In this document: positions 1 to 64,000 of the stretch, piece after piece
Position numbering within the stretch: the first letter of the stretch is position 1
Layout of the letters: the number at the start of each line of letters is the position of its first letter
From: Candidatus Omnitrophota bacterium
GTDB lineage: Bacteria; Omnitrophota; Gorgyraeia; Zapsychrales; JANLHA01
DNA: 64,000 nt
NCBI GenBank assembly: GCA_022711395.1
Contig: JAKLFA010000005.1
Location: forward strand, 44,410-108,409
Reading direction: 5' to 3'
Notes under the pieces: model-generated
Seen by the model: only the letters and a program-made list of their open reading frames with translations
Databases searched by the model: none
Told to the model about the DNA's origin: nothing
Made by a program: the position numbers and the translations under genes

Positions 1-1
1 C

Positions 2-3000
2 GGCGATCATGCTCCGGTCCGCCTTCCGATGCGCGGCCGTTTGAAGGTCACAGGGTTCAGGGCGCAAGACCCTCAGGCCTTTGATGCCCGATGGGGCTTG
101 TCCCTGGGCTGGCATCCGGCGTTTTTTAATTATGAACTCGCGTTTTTCTCAGGGGAGGAAAATGAAAACAATGCCAACAGGATCCACTTGAGCATTTCTG
201 ACCGCGGTATTGTTTGCTATGTCTGCATGAGAGGCATTCAGGTCAGCCGGTATAGTCAGGGCTTTGGGCGCATCCTGGTTGAATATGCCTTTTCACACGC
301 GCGGGCCCTTTCACAGAGGCTGGGCCTCAATCCGCGCTGGGCCATGATGTATTATACCGTCGGTCCTTTGGAAGAAACGGATGTCGGCGAGCCGCATGAG
401 AAATTTTTCACGAAGATGGGCTTTATCAATTCGAAGGCTGTTTCTGATCCTGAGGGCGATGCCGGGAAGCTTCTTTCGCAGTATCCGGAAGGATGGCCGA
501 TGAATGGCCGCGGTCACTGGTTCAAAAAGCTGGAAACATTTAACGCTCCCGTGGAGGAGACTAACGCCTCGGTCCTTCTGGCGGAAGAGTGGGCGGGCGG
601 CCTTGAAAAGGAGGACCGGTCATCGGATCAGGCTGTCAGCCGGTTTGAATATTACGGTTTGCGGGATGAGGTGAACTTGCGCGAACAGGTTCCGGAGCCG
701 AACCCGCTGTATGTCGGTGAAGAAAATATTATTGTGTCCCGCGGGATCGATGGCCGCCGATTCTTGTTCACTGAAAACATCTTGAGCTGCATGGGCCTTG
801 CCTTCAGGGCGCATGCCGGCGGAGAGGTCTGGTATGGACTGGGCCATATCGGTTACGCCACCGAAGCGCGGCTGAACCGGTTCATTCGTAAATTGGAATT
901 GTTGAAAGAGCGCGTTCTTCATCCATCTCGGATCGGTCCGGTCCGGGATCTTGAGATCGTTGTTTATTTTTCCCGGGATTATTCAGAAAAGCGCAACCAG
1001 GCCGTGGAATTGTTCCTGGCGGATCTCATGGCGTCGTATCCATCCGTGATGGTCAAAAACGTTGCCGGGCAGGGGACCGGGATCCCGGTTTACATGGTCA
1101 TCCGGCAGGGCGATTGGACGGTCGGGTATGGGCACAGAGGGGTCAGCGAGAAGGTCCTCGCCGGATGGGAGGCGAAGAAGGAATCAATCCATGTATTATC
1201 GGTGTTTCCGGAAGCATTCAGGAAATGGAACCTTCCAGGGGCCACGCCGGCCGAGGCTTTAACCATGGCAGCCGGCAGTGTTGCCGTTGAAGACCCTATA
1301 CACACTGTGAACGCGGCGGTTTTGGGAAACATGACCGGATACGCTCAGAAATATTTCGACCGGGCCCTTCCTGTCAAGAACCAGCAGGACGGTTATCCGT
1401 TGTCATTCGGTGTGATGTTTGGCCGTCTGATGGCGGTCCTGGCCCTTCCGTTGGCTTTAGCGGGGATCGCGTTCTTGGCTCCTTTGGTGAAGATCTCATC
1501 GCCGGGGCCAGTCTTTTTGGCGCAGCCCAGAGCCGGATATCAGGGCAGGATCTTTAATGTTTGGAAATTAAGAACGTTCACTGACATGCGCTACAGCCGG
1601 CACTTTAAGAGAACATGGTTGGGAGCTGTTTTGCGTCCCACGGGGTTGGATGAACTTCCGCAGCTCTTCTCTATTATAAGGGGCGATATGCAGTGGTTCG
1701 GCCCGCGGCCGCAGCTTCCGGGGATCATTGATGAAAGCTATGTTGAGGAGATCTTAACACAGACGTTGCCCGGGTATTTTTCTGCTGTCGGCCTGGACCG
1801 CCGCAAGAACCGTTGGGACACGATCTCTTTAGAGGAACGCAAGCGTCTTGAGCTTGAGCAGATTGACAGGAGGTCTTTGATAGCGAATACCCGTCTTTTG
1901 ACAGGGCTGATCATCTATACTGTTCCGTTCATGATCTTAGGCCGCAGGCCGTATCAGAACGCGAACGTTCCGGCGGGCGCCGCGGTCAATTCTTCCGTTT
2001 TGAACGGTGATACGGTTGAGAGGCTGATCGCTCATTTGACTGCTGATCCAAGCCAGGGACGGATGGACTATATTTCAACCATGAGCGAAGGTGTTTTCTG
2101 GAGCCTGGACCCGGTCGATGGATATTCTGACTTGAGAAGCGTCTCTCTTGATCTTGGGCCCAGCGGCAGAGTCCTGATACGGACGAACCGGACAGAAGGT
2201 GGGCTGTATTTGAACGCATCCTCCGAGCAGGAACAGCGCTTGAAAGAGATCTTTATCGCGCGGGCGGAGCTTGAGAGGACGCGTCAGCAGAAGGTCTCCA
2301 GGTTCGTGGATCTGATCAGCGGGTTTGACCGCGCTCGAAGGGAATCAATGGCTCCGGCCGGCCGTGTGAATTCTGCGGTCCTGAGCCAAGGGCCCGTAGA
2401 GAACGATGCGGAAAGAAAAGATAAAGAGGGCCCTGGTTTCAATGTCAACCGCCGGGGATTTTTGAAGTCGCTGGCCGTCCTTTGCGGCGGGTTGGCGGTT
2501 AACGGCGGCGGGGCGGTCGGAGTGATCGCGCAGGTGACAAAGGCCCGGCTGCCGTCACAGATCGCATCGCTGGTCGGATATTATCTGAATTCCGGGCACG
2601 CCAGCATCGTTAATGAGGTGCAAAGCCGGCTCGCTCTTTTAAAAGACATCATGTTCTCAACGCGCCAGGCGCCGGTGTTCACCCATGCGGACAAGGTTCA
2701 GTCCATCGACGCGCAGGTTTTTTATATGCTGTTGCACGTCTTCAACTGTTCAAAGAAAGAGGCGGACGCTTCGGCTCTTCCTGATCAGGACCAGGTTAGG
2801 AGTTTGAAAGAATTTTTCGCCTCTTCCAACGAAGATGAATTCCGTGAGCATGTTAAGGCCTTCGCCCAGCACAGGCCGATCATTGACTGGTATATCCGCC
2901 GGTCTAACCTGAGCTTGGAACCGGAGGAGCTGATGACCGAGAGAGGAACGGCGCATTTTATCGTCATGCAGGACGCCTACAATCACATTTCATCCCAGCT

Positions 3001-6000
3001 TGATCAGGAGGGATATATCCTGCAAAATCTAGAGGGCATTTCTTCAGAGCTTGAACGGTTCGCGCGATCCTGGGGGACCAGAACGCTTTTGCAGGGTTTG
3101 CGTGACCCGAAAAGCCTGATATTCAATAGAGGTTTTGTGTTAAGAAAACAGATCTACGATATTGATATGAGAACTCTCGGCATGGACCCGGAATCTCCGA
3201 AGGCCAAAGAGTTGCGCGAGCGCCGTAAGGCCCTGCAGGAACAGTTGGACCTGGATGACCGGATGTATGCGCCGGACGACGCCGAGGACATGGTCTTTGA
3301 TCAATTCGCGCTGATGCGCTGGGACGATGACGGCGGGGCAGTAGTGGCCGAGCGTGGCGAAACCAACGCCGCTGTTTTAGGGAGCGGGAATTCATCATCT
3401 GGGCAGCGGCGACAGGAATTCCCGGCCATCGCCTATGAATATCTTGCGCCGCAGGTCACGATGCGGAAGAATGTCGAGTCAGGCTGGTATGATGTTCATT
3501 CGGTCAAGCCCGGGCCCAAAGGGATCGATCATCTTTCCAGGGCGGAGGTCGTGTATCTGGAAAAACGTGTTTCACAGATGATGCGCCAGTATTTGCCCAA
3601 CGCTCCGCCGGTCATTATCATACAGCCGCTGCGTTCCTGCGTCAGCAGTATCACCGACGAAGGCCTGCAGCTTCACTGGCAGCTTCTCAGCCAGGATGAC
3701 CGGTTTGTCCAGGGAGTCCTCCAGTATCATGAGCGTTTCCACCTTAAACCATTTTTCTACGATGACCCGCAGGCTTTCATCAAGACCCTTGAAGAATTAA
3801 GCCGTCCGCATAACCGCGCCATTGTTGAGGCCATGGTGCATGTTTTCAAGAATTCTCAGGCCAGTGAGATCGTCTTAAAACCAGCCCGGATCTTAAACGC
3901 CTTCGAAGCGATCCTTGACGGCGAAAGCATTCATGAGGTGATCGAGGCCATGGCGCGAACGGGCGGGTTTCACGGCGAAGAGGTCTGTGGAGACGCCGAG
4001 GATTTTGACTGGAGCGGCGTGGAGTGGACAACGCTGTCGCCGGGCTTCGGGCACGCGCAGGAGGCGATGGAGGCCCGCGCTGCGGATCAGCGAAGGGTCT
4101 TTTTAGAAGAAGTCCAAAAGGAGATCGAACTTCTTCAGGGGCAAAAAAGAGCCGCGCCGCGGAAGGTCCTGGCTTTGCTTCGCCTGGTGGCCGCTGTCGT
4201 CGGGCTGCATCAGGAATTGCACAAGGCGATCGCTAACATGGACACGCTGGGAATTGTGTTTTCCGGCGCGTCGGATGCTTTAAAGGCCGAAGCCCTTTCT
4301 GTGATCGCCCGGGCCAGGGAATACGCCTTTGTTCCGCGGTTGATCATTCTGGAAGTTTATGACGAGGTTTTGGAAGAGGAGATCCAGTGCGCGGACGCGG
4401 CCCGCATGACACGGCTTTTGAACACGAAGAGTCAGGCCCGCAAGGAGGCAAAGGACCTGCGCGAGGAGATGAGGGCCCGCATGACCCAAGCGGTCATTGA
4501 CTTTGTCCGCGTTGCTGTCAGAGGCATGAATTTGAAGGTCAACAAGAGCTTCTTTAGGGCGCTTGAGGTCTTTGAAATGTATTTGGGCAAAGGGCACTCG
4601 ATCGGGTATTTCCAATACGATGATGAGGCTTTGGAAGGGCTGTTCAAAAAGACGGCTCAGATGTTCGCTCTTCCGGCGGTCTTGCGGCTGGTCATCGAGA
4701 CCGCAGCCACCCTTCGCCCCGTCTCCGAAGGCGTTTATTACCGTTTGTTCCCGGACCTGATCTTAGACGAGCAAGAGGCCTGGCGCCTGTTCGGGGAGAG
4801 TTCCAGGTCCTCCGGGGACACGAATTCAGCGGTGCTTTCGGCGGCCCAAGATGTGGAACTCAAGCTCTTTATGCATTTAAGACCCAGAACCGTGGTCGCG
4901 GCTTTGGCCTCTTTGGTCGATCGCCATATGGGGATCCAGCTTTCTTTCAGGAACGGAGCGCGAAAGAATTTTACGGTCATTGAAAAGCAGGGGTCGCTTG
5001 AAACTTTAGGCAAATGTCTGAACAAGAGGGTCACGCTGAGGGCCCGGGGCCTTGACCATGAAATAACGGGCGCGGATCTGAATGAAGCCATCACGATGGC
5101 GGCTGAATGGCTATCGAGCGATCATTTTGATCCTGATTTTCACCGGGATGACGGAGTGCTCAAGGCGGAATTTGAATACTATCAGCGCCTGTTACGGGAG
5201 AAGGCGGTGCGCTTCAATGGGAGACGGGGGCTCCATTTCTCCGAGGATATGTATGTGACGGATCCGATCCTGGGGAACGCATTGCCGGTCATGGCGTCTT
5301 TAGCGTCCGGACTCGAGCAGGAATTCGGGCTCGAAACATTCATTGAAGACAGGGTCGATCTGCGGAGGGTGACCCTTAGAAAGATTGATTCCAACGGGTA
5401 TAGACGCGTTTTTCTCCGTCGGAATTCAAGGCAGCGGATCCTTTACAACGCTCCTTTGGGATTGCGTTATAGACCTGATCTTTTGGCCATTCATGAATGC
5501 GTTCAAGCTTTCGTGTTCCACGCCCAGGACCATTTTGGAAAAGATCTGGTCGAAAAAGCGGCAGACTTCTGGGCCCGGAACGATCAAGGGGAAGGAAGTT
5601 CGGTCCAACCGGCCTTAAGAAAAGTTGTTGAACGTCTTTCTCAACAGGGCAACGCCGCTGTTCTTGCTGCGGGCGAATCCGGAGATTGGATGCTCAGCCG
5701 CCGTCAGATGCTGAAAGGCCTTGTTTTGGCCGGAATGGCGCTGCCGTTTATGACCAGCCGCGCTTACGCTGATGAACCGACGGTGGAGGAGGTGTTGACC
5801 GAACTTTTGAGCACGCAGACCGCGCATGGTTTGATCAAGAGCTTTAAAGGCACGAGCGACACGTATATGCAAAATCAGGCGGTCACTTACGACCAGGCCG
5901 TAGCCGGGATCGCTGCTCTTGCGGCTGGACGGACGGTGGAGGCGGTCAGGATCTTTAATTTCTTCTATAATCAGCACAACGGTGGAGACCCCGCCTGGAA

Positions 6001-9000
6001 CGGTTTTGTGAACATGTACGATGCCGTCCGCGGGGTCAAGGGAAATGAGCTCACGATCCACGTGGGCCCGAATGTCTGGATGGGAATGTTCTGCCTTCAT
6101 CTGTATATGGCGACACGCGACGCGCGGGCGATCACGCTTGCGCAGGCGTTGCTGAATTGGGCGATGGGACTTAACCATCGCGACGGAGCTGTTGCCCTCG
6201 GGCCGGTCCCCAATAACAACATTTATTCAACGGAACACAACTTAGATTATTTTGTCTTCCTGAAAGGGATACAGCCGTTATTGTCTGAAGCGCAGGCGGC
6301 GCTTGTCCAGGCGGAAATGGACGGGGTCGCAACATGGCTGAGCACCAGGGCCTATGATCGGGCGAGGATGCTTTTCAAACGCGGCGCTTATGAGAACCCT
6401 GTTGTTTACGCGACGGACACTTCAAGCTTCGCGCTCCTTTTGGGGTCGCAGGTCCTGGAAAACTGGAACATCGTCCGGCCGACGTTCATCAGCCGCTCGG
6501 AGACGGCTTACCGCGTGGGCACGCGAGGGTTTGATGTCGCCAGCGCCGAGAACGCCAATTGGGTCCCGCGGGCGCGCTACGTTTTCAGGGAGTTCACTCT
6601 TCAGATGGCGCTCGGATTTTTGGTGATGGCCGACGATGAACATGACCGTGGAAATTTTGCCCTGGAGAAGACGTATCGCGATAAGGCGCAGTTGTATGCC
6701 TCTCAATCCGGGACCGGCGGAGATTATCAATATTGCGAACAGACGGGCGTGCAGCTCTTTTATGATATTCCCAGTTGGAAGACGATCAACGGCCAGTCGG
6801 CCTCGGTCATGGCCTGGAAAATATTGGCATTGCTCGGTTTTAATCCGTTCGGATTTGTTCCAAAAGTCAGGCTGTTCACCCGCAGGATCGCCGCAACCGG
6901 CGACATGGAGTTGACCCTTCGCAAGGAAAGCATGGCGCCTCTTGCTGTTGAGATTTTGTATTCCGATGACGTGGCTGATCCGGCGAGCTGGAAGACCGCC
7001 GCCAATATCGAAATGGACGCTTTGACGGCTGTCTGGGTGGATAACGGCTCTCAGACCAGTCTGCATCCATCCGCAAGCCCCAGACGATTCTATAAAGTTT
7101 CCGCAAGCGCGGCAACGAACGCTGCGATCCTGCCTTCAAAACTGGTCCCGGGACAAACTCCGGGCTGGGTCACGAAATTTAAGGAATCTCTTCCTGAAGG
7201 ATTCGTTGAGGCCGCTGAATCCCAAGAGGGCGAGCAGGGCGCGGGCAAGATCCAGGCGCTGTCGATCTGCCAGGATTCTCCCGAGGTCGGGAACATTCTG
7301 GTAGAGCTCTACGGACAACTTCTTGATAACCGCATGTCGCCGGACGTCCGCAACCGATCGACCTATGACGCGTGGATGAAGATCAAGGAACGGATCGATG
7401 AGTGGGAGGCGACGCTGGCAGTGTGGTTTACGTATGTGGCGTTCCAGACCGTGCTGAACATTGAACAAAAGAAATTAGAACAAAAGAAAGCTCCGGCGCC
7501 TTCTGTTAAGGCATCCGCAGAAGTCGCTACAGAACCATCTTCAAACGGGCGGGAAGAAGGGGCGTCTGCCCGCGAAGATGAGCGTTACTTGGGGATTGTT
7601 ATCGAGGTCGACGGGTTCGGTGAGGTCACTCTCACTGAACGCATCGCCCGGAACAGCCGGACGCTTCTTTTTAAGACCAATCATCCCGGTCTTTTGATCA
7701 AGCTGTTTGATCTGAACCACACGAGCGACGCCGGAAAGCTGGATCCGGTCGTCGTTCAGAACTTTGAGCTGGAACGCAATAATTTCATTGAGATCGCCAA
7801 GATCGAAGAATTAAGGCCGCACATTCCTCAATATTACCAGAGCGGGATCCTGGAAGAGCGGAAATACGCTTTTATCGCTATGGAATACATTGACGGTGTC
7901 GATCTTTACAGCTGGAGGGAAAAAGTTCTTGCCGAGTCCGGAAGGCAGAGTTTAAGCGATGTGGAATTCTGGCAGATGATGTCTCAAGCTCTGCTCATCT
8001 TGAGGATCTTCCATAAGCATGACCTGATCTTCTCCGATTATAAATTGGAGAACATTTTAAGGCTTTCAAACGGGTCTTTGAAATTTGTGGACCTGGGCAG
8101 CATCTTTTTGATCCACGGGGCGGTCAAGCCGCAGGATTTTCCGTATTCGGCGACCATGGAGGCTTCAGAGGTTTTTGAGAACGCCGTGACATTGAAGAAC
8201 GGAAAACCGCTGCCGAAAATCTCCGATATCTTTTCCGTGGGCGTGAGCCTGTTCGAGTTTGCCACCGGGCAGCATCGTTTGACCCTGAGCCGTGAGTATG
8301 CGGATATGCTTTTGTCCCATTTGCGGGTCATCAACCCGCGCATGTCCGAGATCCGGCTGTATTTTAATTATTATCCTCACCTGAAAGGAAAACTTCCGAC
8401 GCTGGAAGACCAGCTAAAAGAGGGATATGTCTTTTTCGCTGATTTCTGGCACATGCTGCACCAGGTCCTCAAATACACCCATGACGGTTATGAGGATATG
8501 GCGCAGGATGAAAAAGACCGCGCGTTGCTGGCCTCCGGAATCGATTTTATCCGCGAGCAGCTGGGTGACCTGGCCTGGGCGGCTGAGCCGATCGCCCTGG
8601 CGACGGCGTTGCGGCGCATCCGCGCCCAAAGCATCCATGACCTGCTTTTAAGCTTTCACAGCCCGTTAAGCGCGGAGGTCATTGACGATCTTCATCAGAA
8701 TAACTGCTTTGTGGATTGCGTGGAGTCACAGTTCGGACGGCAGGATTTCACTCAACAGCTCAATACCTGGAACGTTCGGCTCAACCCGCACACCCGGCAT
8801 TGGACGGTCCAGGCGCCGGCCGCTTTCGCGCGTGACAGGGAGGAAGCTGTTTCGCTGTTTTTGAAACAGACATTCACGGATGAGGAAGGCCATCGGTATT
8901 ACCACATCACAAGTATGGAAGAGGCTGATGAATTTCCGAACGGTGAAAAATTGACCCTGGCGCATTTACAAGACGATCCTTACGCCTGGCTGGGCGCTGA

Positions 9001-12000
9001 CAATGCCGAAGGGGCCGGCAAACACAGGACGCGCGATGAATGGATCGCATTTTTAAAAGGCCTTGCCGCGAATGTCCCGGCCGGAGAGAGAAGGTCCATG
9101 AGCGAAGTGGCCCGGCATTCGGCGGGGGCGGTCACGCGCGAGAGCATCAAAGCCGCCTTGAAGTATCACGGCATTTCTTATGAGGAGGCGGGGCTAGAGA
9201 GCGGACGGACAAGGGATGGCTGGGTGACATATTTGACGGCACTGGTTCCCAAAATCCCTAAAGGCGAAGAAAGAACATGGTCCAACATAGTGAAATATTC
9301 GCAAGGTGCCGTTACGGCAGCGCAGATCAAGGGGGCCATACGGCGGCACGGGATCTCCCGAGCAGAGGTCGGATTGAGCCGGAAGTGGGAAGACAGACAG
9401 AAGACCGTTGAATATCTCAAAGGCCTTGTTGCCAAGATCCACGCCGATAAAGAAAAGACCGTTGCTGAAATGGCCAGGCAGTCGGGCGGAGATGTTTCCA
9501 GGGAAACGATCAAATTTGTGATGAGGGACCATCATATTACACGGGAAGAAATCGGTCTGAAAGGGGAGTGGGATGACCGGGAGGCTTGCGTGAAGATGGT
9601 CCGTGAAGCGGTGGCTAATATTCCAGAAGGAGAGCCCAAAACGGTTGCCAATACGGCCCGGCACTCAGGAGGCAAGTTCGACAGGCATCAGTTGAGGACC
9701 AATATTTTAAAGAAACACAAGCTGTCTGCGCAGGAGCTTGGCATCACGGAGAAAAAGCGTTCCGGAAAAAATGAAAAGCGCGGCCGTGACAAGACCATCG
9801 AATTGATCAAGCAGGCCATGGCCTTGATACCGTCCGGCGAGGCCAAGACGGCGGAGAACGCTGCGAAGTACTCAGAGCGTTGGACAGTCTCATCTTTGCG
9901 TTCGGTGATGAGCCGTAACGCGATCGTATCCGCGGACGTCGGGTTTGATCTGAAACCCAAGGGACGCAAAAAGTCTTCTCAGGCGAAAGCGGTGAAACCG
10001 CGCCCGCGGCCACAGGCAAAGAAACGCGCGGCCAAACGCAGATCAGGGAAAATGAGGGTGTCCATGCCGCGAAGCCGTGAAGAGGCGATCGCGTTTTTGA
10101 ACGAGGCGGCCGGACGGGTCCCGGAGCATTTGGCAAGAACACCGCACATTGTGGCTGATTTTTCTTGCGGCAAATTGACCGCCGAGAAGATCCGGAGCAT
10201 CGCCAAGAAATGGGGGATCACGGGCAATGATGTCCCCATTGCCCTGCTTTTAAAGGTGAAGATCGTTCCGCAGAAAGAAGCCCGTTCAGAACAGCACGAC
10301 CAAGATGACGCGGCCGGCCATGAACAGACCAATAGCGCGGTCATTGACCCCCGCGGAGGGAAAGATTTCGGCGATCAGAAAGAGGTCTTTTGCTGTCGTT
10401 TTGAGAAAGCGCGGGACGCTGATGAAGACGCCTGGAGAGAATCACGCGTCTTGAAACGTCTTTCGATCATCAGCCAGATCGGCTTAGAGTGGAGAGCGCT
10501 TAAGGTCGGGGAACCGGCGCAGAAATGGATCAATGAATTAAGAGAGTATCTGCTTTATAGGATTTGGACAAAGATCCAGAGGGAACATAAGGGTGACTTC
10601 TTTTTCCCGCAGAACATGGTTGATGTAAACCACGGATTAAGCCAGCCGTTTGTTTTTGTGGTTGATGAGCTTTTGAAGAACGCCTTTGATGCTTGCGCAG
10701 CAGCGGAACGCGACGGGGACATCGAACTCGCGGTATCTTTCTCGGACGGACTTTTTGAAATGGCTGTTTCAGATCAAGGGATCGGGGTGCGCAAAGGATT
10801 TTCGGATGAAGAAGGTTTTATTTATCTTGAGTCTTTGATCGACGCTCAGAAACGACAGGCGCTGCGGCTGGAGTCCAGCGACAAGGCCGGGCTGTTATGG
10901 GCCCAGTATTTAACGGTGATGCGGGGAGGAAAGATCTTTGTTGAGTCTCCCGGCCGTAATGGCTACAGGACAACGGTCGGCATCGCCTTGCCGGCTGAGG
11001 CCGTGGTCCGCAAAGGCCTTTCAAAATTCGGACCGCAGACCAATGGGGCGGTCCTTTCGGCATACGAAGAGGAGGCCGTCCTAAAGAGAACGCAGGCTGT
11101 CGGGCAGAAAACGGATGATATAGCGACGAGGTTCCTTCAAAGTCTGGCCGTAAGACATGGCCTTCGTCAGGATCTTCCGAATGAGGAGATCATAGGCCGC
11201 CTTTATTCCGGTTCCATTTTAACGTTAGCTGAAAAAATGCTTTTGGAACGCTATGGTCAGGCCTTGAAATTGGTCGCTCCGGGCTCATCGATCGTGGATG
11301 CTGAATCGTTTTGGCTGGAGAAATTCCGCAAACGGTCTCCGGAACAAAAAGAGGATTGGGAAATATCCGGAATTATTATGGATCTTGCCGTGATGACCAA
11401 AAAACATCTTGTAGGGTTTTTGCCTGTCCTTGAAAGAACCCTTCCTCCGGAACAATGGTGGTGGGTTGAGGACAGTCTGCAGTTGCGCGTGATCCGGTTC
11501 GCGGACCAGGTAGATTTCGCCAAGGCTCTTTCGATGGAAAATTCCAGGCAGATCCCCTTTACGTCGGAAGAAGAAAATGAAGAATTGATGGTGTTTAATT
11601 TCATCCTGCATGATGTGTTTTTTGAGTCCGGATATTTTGGGTTAGCGGCGTTTAAGGACGGGGAGCCGGCAGGGATATATGGGGTTTCGATCGTAAGTGA
11701 AATGAAGGAAATCTTTGGTCGGGGATTATACGTTGTTCCATGGGCCAGAGGCAGGGACCCGAAAGTCGGATGGGTTCTATTGACGAGGATGTCCGAGCTT
11801 TTTGCTCGTAACGGATATAAATATTTTCATATTCCTGTGGCCAATCGTCCCTCAGCGCAGGGATTCTTCGAGAAGGTTTCAGATAATTCAGGCGAATTTC
11901 CTTTCTATGCGCAGACCAGGCGAAGTGATGAGGGACGCATTCAGCAGCTCACTGTCCATTTGAAGGAACGGTTTTTGCCAGTGAGGATACAGCTTCCGCT

Positions 12001-15000
12001 GCGCAGATCAATTCTAAATGATCATCGTGTCAATAGCGCCGTGCTTTCCGGATCGGCGGCAGAGATCCCGCAGGCCGCTTTAGCTGTTCAAAGTTCTGTT
12101 GCCGATGCGTCATCGATGCCGTTTTTGATCGGCCTGGCCGTGACGGGATTGTTTTTCTTGGTCATGGGCATTTTTGCTCTGCGGACTTGGAGAGAGATCA
12201 GCAGGATCAAAGGAAGAGGCCCGTCTGAAATAAAGAGCGCTTCCAAACGTTTAATGAAAGCTTTGCGGCTGTCGCGTTCCGTTCAGGAAGCCATTGAACG
12301 GTCAGACTATAAGAAAGCCGAAACAAAATTGGAAGATCTGGAGCTGTTCTCGCAACAGGAAAACGACCAGATCCGCCGGAAACAGATTGAAAGCCTTGTT
12401 GTCTCACGCATGGTCGAGCTGGCTGACGCGTATCTGAAGACCGGCCGGAAGGAATTTGAAAAGAAAGCGGACGCCCTTTATCGTAAGGCCGCTTTTCTGA
12501 GGAGGTCTTCTTTCGGGGACGGGTTGTTTGAGAGCGTCGAAGAGGGAATGTTCACGGAGGACGGGCTCTTGAGAAAACCCGAAAGCAAGGAAACGAACAG
12601 CGCGGTCTTGACGGGTTCTTCGGATTTTCACCGCGCGAAGAAAGGCCGCCGTGTGACGGGCAGAAGGATCGCCGCGGATATATCATCGGCAGGGCCGCTT
12701 TCCGATCAATATTATCAACGCTTTGTGGAGGCTCGCGATGAGGCGGGCAAGATGGCGCTCGTTAAAGACGGGCAGGTCGCCGCGGTATTGCAGAAGATCT
12801 GTCAACAGATCAAGGTCCGCGCGGGTCCGATGCGTTCTCTGTTAGGCGCTTATTCTTCACACGAGCTTTTCATCGATGAATCCCTCGTTTCTGATCCCGA
12901 CAAATATTATGAATTGATCCTCACGCTGCTGTATGAAGCGCACGCGATCGCTTACCCGGCTGGGCTTGACGCTGAGCATGAAGGGTTCGCCCAGGACTGC
13001 CTTCTTGGCGCGCTTATTCCGGAGGAGGTCTCTCCGCGCACGGCCAAGGAACGCCAGAGGATCGTTGACGCGATCAAGCTTTTGCCGGGATTCACGTCTC
13101 GCGTGAAATACCTTTTTGTCGTGCCGATGTATAAGGAGACGTTCCGCTTAAGTCCGGAAGGAGAGGACGCTCTCCGGAGGAAGGTCCTTGCGATCGCCGC
13201 TTTAAGAAGGATCAATCCCAATCTTTGCGGCCGCATGATCCTGGTGGATGACGGGACGCCGTCTTTGGCTTCTGAAGCATATGCCCGTCAGCTCTGGGCG
13301 CGGATCCAGGAAGAGTTCAAAGCCCGCGGGGAGCAGCTTGATCCTGACATGGTCACATTTCTTCATGTGTCGGAACATGAAAAGAAGTTCAGAAGAAGCA
13401 AAAAAGGATGGGCGGTCATTTTAGGTATGCGCGCCGCCCTTGCGCAAGGGTGGGCGGATTATATCGGCTATACGGACACGGACATCTCCACGAACCTTCT
13501 TCAAACGCCGCTGATCTTGTCCCCTCTGTGTGACGGATCGGCGGAAGCGGCCATTGGGTCGCGCTGGATCCGCGGCGGCGGGCAGGAAGGGGTTCCGTTA
13601 AAGAGGATGATCTCAAGCAAGGTCTTCAACATGGCTGTTCATTTCTTCCTGCCGTTATTATGGAAGATCAGGGACACTCAGAGGGCCTTTAAACTTTTCA
13701 ACCGTTCATTCTTAAGCAGGGTCCTGGCGTATGCCCGGGAACCCGGCCTGGCGATCGACACGGAGTTGCTGGCGCTTCTTCGTATCGCCGGGGGCAGGAT
13801 CGTGGAGGTCCCGATCGCGTGGATCGATTCCGCTGAGGCTAGCACGATCGACCTTGGAAAATCGGTCAAGGAAATGCTGTTTGCCATTATGCTGCAGTCC
13901 AGGCATATGTTCAATCCGGGTCTGGCGGTGAACCTGCGGTTCGGCGGCAGAGGACGCCCTGTAAATCCTGCTAGGGATAAACAGGTCAACAGCGCGGTCT
14001 TGGACGCAGAATATTTGAGCCGGAACGGGTTCGTTGAATTTGATCACGCCGGATCTAAGATGCTGGCGATCCAGCGCAAAACAGAAGGGCTGGCCGGGCA
14101 TGCGTTAGCCCGCGCGAGTATCGAGCTCTATGAACGGATCGCGGGTGTTTGCGAGCCATCTTTGATCGGGTTTGTTGATATCTGGTTTAGGGAAGACCGA
14201 ACGGCCGTGGTCCATAAAGAATTTTCATGGAATGATTATTACGCTTTAGGTGTTTTAGGGCACGCGCATGGACCGTTGAAGTCGGCGCATTCTTTAGATG
14301 GGTATGACACGACGTGGAGTTATGGAGAACGCCGTTTCATGCTCGGCGAGGACCATCCAGCGCTCTGGGTCCATGAAAGGGCGAGGAATAAGGGATTAGG
14401 AAAGATGCTGTTCGGGGCGGCTGTCGGATTGGCCCGCTTGCGCGGCTCGCCTCGTCTTCGAGTTGAAGAATGCCGGACCCAGGAACGCAGCCTTTACAGG
14501 CAGTTCGTTCCGGCGGATCAGCAGGACGGAATGGATGGGGACTCGATCGTGATCCGGCTGGGGGAAAACGAGGCCGTTAAGACCAATGGAGCGGTCTTAA
14601 GCCGGGAAGAAGCGCTGGTCCGGTTGCGCAATCCGGATTATGTCGAGCCGGTCGAGATCACGCAGGCAGATATTTTAGAAGTGTGTGACAAAGTCACGCG
14701 GTTCACCAACACGAAAGCGCAGTGCACATTCTTGCCTCACCGGGCGGGAACTCCTGGAAATGTTTCTGTGAATGCCGTGGTTGAGCGGTCTGCAAAGATC
14801 AAGGCAACCGGGCAGCGTGACACTCAGACGCGATTTCAGGTCACGATCCGGGCCGCTCGAGATGAGAACATGAAACACGTTTTGCGTCAGATCATAGAGC
14901 GGCTGGCCCGATTAGGTGACAGGGTTGCTCCTGAAGTGCTGGATGCCTTTGCTGTGCTCGCTCAACGGAAAGCTCCGGACATCTGCCTGGCAGAAGAGCA

Positions 15001-18000
15001 AGGGCAAAGCGCATTGAGGTGGGCGCATCTTTTGGGGCTTAAACTGAAGGCTGAAAAACATTTCAATCATACTCCGGTCGCTATTGAAGCGGAGGTGGCG
15101 TTTGAGACGACCCTTTCAAAAAATACAGGCCGGCGCGCTCAAGTGAAGTTGATCCAGGAGCCGAGATTGATGCTGCTGGTCCCCGCGGCTTTCGCCCCGC
15201 GTGAGATCGTTATGCAGATTCTGCACAGAGAAAGCGTTTCTCTGAGGACCAAGCAGATCCTTCAGCTCGCCGTCGGGCGCGGGGTAAACACGTTGGAGGA
15301 TATCCGCAGGGCGTTTCAGGGCAGCGGGGTCATTTGTGACGGTATCGTGCAGGATGAACGGGCGCGCAGGATCTATATGTTCAATGTCCCACGAAAGATC
15401 GGGATCGTAAAGAGCCTGGACGCGACCGTTGAAGACGTCTGGGACGCTTTGCGTCAGGCCGAGCGGATCAACAATCAGCTTCAAAAAGATTGTGTCGAAA
15501 AAGTCCATGGCCGAATCGCCGCTGACTTGGTCATGCAGTCTCTGGGGCTGTGGCGCCTGAAGGACCGAAAGGATCGATGCCTTTATAAGATCCTGAACCG
15601 ACTCTTCCGGTTGAGAGATCCGCAATACGGTTTGGCGCAGGCCAGAGAAGAGGTTGAGAGGGTCCATTCAGGCATGAACGGCACCATCGAAGATGCTTTA
15701 AGATGGGTTTCGGCTCCGACGTATTTCTTGAGCCTTTCTGATGGTGAACGCAAGTGCCTCGAGCCGGACATTAAAACGCAGGCACGGAAATTTGGCCCGA
15801 AGATCGCGGAACATGAAGAGTTCCAGCTTAAATTAAGGGAGCGGATCGCGCGGCGATTGAAAACGCAGGGCAGCGTCAGCTCACAGGAGATCTTTGATCA
15901 ATGCGCGCATTGTTGGATCACAGAGGTTTCAGGCAAGTTCGTGCCGCAGATCGACCATATGGAGTCACGCTGGGAGAGATTTGAATTTTTAAGGGCCGCG
16001 CTCGCGCAATGGTATCCGATGCTGGAAGAACCCCTGATGTCTTTACGGGATCTGCTTACGGATGGCGTCCTGTCTTTGACCGCGCGCCAGCGGATCGGTT
16101 CGATGGGCCTTTCGGTCTCAGAGCAGAAGCTGTTCATGACGGTATTTTTGGACAAGTTCGGCTTTATTTTACCCGCCGGCAAGGCGCCTTCGGAGACCAA
16201 TTCTTCCGTGCTGTTGGAGCGAAGGCTTAAAAATGCGATCAAGCCGTTCTTTGACATGGGATATTTTGTGGAGCCCTGTGAAGCGTCAAGTTATCAAATG
16301 TTTTTACGGGTTTTTCATCCTTACCCACGGCCGGTGGAAGAGGGCTTCTTCAGGGAAGAAGCGTCCCATGCTTTATGGATCCAGCCCCGCGACGGGCATT
16401 TTGAGATCTGCTGGGTCTATCCCGGCCTTCCGTTTGGAAAAGGGCTCGGCAGGGCGTTTACCGCGGCGGCGCTTTTGCTGCAGAAAGATTTTTGGAGAGG
16501 CCAGCGAAAATTCGTGATCCAGGACACGAACATTAAACTGTGCCGCAGCTTCAGCAAGCTTCCGGGATTCAGGATCTTTTATTGGGCGAACACATTCTGG
16601 TTTGTCGCGGCCTTCTTATGGCTGATCGGACGCAGGGATCTGTTGAAATACAACGTCACCGGGCATGTTCCAAAGGTTTCGGAGGAATTCAAGTCCTGGC
16701 TTTATGAACGTAATCAGAAAAACAGGTCGGCCTCTAGAGAAACGCGCTCCACCAACGCCGCCGTGTTGTCCGTTCGTAAGGGATCGCAGGCGGACTTCGA
16801 TGAGCTAAGTCGGCAGGGGCGGGTGTTCGGGGAATCCTTGAAGGCGCATGGCCGGACGCTTCGAAACGACCATGGGAAAAGCGTCTCATCTGCTGAAAAT
16901 TTTGACCTGACGCGGTCATTTATCATTGATGCCGACGGATACACGATGTATAACTTTGCCGGAAAGGCTTCCGGAAGCCTGCACGTCGCGCTGTGGCAGC
17001 GGCAGGGAGAGATCGTCTCTTATGGGTGGTACGCGTTTCCTGAGCGGGCGACCGCGATGTTCAGTTTCCATGTTTTTCCTGCATACCGTGGGCAGGGCGT
17101 GGCGAGAGAAGCGCTCATGGATATTCTCAGCGTGACCGCGGATTTTGAAGGGCGTGATGTTAAACGCTGGGCGCATCGCGCGGTCATGAGCCTGAAGGGA
17201 AGTGTCCAGCACGACGCGCGCCGGAACCTCTTGCCGTTTTTGCTCAAAAAGGGATTCCGTCCGCTGGAAAATGTGGCCAGCGAACGGGACATTCAGGGGA
17301 TCATCAAAGGTGAGATCATTGATCTTAAGGTCATGTCCGCGGTCCTTTATCAGCATCTTGTTCTGGAACGACAACAGCTGCCATGTGTCCTGAAACAGGT
17401 CAGGGCCAAGACCAATGCTTCCGTTCTTGCGAAAAATGAGTTCGCGGATGAGTGGGGCCATCAAGCGAAATTGATTTTAGGCAGGGTGGGTGACGAGTCT
17501 TATTTCTGGAAGCGAACGATCGACGCGTTTATTGCGTGGCTGAAGGTCGTGCTGCGCGTGACGGACCGCAGCGACAGGGCGGTCGTTCAAGAGCGGGAAC
17601 GGGCTGAAGAGGTTCGCACTGTTGTTCCGTCTGAGGCCGCACGCCCGGCTCGCGTCGGGTCCGTGGTCCATGTTTCCAGTTCGCATGAGCAGGACCCCAA
17701 CCTTCCTGTTTGGAGAAAATATTTTGAAGGAAAACTTTCCGTGGCCGGGGCGGACCTCATGGGAAAGACCGCGGAAAATTATGCTGAAGAATTCGCCGCG
17801 CGGATGAATGACGCGCAGGATGGGGCATGGCAGTCGTTTCGCGCTTCACTTGAAAAAAATCCTGGCGTGTATGATCCGGCCTGGTCAAAGGTCCTGGCCA
17901 AGGCGCGCGCTTTACAGGCTGAAACCCGGAATGACCCTGAAGAACCGGTTAAGGTCAAGATGTCCTTGGATACGGCATCGATCATTTTTGAAACAGCTGG

Positions 18001-21000
18001 AACACAGGCACCGTTGCTTCCGTTGAAACCACAACCTGAACCGGTGAACCATTCACCGGCGGTGCCTGTGATTCCGGCCTCTGCTTTTGCGGCTCTTTTG
18101 GCCGTGAGACCTAAAGTGAAGGACGGCGGATCAAGAGGGCGGCCATACAGTCTTGCCGCGTTCGCCGAAAGCCTGCAGGGACTTTGGAAAAAGGCCCGGC
18201 GCGTTATTATTTCTTATGGGGACCTGTTCGGTAAGCGTTATGTGCGCGAGATCGCGTTGCGGTCTTCGTCACGGAATTTCGCGTCAACGGGCCTCAGCGA
18301 TCCTTCGGCAGGCCCTGCCGGCAGGACTAACGCTTCGGTCTTGAAGGATCCGGAAAAGCATGAAAAGCGCGGCAGCTTCAGAAACAAGAGAAGGTTCATT
18401 TCTGCCGTATTGGCTGTCTTGGGGGTTGCGTCTGTTTTGTTTATCGAGCAGACAGCTTTGGCGGGCCCGGAAAGTCTGGCCCCGGGTTCGATCTTAGGAA
18501 AAGTTCTTGAGGGTTGGAAGCAGTTCCACGGAACAGATGTGGCGGTTTCGATCCTGATCACCGTGCTGGTCTGGGCGTTTTATCGGAGCGTGATCGCCTT
18601 CCGGTCCATGCGGGCCCGATTGGGAGAACCGGCATTATTTTCCGGTTGGCCCGGGGTCGCGCGCGTGATCATCGCGAAATTTATAAAGAGGATCGCCTAT
18701 CCGTATAGCAAGAGCGCGAAATGCGCTTCGGCGGCGACGTTCCGCTCGTTCGCGCGGAGTTCTCGCCGGAAAGAGGTCCGTGAGGCCCTGATGCGCGCTT
18801 CGGCCCTGCTGCGTGAGTCGCAACGGTCCCTTCTGGTCAAGCATAATCAGATGCGGAACGGCGTGTTCTTATTATTCCCGGGCCATATTCCGGCGGCGGT
18901 GCGCGTCAAGGGTGAGATCGTCTGGTCGCCATGGTGCCCGAGCAAGGAGGCCCTGGCCGCGCATTTGACGGGCGCCATGGGCATCAGCCAGGAAGAGGCG
19001 CAGCTGACTGTCGATCTGGTCGAGATCTGCCTTTCCAAGGATGAGGATGTTTGGCCTCATTGGCAGGCTGCCCGCAGGTATTTTAAATCCATCCGTTCCA
19101 AGGTCCAGCAGGAGACCTGGAGGCTGATCGGGCGCTCTTCAGAACGGCAACTGAAATCCTATCGCAAATTCGTCGAGGACTTTGTTCTATTGAGGCTTGA
19201 ACCGGCCGGAGGAGAACAATCCCCCTTATTATTTTCCAGGTTCCGCGAGCGGCTGGTCCAGTTCTTTGGTGAACGGCCTGAAACGGCATATATCGCTGGC
19301 TTCGACGGAGAACTGATCGAGTGGCTTTACTCCGTATACGATGGCGAGGACGATGAAACCGCGTTCGTCCAGGAGGTGGTTCGTCTGATGGATGTCGCTA
19401 ATAATGTGCGCCACGCGATGTCCAACCATGTCGAAGAGGCGCTCAGAAATGCCGGGATCGGGGCATTGAAGCCGACAGCGGTCGTGTTCGCCTTTGATCC
19501 GCACAGCGGGACCGCCGCGGACATCCTTAACGGAAAGCTCAGGGTCAATTTTTCTCAATACACATCCAGCACGGCCAAGTTGGAAGAATTATTGGAAACC
19601 CTTCTGTATGATATTTATTTTCATATCATTTACGCGGATCAGATGCGCTCCAATGAGTTCTGTTATCAGGCTTCGCGATCTGAAGAAGGCGGAGTGGTCA
19701 GGGGAAGCTATTTGAGGGGAGAGACGTATCCGGTCTCCAGTTTGGAGCCGGGTGACCGTATTCGTCTGCATGAACGCTTGGCCAAATTGACCGCGGAAAA
19801 GATCGCCGCTCAACTGGTGTTTGGGAAGGATTCCCAGATCGCCGGTTTGAAACGGCGCTTTGCGGCGACGTGTGCCAAATTCAAGTCGGGAGCGTCAGTC
19901 GCGGAATTGGCGCTCGAGGTCGCTTCCCGACGGGCGGTCCTTCATGTTGAGGGCCATGCCGGGACCTTGACAGAATCAGCCCGGCAGCTGACGGAGCTTT
20001 TGCAGGCCGCATTGCCGGCAGACCCGAAGGAACAGCAGCGCGCCGTGAATTATATCGAGGCTCAGGCTCAGGCCATGGCGGTCTTTTTTGAAAAGATCGA
20101 GTTGATCTCTGATTTCCGCGTCAGGCTGATGTCTTCGGCCGCTTTCTTTGGAGAAGGGGCGCATGACCGCCACGGCATAGCCGAGGTCAGCATGAACGGG
20201 GTCGGGATCGTTCCCGTCAATCGGCTTTCCTTCGGATGCATTTCAGAGCTAAAGGCCCGTGTCGCGGCCGCGTTGACCGGATTCCGGTACCGTAAAATGG
20301 TCAATGACCAGCAGGCGGTGGTCCATGGTCAGGCCAATTTGTTGTTGACCAGCCCGATGGCGCGAGATCTTTTGATCAAGACCTTCCGCTTAAGCGGAAG
20401 CCGTGACCCTGAAAAGCGCGCGGATGATGTCCTGGACGGACAATACGATCTTTCCCGTTTTGAGATGGAATTGAAGGCAATGCTGAGCGCGTCGGGATCC
20501 CGTTATGTCAAGGTCGGATGGGATGAACAGGGGCGAGTGCTTTGTCCGTTGCTTGACCCGGGTCAGATGAAAGACGAGATCCTGAAGACGCGTTCGCGGG
20601 GGCGCGTGATCGTTTTCGCGATCCGTCCGACAGTCGGGGGCCGCGCGGTGTTCTTTAGTTGCCTTCCGGATGACGACGAGAACTTCATCTATTATCATCT
20701 TCGCGGAGCGATAGAGTTTACCGGGGATGGAGAGTGCAAGGGGATCATTCTTCAGGGCGGGGAGCCGCGTGACCCGGACCTTTTTATGAAATATCACGGG
20801 TATTTCGGCCTGTATTCAGAAAAAGACCTGATGGCGATCCTGCGCAATGATATGATCCTGGCCGCCAGGCGGTTTATGAATAGCGGATTGTTCGATCCGC
20901 ATACGGAGGTGGGGATCCTTTATATCGATCAGAACGGAGTTGATCAGTCGGAAAAAGTCCGGCTGGTCGACCTTGCCCGCGACATTCTCTACCGTCAGCA

Positions 21001-24000
21001 CGATGCTCCGCAGCAGAATCACCCGAGCTATGTCCCGCAGACCCGCATCCTTGCTTTGGGAGAGGTCCTGTTCTGGTATAACTATTTTCATATGAAAAGC
21101 AGGTTCGGGTTGCTGCTGAATTCAGAGGAGCGGGAATACCTTCATGCCGTTAGATCGTTCCCTTATTATGAGAACCTCATGCGCCATTTCCCAATGATCG
21201 AAATTTCAGAGGTCGACTCGTTGCCGCTGGTCGACTCTTCTGGGAAAAAGACCGGCGTGAGGGTCGGCGATCTCACGATGCTCCGGTCATGGAAGCCGTT
21301 TTTGACAACGAGGGACGAACAGTCTGATAACACAGCGGTCTGGAAAAGCCAGGCCAGGACGAATGCTTCCGTTTTGGTCTCCGGATTTGACGATATTTTG
21401 AACGTGATGCCGCGAGAAAAGATTTCCGCGCTTGATATCGGGACAGGGGACGGTCAATTCTGCGCGTTATTAGCTCAGATGTATCCCCGGCGGTTCGATC
21501 CTATTTGGGGAATTGATCCATCTGCGCCTCAGCAGACGCTGGCGTTGGAAGGGGCCGTTATTACGCTTAAGAACGTCACATTGGAAGAGTTCAGTCTATG
21601 GAAAAGTTTTGAAGGATTCTTTGATGTGATCTTTATCAACCGTCCGGCGATCGATGTGACGGGGGAATTGATGCGTTCCATCGTTCCTCTTTTAAGATCT
21701 CGGGGCCTGATTATTGTGAATTATTACTGGCACATGGTCTATACGCAGATCTATAACGGGTTTGAGGAAGAAAAAGACGTCGAGAGGTTTCATGATGATT
21801 TTGGCCGAAAGATCCATGAAAGTTTGGATTATTTTTCAGTGAACACCCTCGACGGATATCCGCTGGTAGAGCGTTCGTATTGTTCCGTTCCCGGACTTTT
21901 GGTCGTTTTCCGGAAAACCAGCCACCCCGGTATCTTGGGAAGGCGGTCGGAAAATGCAGTGGCTGGAAATCCAGCGGCACTTTTGAACGGCCGGAGCAAC
22001 GCTTCGGTGCTTAACGGTCATATTCCTCTTCCGCTAACATCAGAATTCATCGAGCGGGCCTCCGTTAAGGTCAGCGTCAGCGGTGACAAGGTATTCGCTG
22101 ATGAGCTGATGAGCCGGCATGTTCCGGCCATGCTCAGCTCCGGATATCTGCCGGAGATCGGAAAACGCAAAATTCCCGAAAGCCTTGATCTGAATGAATT
22201 CCTGATCGCGTCCTTCGAGCGGGTCCGGATCGTTCTTTTCAGAACAGAGCGGTATTTCGAAGATGGAGAAGAGGCCGCAGGCCCTTTATGGACGGAATAT
22301 GTCTTTAGCGTGGTCAGAGACGAGGACCAGGCCGTGATCGGTCACGGGCTATTGCTGCCGGGACATGAGCCGGGGACTGTCCGCTTCCGCTTTTCGATCT
22401 ATGGGGGAGTTCACGCGCTCACTAATGGCGGGAAAAATTACAGGGGCAACGGTTACGCTGCCGAAGTCCTCGTCGCGATCATGAACTTGGGTGTTCGCGG
22501 ACAATTATTCGGTGAGCAGGCGCGAAAGTTCGCGTATTATTTTTCTGATACGGACACCTTCGACCCGCGAAAGACCGCGGCTTTCAATGACATGCAGATG
22601 TTTTTAACGCACGCCGGATTTGATGCGCATCTCAAATTCAGCGTCTCGTCGCCTATGGCCGGAGAAGCCAATTCCGCGGTCCTAAAGACCGGCGTTGATA
22701 GAGCTAATATTTTAAAGGCCATGAATGAGATCAGCCAATTGTATCATTTGGCTCTTTCAGAAGAGCAGCAGGGCATTATGGAGGATCATTTAACGTCCGC
22801 TCATTCTTATTTGAGTGGAGTGGCGGACCAGACAACCGAGGAGGAGCTGAATCTTCTTCATGTGAAGACTTCTGACCGGCGTTCGGCTCAAAGGATCAAA
22901 GAGGAATTAGAAAATGGTCAAGCCCTGGCCGGCGCCTATGTCCATTCGAATGGAAAAAGCATCTGGACTTGGCTCGGCGCTCCTGAACAGGCATGGGAGC
23001 AGGGTCTGCGGTTTTCTATTGCGGTCAAGGGGCGGACATTGGATATGTCGGGTTATGATCGCATTGAGAAGTCCGTGGAAGAGATGATCCGGCACATCGC
23101 ATGGACCGATGAACGCAACATCGAATTGTTTTCCGGTTCTCAACAACAGGGTTATGTGTTTGATGTTCTTATCAGAGTTTTAGGGATCGATCTGCTTCAG
23201 ATGGACCGCAATGTGCTGATGATCAAGAATTCCGCCGCTATCCGGTTCGTCGAGATTTTAAACGATGCAACGCCTGGATCAGAGGTGAATTCCGCGGTCC
23301 TGAGCCGGAGAGGCGAGCTGAAAGGGTTGGTTTCTCAATTTGCCTTTGAAATGCAGCGCCGCGGCCGCGTGATCCGCACCCGAATGGGAAGGATCCTTGA
23401 TATTGAAGAAGACGCCGAGTTCGCGCGCTCCATGATTTTACGCGACGAAGGCTTTGTTACCTGTCTTGTGGCGGACCGCTATGACAGGGGCTCTTCTTTA
23501 ATGGCTTGGGTCTGGCAAGGAAATATCGTCGGATATGGGTCTTATGTCCTTTCAGAGCACCATTCAGCGTGGATCGGTTTCTGTATTTTTGACGAGTACC
23601 GCGGGCAGGGCCTAGGCAGCCGCGCTTATTCAAAGTTGATCAGCATAACACAGAATATCGGCCGAAGACCGGTCGTGCAGTGGAGATACCCGCCGATCGC
23701 CGTGCTGAACAAAAAGTTGTATCCGGCGGCCCGCTGGAATCTTTTGCCGTTTTTATTGAGAAAGGGATTCCGGCCGTGGTTTGCGGATATTTCTGAAGGA
23801 CACATTGATCAAATTTCGGAAGGAAAGGTCATTGGCGCGCGCGTGATCCACCGTTTGATCAATCAACCGCTGGTCCTGACGGACCACGCGAATGCCGCGG
23901 TCTTGGATGCGGGACCGGCAGGCCATGAGCCGTTCGCTTACCGCGTGTGGGTAAGAAATCCGCCGGTCATGGCGGAAGGCCCCTTTGGCAAAGCCGTTTT

Positions 24001-27000
24001 AAAGAGCGCGTTTATGACGGCCGCCAGATGCGCGGAGCTCAACGCGATCATGGAAGAGATTAAAAAGAAAATCCTGGCGGAAGGGTTCTTTGATGAGAAG
24101 GATTTTGATGTTGATGTGCAGATCCTCCGCCGTGCCTACCATAGTGAATCCTTTAAGGTCAGATCTAAAAAGACAACCCTTCATTTGGATGAACGGGTTT
24201 TTGAAAATCCCTTCGCGGTCTATGTCGCGTTAAAGCATGCCGTGACCGACCTGTGGCTTGAGCGGAACACCCAAGAGCTTCTTTCCCGTGATCAGTCGGG
24301 AATGCTGAAGGGTTATGTCACGGTCACGCCTAAAAAGACATCTTTAAACCCCGCTTGGCGGGAGATGTTCACGATCCTCAATGTGAACGTGGCTGAATTT
24401 TTGCGTTTGCTGGAAAAAGAACCGGCCAAGGCGAGGGCGTTCGTTCAGTCGTCGGGCAAAGAAGCTTCCGTCCATGGGCTTTTCTGGCTGTATGTCCTGA
24501 TGCTTTCAAACCGGACACGAAGGTCGCCGCGGCAATGGATCAGTGAGGTGGTGGCCCTTGTCACATATAGTCCGTCCGTTTATCCGGCGATCCGCCGGCG
24601 AGCGCAGGACCTTAAGATCTACGCGGATCCGGAAGCGGCCGGAAAGATCGGTGAAAGCATTGAGCGCGCGGCTTTGGGCGGGAATTTCCAGGCTGATATT
24701 CAGGCGGTTGAAAGAATGGATTCTTTAAGGGAAACGGAGGATCCTCACAAGATCGACGATCTTTTTACAGCGTTCAGCATTCTGACCTGGACAGCGCATT
24801 CGATGGTCTATGACGGAGAAAGATTTGAGCAGCTTCCGCTGCCGTTTTTTAAAGACGTTCCACAAAATCCTCTTCAGCGCAGGTCCTGGTGGAAGCGTTT
24901 CAAGAAATTCACATACGAAGACCCTTCACAAACGTCGTGGGACATCGGGAGATCTTCACGTCCGCGCAAGCCAGGGACAACCAACAGCTCTGTTTTGAAC
25001 AAAGCTCCTGCTTTTTATCAGCCGCTTTCGTCAACGGAGGCCTGTGAAGCCGCGCGGAAGCTTGTCGATGAGATGGGCTATGGTCAGCGCCCGGTCGCCT
25101 TTGATTTTAATTTTTCAGATCAGCGCCATCAGATAGAGCTCTTCTTTGACAGCCTGGAGGCGAATGTCCTGTTAAGATTGGACGGGCTGTTCTTTATCCC
25201 GTTGGATGCTGTTGATGTTGAGAGCTTTTCCCCCAGGTCTCGAGAGATCTTCCGGCGCTACGCGGGCAATATTATCTTTTTCTCTCCGTCGTCCTATGGT
25301 TCGGACAAGACGATCCCGTTAAGCCCGTATGCGCAAATTCCCATTATCGCCATGCTCCATCATATCCGGCATTTCAAAGATTCGATCGTTGTTGATTTTG
25401 GTTCGGGTGACGGTCTGCTTGCCCGGACCGCGCTGCGGCTGGGGGCGAAAGCCGTGGTCTTGATCGAACGGGATGAGGAGCTCGTTGAATTGGCGGAGAC
25501 GATGATGGTCTTTGATAATAGGCCGGACGAGGAATACATTATTCTGAATGAGGACCTGACGGACGCTGATCTTTTGAAAAGGCTGAACGCTCGAAAATGT
25601 TTCTCGCAGGCCTCGGTCGCGTTGATCAATATCGGCCCCTGGCAGGGCGGAAAAACGACCGGCGGAGAGATCGTAAATTACGGGGGAGCCCATTGGTCGG
25701 CGGTAACGGCCGCAAGCGCGATGCCGCGCGTCCGTCTTTTGGTCGACTCGGGTTATAACGGATATGAGCTTCATCACCGCACTGTTTTTGAAAAAGTTTC
25801 AAAACGGCTTGAGCGGCAAGGGTTCCATGTTTATTCACAGGCGCCTGATTATAGGGGATTCCCGTACAAACTTTTGGTCGGAGAAAAAGCCGTGAACAGT
25901 TCTGTTCTGGCGGCTGGAGAACCCGTTTCTAAATATGTTCCATCGGAAACAGAGCAGGCGCGTTCAGGATATGGGCAGCGCGTGAATTCCGCGGTCCTCA
26001 ACAGCGAGCTGGCCGCTGATGTCACGAACAAGGTCCTGACTCCGGAGGTATTTACCAATATCGGTGTTGCGATGTTTTTTGTCGGGGTGGCGGTCTCCAT
26101 GGTTGCCATGATTTTGTTCTGGCTGGTAAGGACACAGCGTTTCCGTATCAACGGCTTCTGGCTTAAGAGCTATACGCCAGAAGAAATGCGCATCCGAAAG
26201 AGCGTGCATGCCCGCATGTTCGATTACAGGATCAACGGCAAGCATTCCCGGAGGATGGCGGCCCAGCGCATGGTCGAGCGTTTTGTGTTTGCGGCCCGCC
26301 GGTCGTTCAGATATCTGGCCCAAACCTACGGCAGGCGTAAGAGCCAGGACCGTTTCGTGAAGTTCCTTACAAAAACACAGCAGGACAGACTGGTCACGTT
26401 CCTGGTCCTTCTTGAAAAGAAAAAGCTGCGCCTGATCGTGGCGCCGCGCTTTGTGGAGGGGGGCAAGGAGTTCCGGCATCTGGACATGCAGCATGGCTTC
26501 GCGCTGGACGGGGTCCTAAAAAACTATGTGTATGGATATTTTGAAGGCATTGACCCTCTGGATTCCAAGGGAAAGATCGTGCTGATGTATTTGGCGGGCG
26601 AAGAAGGATTAGTAAACCTTCAGGAATTGGCGTTTTTGCTTATCACCGGCGGGATCTCAATGATGAAACCCGTGGAAGTGTTCATGGATTCGGGGACGAT
26701 CAAGGAAGTCAAGACTCTGCGCGACCTTTTGCGGGTCGATTATTTTTATATGATGAAAAAACGGCAGGACAAGGCGGACCTTGAGAAAAGGATCGCAGAG
26801 AAGGGGCAAACAGAGAATGCTGACAGCGTGAATTCCGCTGTTTTGAATTCCAACGGCAAGAACGGGAACGCTAACGGCAACGGCCATGAGGAAGAAGGCT
26901 TGAAGGGGATGATCGCCAGCCTTTCCGGAGAGAAGGACTTCAAGCGGATCTATGCCATAGTGAGCAGGCTGGATAAAAAAGTCCTTAAAGAGGCATACAT

Positions 27001-30000
27001 CCGGCGCTTCAATCTGTTTTCGCCGTATTATGCCGATTATTTCAAGGCGCGATGGGAAAACAATCCCGAGGACGCTCTAAAAGACCTGGCCGAGGGAGAA
27101 TGGAGCATTGATCATCAACTGGACAAGGAAGGGTATCTCGATTTTGAACGCTATCATTTTTCCAACCGCGAGCTCTTTGCCGAGCTCCCGTCGAATTTAA
27201 GATCGTTCGGACTAAAAAGCACATTCCATAAAGCCAATTTGAAAGTTAAGGTTGAATGGAGATTCGTTCCGTGGCTGGGCTTCTGGTTGCCGGTGCAGGT
27301 TGCGGGTATCGGCGGAACGTTGAGAAACAACCGCCGGGTGAGCACCTTCATCAAGGATGGGCAGATCGTTTTCATGGCCTATGAGACCGTTCGCGGGCAA
27401 TGGGAAGATATTATTAAGGAATATCAGGCCCAACAATGTTTAAGCATTCTGCCGGAGGACGGGCGGCTGGTCCTTCCATCTGAACGCATGCGGTATAAGC
27501 TGAATTTCGGCAAAAGGGCTGGCGAGATCCTCTGGTTCGACCTGCAACCTGACGGCGGGCTTAAGGATATCCAATTTTTGGGCGATGAAAACCCGCAGGA
27601 GGTGCTTTACGCGTATCAAACAGGGGCTGGGGGTTCCGTGAAAGAAATGCTGGGGGTCGGTTTATCTTTCCGGGGCGCGGCGATGGAGGGTTTTAGAAGA
27701 TCAGGACGGTTCTGGATCGGGGAATATGTGCTGCCAAAGGCTGAAAGGGGGAAGAGCATCGTGCGTTTCCGCATGAGGATCGCTCCTTATGCTGACCTGA
27801 CGGATTCTTTTTATTATTGGTTTCCCGTCGAGTTCGAAGAAGGTCGCGTGAAGGTCGCGTTTGACATGTCCGGCGTCCCGTATTATCTGGAAGCGGCAAG
27901 CAAAGACGGAAAGAGGAGGCAGAAGATCTTTACATCCCGTTTGATGCTGTTTGACGGAGAAAATCCTGACGGAAAGACCATTGATTCGTTCAACATCGGG
28001 ATCTCCCAGCAGCGGCTGGTCAGGTCCATGCGCTGGGCGTTCATGGGTCCTCAACAGACCATGAAGGTCACGCGCCTTTCCCTTCAAGAGCTTGAAGGCC
28101 CGGAGATCATGATCGGGGATTATCTGGTGATCCTGCCGGCTGATTATAAAAATCATGAATACGCGGAAATTTCTTTTGGAGAGCGATCAGCGGATGCCGA
28201 ATATCCTTTCGCTCCTGCTGACCTGTATCTTGGAAAATATGAGTCGGAAGATCCTCATGACCCGGCCAGCCTGGCATTCAAGGCCCAGAAGAAATGCCAA
28301 CTGTCCTTTATGCCTGAAAAGGGCGTTGCCTTTGTGGCCCGGGAACATCATTCTCAAATTATTGCACAACAACCTTTATGCCCCCGTGATCCTGCGGCGC
28401 TTATTTGTCAGTTCTGTGAACGCCCGTTCACGGATGCGACGCTGGCGGGGAGATTGGCGGCGATGCCGATCGGCGAGCGCATTAAGGCTTTAGCTGAAGA
28501 CAGGGGGATGTCTGATCCTGAAATGGCCAGGGCCCTGGAATTTAAGGATGCTTACACATATCGTTTGAACCTGCTGGGCAGCAAAAGCGATGGGCAGTGG
28601 CTGGTCCGTTATATGCTCCCGCTGTCGCTGCTGTTGTCCGTGGATCCTTCCTGGATCATCCTGGGCGTGAGCCATCAACAGGCGGCGTGTCAGTGCTCAT
28701 GGGGCCAATGGTTAAGGTTTCAGCGATTGCGCCAGGGCAAGACTTTGCAAGAGATGGCAGGCCGGATCAAGATGATCGATGCCCGTATCAGGCATGTGAA
28801 AGATGCCAATTTGGCCCAGCTGCTGGTTCAGTTCGAGCTTGAACGCCAGGTCCCGGCGGAGGATATTTATGGTTTTGTGGAACAGGCTTATGGCGCCGAA
28901 GGCCGTCTACCGCCGCCATCCCAGAAGCGCACGTCATTCCATTCGAATGTTGGGGAGGAACTGATCACCAAGATCGAGCGGTTTATTTTCAAAAAAGACC
29001 TCAGAACGGCCAGAGGGGCACGATTAAACCAGGCGGTGTTTCCGTTTGAAGCAGTCCCCGGCGCTATTAAATCATTTGGCCGGGTGCGCCTGCTTATCCC
29101 TGAGGTCCCTGGGACCGAAGAGGTTTATAACTATTTGTTGACGGTCAGGAAATTGCCGTTTTTGCCTTTGGCTCTGGTTGTTTATGCGCAGATCAGTTCG
29201 GATGCGGATGTGTGTATGCATTATCTTCCGGTCGGGGCGTATCTTCCTTCGCCGGAAGGGCCGCAGTTTGTGAAGTTACGCGCGCATTATGTTTTGAAGG
29301 CCCTTCAGGGCAAGCGTGTTCCCGCCCGGTGGGCGAAGGTCAAGCTTCAGATCTATTCCAGGAAAGACACTGTTCTTGGGGTGAATGTGGATGCCAGCAC
29401 GGAAGGGCGCATGCTGTATTTCCCGCGTTCATTCATTGAAGAAAAGGGTTATCACGCCGGGGATTGGGTCCTTCTGAAAGCCATGGTCCTGCCGACCGGT
29501 GAACGGGTCGTGGGGATGTATGGGATCCGTAAAGAGGGCGCCGATGACCGTCAGATGGACCTTTTGATCATTTTCCGCCCTGAGCTGCTGCGGATCGACC
29601 GTAAATATTATATTCCAGTCGACGAGAAAGAGGTCAAGGAGGTCCCGCTCATGCCGTCCTGCTGCGAACAATGGCGGCGGCTTTTGGCTGAAGCCCAGAT
29701 CCTGACGGACGAGGAGCAGGCCGGGCTCTGGCAGCGAAGGTCGGACAAGGACGCTTATCAAAGATTGATCCTCTCGTTCTATCCGGATATCGAGCTTTTT
29801 GTTTCACGGCACGCCTATGGACGCGACAATGACTGGCTGGATAATTTAAGGTCGACCGGGCTTCAGATCGTTGTCACGCAGATCCATCAGTTTGACCGCT
29901 CACGTGGAAGATCGTTGCGCCAATGCATCGGAGAGGCCCTGGAGAAAAATTTAAAGAAAGATACCCGCCAGATCCTGAAGTCCACCGGGCATATCCATTT

Positions 30001-33000
30001 GCACGCTCCGGTCACGGGTAAAGATAATGAATTCACATGGCTGGATGTGATCTCGGCCGCCGAAGCAAAACGCATTTTAGGGCAGGTCCCCAGCGAGGTC
30101 CCGGTCGAGGATGAGGACTTTGAGCCCTCGGATGACACGGCTGATGATGTCTTGGACCCTGATGAGAACGGCTACACGATCTTTGAGCCGATCGAAGCTG
30201 TGAATGGCCACGGCCGCAGCCAGACGGAATTTCCATATGAGGGGGGGGTCGAACAGCTGGTGAAGGATTTGGCCGAACACCATTCAGAAGGGTATCTTTT
30301 GATCTTTAGAGAATGGTACGCGGGCGAGAGTCATGATCTGATCGCAGAGCATTTTAATCTGAGCGTTGAGGAGGTCGGGCAGGTCATGCAGGAAATTTTT
30401 GACACGATCCGCCAACTGATCGAAGCCCAGCAGAACGGGATCGAGAGCGAGGAAACGGATGGGACGAATGCTTCTATCCTGGGGCCGATGGCCGCCGGGG
30501 TTGGGGTATATGCGGGGGGCCGCATGAACGCCGCGGCAGAGCGGCGCACGCGGAAGGCGTTGAAGGAGGGGGAACTTCTTAAATTTAACAGCTTATCTTC
30601 CGCGGCCTTGCCGGGGCCAGTGGATATCATGGCGCGCGGGCTTTTGAATGATGAGGCGGTGAGAATTTTTGTTCCGCATATCCTTCTTTCAGGAAGGGCC
30701 CCGCCGGTGCTCTGGTTTGAATCCCGCCGGTATTTTGTTGTGTCCGCCGTTCTTGATGGACAGATCATCGTTCCTCTCAGCCTTTTGGAGCATTCCCTTT
30801 TGGTGAAATTCCTGCGTTTTGAAATGGCAAACCTCATCAGCGGCGAAGAAGACCCCTCTGAAGGAGCAGCTTTGGCTGAGAGTGCATGGCGGACAATGCC
30901 TGCAAAAGGGTCCGGATTTTTTAACGGAGGCATGAACGCTTCCGTGCTTACACCGAACCCGCAGTTGGTTTCCGTCAGCAGTTTTCATCTGGCTTTAAAG
31001 CCGCACGCGGCGACGTTCTTCCTGGTTCAGGGGATCCTGGACCGTCTGTTCGAATACGGAAAATTTTCATTGAGCTTTAGGCACGAACCTTCCAGTTACG
31101 AAGAAGAATTTTTGGATGAAGGGGCCATCGCGGACCTGTCAAAGTTTAACGGCGAGGCGGTGGTCTTTGAGATCAAGGACGGCGAGAGGAGAAACTCGGA
31201 AGATGATCATCATTTCTTCCATGGGATCCTTTTTGCGGTTTTCGGCAATAATCGCCTGGCTGAAAACACTACGGCGGGAGATTATTATGACGCGCTCATT
31301 AAGAAGATCGACGCATTCATTGAAGAGAAACAGGGGGGCCAGGTTTCAAGGGAGGGGTCCGGAAGGAACAGCTCCGTTCTGGGTCTGGATGAAGAAGGGA
31401 TCGGCGGAACATCCCACATGTGCCTCGCAAGGTCCGCAGACATGGTGGCCGATCACCGCCCGGGTTATTTGTATACGACATGCCGGATCATCCTTTCAAG
31501 GGCTGACGCGCAATCATCCTGGGACGTGCGTTTGCGCGAGATCTTTTTCTTTGCCCTTGAGCCGGAAGAATTTTTACTGCTCCAGGAAGCGATCAGGGGC
31601 AATCCGGACGCGAATTTTATGCTGCTTGAGCGTTCTTTTATTGAGCGCTACGCTGGCTGGCCGCTGAAGGCCAGGCTTCCAGCGCAGGATGGGTTCATTT
31701 CAAAGCATCATCAGCGCCGCAAGGTCCGGATCAGCCATGCGTGCCTGCAGATGTTATCAAGGGGGGGTGAAATGGCCGTGCCGTTATGGAAGCCCGATGA
31801 GAAGGTGGAAGTCAGGGCTTCGGGCTCCTGGAGGATCGAGGCGGCCGATGATCTTTATCTTGTTGTTTTAAATAAGGCGAAACGCACTCAAGGTGAATGG
31901 GTTGTCTCTCCCTTTGGCGGACGCTACCGATTTACGGAAGGCGGCCGCCGTCTTTTGAAAAAATATGGCGTGAACTTTATCCGCAAAGATTCTGATAAGC
32001 AGGTCATGCGGGGATCGATTGTCGCAGAGGAAGCGGAAACATTCCTGCGGCTTTTCGTTGCAGGGCAGGGAAGGGAGGATAATCCTTTGCGCGAATTGCA
32101 GGAGGAGTTCTTCTTCGAAGAGCGGGTGTTGCAGGAGCTCCCGGTCCTGGCGGAGCAGCTGCGCCATCATTATTTTCTATGGAGAACAAAAAGGAACGGC
32201 TATCCTTCCACCAACGCCGCGGTGACCGCGAAAGAATATCACGCGCGGATCAATCAGTTGGCCTGTCTGATGGATGCCCGGATCATCCGCCAGAATGCGC
32301 TCCCCTCGCTTGAACGCATGGCGCGCTTTAATCATCCCTCCGTCGCGGCGCACGCGGGATATATGGCGCAGGTCCTTCGCAAACGGTTGAAACTTTTGAA
32401 AATCTGGGCAAGGACTGCCGCCTTTGAGCGCCGGAACGAAAGCGGCAGTAACGCCGCTGTTTTAAACCGGCCGGATGATGAGGGCTCGATTCCGGAGACG
32501 GGATCATGGGAGTCTTTAGGCATGTCGATATTCCGGTTCTGGCGCGCTTACGCCGAATGTGCATTTTTGCCGTGGATGGTTATGTTCCGGGATTTTTCCA
32601 TCGGATTTAATGTCAAGCCGCTTTCAAAAGTGGGCATGGCCCCGGAAAGGCTTGAGACGATATTGGAACGGCTTGGCTATCCGAAAGCCGCCCGCCCCGC
32701 GCTTATTAAAGAGTTTAAAAAGTTGTTTTCAGCGAAACAGTTTGAAGCTTTGCAATCGGAGGCGCTCACAGCCATCCGTTCAAAAGATGTCCTTCGGCTT
32801 GGCAGGTTTTTGCGCAGGCTGTTTTTCCTTCTGGAGCAGAAAGGGCGCTTGTCATCCGATAAACCAAACCGTCTTCTTAAGCTTTTGGTCAACAGCCTTG
32901 CCGGCGAGGACATTGCTCGAGTCATTGAGGAGGCGGCCATAACCCCACAGAGGAAAGCGGACCTTAGGAAATTTATTTTTGCCTGCACCGCGATCTCGCA

Positions 33001-36000
33001 GATGGTCTATGTCCTTCTGACCTTGTGGGGCGTTGAGGCTGAGGGCGCCGGGACATCACAGCATGCGGCAGCCATTCTTCCGCTGGACCAAACGGGTGAT
33101 GTGTTCATCGTCGATTTTTCGTTGGGCCAGACACGGCGCCTGCGCCTTGACGATCATTATCGAAGAAAAGGCGAATATCTTCTCTTAAAACCGGATTCTA
33201 AAACCGACCCGCAGCGGCTGTGTGAACTTTGGCGGCGATTTGAAGGCCGGTCGCTTTTCTTGGGAACGCTCGCCGGAAGAGAATTTCTGTCCCTGTTCTA
33301 CCTTTCCATCCATTCGGCGAAAGGCCTGGGGCTGACAGCCTCGATCCTCAATAACATCGGGCTGGTTTATGACAGGACCGGCCAGCCAGACAAAGCGATC
33401 AGGTTCTATCAGCAAGCCGTTCAAAGAGACCCGGCGGCAGCGGAAGCCTATCACAATCTTGCGACACTTTATACTCAGGCGGGCCAAAGGCGCAAGGCCA
33501 TGGCGCTTTACCGTAAGGCGATCAAGTTCAATCCGCACCTTGCTGAGGCCTGGAACAATCTCGGCATTTCTTATTCGGAAACAAAAGAGCATGACCGGGA
33601 GATCGCGGCCTTAAAACGGGCCATACAGGTGCGTCCTTATTATGCCGAAGCCTATAACAATCTCGGCGTGGCTTATGCTGACGCCGGAAAGGTTCAGGAG
33701 GCGGTCCTTTGTTACGAAACAGCGATCGCGCTTCAGCCCAACAGTTTCAGAGCCTATCGGAATTTAGGTGATATCTATTATTCCATGCGCAAGATCACCG
33801 CTGCGGTCCGGAATTTCAGCAAAGCGGTCCGCATAAGCCCGATCTTGATCAAGATGGTCCCCAGGGAACTTCAGTCTAAGGTCATCCGTGAGATGAAAAA
33901 ACAGAAGACGACGGACGGGACTAATGCAGCGGTTTTGAACGATGACCTCGTTTATCCGGCCGGCAATATGGACGATCGGAATTTTTCGTCAGAGGATCTC
34001 CCTGAAACAAGACCCGGTCTCGTCACGATGAACACGCAAGCCGGGTCAGCCCTTTTGCAGGTCCTGAAATACAGCACAACGTTTACGGTAGTCTACGAGG
34101 AGGAAATGCTCCCCGGAGATCTTAAGCGGGTGAACGGCGGCTGCCAGGCTGATATTTATTATTCGGCAGAACGCGACCGGTTCTACAAGATCCGGCGTTC
34201 GCTTGTCTGCTCATATTACACGGCACTGCGAAACCGGCTGTTGTATCGCGGGCTTTTTAAGACGGCGGCGTATGCCTGGGTGATCGACACAGCGCGTAAG
34301 ATTTATCAATACTCCGCCGGGCAGAAAGCTGCTGACGGACAATCTTTCAGGGATATCCTTTCGCAGGCCCGAAAGAACGGCAATCCGCGCGCCGGTATTT
34401 TGAAATATGTCACAACGGCTTTAAAAGGTTTTAGATCTGTCTGCTGTTTCTGCATTGTCCTCGCGGGCAGCGGGTTTATCTTCTTCAGGTCCGTCCGGGC
34501 CGAGAAAGCGCTGTTTTATGACAATTATTTTAAAGGGTATGAAAGCATGCTCAAACACGGGTTCGTGCAGCGCGGGTATGTGGCCGATTACCGGTTGATT
34601 CAGGCCCCCGCGTCGGATCAGAGCGGGACCTTTAGATGGAGATGGCTTAACCGCGACCGAAAAGCCGTGGAACAGGTGGAGGTCGTTGAGCTGGCGGAGG
34701 TCTTAAGGGACCTTACGGATGAACAGTTTTTCGCGGCGGTCGAAAGGTATATTGCGATCCAGCACGCGCTCTGGCGTGAAGGCTTCTTCAACCACGCGCT
34801 GGGATTTTTGGGTAATTACGGTTATCTCAAGAAAGACAGCCGGATGAGCGGGCCGCTGGTCTTATTTGATCCGGGCGAGGTCAGTGAAGAGTATGGTGGC
34901 GATCTTGAGAAGGCGCTTACGGTCATCGCGCAAAAACAGGAACGGGCGTATAAAGAGTTGAACGCGATCAACCCTGCCTGGGCGGGATATTATCAGAAAA
35001 GGCTTGCGGCGGAATTTAACCGGAAAAAATTCCTTGAGCTTTGGCGAAGCGGCCCTGTCCTTCAGATTGAGCCGGTCCAAAGTTATTCGACCAACGCCGC
35101 GGTGCTGAACGTCACGGACCGGGGAGAGGCGAAGGAAGGAGGCGATCCCCGCCTGGAGTCGATCCTCCGCGTGGCCCGGGCGATCAATCCAGCTTTTGAT
35201 GAAAGCGCTTTGCGTGAGCACTATGCTTCACGAAAAAGTGAACTCGAAGAAAGGCCGTGCTACGGGGCCTCTTGTGTTCCTTGGGGAACGGAAACGATCG
35301 ATGGAGCGGTTTACGCTGAATTTGTGCTGGATTATGTTTCTTATAAGATCGATACTCCGGATGAAGCCGCTGATTTTCCGCCTGACATAAAAAATCGTAT
35401 TGATCATGATGACATGCTGGATTCTCTGAAAAATGATTTTCGCGTTTTAGGCGCGTTCAAAATACACGAGACAGACTCTTATCCTGAAATTGACGCGATC
35501 GATCATTATGGCCGTGTCTATCGCCGTGTTGCGCTGTATGTTCCGGTCGAATACAGGGATTTTATTTCTCTTTATCTGGCAGTTGGTGAGAAGACCATGC
35601 GAATGATCATGTTCGGCATGCCCAAAATATCGAGCAAGGAAGACCTGGCGGGATTTTTAAAGCAAAAAGGAATTACGGGGGCCGTTGTCGATGACGGCTT
35701 TTTTGCGGTCTTTGAAGCTGTTCGCCGGATCCATCCACGCGTCGATGTTCGGCTGTTGTGGGAGGCTTATCAAGAGATCGCGGCTGATTTTTCGAAAGGG
35801 GCGAAGAGCTCTCCGGGCGCGGTCGTGGTCCTGGACATCGAGTCGGATGAACACAGCCGTTATGGCGGGGATGAATATGACAAAAAAGAAACGAAGGGCT
35901 TTTTCCTGGATTTTCTAAGGGATGAGATGAAGATCCCGGGTGTTTATCTGAGGGAAGTGGCTTATACGAGTCCCGTGAGGGAAGGGAGCTCCGGTGACTA

Positions 36001-39000
36001 CGCCCTTAATCCGGATCATTATTTTACCCAACATCGCAGGCAGTCCTATGTCGCTTCCCGTGAATTTGATCCGTTGCTGCGCGCCTGTGTTCTTGCAAGG
36101 GAAAAAGGATTGCCGATAAGAAAGATCTTTTTGGGAGAAACGGATGACTATCAGCAGATGGTGGACGAAGGGGTCAGGCTTTTAGGAAAGGAACGCGGAA
36201 CAGGCGTGCTTGGGAAGAAAGAATCCGGTTTTCTGTTGTTGGATCGGCTGGCGCTTCCTTATCCGCCGGGCATCGCGCTCTCCGAATCCCTGGTCAAAAG
36301 AATTTGTGAAATGTCCGGTTCAAGCCGGCAAGCCCTTATGGACTGCCTTTATAAAAAATTGGCGGGCATCGGTATTGATACTGAAAAAGACATGCTCGCG
36401 GTCCGCAGCAACCCGAAACGATCCATGCCGGGAATTTTCACGACTTGCCGGACGCTGGACATGAAATATTTGTTAGCGGATATCTTGACGGTCGCTAACG
36501 CCTGGTATTCGGAGCGCGCCGCGGAGTACCGCAAGAAAAATGGCCTGTCAGAGGCGTTTGATCTGCCGATCATTGTTCAGCTTTGGAAGAGCGGAGAATC
36601 TCCGGACCGTGATTATTTAAAAAAGAGAGGAGCGGACCCGAAGCCGCCGCTGTATGCGTCGGGCGTCCTTTCCACGCGCAACCCCAATAATAATGAGAAG
36701 AAGCTTTATGGCCGCTACAAAGTCGACAGCCACGGCGAAGATCTGATGACCGGAGGAAAAGAGGGTGAGGACGTTAATGGCCTTGAGACGGAAGCTCCGG
36801 ATCTTTACCGCCAGTTATTATCAGCCGCAGAGACTTTGGAGGCTGAGGCTGGGCCGCAAGAGATCGAATTTGTTGTGAATGATGGAACGCTTTATTTCGT
36901 CCAGACCCGTAAACTCAATTTTTCTGCCGCCGCGGAGATCGCTTATATCCGTGAGTTGCTGACCACCGGAAAGATCACAGAGGCCCGCGCCATCCCGCTG
37001 ATCGAGGCTCTGCATGAAAAAATCCAAAAGCGGAAAGTTTATAAGATCAGGGAAGGTTTGCAGTTGCGGCCCATTGCCGGGGCGTTGGCCTCCACACCCG
37101 GGGCCATCCGGGGATATCTGGCGTTTGATGAGGATGGCGCGAAACAATTGATGGAGGAAGGGAAAGCGGTCATTTTCGCGGCCTGTTTCAGGCATCAGGG
37201 AGAGAGCTTTTTAATGACCATGCTGGATTATCCTTTGGCCGGTTTGATCACCTCCTACGGCAATGGTTCATCTCATGAAGCTGTTTTGTGCCGCCTTGCT
37301 GGGATCCCCTCGCTTATCCGGCTAAGCGGATGCGAAATTATGACCGGTTTGCATCCTGGTATCAAGGGCGCGGATGGTTTGATGCTTCATGCGGGCGATA
37401 TGGTCATTATTGACGGGGATAATGGGATCCTTTATGAAGCGCCTGAGGAAGATGTTCTGCAGGAGAACGGGGTCGTGTTTGATGCCAGTTACGGGATCGA
37501 TATCCCGGCGATGCGGAAGGCATTTCTGACGGATTACGTCCATGAAGATGGGACTTTAAAAAGCGGGATCAGCCGCCAGCGCCTTGTGGAACTGAACCAG
37601 TCGGCGGTGGACAAGTTCAAGGAGCTCGATGCCAAAGGCGACAGGAAGGGAGCGTTTACCGCGAACCTTGAAAAGCATTTTCTGCACGGGTTGTTGGACC
37701 TGGTGCCCGAAAGCAACGCCGCGGTGCTTGGCCGTGTCAGTGAGGATTTTCAAGAAGAGATCGAGCAGGCATGGGCGAACGGCGCCTGGGAAACGGTTGA
37801 GCAGATGCAGGGCATTTTGCCGAGGGATAACGGATTTAAGCTCGTGTGGCGGGCCTTCACGGCTCCGTTGGCGCACGCTCCGCCGGAAGGGGCGGTGGTT
37901 TCAAGGGTCCACAATTTCTCTCAACTCGAGATCTATTTTTCCTCACCTGATGTTGCCCAAAAGTTCGCCTTTGATTTCCGGCCTGAATTGCTGCTTGCCC
38001 TTCAGACGGTTTCGTATCATGAATGGCTGAAGGAGTGGGAGGTCATGGATGACGATGACAATTTCGAAGAGCGTCTTAAGGGTCATTCTCTGTATGGTCA
38101 GATGGCCTGGCGGATCGAAGAATGGTTCAGCGGCCAGAACCGCGCTCTTTCTTTCAAGAATATTCCGGATATGCCGTCGGTTCGTGCTGTTCTTGAGGAT
38201 CCTTTGGCGAGGGAGGTTATGTTCGGATTTGAAGATGAGAACATTCCGGTCGGCGACCTTCGGCGCGTGCTTCAGAAGATCTTGAAGGACCGCATTCCGG
38301 TCCATGAGGGCCCTTCAAGGATCTTGAACATTCTTCAGGATGAAGCCGTGGGCCTGGCGCAAGACCTCGCTGATAAATCTTACACGAGCCGTTTTGACAC
38401 GTATCTTCTTTGGCGCATCAGAAAAGTCTGGGCCATTTTAAAGTGCCTGGAGATCGTTTCACAGGCACGGCCGCAGAACGGCCATAAGCCGCGCGCAGAA
38501 GAAATGCTCGGATGCTGGGCGTTCATTCCGGCCCTGGCCTTATCGATCGTTTCGCAGGGCGGGCAGTTAGCTTCTGTTTCCTGCGGAGGGGACGCTTTGC
38601 CTTTTCTGATGAATACCATCGGGCTCGTTCTTTTAATTGCCTGGATCATAAGGGCGTGGGATCGAAGGATCATCTATATTTGGTGGCAGAAAGACACATT
38701 TTTAACAGCGGCCGTGTCTTGTGTTTCCACGTTCGGGCTGCTTCCTCTTCTTTGGGGATCGATCAGTGAGCACCAGGGACAGTATATTTCCTGGCTGTGC
38801 GCGATTGTTGTGTTCTCTTTAGATCTTGTGCTGTGGACCGCGCTCGGCTGGACCGGATACAGGCAGAACAAGCGGGATAAAAAAGAAAAGGCTGATGAGC
38901 ATCCCGGAAAAAGATCCGGGACGGGTCCGCACGTGAATTCAGCGGTCTTGCAGGAGGCGCTTCCTGAACGCTGGATCAACACCCATCCGCAAGATTATCC

Positions 39001-42000
39001 TGAACTGGATGATGAGATCGTGATCTCCGAGCGGTTCCTGCGGGTTCTGGGAATGCGGCCGACCCCGCTGGTGCGTTTGGAACGCATGAGCCGCATGTTC
39101 AGTTCGGACCGACCCAGAATGATATTGTTGAAAGATGAATCCCGGCGTCTGGGGCAGAGCTTTAAGATCCTCGGGGTCTTGATCGAGGTCAACGCGGTCT
39201 TTGTTGACCGGATCCAGCTGGCGATGGAAGGAAAGACCCGTCTCACGCAACCGTATTATATCGTGACCCAGACCGTCGGCAATCACGGGATCGCCATGGT
39301 CACGGCGGTCAGGATCCTTATCGAACATTACCGGAAAAAATATCAGGGACAGGACAGTGTCTTAAGGATGCTGGACCATATCGAGCCGGTCGTGTTCACG
39401 GTTTGTGATCAAGAGCTGCCCGATGCCAAACGCCTGGGGCTGGAGCGGGCTCTTGAAGAATATCGGATTTGTGTTCGAAATGATCATAAGGGAAAACTGT
39501 TTAATCGATACGCGGATTATCCTCAGGCGGAGACCGGACGTTCGCGGTTCATGAAAGAAAACCGCGGCCATGCTTCATACATGGAGCATGGGAATTTAAA
39601 GATCCAGTCCGGGCACGCGCTGGCCGGCATCGAGATCGTCGAGCAGCTCACTGAGATGGGTTTCAAAGGCAGGCGCGCTTCGGTGATCGTGCCTGTTGGC
39701 GCCGGCGGGCCGTTGGGGATCATCGGAGGTTTTAAACTTGCCGCGCGCCGGATGAGGTGGGCGCCTGTTTTTGGCATTGCGGCACAGAGCATTTCTTACG
39801 GCGCGTTGGTGAGGACATTGAAAGATGGAAAGCCCTATATCAATCAGCCCGTTACTGAGCAGCGCGTCGCGCTGGATGGACGAAGTTTTATTTTTGAGGA
39901 CGGGATCGCGGTCACGCGGCCGGATCCGAAGGCTGTTGAGACGGCGCGCCGCATTGTGGATTTTGCCGCCACGGTGGACGCCCGCAAGGCGTTTGAACGT
40001 TCGGCGCCGCTTCTTTACACGGAGCTGAATGATTTTTACAGCGGAGCAGATGTCATGGTTGGAGGGACAACGTCTTTGACCGCGGAACTTCTTTTTGAAC
40101 ATTTTGACGGCCTTGACCATTCGAATCAATTGTTGACGGCTGGCCCGGCTTTGGATGAAGCGGAAGTGATCGTCCTTTTGGGAACGGAGGGTAATGTTGC
40201 CTCTGATCTTTTAACGGAGATCGGACGCCGGTCATCAATGGCGTTTAGCAAAGGAATTTCTACAAATGCCGTCGGGGTTCGGATCCCGGGCATGAATTCT
40301 TCTGTTCTGCGGGAAGGACGAGATCTCGTTTCAGCATTGAAAAAAGCGGCTGTTATGGGAAGTTTCCTTCTGGCGGATGCGGCGGTTATGGCTAATGGGG
40401 TCGATCAGGATATTCATGAATTGGGTAAAACGATTGTAAAGTCCGCAGGGTCGGTGGCCCTGTATGCCGCTTTAGCGGTTTTAGGCGTCATTCTTTTTCG
40501 CGCGATCACGGGATGGGTCAAGACGCTTCCTGAAGAGGACCGTTGGGCGGATGTTCAGAGGCAGTTGGAAGAGGATAAAAAATCCGCGGCCGCTTCTGAA
40601 CCTGGAACCTTGAAACAAGCTCCGGAAGAGCCGTCGGTAAGTTTTATCCGCGGGCCGCAGGACCTGCCTCCTTCAAGCACGCCGGTCAGAGACAGCCGGG
40701 ATGTTTTACGGCTGCGTCCTGTTTCCGGCGGAGGGGAGCATCAGATCGTATCCGCCGCCAGGTATCTTGACCGCTGGATGTGGCAGCATCGGAATCGTTT
40801 TCCGCGTGTAAGGAGTTTGAAAAAGATCCGGATCCCGGTCGTGACCGGTGTGGCGGCGTCTATCTTGAAGGAAGGCAGCTGGACGCCCGATGAGATCAGG
40901 CGGATGTTCCGTGTGGCTGAAGATGAAGCGGCAGAGAACGATGACGGATTCCTTGAGGTGCCCATTGATGTCCTGACCCTGAACTGGTCGTCCGGGCGGA
41001 AAAGGCTGGACACAGACGCGCTGGTGGAAGCGGCATTATCCGTTGCCGCCGGAGGGCGTTTAAGAAGCTGGATCCTGCCGGGGATGCTGATATTGCGGAT
41101 GTTCCGGGGAGTCGGAGACCTCAAGAAGACCATGGGGTCCTATATTGATGATATCCAGATGGAGGAAGACGGCAAGGCGGCGATCCCGCAAAAAAACAGG
41201 CCCGTGTGGGAAGAGCAGTCCGTCGCGCTGGAAGAGGGCGGGCGCACGCCGCTGGGGAAGGGTTGCTTTTTTGTTGTTCACACCACAACGGTCTTCGGTT
41301 CAAGCGAGCCGATCTGGCTTTACAGCGTTGTGCGTGACGATGTGCCGATCATCAATGGACTTCGGCTAAAGGCCCCGAATTTTATTGATGTCGATGGGAC
41401 GTTGCTTGCCACGATCGTTTCGATCAATAAAGATTCGGTGCTTCTAAAAGTCCTGGCTCCGGGCAGTTCCAATGTATCGTTGAATGATGACGGAACGAAT
41501 GCCGCGGTGGTGGAAAATTGCCCTCACTGCGACCGGAATTCGCTGGCGTTAAGCCGGCCGCTGTTTGAAACGGGATTTTTCCGCATTGTCTGCGATGCCC
41601 ATCCGCTAAGGGAAGGCCACGTCCTTATCATTCCCAAAGAGCATTATTCCTGCGTCGGGGAATATCCTGAAAACGTTTTTGCTGAGTTTAAGGATGTTTT
41701 TGCCCGGGTGATCGGGTTTTTGAAAAGTGAATTCGGAAATGAGCGGATCGCGGTCTTTGAGCACGGCATCGTGGGGCAAACCGTGTTCCATTCCCATGTT
41801 CATCTGATGCCATTTTCAGGCAAAGCGCAGGATATTGTCCCTGAAAAAAATGTTCTATCCGCGGCCCGTTCATTGAAAGACATGGCGCGGCGATTTAGAG
41901 ATGAAAAGGCGTATCTGTTTTTCATGATCGGAAGGCAGATGTGGTTTGTGGACACGCGTATAGGCGCGCCGAGATTTTTCAGAGACCGGTTCGCAAAAGC

Positions 42001-45000
42001 CCTGGGTGTTGAGGAACGGGCGGACTGGAAAAAAACAGAACAGTCGGCTGATCTTATGCAGGCATTCAGAGCGGAGTGCGAAAGCCTTCAAAAGAAATTT
42101 CAAACAAGCGCATGGAATCCGGGGATCTTCGGATCTGCGGATACGAATGCCGCAGTGACAGGGAATCGTTATGAAAAGAGCCTGGCGAAAGAAAGGCCTT
42201 CAGGCCGCCTGTGGATGCGGGCTGTTTCGTTGGCTGCGATGCTGTCGTCAACCGCCGCTTTCGCGGCCAGGCCTTTGAGCGACACCAACCAGCTTGCTCA
42301 GGTGTCTTCTGACGCGTGCGCATTTCCGGCGCGGACATTCCTTGAAGAGGTCGAGTTTAAGATCTGCGGGTATATCCCGTTCTCAGCGGATGGAAAGATC
42401 GCGGATATTTCTTTTTCAGGCTGGGGCGAATTTTTGATCACGGCCGTTTTGCTCATCCTGACAGCCGTTGCGCTGAAGGTTATTTACACTCCTAACATAT
42501 TGAAGAAATTCGCGCTGCCGGAAGGCGTTCAGCGCGGTGTTTTGTCCGTGATTTGGGCTGGTCTGGGAGGATTGTTGGGGCTCATCGTTCTCGGCGGGTC
42601 CGACCACGGGATTTTAAGCGCGGTCCTTGGCGCCGGCCTTGGATGGTTCGTTCACAAGGTTTGGAACTTACGTGAAACAATTTATCAGCGCGCGGCAAAA
42701 AGCACGGTCATTGTTTATCTTGCTCTTGTCCCGTGGGTTCTTCCGGCGGTTCTGACCGGAACATTCGTAAACGGCCGGGCAGTATTTTTCCGGCCTGAAA
42801 ATTCTCCGGCGGCTGAAGGAATTCTACAAAAGCTTGAGAAGCCGTTCCCCGAAATCTATCAGATTGCGCGAAAGAGCGAAGTTTCGATCATATTGGCCCC
42901 GGGTTCCGTCGGGCCGTTGGCGGAAGTGTATAAACCCGTTATTGGGGCTGTCACGGTGAGGCTGGATGAGCGGGCCGTTGATCTGTTCCCCGAACAGGCG
43001 GCTGCGAATCTCGCCCACGAACTAACGCATGTTGCGCAGCGCAAAGGAAATTTTCCAGGAATTTTCGGGAATGTGATCTGGGCTTTTGAGGGAAGGGACC
43101 TTTTGGCGAATGAGAGCGAGGCCTATGAGGTTGAAAAAAAGGTGTATGACAGGATCGCTGGAGGCGCTACGTATCAAACGGTAAGCATGGTGGATCTGAA
43201 GGCGTTCTATTCTGAGACCAGTCGGGATTATGTGGTTTCGTTCTTTAAACGGATCGGTTCTTCCGTCGGGCTTGTTCTGGTGTTTTTATTCTGGCCCCGG
43301 ATCATCCTTCGGTTTAGAAGTCTCGCGAGAGGAGAAGTGTTGCGCGGCAGGGTGTCTGTGCTGGCGGATGGTGAAATCATCAGAGACAACGGATCATGGG
43401 CAAAGGAAGGTGATGGCGGGCGCAATTCCGCCTGCCTTTCCGCTGAGCTTGACACGGTCACGCGTGAGATCCTGGATATTGATTTTCCCGGGATCATCGC
43501 GCGTTCCAGAGAAAATTGGCTGCGGCTGCATCGAGAATTTTTCGGCCATTTCGCGCCTGACGGAAAGGCCTCTGACGAGGAACGAATGGCCTGGGAAGAG
43601 GCTTTGAAGACGATCAATCGAACAGCATCTTTGAAGGCCGGAACGCCGCCGATGAGGCATATTGATTTTGTTCAGCAGGCGAAAGATCTGAATAAGAGCT
43701 TTGAAATTGAGCTGCGGCAGACAGATTTCTCATATCAGCCGCGCAAAAGTCTGTTGCTGATGGCCGCGATGGTCGGGCGTATTTTGGCCGGACGGCAAGC
43801 GGAGGAGGCGCCGGCGGCCGTTGTGGGAGCGGAGATTCAACGCGTTCTGACTGAAGCGAATCGCGCTAAGAATTATCTGGGTTTTGTTTTTCCGCAGGCA
43901 GCCGGGGTCTTTTGCATTGATTATTTGACTGCCGGACTCGCTCCGGCCGGTCTGTCATCGGGGGCAGAGGACGCCTCATCCCAGGCCGGCGCTGCGAAGT
44001 GGAAGAGCGTTACGCTTATTCCAGCCTCCAGCGAAGCTCCTTTAGCGTTTCTGCGTGTTGTTTTTGACAGGCCGGTCCAGATCATCGTCGCGGGAGAGGG
44101 CTGCCCGGTCTGCGATTTCGCGCTGCTTCGTGATTTCAGAACGTTTGGGCGTTTATCTGCGCTGCGGATCACTCAAATGAAAAAAGAGGATTTTGAAGCA
44201 GAGGAGGCTTTGCGGGCGTTCACTTTTGATGAGAATACGCCGTTTGCGGACCAGCAGCGCCGGCGTTTTGCCTTTCTTAAGAGAATGGCCGACCATTTCG
44301 CCTGGCCGGTTCTGTATCGTCCATATTGGTTTACAGCGAAAAGGTTCGCTGAATCGGTGGGGCGCACGCCTCAGGAAAGATTTTTTATTGAGAAGTTCTT
44401 TGCGCTCGGGTTTATGTCCGGCGGCGGCAATGAACGCTGGCCTTATGACCGGGAGATGATCGAGTCGGGTGAAACAAAGGACTTGGTGAGAAAGTCCCTG
44501 GAGATCGAAAAAGAGGCGCAGAAGCTTCAAGTCAGGATCGGTTTTTATCAGCGCTTTGGGCTCCCTGAAGCGGCCCAGGCCCCGGGCGCTTCGACCCGTC
44601 AGCAGATCTTTGAGCAGGGCAAGCAGGTGAAAGCGAACGCGCTTCAACTGGCCGCGGACCCGCTGTTCGCGCCTTTGATGCGGATCTTTGTTACTCCCGA
44701 CGGAAACAAGGGATGGCTGGTCCATGAACGGGAGGTCAATGAGATGGTCAAGCGTATCGATCAGCAGATCGCCGCCGTTCTTTTGGCCGCGCGTCCGGCG
44801 ATCGAGGCCGCCCAGGCGCGTTTTTCGAAAGATCATCAACAGATGTTCTTATGCGCGTTGACGCAAGCATTGTTGAATATCATTCTTGGCAAGAGCAAAT
44901 ATTCCAACCGGGAGGAAATAAAGGCTTCCTTAGCGGCCGGTTATGGCCTGTCGGGAGTTGAAATTCCGTCCGTGAAGAGCGTTTTGGATGTGGCTTTTCA

Positions 45001-48000
45001 AGAAAAATTTGAACAGGGCCTCGAGGCATTTTCCAAAGAACTGCGGGATGTTCTTGAACCGAACCATGATGAAGCCATCGGCGAGGAAATCGCGAAGAAA
45101 GAATCTTTCCTGTGGGATTCGCTGGCCGGGCCGTGGGCTCAAACTTTAAGCCTTGAACTTGATCCGGTTTTGGCGGAAGTCCAGGGATTGCGGCAGCAGC
45201 TTTCCGATCCATCTCAGATAGAAGCCTCTTTGGAAACAGCGCTCCAATTGCGCTCAAGGATAAAGGAAGGCGATGTCGATGGGGCCATGACCGCGGCGCA
45301 ACGGTTGAGAGCGCAGGCGAAGGATGAAAATAAAACCAGGATCGGGAACATTCTGCGCGAGTTCGCCGTTTGGGCTGTCGGCCGGATTGAAGAGAGGCTT
45401 AAGGCTCATGATGATCAGCGGGTTGAGGAGATAACGAGACGGAGCCGCGCGGCGCTGCAGGGGTTTCCGGTTTTAGATGAATTCAATCAGCTTTTGAAAT
45501 CAGCCCGTCGACAACTGATCGAATCAGACGGCAATGCTGTTCAACCCGTCGCGCAGGATGAAAATGCGCGCGCGGCGCAGCAACTGCTGCAGGAATTCAA
45601 AGACCATTTTCATGCCGGCCGCGACCGCCTGATCCGGGAATTCCTGGAGCTTGCCGCGCAGGGCCGTGGCCTTGAATTTGAGGACCGGGAAAAGCTTCAC
45701 CGGTATTTTCTTCATCATGGCGGCGGACTGAATTATCGGGCCAAAGAATTGCTTGAGTCGGTCGAGAGACGCAAAAAGAAGGGGACCAACGCGAGCGTGT
45801 GCGGCGAGGATGCTTCCCGTCAAGAGGAAGTTCTTAAACATGACATGGAATATGCCAAGAGCTGCGGGGTTCCGCTGGATTTTCTTCAGAGCGCCAGGGA
45901 TTTTATTTTTACGAATTATGTGAGGATCGCGTGGGAGATCTTGAAGCATCTTAAGGCCGGATATCAGGGACAGGATCAGCTGTCTTCCGATTATCGCGAG
46001 GCATTTGTGCAGCTTTTCCGGCATCACGGGATCCGTTCGATCCTGGATATCGGTTTTGAATTCGGGGAATTCCTGCATATGTTCTATCCGGTCTGCCGGG
46101 ACGCCGGTGTCAGGCTGTTCGGCCTTGAAATGGAAGAGCGCCGAAGACTGGTTGTCCGGGCGGAAGAGGCTGAATTTGTTTTTGGTGACGCGGAACAATT
46201 GAACGAACATCTGCCTGGGCGGACGTTCGATCTCATTGTTGCCTCCGGCGTCTGCGGGTTCATACAGTTCCATGCCAAGACTGTTGCGCCAGCATGGATG
46301 CCTAAAAATCATCGCAGTTTACGCGAGGCCTATGAGAGCAGCATGACGATCGTTCAGCAGGGAGTCGGGGCGCTCAGCGAGCATCCTCGGGCCGCCATGT
46401 TCGTGGCGTCATTCAGCTCATTTCATCTGCTGGACGCTTCTGAACTGGAGCGAAAGGGAGTGCGGGTCTTAGTATGGAACACGGAAGAAATGCGGGTCCG
46501 CAAAGAAACGAATTCGGGCCAGGCGATCGAAAGCTCTCAGCAATATGCTTATGACAGGTATCAGGCCCGACGGATATTCAGCATTTGGAATCATGGTTCC
46601 AATGTCGCGGTGTTCGCAAAAAATAATAACGGGAGCTCTGACCCCAAGACCAACGCGAGCGTTTTGGACCCGCCAGTGATGGCTCATTTAAATGGATGGA
46701 CGCCTATCGAACGATTGAACTTTGACAGTTATTTGACGTGGGTCTTTAAGGCCGCGAAGAGAATTCCCTGGAGCCGGGGCCGGTCAACACGAGGGGTGCT
46801 TACGGTCTATTGGCTGGGTGGGGTCAACGGTAAAACAGACGTCCCTCTTGCGACATATCAGGGGCGCAGGGCCCATTTTGAGCGCCAGCTGAAAAATCTG
46901 AAAAAAGCAGCTTCGATAGCTGAACTTCGAAAGGTCACAGGATTATTGCTTGAGCACGGCTTTGTGCCCGAGCCGGAATTCGGATGGTATGCCATTCAGG
47001 TTCCCGTAGGGATCACGCTTGAAAAATGGGCGCAAAGAAATCAGGGGGATATTATGCCGGCGCGTGTTTGGCCGCTGGTCCGCGCGGTCTTTAAAGCGAT
47101 GATGGTGATGGAGCGGCATGGTTTGATCACACAGGACTTTTCGGATAGGAACGTGATTATCAACGGGACGGAAAAGCGCCCGATCGTTCACCTGCCCGAT
47201 CTTGGCAGCGTGGTTTCCCATGACGAAAAGGATTTAACGGATGAATTGATCGGAGTGACCCAGGCCTGGGCCCCGCCGGAGGTCAAGTCCTACAGCCCGG
47301 TTGCTGATCCGAGGGTCCATGTGTATCAGATGGGCAAGTTTCTCTACTATTTAGCGCTTGGCGTGTCTCGTCACGCTGAGTTGGCTTTGAAGGACACAAG
47401 TCCGCAACAGATCCATTTTATGCTCGGAAAAAAGTCCTGGGCGCCGCTTATTCCTGTTCTGCTTAAGGCCCTGGCTGTGTCGCCGGAGGATCGTTACGCG
47501 AGCGTGGCGGAGCTTTATGGGGATGTCAGAGGCCTGTTTAGCGGAGCGCCGGAATATTGGCGGCCTGTCCGCTCTCAGGAAATCGAGATCCCCATCAGGA
47601 TCATTTATGATCAGAGACAACGTGGCAACGCTTCTCAAGGAATGAATTCCGCGGTCCTCGAAGGACGGGCAGGGGAAGAAAAAGGTTCGGCTGTCCGCCG
47701 GTCGCCGGGTGAAGTTCTTCATTTGGAGGTCCCTTCCGGGAAGTGCCCTCCAGTGTTAAGGGATTATATTTCCGTTCACAACCGGATCTTGGAATTGAAG
47801 GAGGCCATTGCGCTGGGATTTTTGGAAAAGACGATCGCTCAAATCGAAAGTGGCGATGATCAGGGCCTTTTGGCCAAGTGGCGGGCGATGGAGGCCGGCC
47901 TGCGCAAGGTCTTGACGGGCCGGGGGTATGGCCTGAAGATCTTATCGGAAGATCACCCGATCACTCAGGGCCGCGCCGGTTATGTCATTGGGCGCACCAT

Positions 48001-51000
48001 CTGTTTTTCTAAAGCGGAAAGAGTGGCGGATATTTTGATGTATCTGGGGCATGAGAGCGTGCACCTTGTCAACTGGGAGGAATCCGAGGCGCGCAAGATG
48101 GATGTGCGTTTGATCATCTGGATGAAATCTCTCGTCGATGCGTTGCGCCAGAGTCCGGAGGATGCGTTTAAGCAGGCCGCGGACGCGCTGGAAAAGATCG
48201 CCCTTGATTTTGAGCTCGATATCCACACCGCGCGGCTGCAGCTTGAAGAACAGGGGACGGAATTTTTGAAGGAGCATGGGCTAGGGATGATCACGCAAAC
48301 GTCCGGGTATTTAACGGCAGTGGCTCAGTCCGCGAGCGGGGTGATCGAATCCTTGCCTGATCTGACGGCGGGATTCTCCATGCGCTTGAAGGACGTTGCG
48401 CCTTGCGCAGCGGCTGCATTTGTGCTGGAGTCTTTGTATGAGTGGAATATTTCAATTCTAAGAGAGAGCCCTTCTCCGGCGGAAGCGACCGCTGTCAGTG
48501 AGGCGACCCGGTCTTTGGCCGAGGTCTTCAGTCCTGATAAGAGATCATTATCTGTCGCTTACGCCAGAATGAACCAAGGTTACGCGAAAGGTGAGACTTC
48601 CTCGGATCAGGTCCTGGCTGAGTTGGGAGCTTTATTGGAAAAGATGGATTGTGTTCTGGAAGGGGTCCGTGTGAAGGACGAATTGACGGCCCTTCTCAAG
48701 GAAGTCCCCGGCCTGACAGAAGAGGACCTCGATATTTTGCGGAGCATGAGCGAGTACACCCTTCAACTGCAAGCGGTGCGGGCTGATACGGATAATCCGA
48801 CGAGACTTTCGTGGATCAAACAGATATTCGCCGACCATTCTTCTTTGAGCCGGCTGATGATCTTGTATTTTCGGACCAAATTTGATCCTGAATTTCAGGG
48901 GGGCCGGGAGGCTCGGGAAAAACAGCTTCAGGAGATCCGAAAGAATTTTGTGGAGGAAATGTCGGTCTCATTCCGGGGGAATAATTTTATTCACGAACGG
49001 GAAGTGATCGCGATTGCCTGGGAACTTTTGGACGCGACGGTAAAAACGGATTTTTTTGTGGCGGACCGCATATCCTTAGGGCTCAGGCTTGACCCCAAGA
49101 AGATGAGTATTTTTGAACGGAATAAAAAAGATTTTCCGGATGTTCCCTACGCGGTGATCTGGGTGCATGTGCCCTATGGCGGGTACGGTGTTCATGTGAG
49201 GTTTGAGAATGTTGCCCGGGGCGGCTTGCGCGAAATGGTGGCTGCCCGGACCCAGTTGCGGAATAAACTGCTGAATGAATGTTACAGCCTGGCTTACACA
49301 CAGAATTTTAAGAATTTGATCCCCGAGGGCGGGTCCAAGGGGGTCTTTATCCCGGCGGAGAATGTGAACCCGGTGGCTGTGGGGATCGGATATGTGGATT
49401 CATTGATCCATATGATGCAGGATCGTCCGGAAATCATCTGCGGGGGATCCATCGCTGTTGTTGATCCTTTGGAATTGGGGCCGGATGAAGGGACAGGGCC
49501 TCTTTCCACTTTGGCGACGGTCCGTGGCTGGCAAAAGGGCTTGAAGGAATGGCGGCTTTTGATGACCGGAAAGCTCGCCGTCCTGGGCGGATGCCCGCAC
49601 ATGGACAATAATGTCAGCGGTCCAGCTGTTGTTATTTCTCCGGATGGCGGGTTTTTGTCCCAGGTTGGCACTAACCGCGTGACTTCTCAGGGGGTGATGA
49701 AGAATCTAGACGAATCCTTGAAGTGGGTTGGTATAGATCCCCGGAAGCAGGGCTTGCGTCTTGGGCTTACCGGTGGGACCAATGGTGATGTGGGGAGCGG
49801 AGACCTGATCATAGCGATCGAGCGTTACGGAGAAAAAGCCAAGATCATTTATATCAATGATCATACGGCTGTGATCTATGATGAGGCCGGCATTGACCAG
49901 CAGGAGCTTTTACGATTGGTTCATGGGGGGAAAGTTCTCAGCGAGTTTGACCCTCAAAAGCTAAGATCCTCGCAGGCATTTTTTGTATTGACGCCCAAAG
50001 AATCCCAGATGGTGACGCTCACAGCCGAGCAGATCAAAAATATGAACCGGCAGGCTTTCGCCACGCTTGCCCAACGTTATGGGCGCGAAAATGTGCAATT
50101 GGTTGATTTTGACATCGCGGTCAGTTCAGAGTCAGAGCGGATATCGATCGTTCCGGCGATCCTTCGGGACAACATGATCTTTTTGGGCCGGGTCGACGCC
50201 CTGGTTCCGGGAGGGGGACTTAAGGACACGATCCGGCATGAAGATATGGATGGCCGGGTCAAGAACGTGGACATGCTTCTGGATGAGAAAGGACAGACGG
50301 TCACAAAAATCGTGTGTTATGGCGCCAATGTTTTTGCCACCAGGCCCGCCAATGACCGGATGGAAGAGATGGGGATCCTGGTCGTCCCGGACGAAAAGGC
50401 CAACAGCGTTGGGGTTTCGGTGTCGTCCCGCCGGGAAGTCGATGGGAACCTTCTGTTCAAACTGGACGAGCTTAAGAAGGCCGACGCGGAGTTCATGCCG
50501 GATCTTCTGGCAAAACTTTTGGATGAGTCCGTTCAGAAGCATTGGCTTTTGATGCGGGAGCGGTCCGCCCGCCCGGGAGAGCGCGTGGTCACGCAGATCT
50601 CACCGGACGTTTCACGGGAGATCATCCGCATCAAGAATCTTCTCATCGCGGCGGATGTCCTTAAAAACCATCCGGATCTGGCTCGGGCCTATTTGAGGAA
50701 GTATTACCCGCGGGCCGTTGAGCTGGAGCGGGTTTATGCGAGGATCCCGCCGGAGCGGCTGAAGAGCACGCTGGCCATAACGGTCGCGATGGATGTGGTT
50801 TTAAATGCCGGCATCAATTATGTGCGCCAGACAGCGTTGACGACAGGACGCACGGATGTTGAGATCGTTCTGGCGTATGCCGTTAAATCTGTGGAGAGCG
50901 GCCACACTGAGAAGAAGAAAAAGGTTTATGCCTTAAATCATGAACTTCCGCTGAGCGAACAGATCGGGCAGCTCAGCCGGATCGAGGGAGATCAGCAAGA

Positions 51001-54000
51001 GCGGGTCTTGAATGCGCTCATGAAGCCGGAAGCCTCTTCTTCGCCCAAAAATTGGGCGGTCGAAGAAGACTTTGTTGATCTTATTCGGAGGATCGTAAAT
51101 TTCACGCCGGTCCAGGAAATGGAAGCCCCTTCAAATCAGGATGAACAGGAGTACTGCTTTGAAGTCCGAAGAACGATCTTAACAACACCGTGGCGTTGCC
51201 CAATTTATGCGGCCGCTCTGGCTTTGATCGCGCAGATCATTGTGGGTCGGCTGAAAAAAGAATTTGGCAATGGCCGGCGGTGGCAGGCCCGTGTTGTGCA
51301 TGGCGTCGCAGAAGGGTATGCCGGACCGCTTTCGGATATTGATGTTTATGTGGACATTTCACAAGAGGATGTTCCTGTGGCTGAGATCAAGCGAAGGGCG
51401 GTTGAGCTCGATCAGGAAATTCTCAATCAATTACAAAAAGCCGGTCTTTTTTCGGGGTCACGAAATTTTATTGATATAAAAGTCAATCGGCCATTGACCG
51501 AGAGAGAAAAACTTTATCACACAGACTTGAAAACTATGGTTTCAACGATCCTGAGTGATTGGTGTGGTCATTGCGCCGATCCGGCTTTGAATCGACTGCT
51601 TTGCCGTTACAAGGATAAGTTCCTGCAGGATGAAAAAGAGAGCGGCGACCCGCAACACATAAATTCAGCGGTGTTACGGAAGCACGAGGGGAGGCAGCCG
51701 CAAAAAGTGGCTCTGTTGAGTGTAAATGATTTCGGGAAAAAAGATCGGTCGTCCGTTGAAGCCATGGCCAGGATTTTAGAGGAAGGCGGAAAGATTGTTG
51801 TCGGGGAACGCAACATGGCCCGTTGGCCGCGCGCCGTGCGCGCTGTTTTGGGAGACGCGAGTGTTTTTGATTTCGATTTCAATCCGGCGGGGGTATCGGA
51901 TGATACGCACGCAAGAGAATTGTTCCACTCGCTGGTCCGTGAAGGGTATCTTGTTTTTGTTGAAGGAGGCTATGTCTGGGCCAAAACACCCGACGAGGAA
52001 GAGTTGTCTTCTTTGGGATTTCAAACGCGGGAGATCGATGAGGTCTTCCGAGTCTGGCGGACGACCGAACCCGGACGGGCGGTGACGGCTGTTTTGGATA
52101 AGCTTGAAACGGAATCCTCCATCTATGCCGTATTGTGCGGCGGAAAACTGGACAGCTGCCTGTTTGTGGTGTTTTTAAAGATATTGCACTATGCCTCTCG
52201 GCGCACAAAAGACCTTCGCGTGATCATTAATGAGGAGGCGGTGAGCTTTTATCCGGGAAAAAGCGTTGAACAAACTTTAAAGGAGCGTTACTTTCCCGCC
52301 GTCAGGCGTTTGGGAATAGAGCCGTCTATCGAATATTTTGATGAAGAATCCACGCAAGGGCCATCAGGACAAAGGCCTGCCGTGAGCTTCAGGATCTATC
52401 CTTCAACATCAGCGTTTCGGATGGATGTTCTTTCTGGCGGGGATCGGTCTTCCGTTCCGCAACGCGCGACACGGCTTGGCTGCTGGGCCTTTGTTCCGTC
52501 GCTTATTTTCGCTACATCAGCTCAGGCCGCGCCTCATCCTGCGCTGACAGGAGGGGGGGACGGATTGCCGTTCTTGATCAATCTGGCCGGGTTTGTCTTT
52601 TTTGTCGCCTGGGTCATGTCGGCCTGGAATAAAAGGTTTTTGTACGTTTGGTGGCATAAGGATTTCTTTTTAACAGTCGGATGGGGGCTGACGACGGTGT
52701 TTGGCCTGTTCCCGCTTTTTTGGGGCACGATTCCCGATGAGCAAGGCAGGTATGTTTCCTGGGCGTGCGCGACGGCGTCTCTTTTCTTGAATCTTGTGTT
52801 AAGGGTGGCCACAGGCTGGATGGAGTATAGGGAAGGGAGGAGGCATGAAGAGGAACGACAAATAAAGACGGGAGAGCAGAAAAAAGTTTTCAAAGATCCT
52901 GATACTTCGAAAGACTCGAAGGAAGGTAAAACCAACGCCGCGGTGCTGAGAACGGATGAGGCAACGGGCAGCAGTCAACCCTTGGAGCAGCCGGCGCCTT
53001 TATATATGGGAAGCGACCAGAAGACCCGGAGTTCTCTCTTCAGGGTCGGGGCGCCCGTGTGCGCAAACTGCGAGATCTTTTTTGTGCGCGCTCTCCGCAA
53101 CCGGGCGCTTCAAAGAGAAATCGTCTGCGATGGAGAGACGCGCCGCAATGGGAGCCGGTATTCGAGGAAAGTGTTTTTGCATCGCCAGGAGGGAGACCTT
53201 TCTGCCGGAAGAGAGATTGAGTTTGCTGTTTTACCGTCCATAAACAGGCTTGGATATTATGGAAAGCCCCTCGGCCTTCTTTTGACGCCGATTATGATCA
53301 ATGGACGGTCTTTGCATGGGATGATCGCACTTAAGGAAAGGCTGTTTGGGAGATGGGTCCTGCGCCGGCATTCGGCGCTTTTACGCCTGCTGGAGCTCAA
53401 TGGTTTCGGGCCTCAGATATGGGACAGGATATTCGCTGATGAGGCTTTGACTTACGAGGAAATTGAAAAACTCCAGGGACTTAAAAATTTTCTGCTCGGT
53501 TCTCCGCTGCGGATCCAGGTCCGGCAAGGTATCGATATTAAAAATCCTGAGGAATTTGCGGAGTTGTGCTACAAGGGGACCGATCATCCGTTTTCGTATA
53601 TTGATGTTATTCCTGCGCAGGAAGATTTAAAGAGAAACCCTTCTTTGGCGGGAGAGGAGGGGCCTGATCGTCGCAACTCGTCCATTTTACCGGAGAGAGG
53701 GGCAGAGGCTGTGGCTGACACAGACGCAGTGCAGGAGGCTGATGAGGAGTCGGGCTGGTCTGTCGTCCGGGAACTTTTAACCAGCCGCTTATATCTGAAG
53801 AAGACGATCCTGGAGAATGTCCCTGTTCCGCCGCCTGCCGTGCAGATCAATGCCAGCGATCTTTGTAACAATCATTGCCTTCAGTGCATCGGCGCGGTGC
53901 TGGACCGGGAGAAAGGTTGTCCTGCAGAACTGGAAGCGGCTGCGAAGGTCATGCAGTCCGATGAGATCGACATGCTCATCAACGATCTTGAAGCGTATAA

Positions 54001-55744: not shown

Positions 55745-55869
55745 CGGACTGGTGTTTTCATAAAATAAGTTCAGACCAAATAAAAACCGTATAAATTTTG
55801 GATTTTATGTATAATAAACAAGCCTAAAGTGGTTTTATCGGAAAATATTTAGAAGAATGAGAGGAAAAA
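55745..55869 (+). promoter_or_regulatory. AT-rich intergenic region with a -10-like TATAAT (55810-55815; TG immediately 5', extended-10-like) and Shine-Dalgarno GAGAGGA (55857-55863) ahead of the HMGL-like gene
   Basis: The region is far more AT-rich than the flanking coding DNA. No convincing -35 at 17-bp spacing (TTGGAT sits 6 bp upstream), so the promoter call is tentative. Confidence 0.35.
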
Positions 55870-56820
55870 ATGTACAGACCAGAAATTCGGGTGTTCGACT
55901 GCACGATCCGCGATGGCGGGCTCATGAACAACCATTTATTCGACCACAGTTTTGTGCGGGATGTTTATAAAGGATTATCAGAAGCCGGGGTGGATTATAT
56001 CGAGCTTGGGTATAAGAACTCCAAGGAGCTGTTTTCACCGAGTGAATACGGCGCGTGGAAATTCTGCGAGGATGAGGAGATCCGCAAAGTGACCGAAGGG
56101 ATCAAATCGAGCGCCAAGATTTCGGTGATGGTCGATATCGGACGGGTGAACATGGCGGATATCAAACCGGCGTCAGAGAGCCCTGTTCATATGGTCCGCG
56201 TGGCCAGTTATGTGAAAGATATTGATAAAGGGATCGCCATGGCCAATGAATTTCATGACAAGGGTTACGAAACGACGATCAACATTATGGCTATTTCCAA
56301 AGACCGGGGCCCGGATTTGCAGGATGCCCTTCGTCAGATCGAGAAGGAGAGCATGGCCGATGTTGTTTACATCGTGGACAGCTTCGGGTATTTTTATCAG
56401 GAAGATATCGAGTATTTGACCAAGCTTTATAAGGGGATTTTGAAGACGCGCGAGATCGGTTTTCACGGGCACAATAATCAGCAACTGGCCTTCGGCAACA
56501 CGATCGAGGCGATCATCCATGGGGCGAATTTTTTGGACGCGACCATTTACGGGATCGGCCGGGCAGCCGGTAATTGCCCGATGGAACTGCTTTTGGGATT
56601 TTTGAAGAACCCGAAATTTGATATCCGCCCTGTGCTGGACCTGATCTCCAGGGATTTTGTTCCGCTCAGGGAGAAGATCGAGTGGGGATATGTGATCCCT
56701 TACGCGATCGCCGGGATGCTCAACGAACATCCCCGCTCGGCGTTGGCGTTGCGCAAGACGGAGAAAAAAGAGAATTATAGAGATTTTTATGAAAGCCTGA
56801 CGAATACGGGGCTGGATTAA
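55870..56820 (+). CDS. DRE-TIM metallolyase / HMGL-like (pyruvate carboxyltransferase domain) aldolase-family protein
   Basis: 316-aa ORF. The N-terminus 'RVFDCTIRDGG' is typical of HMGL-like/LeuA-like TIM-barrel enzymes (compare 'TLRDGEQ'). Shine-Dalgarno GAGAGGA at 55857-55863. The exact family is not resolved. Confidence 0.6.
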   Translation: MYRPEIRVFDCTIRDGGLMNNHLFDHSFVRDVYKGLSEAGVDYIELGYKNSKELFSPSEYGAWKFCEDEEIRKVTEGIKSSAKISVMVDIGRVNMADIKPASESPVHMVRVASYVKDIDKGIAMANEFHDKGYETTINIMAISKDRGPDLQDALRQIEKESMADVVYIVDSFGYFYQEDIEYLTKLYKGILKTREIGFHGHNNQQLAFGNTIEAIIHGANFLDATIYGIGRAAGNCPMELLLGFLKNPKFDIRPVLDLISRDFVPLREKIEWGYVIPYAIAGMLNEHPRSALALRKTEKKENYRDFYESLTNTGLD

Positions 56821-56887
56821 ACAAGACACCAGGACACTAAGGCACTAGACACTAAGGGTTTCAGTGTCGTAGTGTCTTAGTGTCATA
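56821..56887. repeat. intergenic GACAC/CACTAG inverted-repeat element (GGACACTAAGGCACTAGACACTAAGG ... GTGTCTTAGTGTC)
   Basis: 'gacactaag' at about 56834-56842 and about 56849-56857 pairs with 'cttagtgtc' at about 56874-56882; a 'gacact/agtgtc' hairpin surrounds 'aagggtttc'. Related units recur at 57535-57580 and 57655-57678. Confidence 0.45.
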
Positions 56888-57526
56888 GTGCCCGAAAGTT
56901 TGATGAATCTTTCCGAATTCAAAAAACTTCCTATTCTTGGCATCCTGCGGGGGATCGAACAGAAACATGTATATCCCTTGACGCGGGCCGTCGTCGCTTC
57001 CGGTTTAAAGTTCATTGAGGTCACGATGAACACGCCTGGGGCTGAGGACATGATCCGCGAAATGATCGCCGTCTCGGCAGGGGATCTTACTGTCGGCGCC
57101 GGCACGGTCTTAGATCTGGAGGATCTCAACAAGGCATTGGCGGCCGGAGCACAGTTCATTGTTTCGCCGGTGCTCGTGGAAGAGGTGGTTGCTTCCTGCA
57201 ACGAGCTCAAGATCCCGGTTTTTCCGGGCGCGCTCACGCCGCAGGAAGTGTTCAGCGCCTGGAACGCGGGCGCCACGATGGTCAAAGTTTTTCCTACCAA
57301 ACAATTGGGCCCGGATTATATCAAGGAACTTAAAGGGCCGTTCGACCAGATCGAGATGATGGCCTGCGGCGGCGTGAACAAAGACACGATCGCTGAATTT
57401 TTTAAATGCGGCGCTTCGGCCGTCGGATTTGGCGGAAGCATCTTCCGCAAAGAGTGGTTTTCCGCCGGCCAGTATGAGCACATCACAACCGCGATCCGAG
57501 AATTGATTGCAGCGGCACAACTTTAA
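56888..57526 (+). CDS. eda: 2-dehydro-3-deoxyphosphogluconate (KDPG) / 4-hydroxy-2-oxoglutarate aldolase
   Basis: 212 aa. 'LPILGILRG...FIEVTMNTPGA...VGAGTVLD...GAQFIVSP...PVFPGALTPQE...VKVFP...MACGGVN' matches the Eda family along its length. An alternative ATG at 56903 (MNLSEF...) is possible. Confidence 0.75.
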   Translation: MPESLMNLSEFKKLPILGILRGIEQKHVYPLTRAVVASGLKFIEVTMNTPGAEDMIREMIAVSAGDLTVGAGTVLDLEDLNKALAAGAQFIVSPVLVEEVVASCNELKIPVFPGALTPQEVFSAWNAGATMVKVFPTKQLGPDYIKELKGPFDQIEMMACGGVNKDTIAEFFKCGASAVGFGGSIFRKEWFSAGQYEHITTAIRELIAAAQL

Positions 57527-57534
57527 AACTTCTG

Positions 57535-57680
57535 ACACTGCGGCACTAGGACACTCAGACACCAAGACACTAGAATCTAAACCCGCAGTGATAAAAATCC
57601 ACAATTTTTTGTTTTGAATTCTGCCGCCAGCGGCAGAATTGGGCTGGTTTGGCCTTTTAGTGCCTAGTGCCTGTCTCGTT
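57535..57680. repeat. second GACAC/CACTAG repeat cluster plus 11-bp perfect palindrome (AATTCTGCCGC CA GCGGCAGAATT, 57617-57640) in the convergent eda / radical-SAM intergenic region
   Basis: 'gacactgcggcactaggacactcagacaccaagacactag' contains direct GACAC units. 'cactgcgg' (57537-45) and 'ccgcagtg' (57584-92) are inverted. The inverse copy 'agtgcctagtgcc' lies at 57657-57669. The palindrome could be a bidirectional terminator hairpin or a protein-binding site; the T-run precedes rather than follows it on the plus strand. Confidence 0.4.
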
Positions 57681-58707
57681 TTAGGAAATGCGGCGAATCT
57701 CCCCACTGATTGTAGCCTATTTTTTCTCCGATGGAATCAATGCGGTTTTCCAAACATCCCCGGCAGAGCAGCGCGTTCTCATCCAGGCAGGGTTTGTTGT
57801 CGTAAAGGCGGTAGCTTTTGCGGTATTTGGTTGGCGTCATGTTGGGCATGATGATGTTGGCGCCTGCCTTGAGGCCCAGTTCACGGCCTTCGGGAGAAAG
57901 GGATTGAAGGGCGGTCGTTGAGGCGATGTTGACGTCTTTCAAGAGAATACGGGTGAGGGCGATCATTTTTAAACCGAGTTCCAGGTTTTTCTTTCCGTCA
58001 AAATCTTTGGCTTCTTGCGCCAGAGGAGTGTCCTCGTGGACGATATAAGGGCCCATGCCGATCATGTCCACAGCCTCTTTTTGAAAGAATAAAATATCGT
58101 CAGCCAGATCCTCGAGTGTCTGAAAAGGAAGGCCGATCATAACGCCTGTTCCGACCTGATAACCTTCCTGGCGCAACATGCTGAGGCATGCGAAGCGTTC
58201 TTGAAAGCTGTGATCGTCAGGATGGATCTTTTGATAAAGAGATTCATTGGATGTTTCGATGCGAAGCAGGTATCGGTGCGCGCCCGCCTTGAACCAGCGC
58301 TGTAATGTTTCTCTGGATTGTTCTCCCAAAGAGAGCGTGATGCCCAGGCGCCCTTCGCTGACACGCTTGATCTTATGAATCGCCTCCTCAATGAATTGAG
58401 CGAACGCTTCATCCTGACGTTCCCCGGATTGAAGGACGATCGAGCCATATTTCATCTGGTCAGCCAGGTAGGCGGTCTGCGCGATTTCATCGATGCTCAT
58501 CTGGTAGCGTTCGACTCGGCTATTGCCTTTGCGGATACCGCAGTAGAGGCAGTTCTTTTGACAGATGTTGCTGAGCTCAATGATCCCGCGGAAATACACG
58601 GTTGTCCCGACATGCTCGCGTTTGATCCTGTAGGCCTCAGCGTAAAGCTCTTCCAGGCGGGAAGGGTCGGTCGTTTCAAGCCATTGGAGAAGGTCGTTCC
58701 TATTCAT
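57664..58707 (-). CDS. radical SAM enzyme of the HydE/BioB/ThiH family, HydE-like
   Basis: Cys triad 'CQKNCLYCGIRKGN' closely resembles HydE 'CxxNCxYCGxR'. The rest reads as a TIM-barrel radical SAM core. The start was chosen at the internal ATG (MNRNDLLQW...) at 58707, immediately after the mnmA stop at 58700; the longer ORF reaching 58824 would overlap mnmA. Confidence 0.6.
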   Translation of the reverse strand: MNRNDLLQWLETTDPSRLEELYAEAYRIKREHVGTTVYFRGIIELSNICQKNCLYCGIRKGNSRVERYQMSIDEIAQTAYLADQMKYGSIVLQSGERQDEAFAQFIEEAIHKIKRVSEGRLGITLSLGEQSRETLQRWFKAGAHRYLLRIETSNESLYQKIHPDDHSFQERFACLSMLRQEGYQVGTGVMIGLPFQTLEDLADDILFFQKEAVDMIGMGPYIVHEDTPLAQEAKDFDGKKNLELGLKMIALTRILLKDVNIASTTALQSLSPEGRELGLKAGANIIMPNMTPTKYRKSYRLYDNKPCLDENALLCRGCLENRIDSIGEKIGYNQWGDSPHFLKRDRH

Positions 58708-59797
58708 TGGCTTCCTGCCTGTTTGAGGTGACAAATAAAATGATTCCGCCGCCCAAAAGCGTTGCGTTCTCATCAAAAAGAACAACGGACTGGCCCGGAG
58801 TGACGGCTTTCTGAGGTTCGTCAAAAATGATCTTGGCCATTTTTTGGGGAAGGACTTCCACCCGGCATGCCAGCATTTTTTTCCCGTAACGGACTTTCGC
58901 GAAAGTTTTCGCCGGCAAATCTTCCGTGAACAGATTCATATTCCCAGCCAGAAGCGTTGTGGATTTAAGAGCGTCTTCATCGCCGATCACGACTTCATGG
59001 GTGTCGGCATTTAAGGAAACGACATACTGGGGTTTCCCGAGCGCCACGCCAAGCCCGCTGCGCTGGCCGATCGTGAAATGGATGATGCCCGGATGTTGTC
59101 CCAGGATTTTTCCCCGCGTGTCGACGATATTTCCCGGTTCGATGGTCTTGATCCATTTTTTCACGAAGTCTGCGTAACCTTCATCGGAGACAAAACAAAT
59201 GTCCTGGCTTTCGGTCTTTTCCGCAACAGGCAGCTCTGCCTTTTTTGCGATCTGGCGCACTTCCTCTTTGGTGTAGTCAGCAAGCGGGAAAAGGATGGAT
59301 CTCAAGTGTTGCCGTTCAATACAATAGAGAAAATAGGATTGGTCTTTTTGCGTGTCTTTGGCCGGGGTCAAAAAAAGCTGCCCGTTGATGTCAGCAATTT
59401 TGGCGTAATGGCCGGTGGCCAGAAAATCATATCCGTTATCTTTAGCGTATTTCAAAAGTTTTCCGAACTTTAAAAAGCGGTTGCATTCGACACATGGATT
59501 CGGAGTGTGCCCTTTGGCATATTGCCGGACAAAATCCATTACGACATGCTCCTGCATGTCCTTGGAAAGATCCAGGACGTAGAATGGGATCTTTAAATGC
59601 CCGCAGACGGCCTTGGCATCGGAGATCGCCTCGCGTCCGCAGCAGCGTGTTTTGGGGTCATCAGGTCCGCTGTCCGGAAGCCCCAGGCACATGGTGATGC
59701 CTTCCACCGCGTAGCCTTGCTCCTTGAGAAGGAATGCCGCTGTTGAAGAATCCACTCCGCCGCTCATGGCGACTAAGACGCGTTGTTTTTGATCCAT
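58700..59797 (-). CDS. mnmA: tRNA-specific 2-thiouridylase (tRNA 2-thiouridine(34) synthase)
   Basis: 365 aa. N-terminal PP-loop 'VLVAMSGGVDSS', catalytic Cys region and overall collinearity with MnmA. Confidence 0.85.
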   Translation of the reverse strand: MDQKQRVLVAMSGGVDSSTAAFLLKEQGYAVEGITMCLGLPDSGPDDPKTRCCGREAISDAKAVCGHLKIPFYVLDLSKDMQEHVVMDFVRQYAKGHTPNPCVECNRFLKFGKLLKYAKDNGYDFLATGHYAKIADINGQLFLTPAKDTQKDQSYFLYCIERQHLRSILFPLADYTKEEVRQIAKKAELPVAEKTESQDICFVSDEGYADFVKKWIKTIEPGNIVDTRGKILGQHPGIIHFTIGQRSGLGVALGKPQYVVSLNADTHEVVIGDEDALKSTTLLAGNMNLFTEDLPAKTFAKVRYGKKMLACRVEVLPQKMAKIIFDEPQKAVTPGQSVVLFDENATLLGGGIILFVTSNRQEANE

Positions 59798-59873
59798 ATG
59801 GTTTTCTTTGTTTTCTACGGGGCCGCCCGTGGGCGTTCATTATATCGAGTTTAGAATGAAATGGCAAATTAAA

Positions 59874-59902
59874 GAGCAGGGGCGTTATGCCCTGTCCTTG
59901 AG
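59874..59902 (-). terminator. weak hairpin (CAGGGGC gttat GCCCTG) downstream of the outer-membrane protein gene
   Basis: Imperfect 6-bp GC stem. On the minus strand it is followed by 'ctctttaattt'. Weak candidate. Confidence 0.2.
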
Positions 59903-59935
59903 AGGCCTGGAAGAAGAACTTTCGGAAGAAAGATA

Positions 59936-60673
59936 TTAACTGCCGAACGCGAAGGTGAGACCGGTCAGGATCGTGAAGTCCGGAGCAGATTCCGAAATGC
60001 CGATTTTTAGTCCGGCATCATAAGTGAGACTGCCGTTGATCGCATAATTGAATCCGATCAGCCCGGAAGAGGTGCTGTTATCGAATTTTCCGGACAGGAT
60101 CGTGTCGCCGGCGATTTCTCCCAGGACATTGAGGCGCTCATTCACAGCATATTCCATGGCGAAGCCGTAGTTCAAGGTATCTTCAAGCTCGTGTTTGGCG
60201 GAACAGCCCATATTTACATGATACGTGAATCGTTCAAATGTTTTTGAGAATATACTGGTGAGCGTGTATTCCGGTCGTCCGGTGCCCAGAGATTTTTCAT
60301 CGTTACCGGATTCTGTCTTATAAGAGAAAGACAGGCTAAAATCAGGCAATGTGTCGTGTTCGCGCGAAACGCTCCATTTGGTCGTGAAGATCAGGTCCGA
60401 AAATCCATCCGGATCGCCTCCGTCTTCCAGCTCAATGAATTGGTAGGGAATCTCGACCCCGAAGTCCAGATTTTTTAGAAGGCCGGTCGTGAGGACAACG
60501 CCGTGATTGTTCTCCCGGTCTGAAGCGTGGACATATTCATAACCGTATTCGGTTTCAAGCGCCCCGACAGCTACAACGCCGGCGTCATTGGTCGCCAAAG
60601 GTCGAGCGGCCCATGTGTTTGAAGTAAAGAAAATGAAAAAAGCCCATCCTGTGGCGTATAGAATCTTTTTCAT
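59936..60673 (-). CDS. putative outer-membrane beta-barrel protein with Sec signal peptide
   Basis: N-terminus 'MKKILYATGWAFFIFFTSNTWAARP' is a signal peptide. The body shows alternating hydrophobic/polar strands rich in Gly and aromatics. 245 aa. Confidence 0.5.
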   Translation of the reverse strand: MKKILYATGWAFFIFFTSNTWAARPLATNDAGVVAVGALETEYGYEYVHASDRENNHGVVLTTGLLKNLDFGVEIPYQFIELEDGGDPDGFSDLIFTTKWSVSREHDTLPDFSLSFSYKTESGNDEKSLGTGRPEYTLTSIFSKTFERFTYHVNMGCSAKHELEDTLNYGFAMEYAVNERLNVLGEIAGDTILSGKFDNSTSSGLIGFNYAINGSLTYDAGLKIGISESAPDFTILTGLTFAFGS

Positions 60674-60795
60674 AACAGATCCTTTCGGTAAAAACGGGTC
60701 TGATTTTCTGACATGCCATTAAAATTTTAATTAAAATCACCGCGGAGTCAATTGGTTTTTCACGGGTGTGGAAGCAGCGGGACTATCTTTCGTGC

Positions 60796-61125
60796 CTACG
60801 ACCGCGAAGGCCTGCTGAACAGGATGTTTAGGAGGAAAGAGAGGGCGAAGGATGTCCCGAATCCCCACAACAGGCTGTTGGCGAAAAAGAGGGGCCATTC
60901 CATAAAGGGCATGGTTTCGTTCACCCATCGTGTCCAGATGAGACGGCCAGGAAGCGAAAGGGTGCCGGCAAAAAAGCTGAACGGCTCGATCGAGGTCGGA
61001 AAGGGCATGGCGCTGTCAAAGTGGCTCATGGAAATACCGAAGGACGTCACGATGCAGTAGAGCGCCATTCCGGCGTGGATGAAGGAAAAGAAAAATCCCC
61101 AGATGAGAAGGGTTGTTTGCTTCAC
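60796..61125 (-). CDS. small hydrophobic membrane protein (hypothetical)
   Basis: 109 aa with 3-4 predicted TM segments (MKQTTLLIWGFFFSFIHAGMALYCIVTSF...). Co-directional with mutL and immediately upstream of it. Confidence 0.4.
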   Translation of the reverse strand: MKQTTLLIWGFFFSFIHAGMALYCIVTSFGISMSHFDSAMPFPTSIEPFSFFAGTLSLPGRLIWTRWVNETMPFMEWPLFFANSLLWGFGTSFALSFLLNILFSRPSRS

Positions 61126-61126
61126 T

Positions 61127-62926
61127 TCAAGTCCTTAAAAACTGTTTGTCCAAGAAATCCAGCGACATTTCCACCACGGTCGGCCGGCCATGCGGGCAGG
61201 TAAACGGGTCCTTGCAGTTTAAAAGCTGTTCCCGCTGAAATTCCGCCTGCTGCGGCTTTAAAATATCTCCGGCCATGATCGAAGAACGGCAAGCCCGGCG
61301 GGCAATGGTTTCGTGGTCGCAGCGCGCCGGGTTGTCTCCGGCCAGAAGTTCACGCACCGCGCTTTCCGGATCTTTCACCAGGGCCGGATGCGCGTGAATG
61401 GCTATCGTCTCATTATCAAATTGGGACGTGGAGAATCCGATCGTTTCGAGCGTCTCTTGAGCGTCTTGCCAGGCGAGAAGTTCCTGCGGTGAACTCTTTA
61501 AAAGATAAGGGGTTAAAAGACTTTGCACTTCAACACGGCCCTTCTGCATCTGCGTGATGAACTGCTCGAACATGATCCGTTCCTGCGCGGCGTGCTGGTC
61601 AGTCAAAAGAAGGGAAGATGCGGATTCGAATAAAAGGTATTTGTTGAGAAGTGTTCCGATGAAGTGCGCGTTCTCTAATTTTGCTTTAAGCGATTGGTTC
61701 TTGTGCTCAAAGGCGTTGGCCCAGTCGGAGCCGGGCAAGTGTTGAGGGAATGTGTATTGCTCAGTCGCGGGCTGTTCAGCTGAAGAAAAGGGCTGAATAT
61801 CAAAACTCCGGTCGATCACGTTCTCGAGATCTTCCCGGCGGCGCATGGCTTCATCGATCAGCCCGCGGATGTTGGATCCGGCGGAAGAAAAGCTGCTGTT
61901 GTCCAGGGGAAGATCAACGGCCTGTTTCGGTCGGCTTGCCTGCATCAGGGCAGCTTCGCACATTTTTCGCAAAGAAGAACACACCGCTTGCTCATCTTTG
62001 ACCTTGACCTCCCGTTTGGTCGGATGGATATTGACATCCAGGGTGTTGGCCGGCAGCGTCAAAAACGCGCAAAAGAACGGATAATGCCTCGGCGGCAGGA
62101 TCAGGCGGTAGACATCATTGAGATGAAAACTGATATTTTTACTCTGCACGGGGCGGCCGTTGATGAAGAGAAACTGCAGGTCCCGTTTGGAGCGCAGGAT
62201 GTTGATGTCGCTTAAAAAAAGACGCGCCGTCAGGTTTGTGGTCTCAAAGGACCGTTCGGTTTGAATAATGAAATCTTTGTTGAGATTCAGGACGTCGGTG
62301 ATGCGGTTTAGATGGTCATTCGAAGGCGAGAGGTCCAAGAGCGTTTTTCCGGCGTGGACCAGTTTGAACCGCCGGCCGGGATAGAGCAGCGTATAGGGAA
62401 TCACAATATTCAGGATTTGGGAGACCTCGCTGGCGTCGGATCGCAGGAATTTGCGCCGCGCGGGAGTATTAAAGAACAGCTCCTTGACTTCGATCTCGGT
62501 CCCATCCGGCATGGCGGCTGGCTTAAGTTTGAGCTTTTCGCCGCCCCGCAGATGGATCTCCCATCCGTTGTCGGCGTGCTCTGTTTTACTGCGCAGCGTG
62601 ATGTCCGAGACGGCCGCGATGCTGTAAAGCGCCTCTCCTCTGAACCCAAGAGAATGGATATCAAACAGATCATCCGCTGTCTGGATCTTGCTGGTGGAGT
62701 GGCGCTTGAAAACGGTCTCGATGTCACCTTCATCGATGCCGCAGCCGTTGTCTTTGACGCGGATCGAAGTCTTTCCTGCCTGCGTAAGTTCGATCTCGAT
62801 CGTGTCGGCTTGAGCATCGAGCGCGTTCTCTAAAAGTTCTTTGATGACGGAAGACGGGCGGTCCACCACTTCACCGGCGGCGATCTTGCTGATAATATCT
62901 GGAGCTAAAACATGAACTTTGGGCAT
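61127..62926 (-). CDS. mutL: DNA mismatch repair protein MutL
   Basis: 'MPKVHVLAPDIISKIAAGEVVDRPSSVIKELLENALDA...DNGCGI' is the MutL GHKL ATPase N-terminus. ATG at 62926. The ORF track extends to a TTG at 62932 that would overlap the mutS stop. Confidence 0.85.
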   Translation of the reverse strand: MPKVHVLAPDIISKIAAGEVVDRPSSVIKELLENALDAQADTIEIELTQAGKTSIRVKDNGCGIDEGDIETVFKRHSTSKIQTADDLFDIHSLGFRGEALYSIAAVSDITLRSKTEHADNGWEIHLRGGEKLKLKPAAMPDGTEIEVKELFFNTPARRKFLRSDASEVSQILNIVIPYTLLYPGRRFKLVHAGKTLLDLSPSNDHLNRITDVLNLNKDFIIQTERSFETTNLTARLFLSDINILRSKRDLQFLFINGRPVQSKNISFHLNDVYRLILPPRHYPFFCAFLTLPANTLDVNIHPTKREVKVKDEQAVCSSLRKMCEAALMQASRPKQAVDLPLDNSSFSSAGSNIRGLIDEAMRRREDLENVIDRSFDIQPFSSAEQPATEQYTFPQHLPGSDWANAFEHKNQSLKAKLENAHFIGTLLNKYLLFESASSLLLTDQHAAQERIMFEQFITQMQKGRVEVQSLLTPYLLKSSPQELLAWQDAQETLETIGFSTSQFDNETIAIHAHPALVKDPESAVRELLAGDNPARCDHETIARRACRSSIMAGDILKPQQAEFQREQLLNCKDPFTCPHGRPTVVEMSLDFLDKQFLRT

Positions 62927-62928
62927 GA

Positions 62929-64000
62929 TCAATTTTTCCGTATTTTATTTTTAAATTCGTGGATCTTGTTCAATGCTTCAAGAGGCGTTAAGGTGTTTAA
63001 ATCCAGGCGCTCAATCTCCTGGCGGATCTCAGCAGCAACGGGATCGCTGTTTAAGGCGAACAGGTCGAGCTGTTCTTCCTCTTGGGCCGAGTTCTCGCCG
63101 TGTTCGATCAAGGAGGCCTTGATATTTTGTTTCAGCTCGAGCTGAGTCAGGATCGTTTTGGCCCGGCTGATGACCGCAAGCGGCACGCCGGCGAGTTTGG
63201 CCACGTAGATCCCGTAGGAGTCATCGCTGCTTCCGGGAATGATCTTATGCAGAAAGACCACTTCATCCTGCCACTCTTTGACCGCGACGTTGTAGTTTTT
63301 GACGCCGCCGTATTTTTCGGCCATGGCCGTCAGTTCATGAAAGTGCGTCGCGAATAAAACCCGCGCGTTGGTTTTTTGCAAGTATTCCGCCAGGGCCCAG
63401 GCAAGGCTTAAGCCGTCAAAGGTCGAGGTCCCGCGCCCGACTTCGTCCAGGATCACCAGGCTTTGGTCGGTCAGGTTATTGAGGATATCAGCCATCTCGT
63501 TCATTTCAACCATGAAGGTGCTTTGGCCGCGGGCGATATCATCGTGGGCCCCGATGCGCGTGAAAATTTTATCAACGGTCCCGATATGCGCCTGCTGCGC
63601 CGGGATATAGCTTCCGATCTGGGCCAGGATCGTGAGGATCGCGATCTGGCGGATGTAGGTCGATTTTCCGGCCATGTTGGGCCCGGTCAGGATGACCAGA
63701 TGCTGTTCGCTTTGATCCAGATATGTGTCATTGGCCACGAACGCGGAATCGATCGAACGCTCTACGACCGGATGGCGGCCTTCCTTGATGTCGATCACGG
63801 GGCCGCTGGTGATATCCGGGGCGATATAGCCGGGCTGCTGGGCAAGCTGTGTTAAAGAAAAAATAGCGTCCAGGCGCGCAGCCTGCTGGGCAAAGGAATG
63901 CAGGTTTTGAGAATGCCGTAGGACTTCGTTTTTAAGTTTGATCAGGATCTCAAGTTCAAGCGCCAGGACCTTGTCCTGCGCGGTCAGGATCTTTTCTTCA
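62929..64000 (-). CDS. mutS: DNA mismatch repair protein MutS, C-terminal part only; the N-terminus lies beyond the window end
   Basis: Walker A 'LTGPNMAGKSTYIRQ', 'DEVGRGTSTFDGLSLAWA' and 'GRHPVVE' MutS domain V motifs. The frame is still open at 64000. Stop TGA at 62929-62931. Confidence 0.85.
   Translation of the reverse strand, partial: EEKILTAQDKVLALELEILIKLKNEVLRHSQNLHSFAQQAARLDAIFSLTQLAQQPGYIAPDITSGPVIDIKEGRHPVVERSIDSAFVANDTYLDQSEQHLVILTGPNMAGKSTYIRQIAILTILAQIGSYIPAQQAHIGTVDKIFTRIGAHDDIARGQSTFMVEMNEMADILNNLTDQSLVILDEVGRGTSTFDGLSLAWALAEYLQKTNARVLFATHFHELTAMAEKYGGVKNYNVAVKEWQDEVVFLHKIIPGSSDDSYGIYVAKLAGVPLAVISRAKTILTQLELKQNIKASLIEHGENSAQEEEQLDLFALNSDPVAAEIRQEIERLDLNTLTPLEALNKIHEFKNKIRKN

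Follow-up and report, generated by a model that had tools for sequence, protein, structure and literature searches.

What does an open reading frame (ORF) of tens of kilobases encode when its parts resemble unrelated enzymes, one protein or many? We addressed this question in a 64,000-nucleotide stretch of DNA from Candidatus Omnitrophota bacterium (here, the window), in which frame +2 is free of TAA, TAG, and TGA over positions 2..55741 and ends with TAG at 55742-55744. The ORF is encoded in an Omnitrophota genome, and its sole database match was a 100%-identical Candidatus Omnitrophota bacterium fragment.

One frame stays open across most of the window

2..55744, + strand: giant ORF, 18,580 codons plus TAG stop, open at the 5' window edge

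As the frame is still open where the window begins, the gene must extend beyond the part seen here. An earlier note, made from the letters alone, had described a single ORF of 18,571 codons that could not be due to chance. That number is the count from the first ATG, at position 29, and the claim holds: the five other frames of the region contain 451-1091 stops, which excludes a chance origin.

We judge the probability negligible that the ORF is an artefact, either of chimerism or collapse in the assembly or of pseudogenes in a decaying cluster that mimic one ORF. The DNA does come from a metagenome, and second-assembly support covers about half of the giant ORF, with window positions 1-244 and some interior stretches outside it. 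Against this reading, besides the stop-free frame, the coding signature is uniform (GC1 above GC2 with high GC3 in every 3-kb block), and G+C is flat along the ORF at 0.51-0.56. Assembly chimerism, which the earlier note had raised as a concern, found no support: six independent metagenome contigs (JGI, ENA, Logan) matched window positions 45870-64000 at 99.8-100% identity, and four protein fragments on other contigs matched amino acids 82-2202, 5139-6504, 6501-7413, and 7719-8535 at identities of at least 99.9%, with neither a frameshift nor a stop. From its coordinates, the 44-kb JGI contig that holds locus L001 starts at about window position 36216. Relatives also include ORFs that fill 20-kb loci.

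A hexapeptide recurs at 47 sites and divides the ORF into 48 units

The giant ORF contains 47 copies of the hexapeptide [T/V]-N-[A/S]-[A/S]-V-L. Its strict core, N[AS][AS]VL, was observed 35 times against 0.10 expected, and the Asn is invariant (47/47). With a position-specific scoring matrix (PSSM), the junction sites form a discrete class scoring at least 14.3, with everything else at or below 7.3. The motif was absent from the other frames and from neighbouring genes. The junctions, all in the PSSM class of at least 14.3, are as follows:

560..577, +: J1, TNASVL
1307..1324, +: J2, VNAAVL
1985..2002, +: J3, VNSSVL
2366..2383, +: J4, VNSAVL, Tat signal after
3362..3379, +: J5, TNAAVL
4820..4837, +: J6, TNSAVL
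5648..5665, +: J7, GNAAVL, then Tat-type signal SRRQMLKG
7115..7132, +: J8, TNAAIL
10328..10345, +: J9, TNSAVI
11039..11056, +: J10, TNGAVL
12029..12046, +: J11, VNSAVL
12593..12610, +: J12, TNSAVL
13985..14002, +: J13, VNSAVL
14582..14599, +: J14, TNGAVL
16196..16213, +: J15, TNSSVL
16751..16768, +: J16, TNAAVL
17411..17428, +: J17, TNASVL
18326..18343, +: J18, TNASVL, then Sec-type signal peptide
21359..21376, +: J19, TNASVL
21995..22012, +: J20, SNASVL
22667..22684, +: J21, ANSAVL
23285..23302, +: J22, VNSAVL
23888..23905, +: J23, ANAAVL, disordered in AF2 model
24980..24997, +: J24, TNSSVL
25892..25909, +: J25, VNSSVL
25982..25999, +: J26, VNSAVL, merely 30 aa past J25
26828..26845, +: J27, VNSAVL
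30464..30481, +: J28, TNASIL
30932..30949, +: J29, MNASVL
31364..31381, +: J30, RNSSVL
32210..32227, +: J31, TNAAVT
32447..32464, +: J32, SNAAVL
33920..33937, +: J33, TNAAVL
35090..35107, +: J34, TNAAVL
37712..37729, +: J35, SNAAVL
38933..38950, +: J36, VNSAVL
40292..40309, +: J37, MNSSVL
41495..41512, +: J38, TNAAVV
42143..42160, +: J39, TNAAVT, then Sec-type signal peptide
43421..43438, +: J40, RNSACL
45785..45802, +: J41, TNASVC
46649..46666, +: J42, TNASVL
47642..47659, +: J43, MNSAVL
51659..51676, +: J44, INSAVL
52931..52948, +: J45, TNAAVL
53672..53689, +: J46, RNSSIL
54860..54877, +: J47, TNAAAL

These sites yield 48 units, whose median length is 304 aa (interquartile range, 218-440). 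The modular build described earlier thus stands, with 48 modules in place of the roughly 46 proposed; the 47 conserved copies between modules had been missed in that description. None of the 47 sites lies inside a Pfam domain (chance, 2e-4), and the flanks are polar, with a hydrophobic fraction of 0.21 versus 0.346 ± 0.018. In the AF2 model of module 23, pLDDT was below 50 for the motif and for the tail before the next junction, compared to 76-97 in the core. The junction motifs sit in polar, disordered linkers at module borders.

The modules are dissimilar and resemble whole proteins

The modules to which we could attach a feature are listed here:

1310..1987, +: module 2 (226 aa), small monotopic phosphoglycosyl transferase, PglC-like, N-terminal membrane helix (Pfam Bac_transf, 2e-26)
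2369..3364, +: module 4 (332 aa), Tat signal NRRGFLKS 26-44 residues past the junction Asn (TIGR01409)
3365..4822, +: module 5 (486 aa), function not assigned, HERFH (HExxH) at aa 1243
5651..7117, +: module 7 (489 aa), Tat-type signal SRRQMLKG...AYA, then unassigned domain (sequence reading)
7118..10330, +: module 8 (1071 aa), protein kinase domain (Pfam Pkinase, 5e-14) and internal ~180-aa repeats
10331..11041, +: module 9 (237 aa), GHKL ATPase (Pfam HATPase_c, 5e-5)
11042..12031, +: module 10 (330 aa), GNAT (Pfam)
12596..13987, +: module 12 (464 aa), GT2-like glycosyltransferase (weak Pfam, E=0.04)
13988..14584, +: module 13 (199 aa), GNAT (Pfam)
16754..17413, +: module 16 (220 aa), GNAT, paralog of module 22 (Pfam, self-BLAST)
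21362..21997, +: module 19 (212 aa), SAM methyltransferase (Pfam)
21998..22669, +: module 20 (224 aa), GNAT-like family widespread in multi-module proteins
23288..23890, +: module 22 (201 aa), GNAT (Pfam)
23891..24982, +: module 23 (364 aa), zincin-like fold, family motif HExx[D/H]...E, HAVTD in this copy
24983..25894, +: module 24 (304 aa), SAM methyltransferase, PrmA-like (Pfam)
31367..32212, +: module 30 (282 aa), SMODS-associated NUDIX (Pfam)
32450..33922, +: module 32 (491 aa), TPR (Pfam)
35093..37714, +: module 34 (874 aa), PPDK-like ATP-grasp part and phosphohistidine swivel domain (Pfam)
38936..40294, +: module 36 (453 aa), PLP fold-II enzyme (Pfam PALP)
41498..42145, +: module 38 (216 aa), HIT (Pfam)
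42146..43423, +: module 39 (426 aa), signal peptide, about 4 TM helices, HELTHVAQ zincin motif, protease candidate
45788..46651, +: module 41 (288 aa), SAM methyltransferase (weak)
46652..47644, +: module 42 (331 aa), protein kinase-like
47645..51661, +: module 43 (1339 aa), N-terminal HESVH (HExxH) region and large NAD-GDH-like enzyme, protease candidate
53675..54862, +: module 46 (396 aa), radical SAM and SPASM (Pfam)
54863..55741, +: module 47 (293 aa), last module, C-terminal hydrophobic tail

The catalogue of unrelated enzymes in the earlier note was almost entirely borne out by the Pfam search, which returned Bac_transf, two Pkinase, HATPase_c, three SAM-methyltransferase, PALP, PPDK_N with PEP-utilizers, HIT, GDH, Radical_SAM with SPASM, and TPR. 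GNATs are present, four by Pfam instead of the at least six counted before, and the GT2 assignment finds a weak match. Module 34, with its ATP-grasp part and swivel domain, is not a full PPDK.

About 20 different Pfam families occur, none dominating, with no tandem-repeat scaffold. As self-BLAST gave merely nine internal matches, all weak, the giant protein is non-repetitive, in agreement with the earlier view of enzyme-sized modules rather than repeats. One of these matches (3006-3413) reflects the repeats of module 8. Module 47 is a paralog of module 17 (43% identical), with the alignment beginning at the junction motif. Like NRPS/PKS megasynthases, this is a very long bacterial ORF; however, carrier, condensation, adenylation, and ketosynthase domains had zero Pfam matches in any 1000-aa chunk or module, ruling out an assembly line. 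A repetitive adhesin or RTX giant is ruled out by the self-BLAST, with TPR confined to one module: unlike the RTX, Ig-like, and Chlorobium chlorochromatii giants, the ORF lacks tandem repetition and its modules are unrelated enzymes.

Several modules match independent proteins. Module 2 matches full-length PglC (PDB, 205-aa chain), and stand-alone homologs of module 19 exist at 185-221 aa. Module 12 is 46% identical to a module within the protein P0011. With typical sizes, stand-alone homologs, and their own N-terminal export signals, the modules appear to be whole proteins.

Export signals and membrane segments argue against a single uncleaved chain

Membrane anchors and internal signal peptides, already remarked on from the sequence, are present. 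A Tat signal lies 26 residues after J4 (TIGR01409, 18.3 bits versus a cutoff of 16.7), and classic Sec signal peptides directly follow J18 and J39. Besides these signals there are about 15-20 strong hydrophobic helices, with odd numbers of strong TM helices between enzymes that use cytoplasmic cofactors (GNAT, GT2, methyltransferase, PLP, HIT). To our knowledge, Tat signals function solely at an N-terminus.

These features bear on the possibility that the product is one uncleaved, membrane-anchored mega-enzyme in which the hexapeptide is a linker element with a non-proteolytic role: docking of a partner (e.g., the TPR module), a structural hinge, or a pause signal in the nascent chain by which folding and membrane insertion are spaced during translation. 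We regard this as unlikely. The current literature, in its accessible text, treats such ORFs as single TM-anchored or secreted proteins, our Pfam and NCBIfam searches found no protease, and the hexapeptides do lie in linkers. Internal signal-anchor segments could in principle insert co-translationally without cleavage, which also counts against processing. However, the topology of an uncleaved chain would be inconsistent: cytoplasmic cofactor-dependent enzymes would land on both sides of the membrane, and Tat signals inside the chain would be useless. Linkers normally lack an invariant Asn and five constrained positions over 47 copies with randomised synonymous sites, and the modules equal stand-alone proteins. 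The accessible text of West-Roberts et al. (10.1101/2023.11.21.568195) likewise remarks on "highly unlikely" localisations.

Window junctions are conserved as peptide, and the different motifs of two relatives also as DNA

Third codon positions of the junction motif carry 0.16-0.34 bit, and its Ser is encoded by TCN as well as AGY. Synonymous-codon identity among the window copies was 0.372 versus 0.336 expected from bulk usage (z=3.0), with a residual GCG preference at the second small residue. Junction codons thus follow bulk usage, indicating that selection works on the peptide.

Of seven related genome loci, five are Omnitrophota MAGs. Other long Omnitrophota proteins contain homologs of window modules, differently ordered, and have recurrent motifs of their own: KPFAPDM, KPGSSDME, FGCFIFLP, [AS]SSP, and GWGPGTPHITQPPD. 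In 9 of 12 alignments, the projected borders of window modules fell within 12 aa of the target protein's own motif. The borders of homologous modules thus coincide, and the motif found there differs from protein to protein. In many long relatives, no short recurrent motif was found. At locus L016, one motif is common to two adjacent genes, which suggests that the reader of the motif may act on more than one gene per genome.

Synonymous sites of the L016 and L018 motifs are at or near bulk expectation (z=2.3 and 1.7). DNA-level conservation was seen only at L014 and L017: the ASSPA motif of L017 is a conserved 14-nt DNA core, GCCAGCTCGCCGGC, with 7 occurrences and a synonymous identity of 0.82 versus 0.24 (z=11.3), and the L014 motif reaches 0.74 versus 0.44 (z=6.4). 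These values make a role or origin at the nucleic-acid level possible. Extended to the window, such a role would make the junction primarily a nucleic-acid element with incidental translation, either an RNA processing site or the site or trace of DNA cassette assembly (an insertion that duplicates the junction, or site-specific recombination). The GCG preference, the shuffling of modules between proteins, and the start of duplicated modules 17 and 47 exactly at the motif would fit. We nevertheless consider it improbable: synonymous sites are near bulk in the window, L016, and L018, and Ala and Ser alternate through unrelated codons (GCN, TCN, AGY), so the nucleotides are conserved no further than the peptide requires. 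Within the window there is no Rfam family, ribozyme, intron, or recombinase. An integron-like cassette array was rejected for the window, whose synonymous sites are near random and whose 8 kb downstream of the giant ORF contain no integrase. A nucleic-acid element may coexist with proteolytic processing as an account of origin.

Separate proteins might also arise during translation without a protease, either by 2A-like skipping of a peptide bond (StopGo), brought about by the nascent hexapeptide, or by internal initiation downstream of every junction. Peptide-level conservation C-terminal to each upstream module is consistent with this idea, and the conserved Met within other border motifs (KPFAPD-M-AKE, KPGSSD-M-E) could serve as a start codon. 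However, Shine-Dalgarno (SD)-plus-start combinations were not enriched after window junctions (6 observed versus 7.0 ± 3.2 expected), nor was Met, and the Met codons of the L016 motif have no SD ahead of them. The hexapeptide lacks NPGP and is unlike the 2A/StopGo motif D(V/I)ExNPG|P, and we know of no StopGo operating on bacterial ribosomes. Separation during translation appears very improbable.

The giant ORF may be a cellular polyprotein gene

The same hexapeptide between 48 protein-sized units suggests that the product is probably one chain that is then cut into about 48 proteins. We therefore lean, somewhat beyond even chances, toward the giant ORF being a cellular polyprotein gene of Candidatus Omnitrophota bacterium, processed at the hexapeptide sites. 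Translation would yield one chain of at least 18,580 aa that holds about 48 ordinary-sized proteins, among them kinases, methyl- and acetyltransferases, enzymes for envelope and glycans, and proteins that are exported or reside in the membrane. Polar, disordered linkers, each with a copy of the hexapeptide, would connect them. A sequence-specific endopeptidase would recognise the hexapeptide and free the modules, each of which would then independently fold, enter the membrane, or leave via Tat or Sec. In effect, the whole gene set would be co-expressed from one initiation event. The glycan and cell-envelope content proposed earlier agrees with the module list; the cluster would not remain fused into one polypeptide, as then supposed, but would probably be cut apart again.

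We infer that the hexapeptide is the cleavage site, with N|[A/S] or [A/S]|[A/S] as the favoured bond, since either cut would leave Ala, Ser, or Gly at each new N-terminus. Ser-Lys-dyad peptidases (signal peptidase I, birnavirus VP4) follow a rule of small residues at -3 and -1, to which the pattern [T/V]-x-[A/S]|[A/S] is similar. Protease candidates are the modules with intact HExxH (5, 39, and 43), the missing 5' part, or a protein encoded elsewhere in the genome. The zincin HExxH signature singled out previously does recur, three times in the giant protein versus 0.6 expected. Module 39 has a below-threshold match to DUF4157/eCIS_core, and the zincin-like fold of module 23 is without the catalytic Glu, its active site degenerate. 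Peptidase-fold modules are frequent in giant multi-module proteins, and peptidase-like domains in Omnitrophota giants are described in the Lipocone preprint (10.1101/2025.01.14.632903).

Several points weigh against processing. The model is drawn wholly from sequence; curated peptidase families (Pfam and NCBIfam) gave zero matches in the giant protein; and with the 5' gene end outside the window, the whole architecture is incomplete. Border motifs are chemically very unlike between proteins, which demands many co-evolving specificities, many long relatives show no short recurrent motif, and two motif types (L014, L017) are conserved in DNA also.

Relation to known systems

Giant bacterial proteins are not confined to adhesins, RTX arrays, and NRPS/PKS lines, as the earlier note had assumed. 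The accessible text of Nielsen & Lui 2026 (10.64898/2026.06.07.730766) describes "multi-enzyme metabolic clusters" in Omnitrophota with methyltransferase, HATPase, GNAT, NUDIX, HIT, and radical SAM content, and that of 10.1101/2023.11.21.568195, Seymour et al. 2023 (PMC10066038), and 10.1101/2025.01.14.632903 also reports giant multi-enzyme ORFs in this phylum. The window ORF shares with them the phylum, a length of more than 10,000 aa (over 20 kb), many Pfam families with none dominating (those six, kinases, and peptidase-like domains), many TM helices and signal peptides, and mostly unannotated sequence unique in databases. It differs in its 47 regularly placed hexapeptides that delimit modules. 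Many of those giants are flanked by PilZ or T2SS genes, whereas the genes downstream here encode an HMGL-like aldolase, KDPG aldolase, a radical SAM enzyme, MnmA, an outer-membrane protein, MutL, and MutS, with no T2SS, pilus, or PilZ genes among them. The literature on these giants, in its accessible text, asks whether such proteins are cleaved and notes that the points of cleavage are not known, and the searched text of the papers describes neither a junction motif nor cleavage sites. What is new is the hexapeptide at 47 junctions; giant multi-enzyme ORFs of Omnitrophota were already known.

Viral polyproteins (picorna-, poty-, corona-, and birnaviruses) share the logic of one ORF, many proteins, and a short conserved junction peptide whose specificity varies by lineage, with cleavage predicted from sequence in the window ORF. 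In contrast, the window ORF is a cellular chromosome gene with about 48 products (versus fewer than 20) and more than 2 MDa. Engineered "fuse-and-cleave" nif polyproteins, which use TEV sites (PMC6130400), likewise join unrelated enzymes by a repeated protease site for co-ordinated expression from few genes; they are synthetic with a known protease, whereas the window ORF is natural and about ten times larger.

A broader and rather doubtful proposal is that Omnitrophota operons have been partly replaced by in-frame cassette arrays. Coding modules would be taken up and rearranged at a short junction sequence that is copied as DNA, which would account both for the junctions conserved in DNA at L014 and L017 and for duplicated modules beginning at the motif. 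Translation of the array would give a multi-megadalton polyprotein, which a genome-specific protease that co-evolves with the junction peptide would split into dozens of proteins of normal size. If true, Omnitrophota would combine a cellular counterpart of the polyprotein expression of viruses with gene capture resembling that of integrons.

A hexapeptide punctuates the giant ORF

The giant open reading frame (ORF; frame +2, positions 2 to 55744) carried 47 copies of the hexapeptide [T/V]-N-[A/S]-[A/S]-V-L, here called junctions J1 to J47, with the consensus G/x-[T24, V10]-N47-[A24, S21]-[A31, S16]-V42-L42. The pattern N[AS][AS]VL was observed 35 times versus 0.10 expected. With a position-weight model built from the sites, the 47 junctions scored 14.3 to 24.9 and all other positions ≤7.3; given this gap, they form a discrete class. 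The hexapeptide was not found in the other five frames or in the neighboring genes. The earlier note had described a gene cluster fused into one polypeptide of about 46 modules; this one-ORF, multi-enzyme architecture was right, but the repeated border hexapeptide had been overlooked. The 47 sites split the ORF into 48 units, hereafter modules, 47 of them complete (median, 304 aa; interquartile range, 218 to 440). None of the 47 sites fell inside a Pfam-matched interval (chance, 2e-4), and the 15 residues on either side were depleted of hydrophobic residues (fraction, 0.21 to 0.23 versus 0.346 ± 0.018). When module 23 was modeled with AlphaFold (pTM, 0.70), the core reached a pLDDT of 76 to 97, and the initial motif and the 30 residues preceding the next motif remained <50. 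An N-glycosylation sequon was rejected: Ser occupies +2 in only 16 of the 47 sites. Polyprotein expression with site-specific proteolysis at the 47 conserved junctions would be the likeliest mechanism, at somewhat better than an even chance.

Two pairs of junctions lie close together: J25 and J26 are 30 aa apart (module 25, window 25895 to 25984), and a second pair is 79 aa apart (module 31, window 32213 to 32449). If the sites are cleaved, these pairs would release small peptides; alternatively, modules 25 and 31 are remnants of lost modules. A motif-like NSAAI at aa 7743 (window 23228 to 23242) precedes the true junction J22 by 20 aa and could be a junction copy that has decayed; it matched a loose regular expression and was excluded from the junction set by position, unscored.

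The frame is open for at least 18,580 codons

Frame +2 contained no TAA, TAG, or TGA over positions 2 to 55741 (18,580 codons) and closed with TAG at 55742 to 55744. The ORF is open at the 5' window edge, making this length a lower bound; counting from the first ATG (position 29) gave the 18,571 codons reported earlier. Because the other frames of the window hold 451 to 1091 stops, a chance origin is excluded, and an alternative genetic code is irrelevant with none of the three stop codons in frame. G+C content was flat across the window (0.51 to 0.56), and a coding signature was present in every 3-kb block (GC1, ∼0.58; GC2, ∼0.40; GC3, ∼0.61). Assembly chimerism had been a concern. However, six contigs from independent assemblies (JGI, ENA, and Logan) were 99.8 to 100% identical to the window over 45870 to 64000, with the ORF reaching the contig end in each, and four protein fragments from further contigs matched aa 82 to 2202, 5139 to 6504, 6501 to 7413, and 7719 to 8535 at ≥99.9% identity. 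A 47-mer from the window start had no exact match among genome or metagenome contigs. The giant ORF sequence is not a one-off assembly product, and the chance that we are dealing with an artefact is negligible.

Long open frames (348 to 605 aa) lie antisense to the first 10 kb of the giant ORF. They bear no sign of being genes and are assumed to be shadow ORFs of a codon-biased gene:

1057 to 2871, minus strand, assumed shadow ORF
5066 to 6334, minus strand, assumed shadow ORF
4165 to 5298, minus strand, assumed shadow ORF
9166 to 10209, minus strand, assumed shadow ORF

Modules are diverse and the neighborhood is ordinary

Pfam matches in the giant ORF comprised Bac_transf, two protein-kinase domains, a GHKL ATPase, four GNATs, three SAM methyltransferases, a SMODS-associated NUDIX, TPR, PPDK_N with the PEP-utilizers swivel domain, a PLP fold-II enzyme, HIT, a large NAD-GDH-like enzyme, and radical SAM with SPASM. 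Nearly all fold assignments made earlier by eye were thereby backed, although that of GT2 was only weak. Family matches were absent for ∼60% of the protein. Module 34 was rejected as a full PPDK, as its alignment covers PPDK residues 250 to 510 only, and a PDB sequence search with the radical-SAM module found nothing. Self-BLAST returned only nine weak internal matches, so the protein is not repetitive, as had been claimed; with the Pfam content also considered, both a repetitive protein and an NRPS/PKS were rejected. Three paralogous module pairs (32 to 51% identity by BLAST) were found inside the giant:

aa 5804 to 6029 versus 18287 to 18509, modules 17 and 47, 43% identical in alignment
aa 5573 to 5797 versus 7742 to 7968, by BLAST
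aa 12830 to 12950 versus 17486 to 17606, by BLAST, a 3-TM bundle forming the C-terminal part of modules 35 and 44, just before the junction

The genes 3' of the giant ORF are ordinary chromosomal ones (two aldolases, a radical-SAM enzyme, MnmA, an outer-membrane protein, MutL, and MutS). The AT-rich spacer after the stop (55745 to 55869, 125 nt) precedes the HMGL-like aldolase gene and holds a TATAAT-like box (tgtataataaac) together with an AGAGGA ribosome-binding site; the aldolase gene therefore probably has its own promoter. No tRNAs, Rfam families, structured RNAs, ribozymes, or introns were found in the window.

Relatives carry border motifs of their own

With five modules (aa 7121 to 8320) as queries, an exhaustive HMMER search detected 62 proteins, each of which aligned with just one module, the alignment ends falling close to module borders. 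Some were short and stand-alone; many were long multi-module proteins with the module at varying positions. The related protein P0011 had three modules in common with the window giant in a different order. In unbiased recurrence scans, several relatives had a dispersed motif of their own, with copies spaced much as modules are; no such motif appeared in shuffled controls.

Dispersed motifs in related proteins (P) and related loci or contigs (L)
KPFAPDMAKE; P0007, P0008; 4 to 8 copies
KPGSSDME; P0011; 9 copies
FGCFIFLP; P0026, L018; 6 to 7 copies
[AS]SSP[AVI]; P0030, P0031, P0033, P0034, P0036, P0047; 3 to 7 copies (≤0.1 expected)
GWGPGTPHITQPPD; L014; 6 copies
GWGPGTPHITQPPD; P0004; 2 copies, by eye

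When the borders of window modules were projected by alignment, the target's own, differing motif lay ≤12 residues away in 9 of 12 cases (chance, roughly 5% per border); on P0011, it lay at −3 and −4. The border motif therefore does not travel with the module but belongs to the host protein, as would be expected under a host-specific reader. In L016, the complete P0008 gene and an adjacent paralogous multi-module gene encoding 1,902 aa both carry KPF[AS]PDM, which suggests that one reader may serve more than one gene in that genome. These adjacent paralogs (L016:4130-19426, Logan SRR29054607 contig; 1,902 and 3,141 aa) have an N-terminal signal-anchor module in common and are surrounded by housekeeping genes (FtsK, RecA, AlaRS, and the his operon).

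In some long relatives the recurrence scans detected no short motif. L012 and its relatives instead have a periodic ∼150-aa HExxH mini-domain, with six copies in 6,870 aa:

L012:1-20612, JBAZLM010000005.1, Omnitrophota MAG, ORF filling the 20.6-kb locus (at least 6,870 aa)

This zincin-type mini-domain (...YPLxVP...FGKNK...GRAPP...WxLVITTD...GNVAACxI..KTVYLHPYFF...QLEILYHELISH) recurs at module-like spacing and may be a cis-acting junction protease. One copy each was present in P0014, P0020, P0021, P0023, L007, and L009.

A variable multi-enzyme family of 540 to 6,010 aa (P0005, P0007, P0008, P0010, P0011, P0016, P0017, P0025, P0029, P0038, and the L014 C terminus) combines a conserved N-terminal signal-anchor module (...LNDISFA...TLSPxS+FxPI...) with a conserved C-terminal module of ∼190 aa (...ALGTxWIxGY...YxxQxFA-end), the enzyme modules between them varying; the C terminus of the window giant differs from that of this family. 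L018:1-19540 (GCA_016783385.1) is open over its whole 19.5 kb (6,513 aa). P0026 (3,180 aa) is only part of that ORF; public protein sets therefore underreport the lengths of these genes.

Constraint in the window acts on the peptide

Motif codons in the window followed the bulk usage of the gene: Asn was encoded by AAT (24) and AAC (23), Val by GTC, GTT, and GTG (14 each), Leu by all six codons, and Ser by both TCN and AGY. Information at the motif was 0.16 to 0.34 bit at third positions versus 1 to 2 bits at first and second positions, and the sole deviating synonymous position was GCG at the second small residue. Synonymous-codon identity among copies was near expectation in the window, L016, and L018, and far above it in L014 and L017.

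Synonymous-codon identity among motif copies (expectation from bulk codon usage)
Window; observed 0.372; expected 0.336 ± 0.012; z 3.0
L016; observed 0.53; expected 0.42; z 2.3
L018; observed 0.65; expected 0.50; z 1.7
L014; observed 0.74; expected 0.44; z 6.4
L017; observed 0.82; expected 0.24; z 11.3

The bulk-like synonymous codons in the window therefore place the constraint on the peptide rather than on DNA or RNA. Unlike the window motif, the junction motif GWGPGTPHITQPPD of L014 (Ga0272441_10002348) is conserved in DNA too, and the ASSPA junctions of L017 (GCA_026387375.1, 930-6284) share a 14-nt DNA core, GCCAGCTCGCCGGC, in seven copies; two more motif copies lie in an upstream ORF in a different frame. 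In the window, the alignment of modules 17 and 47 begins exactly at the junction motif. Junction copies may thus arise by DNA copying along with modules and then be kept by peptide selection. That junctions are primarily DNA-level cassette sites is improbable overall and partly compatible with the polyprotein model; a primary nucleic-acid role remains a rival for some lineages but is at odds with the window. Neither Shine-Dalgarno-plus-start nor Met was enriched after junctions in the window, so internal initiation was rejected. Translational skipping or re-initiation is a slim prospect.

Modules bear the marks of separate proteins

A twin-arginine signal above the curated TIGR01409 cutoff lies 26 to 44 residues past J4, and a near-consensus SRRQMLKG...AYA follows J7. 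Tat signals are not known to work anywhere but at the free N terminus of a folded substrate. J18 and J39 are each followed by a classic Sec signal peptide, and signal-anchor helices come after several more junctions. Module 2 (226 aa) is the counterpart of a whole 205-aa monotopic phosphoglycosyl transferase, PglC, N-terminal helix included, and module 19 aligns end to end with stand-alone homologs of 185 to 221 aa. Strong TM helices at aa 4042, 8687, and 13485 separate, respectively, GNAT module 10 from GT2/GNAT modules 12 and 13, methyltransferase 24 from NUDIX 30, and PLP module 36 from HIT 38. In an uncut chain, odd TM-helix counts would leave cytoplasmic enzymes that depend on cofactors split between the two sides of the membrane. 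The Omnitrophota giant papers interpret each product as one anchored or secreted protein; an uncleaved mega-enzyme, with the hexapeptides as functional linkers or pause sites, is in our estimate unlikely here, though the least unlikely of the alternatives.

Candidate proteases

No module of the giant matched the curated peptidase families. HExxH occurred three times versus 0.6 expected:

Module 5, HERFH, intact HExxH
Module 39, HELTHVAQ with TM helices on both sides, sub-threshold DUF4157/eCIS_core match
Module 43, N-terminal region (43N), HESVH, intact HExxH

A single-sequence AF2 model of the 43N HESVH region was too low in confidence to use (pLDDT, 45.6), and a PDB sequence search with module 39 found nothing. 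Kinship by eye of the L012-type mini-zincin with modules 39 and 23 and the N-terminal regions of modules 5, 12, and 43 was not supported (hhalign E, >0.1). The protease could be encoded by the missing 5' part or at another place in the genome. Cutting at N|[A/S] or [A/S]|[A/S] would leave Ala, Ser, or Gly at the N terminus of every product, residues that the bacterial N-end rule classes as stabilizing, and [T/V]-x-[A/S]|[A/S] is similar to the small −3/−1 rule of Ser-Lys-dyad peptidases. Both considerations serve as leads only.

Omnitrophota giants as candidate polyproteins

Omnitrophota giant genes are among the largest known in any organism, and papers on them raise outright the question of whether the products work as a single chain or are cut into pieces. 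A word-indexed protein search with the first 3,443 aa matched solely a 100%-identical self fragment, "Candidatus Omnitrophota bacterium," and five of seven related genome loci were Omnitrophota MAGs. Giant ORFs are well known in this group (PMC10066038; 10.1101/2023.11.21.568195), a class of "multi-enzyme metabolic clusters" has the same Pfam repertoire as the window giant (2026 preprint, 10.64898/2026.06.07.730766), and the Lipocone preprint describes a gigantic multi-enzyme protein of the same kind (10.1101/2025.01.14.632903). The premise that such giants are unprecedented therefore fails, the claim to uniqueness being wrong because such proteins had been published already. The searched text of the Omnitrophota giant papers makes no mention of a junction motif; neither the punctuation motif nor its protein-specific counterparts elsewhere in Omnitrophota appear to have been described before.

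West-Roberts et al. (10.1101/2023.11.21.568195) state that whether and where these proteins are cleaved is unknown and that missing cleavage points block analysis, and published topology analyses give implausible outcomes, such as metabolic enzymes outside the cell. The window giant presents the same paradox as this literature has for other giants. A peptide-level motif at every module border provides candidate cleavage points that would resolve it, and makes the question of one chain or many cut products directly testable. If true, ∼48 proteins would come from one polyprotein in a cellular organism, protein-specific site motifs would imply coevolution of protease and site, and megadalton ORFs could be annotated as sets of normal proteins.

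What the first reader, a model, noticed from the sequence alone, without database searches (positions are those of the whole stretch)
560..54877. Conserved punctuation hexapeptide [T/V]-N-[A/S]-[A/S]-V-L occurs 45 times, exactly at module junctions, conserved at protein level only
Reading the frame, the motif recurs every 24 to about 1,340 aa (consensus TNAAVL / VNSAVL / TNASVL; coordinates are in the feature list). It always sits between recognisable domains, never inside one. The codons are not conserved: Thr as acc/acg/act, Asn as aac/aat, Ser as agc/agt/tcc/tct/tca/tcg, Ala as gcc/gcg/gct/gca, Leu as ctg/ctt/ttg/tta/ctc/cta. Ser uses both AGY and TCN boxes, which argues that selection acts on the peptide, not on a DNA or RNA site. 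Variants (TNAAVT, TNAAVV, TNASVC, TNAAAL, TNSAVI) look like decaying copies. The motif is absent from all other genes in the window. I know of no described domain linker, sortase/exosortase signal, 2A-like or intein signature of this form. The most economical reading is a recognition or cleavage site that lets the giant product be cut into separate module proteins; a structural inter-module hinge is the alternative.
Basis: seen in the sequence. Interest (0 to 1): 0.95.

Follow-up and report, generated by a model that had tools for sequence, protein, structure and literature searches.

The report
Junction motif in giant Omnitrophota polyprotein
A six-residue signature, [T/V]-N-[A/S]-[A/S]-V-L, separates about 46 ordinary-sized enzymes strung together in one bacterial protein of more than 20,000 residues; it most likely marks where that protein is cut into pieces, which would give the first concrete candidate cut sites for the giant genes of Omnitrophota.

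Summary
N-[AS]-[AS]-V-L occurs 35 times in the giant ORF against 0.08 expected, and 46 times with close variants. It is absent from the other five frames and from the neighbouring genes. It is a sharp six-residue island inside polar, poorly conserved linkers. It cuts the ORF into modules with a median of 294 aa, each holding at most one protein's worth of Pfam domains. The organism is a Candidatus Omnitrophota bacterium, and the ORF runs off the window (at least 20,648 aa in total). Four lines of indirect evidence favour a processing site. Tat-, Sec- and lipoprotein-type signal peptides start 0-30 aa after some of the motifs. One module corresponds end to end to the free-standing 205-aa enzyme PglC. 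Relatives at 55-85% identity keep the motif while the linkers diverge. Those relatives also differ by whole-module insertions or deletions bounded exactly by motif copies. The motif also punctuates unrelated multi-module proteins. No protease was identified and no cleavage is shown. The scissile bond is unknown. Published work on these giant genes suspects cleavage but states that cleavage points are unknown.

The parts
2..55744 (+). Giant ORF, C-terminal 18,571 codons. It is open from the first base of the window, and its true start lies upstream of the window.
   Evidence: P0031 extends it by 2,077 aa at 99.96% identity
560..577 (+). junction motif TNASVL (aa 178); conserved as TNAAVL in L007
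1307..1324 (+). junction motif VNAAVL (aa 427), before the PglC-like module; TSAAVL in L007
1985..2002 (+). junction motif VNSSVL (aa 653); start of module m3, which is absent in L007
2366..2383 (+). junction motif VNSAVL (aa 780), before the Tat-signal module; N781I in fragment P0002
3362..3379 (+). junction motif TNAAVL (aa 1112); ANSAVL in L007
4820..4837 (+). junction motif TNSAVL (aa 1598)
5648..5665 (+). junction motif GNAAVL (aa 1874), before the second Tat-like signal
7115..7132 (+). junction motif TNAAIL (aa 2363)
10328..10345 (+). junction motif TNSAVI (aa 3434), followed by DPRG as in P0030
11039..11056 (+). junction motif TNGAVL (aa 3671)
12029..12046 (+). junction motif VNSAVL (aa 4001); TM segment 26 aa later
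12593..12610 (+). junction motif TNSAVL (aa 4189)
13985..14002 (+). junction motif VNSAVL (aa 4653)
14582..14599 (+). junction motif TNGAVL (aa 4852)
16196..16213 (+). junction motif TNSSVL (aa 5390)
16751..16768 (+). junction motif TNAAVL (aa 5575); first residues of GNAT module m16, paralogue of m22
17411..17428 (+). junction motif TNASVL (aa 5795); first residues of m17, paralogue of the C-terminal module m46
18326..18343 (+). junction motif TNASVL (aa 6100), before a signal-peptide-like segment
21359..21376 (+). junction motif TNASVL (aa 7111), before a SAM methyltransferase module
21995..22012 (+). junction motif SNASVL (aa 7323)
22667..22684 (+). junction motif ANSAVL (aa 7547)
23285..23302 (+). 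junction motif VNSAVL (aa 7753); first residues of GNAT module m22
23888..23905 (+). junction motif ANAAVL (aa 7954)
24980..24997 (+). junction motif TNSSVL (aa 8318)
25892..25909 (+). junction motif VNSSVL (aa 8622), 24 aa before the next copy
25982..25999 (+). junction motif VNSAVL (aa 8652); TM segment 24 aa later
26828..26845 (+). junction motif VNSAVL (aa 8934)
30464..30481 (+). junction motif TNASIL (aa 10146)
30932..30949 (+). junction motif MNASVL (aa 10302)
31364..31381 (+). junction motif RNSSVL (aa 10446)
32210..32227 (+). junction motif variant TNAAVT (aa 10728)
32447..32464 (+). junction motif SNAAVL (aa 10807)
33920..33937 (+). junction motif TNAAVL (aa 11298), directly after the TPR module
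35090..35107 (+). junction motif TNAAVL (aa 11688); DNA identical to the copy at 52931
37712..37729 (+). junction motif SNAAVL (aa 12562)
38933..38950 (+). junction motif VNSAVL (aa 12969), before the PLP-enzyme module
40292..40309 (+). junction motif MNSSVL (aa 13422)
41495..41512 (+). junction motif variant TNAAVV (aa 13823), before the HIT module
42143..42160 (+). junction motif variant TNAAVT (aa 14039), before a Sec-type signal-like segment
45785..45802 (+). junction motif variant TNASVC (aa 15253)
46649..46666 (+). junction motif TNASVL (aa 15541)
47642..47659 (+). junction motif MNSAVL (aa 15872)
51659..51676 (+). junction motif INSAVL (aa 17211)
52931..52948 (+). junction motif TNAAVL (aa 17635)
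53672..53689 (+). junction motif RNSSIL (aa 17882), before the radical SAM/SPASM module
54860..54877 (+). junction motif variant TNAAAL (aa 18278). Relative L008 has TNAAVI, then a 582-aa module, then TNAAVL at this point.
2447..2545 (+). Tat-type signal peptide-like segment NRRGFLKSLAVLCGG... 21 aa after the motif at 2366; conserved in L007
   Evidence: profile scores just below the curated cut-offs
5696..5770 (+). Tat-type signal peptide-like segment SRRQMLKGLVLAGMALPFMTSRAYA, 10 aa after the motif at 5648
18383..18463 (+). signal-peptide-like segment NKRRFISAVLAVLGVASVLFIEQTALA, 13 aa after the motif at 18326
42203..42265 (+). Sec-type signal-like segment GRLWMRAVSLAAMLSSTAAFA, 14 aa after the motif at 42143
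1325..1984 (+). Module m2. It corresponds end to end to a free-standing monotopic phosphoglycosyl transferase (PglC, 205 aa).
43016..43039 (+). HELTHVAQ (HExxH) in membrane module m39. It is the only protease-like signature found, and it is faint.
   Evidence: PF13699, E = 0.03, 14.9 bits against a cut-off of 22

Best explanation
The hexapeptide [T/V]-N-[A/S]-[A/S]-V-L is the maturation site of a chromosomal polyprotein. A Candidatus Omnitrophota bacterium encodes about 50 ordinary proteins in one reading frame of more than 20,000 codons: cytoplasmic enzymes, membrane proteins and precursors of exported proteins. Each junction carries the same short exposed peptide in a polar linker. A sequence-specific endopeptidase, not yet identified, recognises this peptide and cuts in or next to it, probably during or soon after translation. 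This frees each module with its own N-terminus, so that Tat, Sec and lipoprotein signal peptides can work.

Shown here: the motif, its exclusive position at junctions, its conservation, the signal peptides behind it, and the modular insertions and deletions.

Inferred: the cleavage itself, a protease acting in trans, and the timing.

The scissile bond is unknown. N|[AS] is one candidate, because Asn is the only invariant residue and cutting there would leave a stabilising Ala or Ser N-terminus. L|x is the other, because all the specificity would then lie on the non-prime side with a small residue following.
For: 1. Enrichment is about 400-fold over shuffles and the motif occurs only in this frame. 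The logo is sharply six residues wide.

2. Flanks are linker-like. The polar fraction is 0.66 against 0.54 and the hydrophobic fraction 0.22 against 0.35. None of 2,000 random samplings reaches either value.

3. Modules have a median of 294 aa, each with at most one protein's worth of Pfam domains. Module m2 (aa 433-652) corresponds end to end to the 205-aa PglC. Paralogous modules align from the motif onward.

4. N-terminal-type targeting signals follow motifs. RRGFLK and SRRQMLK...AYA Tat-like signals lie 21 and 10 aa downstream, and two Sec-like signals 13 and 14 aa downstream. In the related fragment P0006 a textbook lipoprotein signal, RARTVLAAGLAGLVALSG|C, starts immediately after TNSAVL. 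The first hydrophobic segment lies within 50 aa of the module start in 6 of 15 modules, against 2.2 expected (P = 0.013).

5. In the orthologous giant gene of another Omnitrophota genome (L007, 55-60% identity) the motif is kept at 4 of 5 shared junctions while the surrounding linkers diverge and change length.

6. Whole modules come and go with edges exactly at motifs. m3 is absent in L007. An extra 582-aa module in L008 is flanked by TNAAVI and TNAAVL.

7. The same motif punctuates proteins with unrelated modules: P0006, and P0030, a 1,361-aa protein in another genome whose 13 neighbouring genes have none.

8. Synonymous codons are free at four of the six positions.

9. The literature on these genes suspects cleavage but has no sites.
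Against: There is no direct evidence of cleavage.

No peptidase family was detected in the 18,571 aa of the window, in the 2,077 aa upstream, or in the 11.7 kb of L007. Pfam was searched at E <= 1 on the window ORF and L007 and at E <= 0.1 on the upstream 2,077 aa. PDB sequence searches were run on the window ORF only.

The Tat profile scores are below the curated cut-offs (14.4 against 16.7 bits).

At one orthologous junction L007 has TSAAVL, and one assembly has N781I, so Asn is not absolutely required for the gene to persist.

P0030 begins with its own Sec signal, so its motif sites would have to be cut before or during export.

A 2026 preprint analyses such proteins as intact very long membrane proteins.

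A slight nucleotide-level similarity between junction copies exists.
Confidence: 0.6

Rival explanations
1. The motif is an uncleaved linker element. The giant protein stays in one piece as a multi-enzyme scaffold. The hexapeptide would be a short linear motif that binds a common partner (chaperone, scaffold or TPR module) or acts as a standard hinge between domains.
For: The motif lies in polar linkers. The protein contains TPR modules. A 2026 preprint treats these proteins as intact long membrane proteins. No protease was found.
Against: This reading does not explain Tat-, Sec- and lipoprotein-type signal peptides placed immediately after motifs, deep inside the chain. It does not explain why modules equal whole free-standing enzymes. 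Hinges do not normally need an invariant Asn and a fixed six-residue sequence across about 50 junctions and across species while everything around them drifts.
Confidence: 0.2
2. Separation happens without a protease. Either the ribosome skips a peptide bond at the motif (2A or StopGo-like), or the invariant Asn attacks its own peptide bond (asparagine lyase-type self-cleavage).
For: Asn is the only invariant residue. No protease was found.
Against: The motif has no NPGP and no conserved upstream nascent-chain segment. From my own knowledge, 2A is known only on eukaryotic ribosomes. Known Asn lyases (nodavirus coat, YscU NPTH, inteins) need a folded catalytic environment, whereas here the flanks are unconserved and polar. 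There are no Hint or intein domain hits. The residue after Asn is Ala in half the sites, so there is no conserved nucleophile.
Confidence: 0.05
3. The motif is the protein-level footprint of a DNA-level mechanism. The junction sequence would be where modules are inserted, deleted or shuffled by recombination, and the peptide itself would have no function.
For: Module insertions and deletions end exactly at motifs. Ala at position 4 is GCG in 23 of 30 sites, and 4 site pairs share identical DNA against 0.37 expected.
Against: Codon sharing at positions 2, 3, 5 and 6 equals the random expectation, and Ser uses both codon boxes. The DNA information content at third positions is low. In relatives the peptide is kept but the DNA is not. 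A recombination site would be conserved as DNA.
Confidence: 0.07
4. The motif is a chance or composition artefact, or an assembly artefact that created a false giant ORF.
For: None found.
Against: 35 copies against 0.08 expected. Identical sequence was recovered in at least six independent assemblies. The frame is kept open in relatives at 85% and about 57% identity despite insertions and deletions.
Confidence: 0.01

Closest known systems
Multi-enzyme giant proteins of Candidatus Omnitrophota (West-Roberts et al. 2023, bioRxiv 10.1101/2023.11.21.568195; 'multi-enzyme metabolic clusters' class in bioRxiv 10.64898/2026.06.07.730766)
   Same: Same phylum. ORF of more than 10,000 aa. Many unrelated Pfam families tile one polypeptide: methyltransferase, HATPase, GNAT, NUDIX, HIT, radical SAM. 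Cleavage into several products has been suspected.
   Different: Neither paper describes any junction motif. [quoted passage not shown]
MARTX toxins and clostridial glucosylating toxins, processed by the C80 cysteine protease domain (PMC2900308, PMC2780291)
   Same: A large bacterial multi-module protein that is cut at several short sites. The sites lie in unstructured segments between modules. Leu is at P1 and a small residue follows, for example GGSL|S and EGAL|G. Here the motif ends in V-L followed mostly by N/G/S/A.
   Different: No C80 domain, no RTX repeats, no toxin context. There are about 50 junctions rather than 3-4. The modules are housekeeping-type enzymes and exported precursors. 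The invariant residue here is Asn, not Leu.
Viral polyproteins cut by 3C, 3C-like or NIa proteases (own knowledge)
   Same: One ORF, many mature proteins, and a short conserved site at each junction. That site has one invariant residue followed by a small residue (Q|G/S/A there; possibly N|A/S here). Site and protease co-evolve within a lineage.
   Different: This is a cellular chromosome flanked by mutL, mutS and mnmA. No chymotrypsin-like or other protease module was recognised. The scale is tenfold larger.
Endoproteolytic processing of Mycoplasma hyopneumoniae P97/P102 adhesins at S/T-X-F|X-D/E (PMC3322551)
   Same: A bacterial short cleavage motif that lies in disordered regions, was used to predict fragments, and for which the protease was unknown at the time.
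   Different: Those are surface adhesins cut into a few fragments, not dozens of unrelated enzymes. The motif is different.
Polyvalent proteins of phages and conjugative elements (PMC5512222)
   Same: Many unrelated enzymatic domains sit in one polypeptide, with peptidase domains proposed to release them.
   Different: Those have 2-15 domains, sit on mobile elements and act in conflict. No shared junction motif is described. Here the context is chromosomal and no MPTase domain is present.

Membership tests
Polyprotein with site-specific maturation (viral type) | One ORF encodes several complete, independently functional proteins | tested here: met
   Modules have a median of 294 aa with at most one protein-equivalent of Pfam domains each. 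m2 corresponds end to end to the 205-aa PglC. Modules carry their own signal peptides.
Polyprotein with site-specific maturation (viral type) | A short conserved site at every junction | tested here: met
   46 sites in the window, with a six-residue logo. The motif is kept in L007, L008, P0006 and P0031.
Polyprotein with site-specific maturation (viral type) | A protease that recognises the site, usually encoded in the polyprotein | tested here: inconclusive
   No peptidase family was found by Pfam (E <= 1 on the window ORF and L007, E <= 0.1 on the upstream 2,077 aa) or by PDB sequence search of the window ORF. About 20 modules remain unannotated. AF2 on candidate module m1 failed (pLDDT 41).
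Polyprotein with site-specific maturation (viral type) | Mature products with termini at the site | not testable with these tools
   This needs proteomics.
MARTX/CGT autoprocessing (peptidase C80) | A C80 cysteine protease domain in the same protein | tested here: not met
   No C80 hit in any Pfam scan.
MARTX/CGT autoprocessing (peptidase C80) | P1 Leu in unstructured inter-module segments | tested here: inconclusive
   Leu ends the motif in 41 of 47 hits and the linkers are polar, but the cut position is unknown.
Omnitrophota multi-enzyme giant proteins | Omnitrophota genome, ORF of at least 10,000 aa, many distinct Pfam families with none dominating | tested here: met
   Identical fragments are named Candidatus Omnitrophota in NCBI. 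At least 20,648 aa. About 15 distinct families.
C-terminal sorting signals (LPXTG, PEP-CTERM, GlyGly-CTERM and similar) | [quoted passage not shown] | tested here: not met
   The motifs are internal and followed by polar sequence. No NCBIfam sorting-signal model hits modules that start with the motif.
2A / StopGo peptides | D(V/I)ExNPGP with a conserved upstream segment | tested here: not met
   No NPGP, and no information outside the six residues.
Inteins / Hint domains | Hint fold blocks, C-terminal His-Asn followed by Ser, Thr or Cys | tested here: not met
   No Hint or intein Pfam hits. The residue after Asn is Ala in 24 of 47 hits, and the residue before is Thr or Val, not His.
N-glycosylation sequon N-X-S/T | Ser or Thr two residues after Asn | tested here: not met
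   Position 4 is Ser in only 16 of 47 hits and Ala in 31.
Twin-arginine signal peptides (for the segments after two motifs) | S/T-R-R-x-F-L-K, then a hydrophobic region, then A-x-A, at an N-terminus | tested here: inconclusive
   NRRGFLK and SRRQMLK...AYA fit the consensus. PF10518 gives E = 0.04 and 0.11. TIGR01409 gives 14.4 bits against a cut-off of 16.7 for the first segment and no hit at E <= 1 for the second. The segments become N-terminal only if the chain is cut.

The most novel reading that the evidence does not exclude
Some Omnitrophota express a large set of ordinary cellular proteins as one chromosomal polyprotein: cytoplasmic enzymes, membrane proteins, and Tat, Sec and lipoprotein precursors. 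An as yet unknown dedicated protease matures it at 50 or more identical short sites. Different lineages use different site sequences: TN[AS][AS]VL here, and possibly [GSA]SSP[ILV] in others. This would be a cellular counterpart of viral polyprotein expression, replacing operon-style translation of separate genes.
Probability: 0.45. Interest if true: 0.92.

Novelty: new variant of a known kind. Interest (0 to 1): 0.8.

Why it matters
Giant genes of Omnitrophota (10,000 to more than 100,000 codons) are a recognised puzzle. It is not known whether they act as single mega-proteins or as precursors, and published work says the lack of known cleavage points blocks further analysis.

A sharply defined junction peptide turns that question into simple experiments. 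One can search existing metaproteomes for termini at the motif, or express two-module constructs. It also gives a rule for cutting these proteins in silico into units that can be annotated and folded.

If cleavage is confirmed, this would be polyprotein gene expression on a scale unknown in cellular life. It would carry a new site-specific protease of possible biotechnological use, and it would offer a view of how modules are gained and lost at fixed junctions.

Tried and rejected
1. Word-index homologue searches with a three-module region and with module m1 found only an identical fragment, or nothing.

2. A first metagenome scan with the m4 alignment found nothing. The second gave only one relative.

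3. The search for the protease was negative. It covered Pfam at E <= 1 over the whole window ORF and L007, Pfam at E <= 0.1 on the upstream 2,077 aa and on P0030, NCBIfam, PDB sequence searches of the window ORF, and a PDB profile search with m1. The only exception was a faint HExxH match.

4. AF2 on module m1 gave pLDDT 41. I chose m1 because it has a conserved Ser-Cys ... Gly-His pair that, from memory, resembles CheD. No fold search was run on that model.

5. Internal translation starts were rejected. Position 1 is Thr (ACN) in half the sites, and several Val codons are GTC.

6. N-glycosylation sequon, sortase or exosortase signals, 2A and intein readings were rejected on the logo.

7. A literature search for the peptide strings found nothing relevant.

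8. Three database hits with similar repeated peptides are tandem repeats with coincidental similarity, not junction motifs. They are P0007 and P0010, which look eukaryotic, and P0009, which looks like a tail fibre with HTNSAVLD repeats.

9. The topological argument is only suggestive. It says that two successive N-in signal peptides with no TM segment between them cannot coexist in one uncut chain. However, a borderline hydrophobic helix lies between them (aa 1375-1393, hydropathy 1.57).
Full report
WHAT IS THERE

The window holds one reading frame that is open from its first base to nt 55744 (18,571 codons from the first ATG at nt 29). It is followed by ordinary bacterial genes: an HMGL-like aldolase, KDPG aldolase, a radical SAM enzyme, mnmA, mutL and mutS. 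Identical fragments in NCBI are named Candidatus Omnitrophota bacterium.

The frame has no stop upstream of nt 29. A 6,662-aa public fragment (P0031) matches window residues 1-4574 at 99.96% and adds 2,077 residues upstream, so the protein has at least 20,648 residues.

A further 2,278-aa fragment (P0006) comes from the same MAG accession series. Its C-terminal 273 residues correspond to a stretch that lies further upstream in a relative's giant gene. The true length is therefore probably about 24,000 residues (inference).

THE OBSERVATION

N-[AS]-[AS]-V-L occurs 35 times, against 0.08 expected in residue shuffles (maximum 1 in 200). With close variants there are 46 sites between nt 560 and nt 54877. 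The other five frames have none. It is the only strongly enriched short peptide in the protein.

The information is confined to six residues. Position 1 is T or V (less often S, M, A, I, R, G). Position 2 is Asn in every copy. Then come A/S, A/S, V and L. There is only a weak preference for G/E/R just before the motif and for N/G/S/A just after it.

The 15 residues on either side are markedly polar (0.66 against 0.54) and poor in hydrophobic residues (0.22 against 0.35). None of 2,000 random samplings reaches either value. The five residues before the motif are only 11% hydrophobic.

At the N, S, V and L positions codon use equals the gene's background, and Ser uses both codon boxes. There is a modest excess of GCG for Ala at position 4 and of ACC for Thr at position 1, and four pairs of sites share identical DNA where 0.37 are expected. 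Selection therefore acts on the peptide, with traces of recent copying of junctions.

WHAT THE MOTIF SEPARATES

The motif divides the protein into 47 modules of 30-1,339 aa, with a median of 294 aa. Pfam finds the following, each wholly inside one module:
- a phosphoglycosyl transferase and a weak, sub-threshold match to a GT2-type glycosyltransferase;
- two protein-kinase-like modules and an HATPase_c module;
- several GNAT acetyltransferases and several SAM methyltransferases;
- a SMODS-associated NUDIX and a TPR array;
- a PEP-utilising enzyme, a PLP enzyme and a HIT hydrolase;
- a large NAD-glutamate dehydrogenase and a radical SAM/SPASM enzyme.

Module m2 (aa 433-652) corresponds end to end to the 205-residue PglC, whose structure is solved. 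The alignment itself covers PglC residues 21-120 = aa 467-564, and the ends are extrapolated from it. Three pairs of modules are paralogues, and two of those alignments begin at the motif itself.

This architecture is the 'multi-enzyme metabolic cluster' class described for Omnitrophota in a 2026 preprint, which does not mention any junction motif or cleavage.

EVIDENCE ON FUNCTION

First, targeting signals that work at N-termini follow motifs.
- NRRGFLKSLAVLCGG... starts 21 aa after the motif at aa 780.
- SRRQMLKGLVLAGMALPFMTSRAYA starts 10 aa after the motif at aa 1874.
- Both fit the twin-arginine consensus, but profile scores are just below the curated cut-offs.
- Sec-like signals ending in ALA and AFA follow the motifs at aa 6100 and aa 14039.
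- In fragment P0006 the motif TNSAVL is followed at once by RARTVLAAGLAGLVALSG|C, a textbook lipoprotein signal.
- Among modules with any hydrophobic segment, the first one lies within 50 aa of the module start in 6 of 15, against 2.2 expected (P = 0.013).

Second, relatives keep the motif.
- L007, from another Omnitrophota genome, carries the orthologous gene at 55-60% identity, open over all 11.7 kb, with eight motif copies.
- At shared junctions the motif is kept (TNASVL/TNAAVL, VNSAVL/TNSAVL, TNAAVL/ANSAVL). Meanwhile the linkers around it diverge in sequence and length.
- One junction has TSAAVL instead.

Third, modules behave as units bounded by the motif.
- Window module m3 (aa 659-779) is missing in L007, which has a single motif where the window has two.
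- L008, at 85% DNA identity, has an extra 582-aa module between TNAAVI and TNAAVL. The window has a single TNAAAL at that point.

Fourth, the motif does not depend on module content.
- An exhaustive profile search of 1.84 billion representative proteins found only 11 proteins with several copies.
- Six are fragments of this protein.
- Two are independent: P0006, and P0012, which is part of P0030. The remaining three are tandem repeats with coincidental similarity.
- P0030 is a complete 1,361-aa protein from another assembly (GCA_029561995.1). It has seven copies, no module in common with the giant, and 13 neighbouring genes without any copy.

MOST LIKELY MECHANISM

Taken together, this fits a polyprotein whose junction peptide is recognised and cut by a sequence-specific endopeptidase. 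Cutting releases protein-sized modules whose own signal peptides then become N-terminal.

The cut position cannot be read from sequence.
- Asn is the only invariant residue and is followed by a small residue. N|[AS] therefore resembles sites of proteases with a strict P1 (own knowledge: Q|G/S/A for 3C-like enzymes, Asn for legumains). It would leave a stabilising Ala or Ser N-terminus.
- Alternatively, all six residues are the non-prime side and the cut follows Leu. That is the case in MARTX and clostridial toxins, where P1 Leu sites lie in unstructured segments between effectors.

WHAT IS MISSING

No cleavage product has been seen and no protease was found. Pfam at E <= 1 across the whole window ORF and L007, and at E <= 0.1 on the upstream 2,077 aa and P0030, gave no peptidase family. 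NCBIfam, PDB sequence searches of the window ORF and a PDB profile search were also negative. The only protease-like hit was a 16-residue match of HELTHVAQ to eCIS_core/DUF4157 (E = 0.03) in a membrane module. A single-sequence structure prediction of the conserved unannotated module m1 was unusable (pLDDT 41). About 20 modules remain unannotated, and the rest of the genome was not available.

RIVALS

- An uncleaved hinge or docking motif cannot be excluded (confidence 0.2). It does not explain the signal peptides or the fixed sequence.
- Ribosomal skipping or Asn self-cleavage lacks the required context (0.05).
- A DNA-level recombination footprint is contradicted by free synonymous sites. 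The module insertions and deletions and a small excess of shared codons leave it a minor role in how junctions spread (0.07).
- Chance or assembly artefact is excluded.

COMPARISON WITH WHAT IS KNOWN

The gene belongs to the known Omnitrophota giant multi-enzyme proteins. The first paper on these genes proposes cleavage from the presence of C39 and S8 peptidase domains, but states that cleavage points are unknown. I found no description of this peptide in the searchable literature.

In how it would work, the closest systems are viral polyproteins and MARTX toxins. It fails membership of the MARTX/C80 family (no C80 domain) and shows none of the signatures of sortase-type signals, 2A peptides, inteins or glycosylation sequons (see the membership table).

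I rate it a new variant of a known kind: site-specific polyprotein maturation in an unprecedented cellular setting and scale. The motif is new.

VERDICT

- The cleavage-site reading is the best supported explanation (confidence 0.6) but is unproven.
- Interest is high (0.8), because it makes an open question about giant bacterial genes directly testable.

Noticed in passing
window 1-28 and upstream (P0031, P0035, P0006): The giant ORF runs off the 5' end of the window. P0031 adds 2,077 aa with three more motif copies plus a TNAALV variant. P0006 comes from the same MAG accession series and carries seven copies. It matches the upstream part of L007 over its C-terminal 273 residues, so it is probably a still more upstream part of the same gene.
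   Followed up: partly
proteins P0013 and P0015 (other Omnitrophota MAGs; they share the CofD/YvcK module with P0006): These multi-module proteins lack TN[AS][AS]VL. Instead they carry [GSA]-S-S-P-[ILV] at or near module edges. SSP occurs 5 times against 0.21 expected in P0013, and 3 against 0.45 in P0015. It lies 15-21 aa after the end of the CofD homology and, in P0015, directly before its core. This may be a second, lineage-specific punctuation motif.
   Followed up: partly
window 2369-2371 (aa 781): Fragment P0002, from another assembly of the same population, differs from the window protein at one residue in 2,121. That residue is N781I, the invariant Asn of the motif in front of the Tat-signal module. 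It could be a natural uncuttable variant or a sequencing error.
   Followed up: no
window 10328-10357 and P0030 aa 737-746: The ten residues TNSAVIDPRG are identical in two otherwise unrelated proteins from different genomes. Both copies have Ile instead of Leu at position 6. This may be a distinct subtype of the junction.
   Followed up: no
window 25892-25999; P0006 aa 904-939: Two motif copies are separated by exactly 24 residues with no domain between them, both in this protein and in P0006. The spacers are unrelated in sequence. This could be the remnant of a lost module or a released short peptide.
   Followed up: no
motif DNA, e.g. window 23285-23302, 25982-25999, 35090-35107, 52931-52948: Subsets of junctions share nearly identical 18-mers (GTGAATTCCGCGGTCCTG type and ACCAACGCCGCGGTGCTG type). 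These create GAATTC at 9 motif sites and CCGCGG at 11. Ala at position 4 is GCG in 23 of 30 sites.
   Followed up: partly
window 560-1306 (module m1, aa 178-426): This unannotated module is conserved at 48% in L007. It has an invariant LSCMGLA ... GLGH(I/V)GY pair (Cys and His 19 residues apart), which from memory is reminiscent of CheD-type cysteine hydrolases. It has no Pfam or PDB sequence match, and the AF2 model was unusable.
   Followed up: partly
window 37712-38932 and 51659-52930 (modules m35, m43); 17411-18325 and 54860-55741 (m17, m46); 16751-17410 and 23285-23887 (m16, m22): These are internal paralogous module pairs at 34-46% identity. One pair includes a shared C-terminal three-helix membrane anchor that sits just before the next motif.
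   Followed up: partly
window about 8900-10300 (C-terminal part of module m8, after the kinase domain): By eye, about six tandem copies of a unit of roughly 70 aa (...ARHSAGAVTRESIKAALKYHGISYEEAGL...) follow the protein kinase domain.
   Followed up: no
window 26828-30463 (module m27): This 1,212-aa module gives weak, sub-threshold matches to sigma-70 family models (NCBIfam E = 0.0045) and to an HTH domain. A transcription-factor-like unit may be embedded in the polyprotein.
   Followed up: no

What the first reader, a model, noticed from the sequence alone, without database searches (positions are those of the whole stretch)
42990..43140. Embedded HExxH zincin-like (DUF4157-like) module as candidate cis-processing protease
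'AANLAHELTHVAQRKG ... NESEAYEVE' matches the HExxHxxQ-type zincin signature found in DUF4157 peptidase-like domains. If the hexapeptide motifs are cleavage sites, this module is the obvious in-gene candidate protease. It sits in a long, about-1,200-aa module (42161-45784) that itself starts with a Sec-like signal.
Basis: inference. Interest (0 to 1): 0.5.

Follow-up and report, generated by a model that had tools for sequence, protein, structure and literature searches.

The report
Membrane zincin-like cassette in Omnitrophota giant gene
The HExxH motif is real and marks a small, probably zinc-binding, membrane-anchored domain inside an 18,571-residue Omnitrophota giant protein, but it looks like one swappable cargo module, not the enzyme that would cut the giant protein into pieces.

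Summary
AANLAHELTHVAQRKG (nt 43001-43048, HELTH at 43016-43030) and NESEAYEVE (nt 43109-43135) lie in frame in a giant ORF (29-55744, 18,571 aa) of a Candidatus Omnitrophota MAG. About 47 N-[AS]-[AS]-V-L junction motifs divide this ORF into modules.

The "zincin-like" reading is weakly supported:
- An exhaustive search found one homologue, a standalone 425-aa membrane protein that conserves LAHELxHVxQ and three downstream Glu.
- Both proteins give only sub-threshold, helix-only hits to PF13699 (formerly DUF4157).

The "cis-processing protease" reading is not supported:
- The 1,200-aa module is really two modules, split by a degenerate junction RNSACL at nt 43421-43438. The HExxH protein (M40a) is 426 aa.
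- The positive-inside rule puts its HExxH domain outside the cytoplasm, while its own junctions are cytoplasmic.
- Two closely related lineages keep the junction motif. One has a different module directly upstream of the M40b orthologue, and the other has no M40a in the 10,146 aa I could see.

M40a is most likely an accessory cassette. No peptidase family was detected anywhere else in the ORF.

The parts
29..55744 (+). Giant ORF of 18,571 aa. The reading frame is still open at the window's 5' edge. It is a multi-enzyme Omnitrophota giant protein that about 47 junction motifs divide into modules.
42143..42160 (+). Upstream junction motif TNAAVT, a non-canonical variant of N[AS][AS]VL. It separates the HIT module (M39) from M40a.
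42161..43438 (+). Module M40a (aa 14045-14470, 426 aa), the HExxH membrane protein. It is the same size and architecture as the standalone homologue P0002 (425 aa).
42215..42265 (+). Signal-peptide-like hydrophobic region MRAVSLAAMLSSTAAFA. A positively charged stretch precedes it and an AXA-type site (AFA|AR) follows.
   Evidence: sequence inspection; no dedicated predictor was run
42425..42769 (+). Block of four predicted transmembrane helices: 42425-42487, 42539-42598, 42611-42664 and 42704-42769.
42770..43258 (+). Soluble domain of about 163 aa (aa 14248-14410), zincin-like and predicted to be extracytoplasmic.
43016..43030 (+). HELTH (H14330, E14331, H14334), the putative zinc-binding and catalytic motif. 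The context AAAxLAHELxHVxQ is conserved in P0002.
43088..43135 (+). Stretch holding the candidate third metal ligands: E14354 (nt 43088-43090, 20 residues after the second His), E14362 (43112-43114) and E14369 (43133-43135). All three are invariant in P0002. The string ESEAYEVE as such is not conserved.
   Evidence: the model is unconfident here
43259..43315 (+). Fifth transmembrane helix, SSVGLVLVFLFWPRIILRF. An Arg-rich cytoplasmic tail follows it.
43421..43438 (+). Degenerate junction motif RNSACL. DNA homology with a related lineage (L008) begins at nt 43418, and that lineage carries CNSACL here with an unrelated module upstream.
43439..45784 (+). Module M40b (about 790 aa, no Pfam family match, function unknown). 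It is conserved at 79% identity in lineage 3 independently of M40a.
45785..45802 (+). Downstream junction motif TNASVC, conserved as TNASVC in lineage 3.

Best explanation
M40a (nt 42161-43438) is one accessory cassette among about 48 modules of an Omnitrophota multi-enzyme giant protein.

It encodes a complete 426-aa polytopic membrane protein:
- an N-terminal Sec-type signal;
- four transmembrane helices;
- a soluble domain of about 160 aa with a minimal zincin-like fold;
- a fifth transmembrane helix and a short Arg-rich tail.

The soluble domain probably binds zinc through H14330, H14334 and a downstream Glu (E14354 or E14362), with E14331 as the general base. It is predicted to face the periplasm or cell surface. 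There it would act on extracytoplasmic substrates such as exported proteins, envelope proteins or prey-surface proteins.

It is not the enzyme that recognises the N[AS][AS]VL junctions. That factor, if the giant protein is cleaved at all, is cytoplasmic and is encoded elsewhere.

Shown: the motif, its conservation, the module boundaries, the cassette-like presence and absence, and the sub-threshold Pfam match.
Inferred: the zincin fold, zinc binding, the topology, catalytic activity, and cleavage of the polyprotein.
For: Rarity of the family
- An exhaustive phmmer search of 1.84 billion cluster representatives found two real hits: a fragment of the window's own protein (P0001) and P0002 (425 aa, 39% identity, E 4e-26).
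- P0002 is a standalone gene among ordinary genes (SIS_2, Pribosyltran, sigma-70).
- P0002 aligns over the transmembrane helices, the domain and the fifth helix. GSVGPLAE, RLDxR, PExAAAxLAHELxHVxQ and ExRDLLxxE are invariant.

Zincin-like character
- For both soluble domains scanned on their own, PF13699 was the only Pfam match. It was sub-threshold and limited to the HExxH helix.
- The AF2 model shows three strands followed by the HExxH helix.
- Top Foldseek hits: 3e11 zincin-like protein, selecase, Spartan, jannalysin.

Topology
- In both homologues K and R cluster in alternate short loops and in the tail after the fifth helix. This puts the HExxH domain outside the cytoplasm.

Cassette behaviour
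- Lineage 3 (L008) has orthologues of M40b, M41, M42 and M44-M47 at 64-87% identity. The 100 aa upstream of its CNSACL junction are unrelated to M40a.
- DNA homology starts at window nt 43418.
- Lineage 2 keeps 24 junction motifs in 10,146 visible residues and has no match to the M40a profile.

Modules behave as whole proteins
- The HIT module aligns end to end with standalone HIT proteins of about 210 aa.
Against: - Both structure models are low confidence (mean pLDDT 48 and 50; below 40 after the HExxH helix). The fold matches could therefore be driven by the motif itself.
- No Pfam, NCBIfam or PDB sequence match reaches significance.
- The topology rests on a hand-applied positive-inside rule, not on a dedicated predictor or an experiment.
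- About 47% of the lineage-2 giant protein and most of the lineage-3 protein could not be fetched, so M40a could sit elsewhere in them.
- No other protease was detected in the ORF, so M40a remains the only recognisable candidate.
- The four junctions around M39-M40b are all non-canonical (permutation P = 0.044). This could hint at special processing there.
Confidence: 0.55

Rival explanations
1. One reading: M40a is the in-gene maturation protease. It would cleave the giant polyprotein, in cis or in trans, at the N[AS][AS]VL junctions.
For: - It is the only peptidase-like element detectable in 18,571 aa.
- Gluzincins such as thermolysin prefer a hydrophobic P1' residue (established knowledge of that family). 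This would fit cleavage before the V or L of the motif.
- The junctions next to it are atypical (NAAVV, NAAVT, NSACL, NASVC), as can happen at cis-cleaved sites in viral polyproteins.
- The polyprotein premise is plausible. Modules equal whole proteins. Sec and TAT signals follow junctions directly.
Against: - The predicted extracytoplasmic location is opposite to its own flanking junctions and to the linkers of cytosolic-type enzyme modules such as GNAT, HIT, PPDK-like, GDH and radical SAM.
- It is replaced by an unrelated module in lineage 3 and not found in the visible 53% of the lineage-2 orthologue. Both lineages maintain the motif.
- The only homologue in 1.84 billion representatives is a standalone gene with no giant gene nearby.
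- The invariant Asn (46 of 46 canonical sites) is not what a zincin S1' pocket would explain.
Confidence: 0.07
2. The HExxH domain binds metal but is not a peptidase. It could be an adaptor or processing-accessory domain like DUF4157 in eCIS cargo proteins, or an HExxH-type non-proteolytic enzyme.
For: - The nearest sequence signature is DUF4157. Its proteolytic activity has never been shown, and it is dispensable for cargo loading (PMC8213781; bioRxiv 10.64898/2026.05.27.728243).
Against: - The catalytic Glu of HExxH is conserved in both family members, as are several downstream acidic residues.
- There is no eCIS context in the window.
Confidence: 0.2
3. The HExxH is a coincidental motif in a membrane protein whose soluble loop has a non-zincin fold and binds no metal.
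For: - At least one HExxH occurs by chance in 45% of shuffles of this ORF.
- The two other HExxH sites in the ORF show no similarity to this one or to any peptidase family.
- All database matches are sub-threshold and the models are low confidence.
Against: - H, E and H and eight flanking residues are invariant at 39% overall identity.
- The only Pfam hit for both domains falls on the same HExxH helix.
- The top structural neighbours by two methods are overwhelmingly zincins.
Confidence: 0.15

Closest known systems
Pfam PF13699 eCIS_core (formerly DUF4157, 'PVC-metallopeptidase')
   Same: It shares the active-site helix signature A-H-E-L-x-H-V-x-Q. PF13699 is the only Pfam family matched by either M40a or P0002. 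In eCIS cargo proteins the domain is likewise followed by long C-terminal regions (PMC8213781).
   Different: - Scores are below the gathering threshold, and only 17-19 of 79 profile positions match.
- There are no contractile-injection genes nearby.
- M40a is embedded between transmembrane helices, whereas DUF4157 sits after a disordered N-terminal loading sequence.
- DUF4157 itself has no demonstrated protease activity.
Minimal zincins (minigluzincins: projannalysin, proabylysin, selecase; 3e11 Acel_2062)
   Different: - They are soluble proteins of about 110 aa with no transmembrane helices.
- Sequence identity is 9-24%.
- The query model is low confidence and its C-terminal subdomain is unresolved.
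IrrE/PprI and CapP (COG2856/M78-like zincins)
   Different: They are cytoplasmic proteins fused to HTH or GAF-like domains. No sequence-level match was found.
Membrane-embedded zincins HtpX (M48) and BlaR1 (M56)
   Different: There is no Pfam M48 or M56 match even at E <= 10. Their active sites face the cytoplasm, whereas M40a's is predicted to face outward.
Omnitrophota giant proteins ('Archaeovorin' type; 'multi-enzyme metabolic clusters')
   Same: The host ORF fits this class:
- it comes from an Omnitrophota MAG and exceeds 10,000 aa;
- it carries glycosyl- and sugar-transferase, methyltransferase, kinase, NUDIX, HIT and radical SAM content;
- it has many transmembrane segments.

References: bioRxiv 10.1101/2023.11.21.568195 and 10.64898/2026.06.07.730766.
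   Different: Those papers propose C39 or S8 peptidase domains as possible processing enzymes and state that cleavage points are unknown. No C39 or S8 domain is present in this window. Term searches of those two texts did not find the junction motif seen here.
Viral polyprotein proteases (for example 3C-like or NS3)
   Same: The concept is the same: an embedded protease releasing modules at a short recurring site.
   Different: Viral proteases are core, universally conserved parts of the polyprotein and share a compartment with their sites. M40a fails both criteria as far as they could be tested.

Membership tests
Pfam PF13699 eCIS_core / DUF4157 | Score at or above the curated gathering threshold (22 bits) | tested here: not met
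   - 17.1 bits for the 217-aa window fragment and 14.9 bits for the whole module.
- 16.7 bits for the P0002 domain and 14.9 bits for whole P0002.
Pfam PF13699 eCIS_core / DUF4157 | Match across the whole domain of about 79 positions | tested here: not met
   Only profile positions 59/61-77 match, which is the HExxH helix.
Pfam PF13699 eCIS_core / DUF4157 | HExxH(xxQ) motif | tested here: met
   HELTHVAQ in the window and HELMHVSQ in P0002.
Pfam PF13699 eCIS_core / DUF4157 | Genomic association with contractile-injection (phage-tail-like) genes or toxin cargo | tested here: not met
   Pfam scans of the ORF found no tail, sheath or baseplate families. The families recorded for the flanking genes include none either.
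Zincin (clan MA-type) metallopeptidase fold | HExxH located in an alpha-helix that follows a small beta-sheet | tested here: inconclusive
   The AF2 model has strands 39-43, 52-54 and 62-66 followed by helix 74-92, which contains HExxH. pLDDT there is only 55-72, and the overall mean is 50.
Zincin (clan MA-type) metallopeptidase fold | Third zinc ligand (Glu, His or Asp) on a downstream element | tested here: inconclusive
   E14354 (+20), E14362 (+28) and E14369 are invariant in P0002. This region has pLDDT below 40 and no predicted structure.
Zincin (clan MA-type) metallopeptidase fold | Significant structural similarity to solved zincins | tested here: inconclusive
Zincin (clan MA-type) metallopeptidase fold | Zinc-dependent peptide hydrolysis | not testable with these tools
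   This needs biochemistry.
Polyprotein-embedded processing protease (functional class) | Co-occurs with the cleavage motif in related polyproteins, as a core module | tested here: not met
   - Lineage 3 has an unrelated module upstream of the conserved CNSACL-M40b junction.
- Lineage 2 gives no profile hit in 10,146 aa that carry 24 motifs.

Caveat: parts of both genes could not be seen.
Polyprotein-embedded processing protease (functional class) | Active site in the same compartment as the sites | tested here: not met
   Positive-inside analysis of M40a and P0002 puts the domain outside the cytoplasm and the junctions inside. This is an inference, not an experiment.
Polyprotein-embedded processing protease (functional class) | Cleaves the junction motif | not testable with these tools
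   This needs peptide-cleavage assays or metaproteomic mapping of new termini.
Peptidase M48 (HtpX/Ste24) and M56 (BlaR1) | Pfam family match | tested here: not met
   No M48 or M56 hit at E <= 10.
Omnitrophota giant multi-enzyme proteins (host ORF) | Omnitrophota origin, more than 10,000 aa, many unrelated enzyme Pfam families plus transmembrane segments | tested here: met

The most novel reading that the evidence does not exclude
M40a is a mobile 'protease cassette'. In this reading it is a lineage-specific, membrane-tethered zincin that matures part of the giant polyprotein, for example the four atypical junctions NAAVV, NAAVT, NSACL and NASVC around it, or the exported modules. It would be the first identified processing enzyme of a bacterial giant polyprotein.
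Probability: 0.07. Interest if true: 0.75.

Novelty: new variant of a known kind. Interest (0 to 1): 0.3.

Why it matters
Whether Omnitrophota giant proteins work as single chains or are cut into many proteins is an open question. West-Roberts et al. (2023) state that cleavage points are unknown.

If M40a were the processing protease, that question would become directly testable. The evidence here argues that it is not. This redirects the search towards a cytoplasmic factor shared by all motif-bearing lineages, possibly an Asn-specific one.

On its own, M40a defines a very rare two-member family of membrane-anchored minimal zincin-like proteins. That is of modest interest.

The more valuable by-product is the context. 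The junction motif is conserved across three lineages, and whole-module gains, losses and replacements break within a few bases of it.

Tried and rejected
Searches that found nothing useful
- Whole-module (1,208 aa) word-indexed homologue search: no hits. This search was later shown to be insensitive, because it missed P0002. It also never returns the giant proteins themselves, so the absence of giant relatives from that tool is not evidence.
- A profile of M40a plus P0002 against 5.8 billion proteins returned only P0002.
- NCBIfam and PDB sequence searches, with a single sequence and with a profile, gave only noise.
- Scans of the GTDB genome collection with the M18/M47 profile found nothing.
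- Two scans of JGI metagenome contigs for M40 found nothing, not even the source contig.
- Literature searches for the motif strings and for bacterial giant polyproteins found nothing relevant.

Ideas tested and dropped
- A shared mini-domain around the three HExxH sites of the ORF (aa 1234, 14330, 16008): there is no significant similarity between them and no Pfam peptidase hit.
- A different HExxH module in the lineage-2 orthologue (CAHEWTHIF...DEFLAD): no family match and unrelated to M40a.
- Any other peptidase family in the ORF at E <= 0.3: none.
- The junction motif as a DNA- or RNA-level signal: rejected, because codons vary synonymously, including both TCN and AGY for Ser.

Structure prediction
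- Two structure predictions gave pLDDT of only 48 and 50, so the fold evidence stays provisional.
Full report
**1. What is at the coordinates**

The window contains one enormous ORF, nt 29-55744, 18,571 aa. Its frame is still open at the window's 5' edge.

In that frame:
- AANLAHELTHVAQRKG is aa 14325-14340 (nt 43001-43048).
- HELTH is aa 14330-14334 (nt 43016-43030).
- NESEAYEVE is aa 14361-14369 (nt 43109-43135).

HExxH by itself means little here. From composition, 0.6 are expected in this ORF and three are observed. In shuffles, 45% contain at least one. The other two sites (aa 1234 HERFH, aa 16008 HESVH) show no similarity to this one and match no peptidase family.

**2. Context**

The ORF is divided by a recurring junction motif x-N-[AS]-[AS]-V-L. 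There are 46 clear copies. The strict form N[AS][AS]VL occurs 35 times against 0.10 expected. Codons vary synonymously, with Ser encoded by both TCN and AGY, so selection acts on the peptide and not on the DNA.

The modules carry unrelated enzyme families:
- bacterial sugar transferase and protein kinase;
- HATPase, several GNATs and methyltransferases;
- Sa_NUDIX and TPR;
- PPDK-like, PLP-dependent enzyme and HIT;
- NAD-GDH and radical SAM/SPASM.

The HIT module aligns end to end with standalone HIT proteins of about 210 aa at about 50% identity. The motif takes the place of their first residues. Weak TAT-signal matches and Sec-like or anchor segments follow several junctions directly.

Flanking genes name the organism as a Candidatus Omnitrophota MAG. 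The ORF therefore belongs to the known class of Omnitrophota giant "multi-enzyme" proteins. For these proteins the literature says cleavage is suspected but cleavage points are unknown, and it proposes C39 or S8 domains as the processing enzymes.

**3. The module itself**

A degenerate junction, GDGGR-NSACL-S, lies at nt 43421-43438.

It is a true boundary. In a related lineage (L008) the orthologue of the downstream part (M40b, 79% identity) is preceded by CNSACL. Upstream of that, 100 aa are unrelated to the window. DNA homology starts at window nt 43418.

The HExxH protein, M40a, is therefore aa 14045-14470, 426 aa. Its layout is:
- a signal-like N-terminus (MRAVSLAAMLSSTAAFA|ARP);
- four transmembrane helices;
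- a soluble domain of about 163 aa containing HELTH;
- a fifth transmembrane helix;
- an Arg-rich tail.

**4. Relatives**

An exhaustive phmmer search of 1.84 billion cluster representatives with the soluble domain found three hits:
- a fragment of the same protein;
- one spurious repeat protein;
- P0002, 425 aa, 39% identity, E 4e-26.

P0002 is a standalone gene in forest-soil contigs. Its neighbours are ordinary genes (SIS_2, phosphoribosyltransferase, sigma-70), and a stop codon lies one codon upstream of its start.

It aligns over the transmembrane helices, the domain and the last helix. Invariant segments are GSVGPLAE, RLDxR, PExAAAxLAHELxHVxQ, PGIxG and ExRDLLxxE. The string ESEAYEVE is not conserved as such, but E14354, E14362 and E14369 are.

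A profile of the two sequences found nothing more in 5.8 billion proteins. The family is real but extremely rare.

**5. Is it a zincin?**

Sequence evidence:
- The only Pfam family matched by either soluble domain is PF13699 eCIS_core, the renamed DUF4157. E-values are 0.0065 and 0.0085.
- Both are below threshold (17.1 and 16.7 bits against 22) and cover only profile positions 59-77 of 79, the HExxH helix.
- NCBIfam and PDB sequence searches gave nothing.

Structure evidence:
- With a two-sequence alignment, AlphaFold2 gave low-confidence models (pLDDT 48 and 50).
- The first 90 residues of the domain (pLDDT 55-72) form two helices, three strands and the HExxH helix. The rest is unresolved.
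- Foldseek against the PDB gave no significant hit. The top five entries included the zincin-like protein 3e11, selecase, Spartan and projannalysin.

My reading is that a minimal zincin-like N-subdomain is likely, at about 0.7. A third ligand is plausible but unverified. Membership of DUF4157 is not established.

DUF4157 itself has no demonstrated protease activity.

**6. Is it the processing protease?**

Three lines of evidence argue against it.

(a) Topology. In both M40a and P0002, K and R cluster in the N-terminal segment before the signal, in the TM1-2 and TM3-4 loops, and in the tail after the last helix. The short TM2-3 loop has none. This places the HExxH domain outside the cytoplasm and both flanking junctions inside. 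The linkers of the many cytosolic-type enzyme modules would also be inaccessible.

(b) Distribution. Three closely related lineages, whose flanking aldolases fall in the same 90%-identity cluster, carry orthologous giant genes with the same motif.
- Lineage 2 (JBBRHV010000006.1, a 19,246-aa product) shows 24 motifs in the 10,146 aa I could fetch.
- It has orthologues of M13-16, 18, 19, 23, 24, 27, 29, 34 and 47.
- Its last 3,291 aa run from an M34-like module through two other modules to an M47-like module. Nothing there resembles M35-M46, and no module matches the M40a profile.
- Lineage 3 has orthologues of M40b-M42 and M44-M47 but a different module in place of M40a.

(c) The sole homologue is not associated with any giant gene.

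Caveats:
- About half of the lineage-2 gene and most of the lineage-3 gene could not be retrieved.
- The topology is an inference.
- No other peptidase family is detectable in the ORF.
- The four junctions around M39-M40b are all non-canonical (P = 0.044).

I put the protease hypothesis at about 0.07.

**7. Most likely mechanism**

M40a is an accessory cassette. If the giant protein is cleaved at its junctions, M40a would be released by an unidentified cytoplasmic factor. I consider cleavage likely but it is unproven.

M40a would then insert into the membrane through its Sec-type signal and transmembrane helices. It would display a small zinc-binding domain on the outer face, acting on extracytoplasmic substrates.

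Rival readings are a non-proteolytic HExxH domain of the DUF4157 kind, and a coincidental motif.

**8. Novelty and score**

The module is a new, unclassified variant of a known kind, the membrane-anchored zincin-like proteins. Its specific proposed role is not supported, so its interest is modest (0.3).

The surrounding biology deserves its own evaluation: a peptide junction motif conserved across lineages, with module gains, losses and replacements whose DNA breakpoints fall within a few bases of the motif.

Noticed in passing
window 29-55744 (46 sites; positions listed): A junction motif x-N-[AS]-[AS]-V-L recurs 46 times. Asn is invariant, position -1 is mostly T or V, and the following residue is small. 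The strict form occurs 35 times against 0.10 expected. Codons vary synonymously, so selection is on the peptide. Term searches of the two Omnitrophota giant-gene papers did not find it.
   Followed up: partly
window 43418, 47645, 51659, 52931, 54859-54880 compared with L008; also L005 and L006: Related Omnitrophota lineages have orthologous giant genes with the same motif but different module sets. DNA homology breakpoints fall within a few bases of motif-coding sequences. Examples are the absence of the GDH module, the replacement of M40a and one extra 582-aa module. Modules therefore behave as in-frame cassettes.
   Followed up: partly
window 2447-2500 (aa 807-824) and 5696-5770 (aa 1890-1914); also 18389-18463: Twin-arginine-type signals (NRRGFLKS..., SRRQMLKG...AYA) and a Sec-type signal (RRFISAVLAVLGVASVLFIEQTALA) lie a few residues after junction motifs. 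Such signals normally work at a free N-terminus, which supports release of the modules as separate proteins. The Pfam TAT_signal hits are weak (E 0.06-0.11).
   Followed up: partly
window 41513-42142 (HIT module, aa 13829-14038): The HIT module is collinear with complete standalone HIT proteins of about 210 aa (about 50% identity; Patescibacteria, Saccharimonadales, Chlamydiales). The upstream motif replaces their first roughly 9 residues.
   Followed up: yes
window 41498-45802 (four consecutive junctions): The junctions around the HIT, M40a and M40b modules are all non-canonical: TNAAVV, TNAAVT, RNSACL and TNASVC. A run of four among 10 variants in 47 sites has permutation P = 0.044. NSACL and TNASVC are conserved in lineage 3.
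   Followed up: partly
window 17732-17770 (aa 5902-5914) compared with L005 aa about 2033-2052: Module M18 is continuous in the window (KLSVAGADLMGKT). Its lineage-2 orthologue has a full motif at that spot (KLSGGVNAAVLVPDRMGKT). So a junction has been lost in one lineage or gained in the other.
   Followed up: no
window 17429-18343 and 54878-55741; 38471-38950 and 52436-52948; 16769-17428 and 23303-23905: There are internal paralogous modules:
- M18 and M47 (45% identity, function unknown, with a conserved VGSVVHVSSSH(E/Q)QDPN segment);
- the C-terminal membrane domains of M36 and M44 (45%);
- the GNAT modules M17 and M23 (33%).

M47 is the only module seen in all three lineages.
   Followed up: partly
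window 18344-21376 (M19, 1,011 aa): This is the most conserved module between lineages (82% aa identity). It has a signal peptide and two transmembrane helices and matches no Pfam family. It is a candidate core component worth a structure prediction.
   Followed up: no
window 3728-3742 (HERFH) and 48050-48064 (HESVH...EESEA); L006 module 1 (CAHEWTHIF...DEFLADLGAE): There are other HExxH sites in this ORF and in the lineage-2 orthologue. None is similar to M40a and none matches a peptidase family.
   Followed up: yes
window 1-28: The giant ORF's frame has no stop codon between the window start and the first ATG at nt 29, so the gene may begin upstream of the window. The lineage-2 orthologue is called at 19,246 aa.
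   Followed up: no
window 55870-64000: Ordinary chromosomal genes lie downstream: an HMGL-like aldolase, a KDPG-type aldolase, a radical SAM protein, MnmA, an outer-membrane Phenol_MetA_deg protein, MutL and MutS. This order is conserved in the related lineages.
   Followed up: yes
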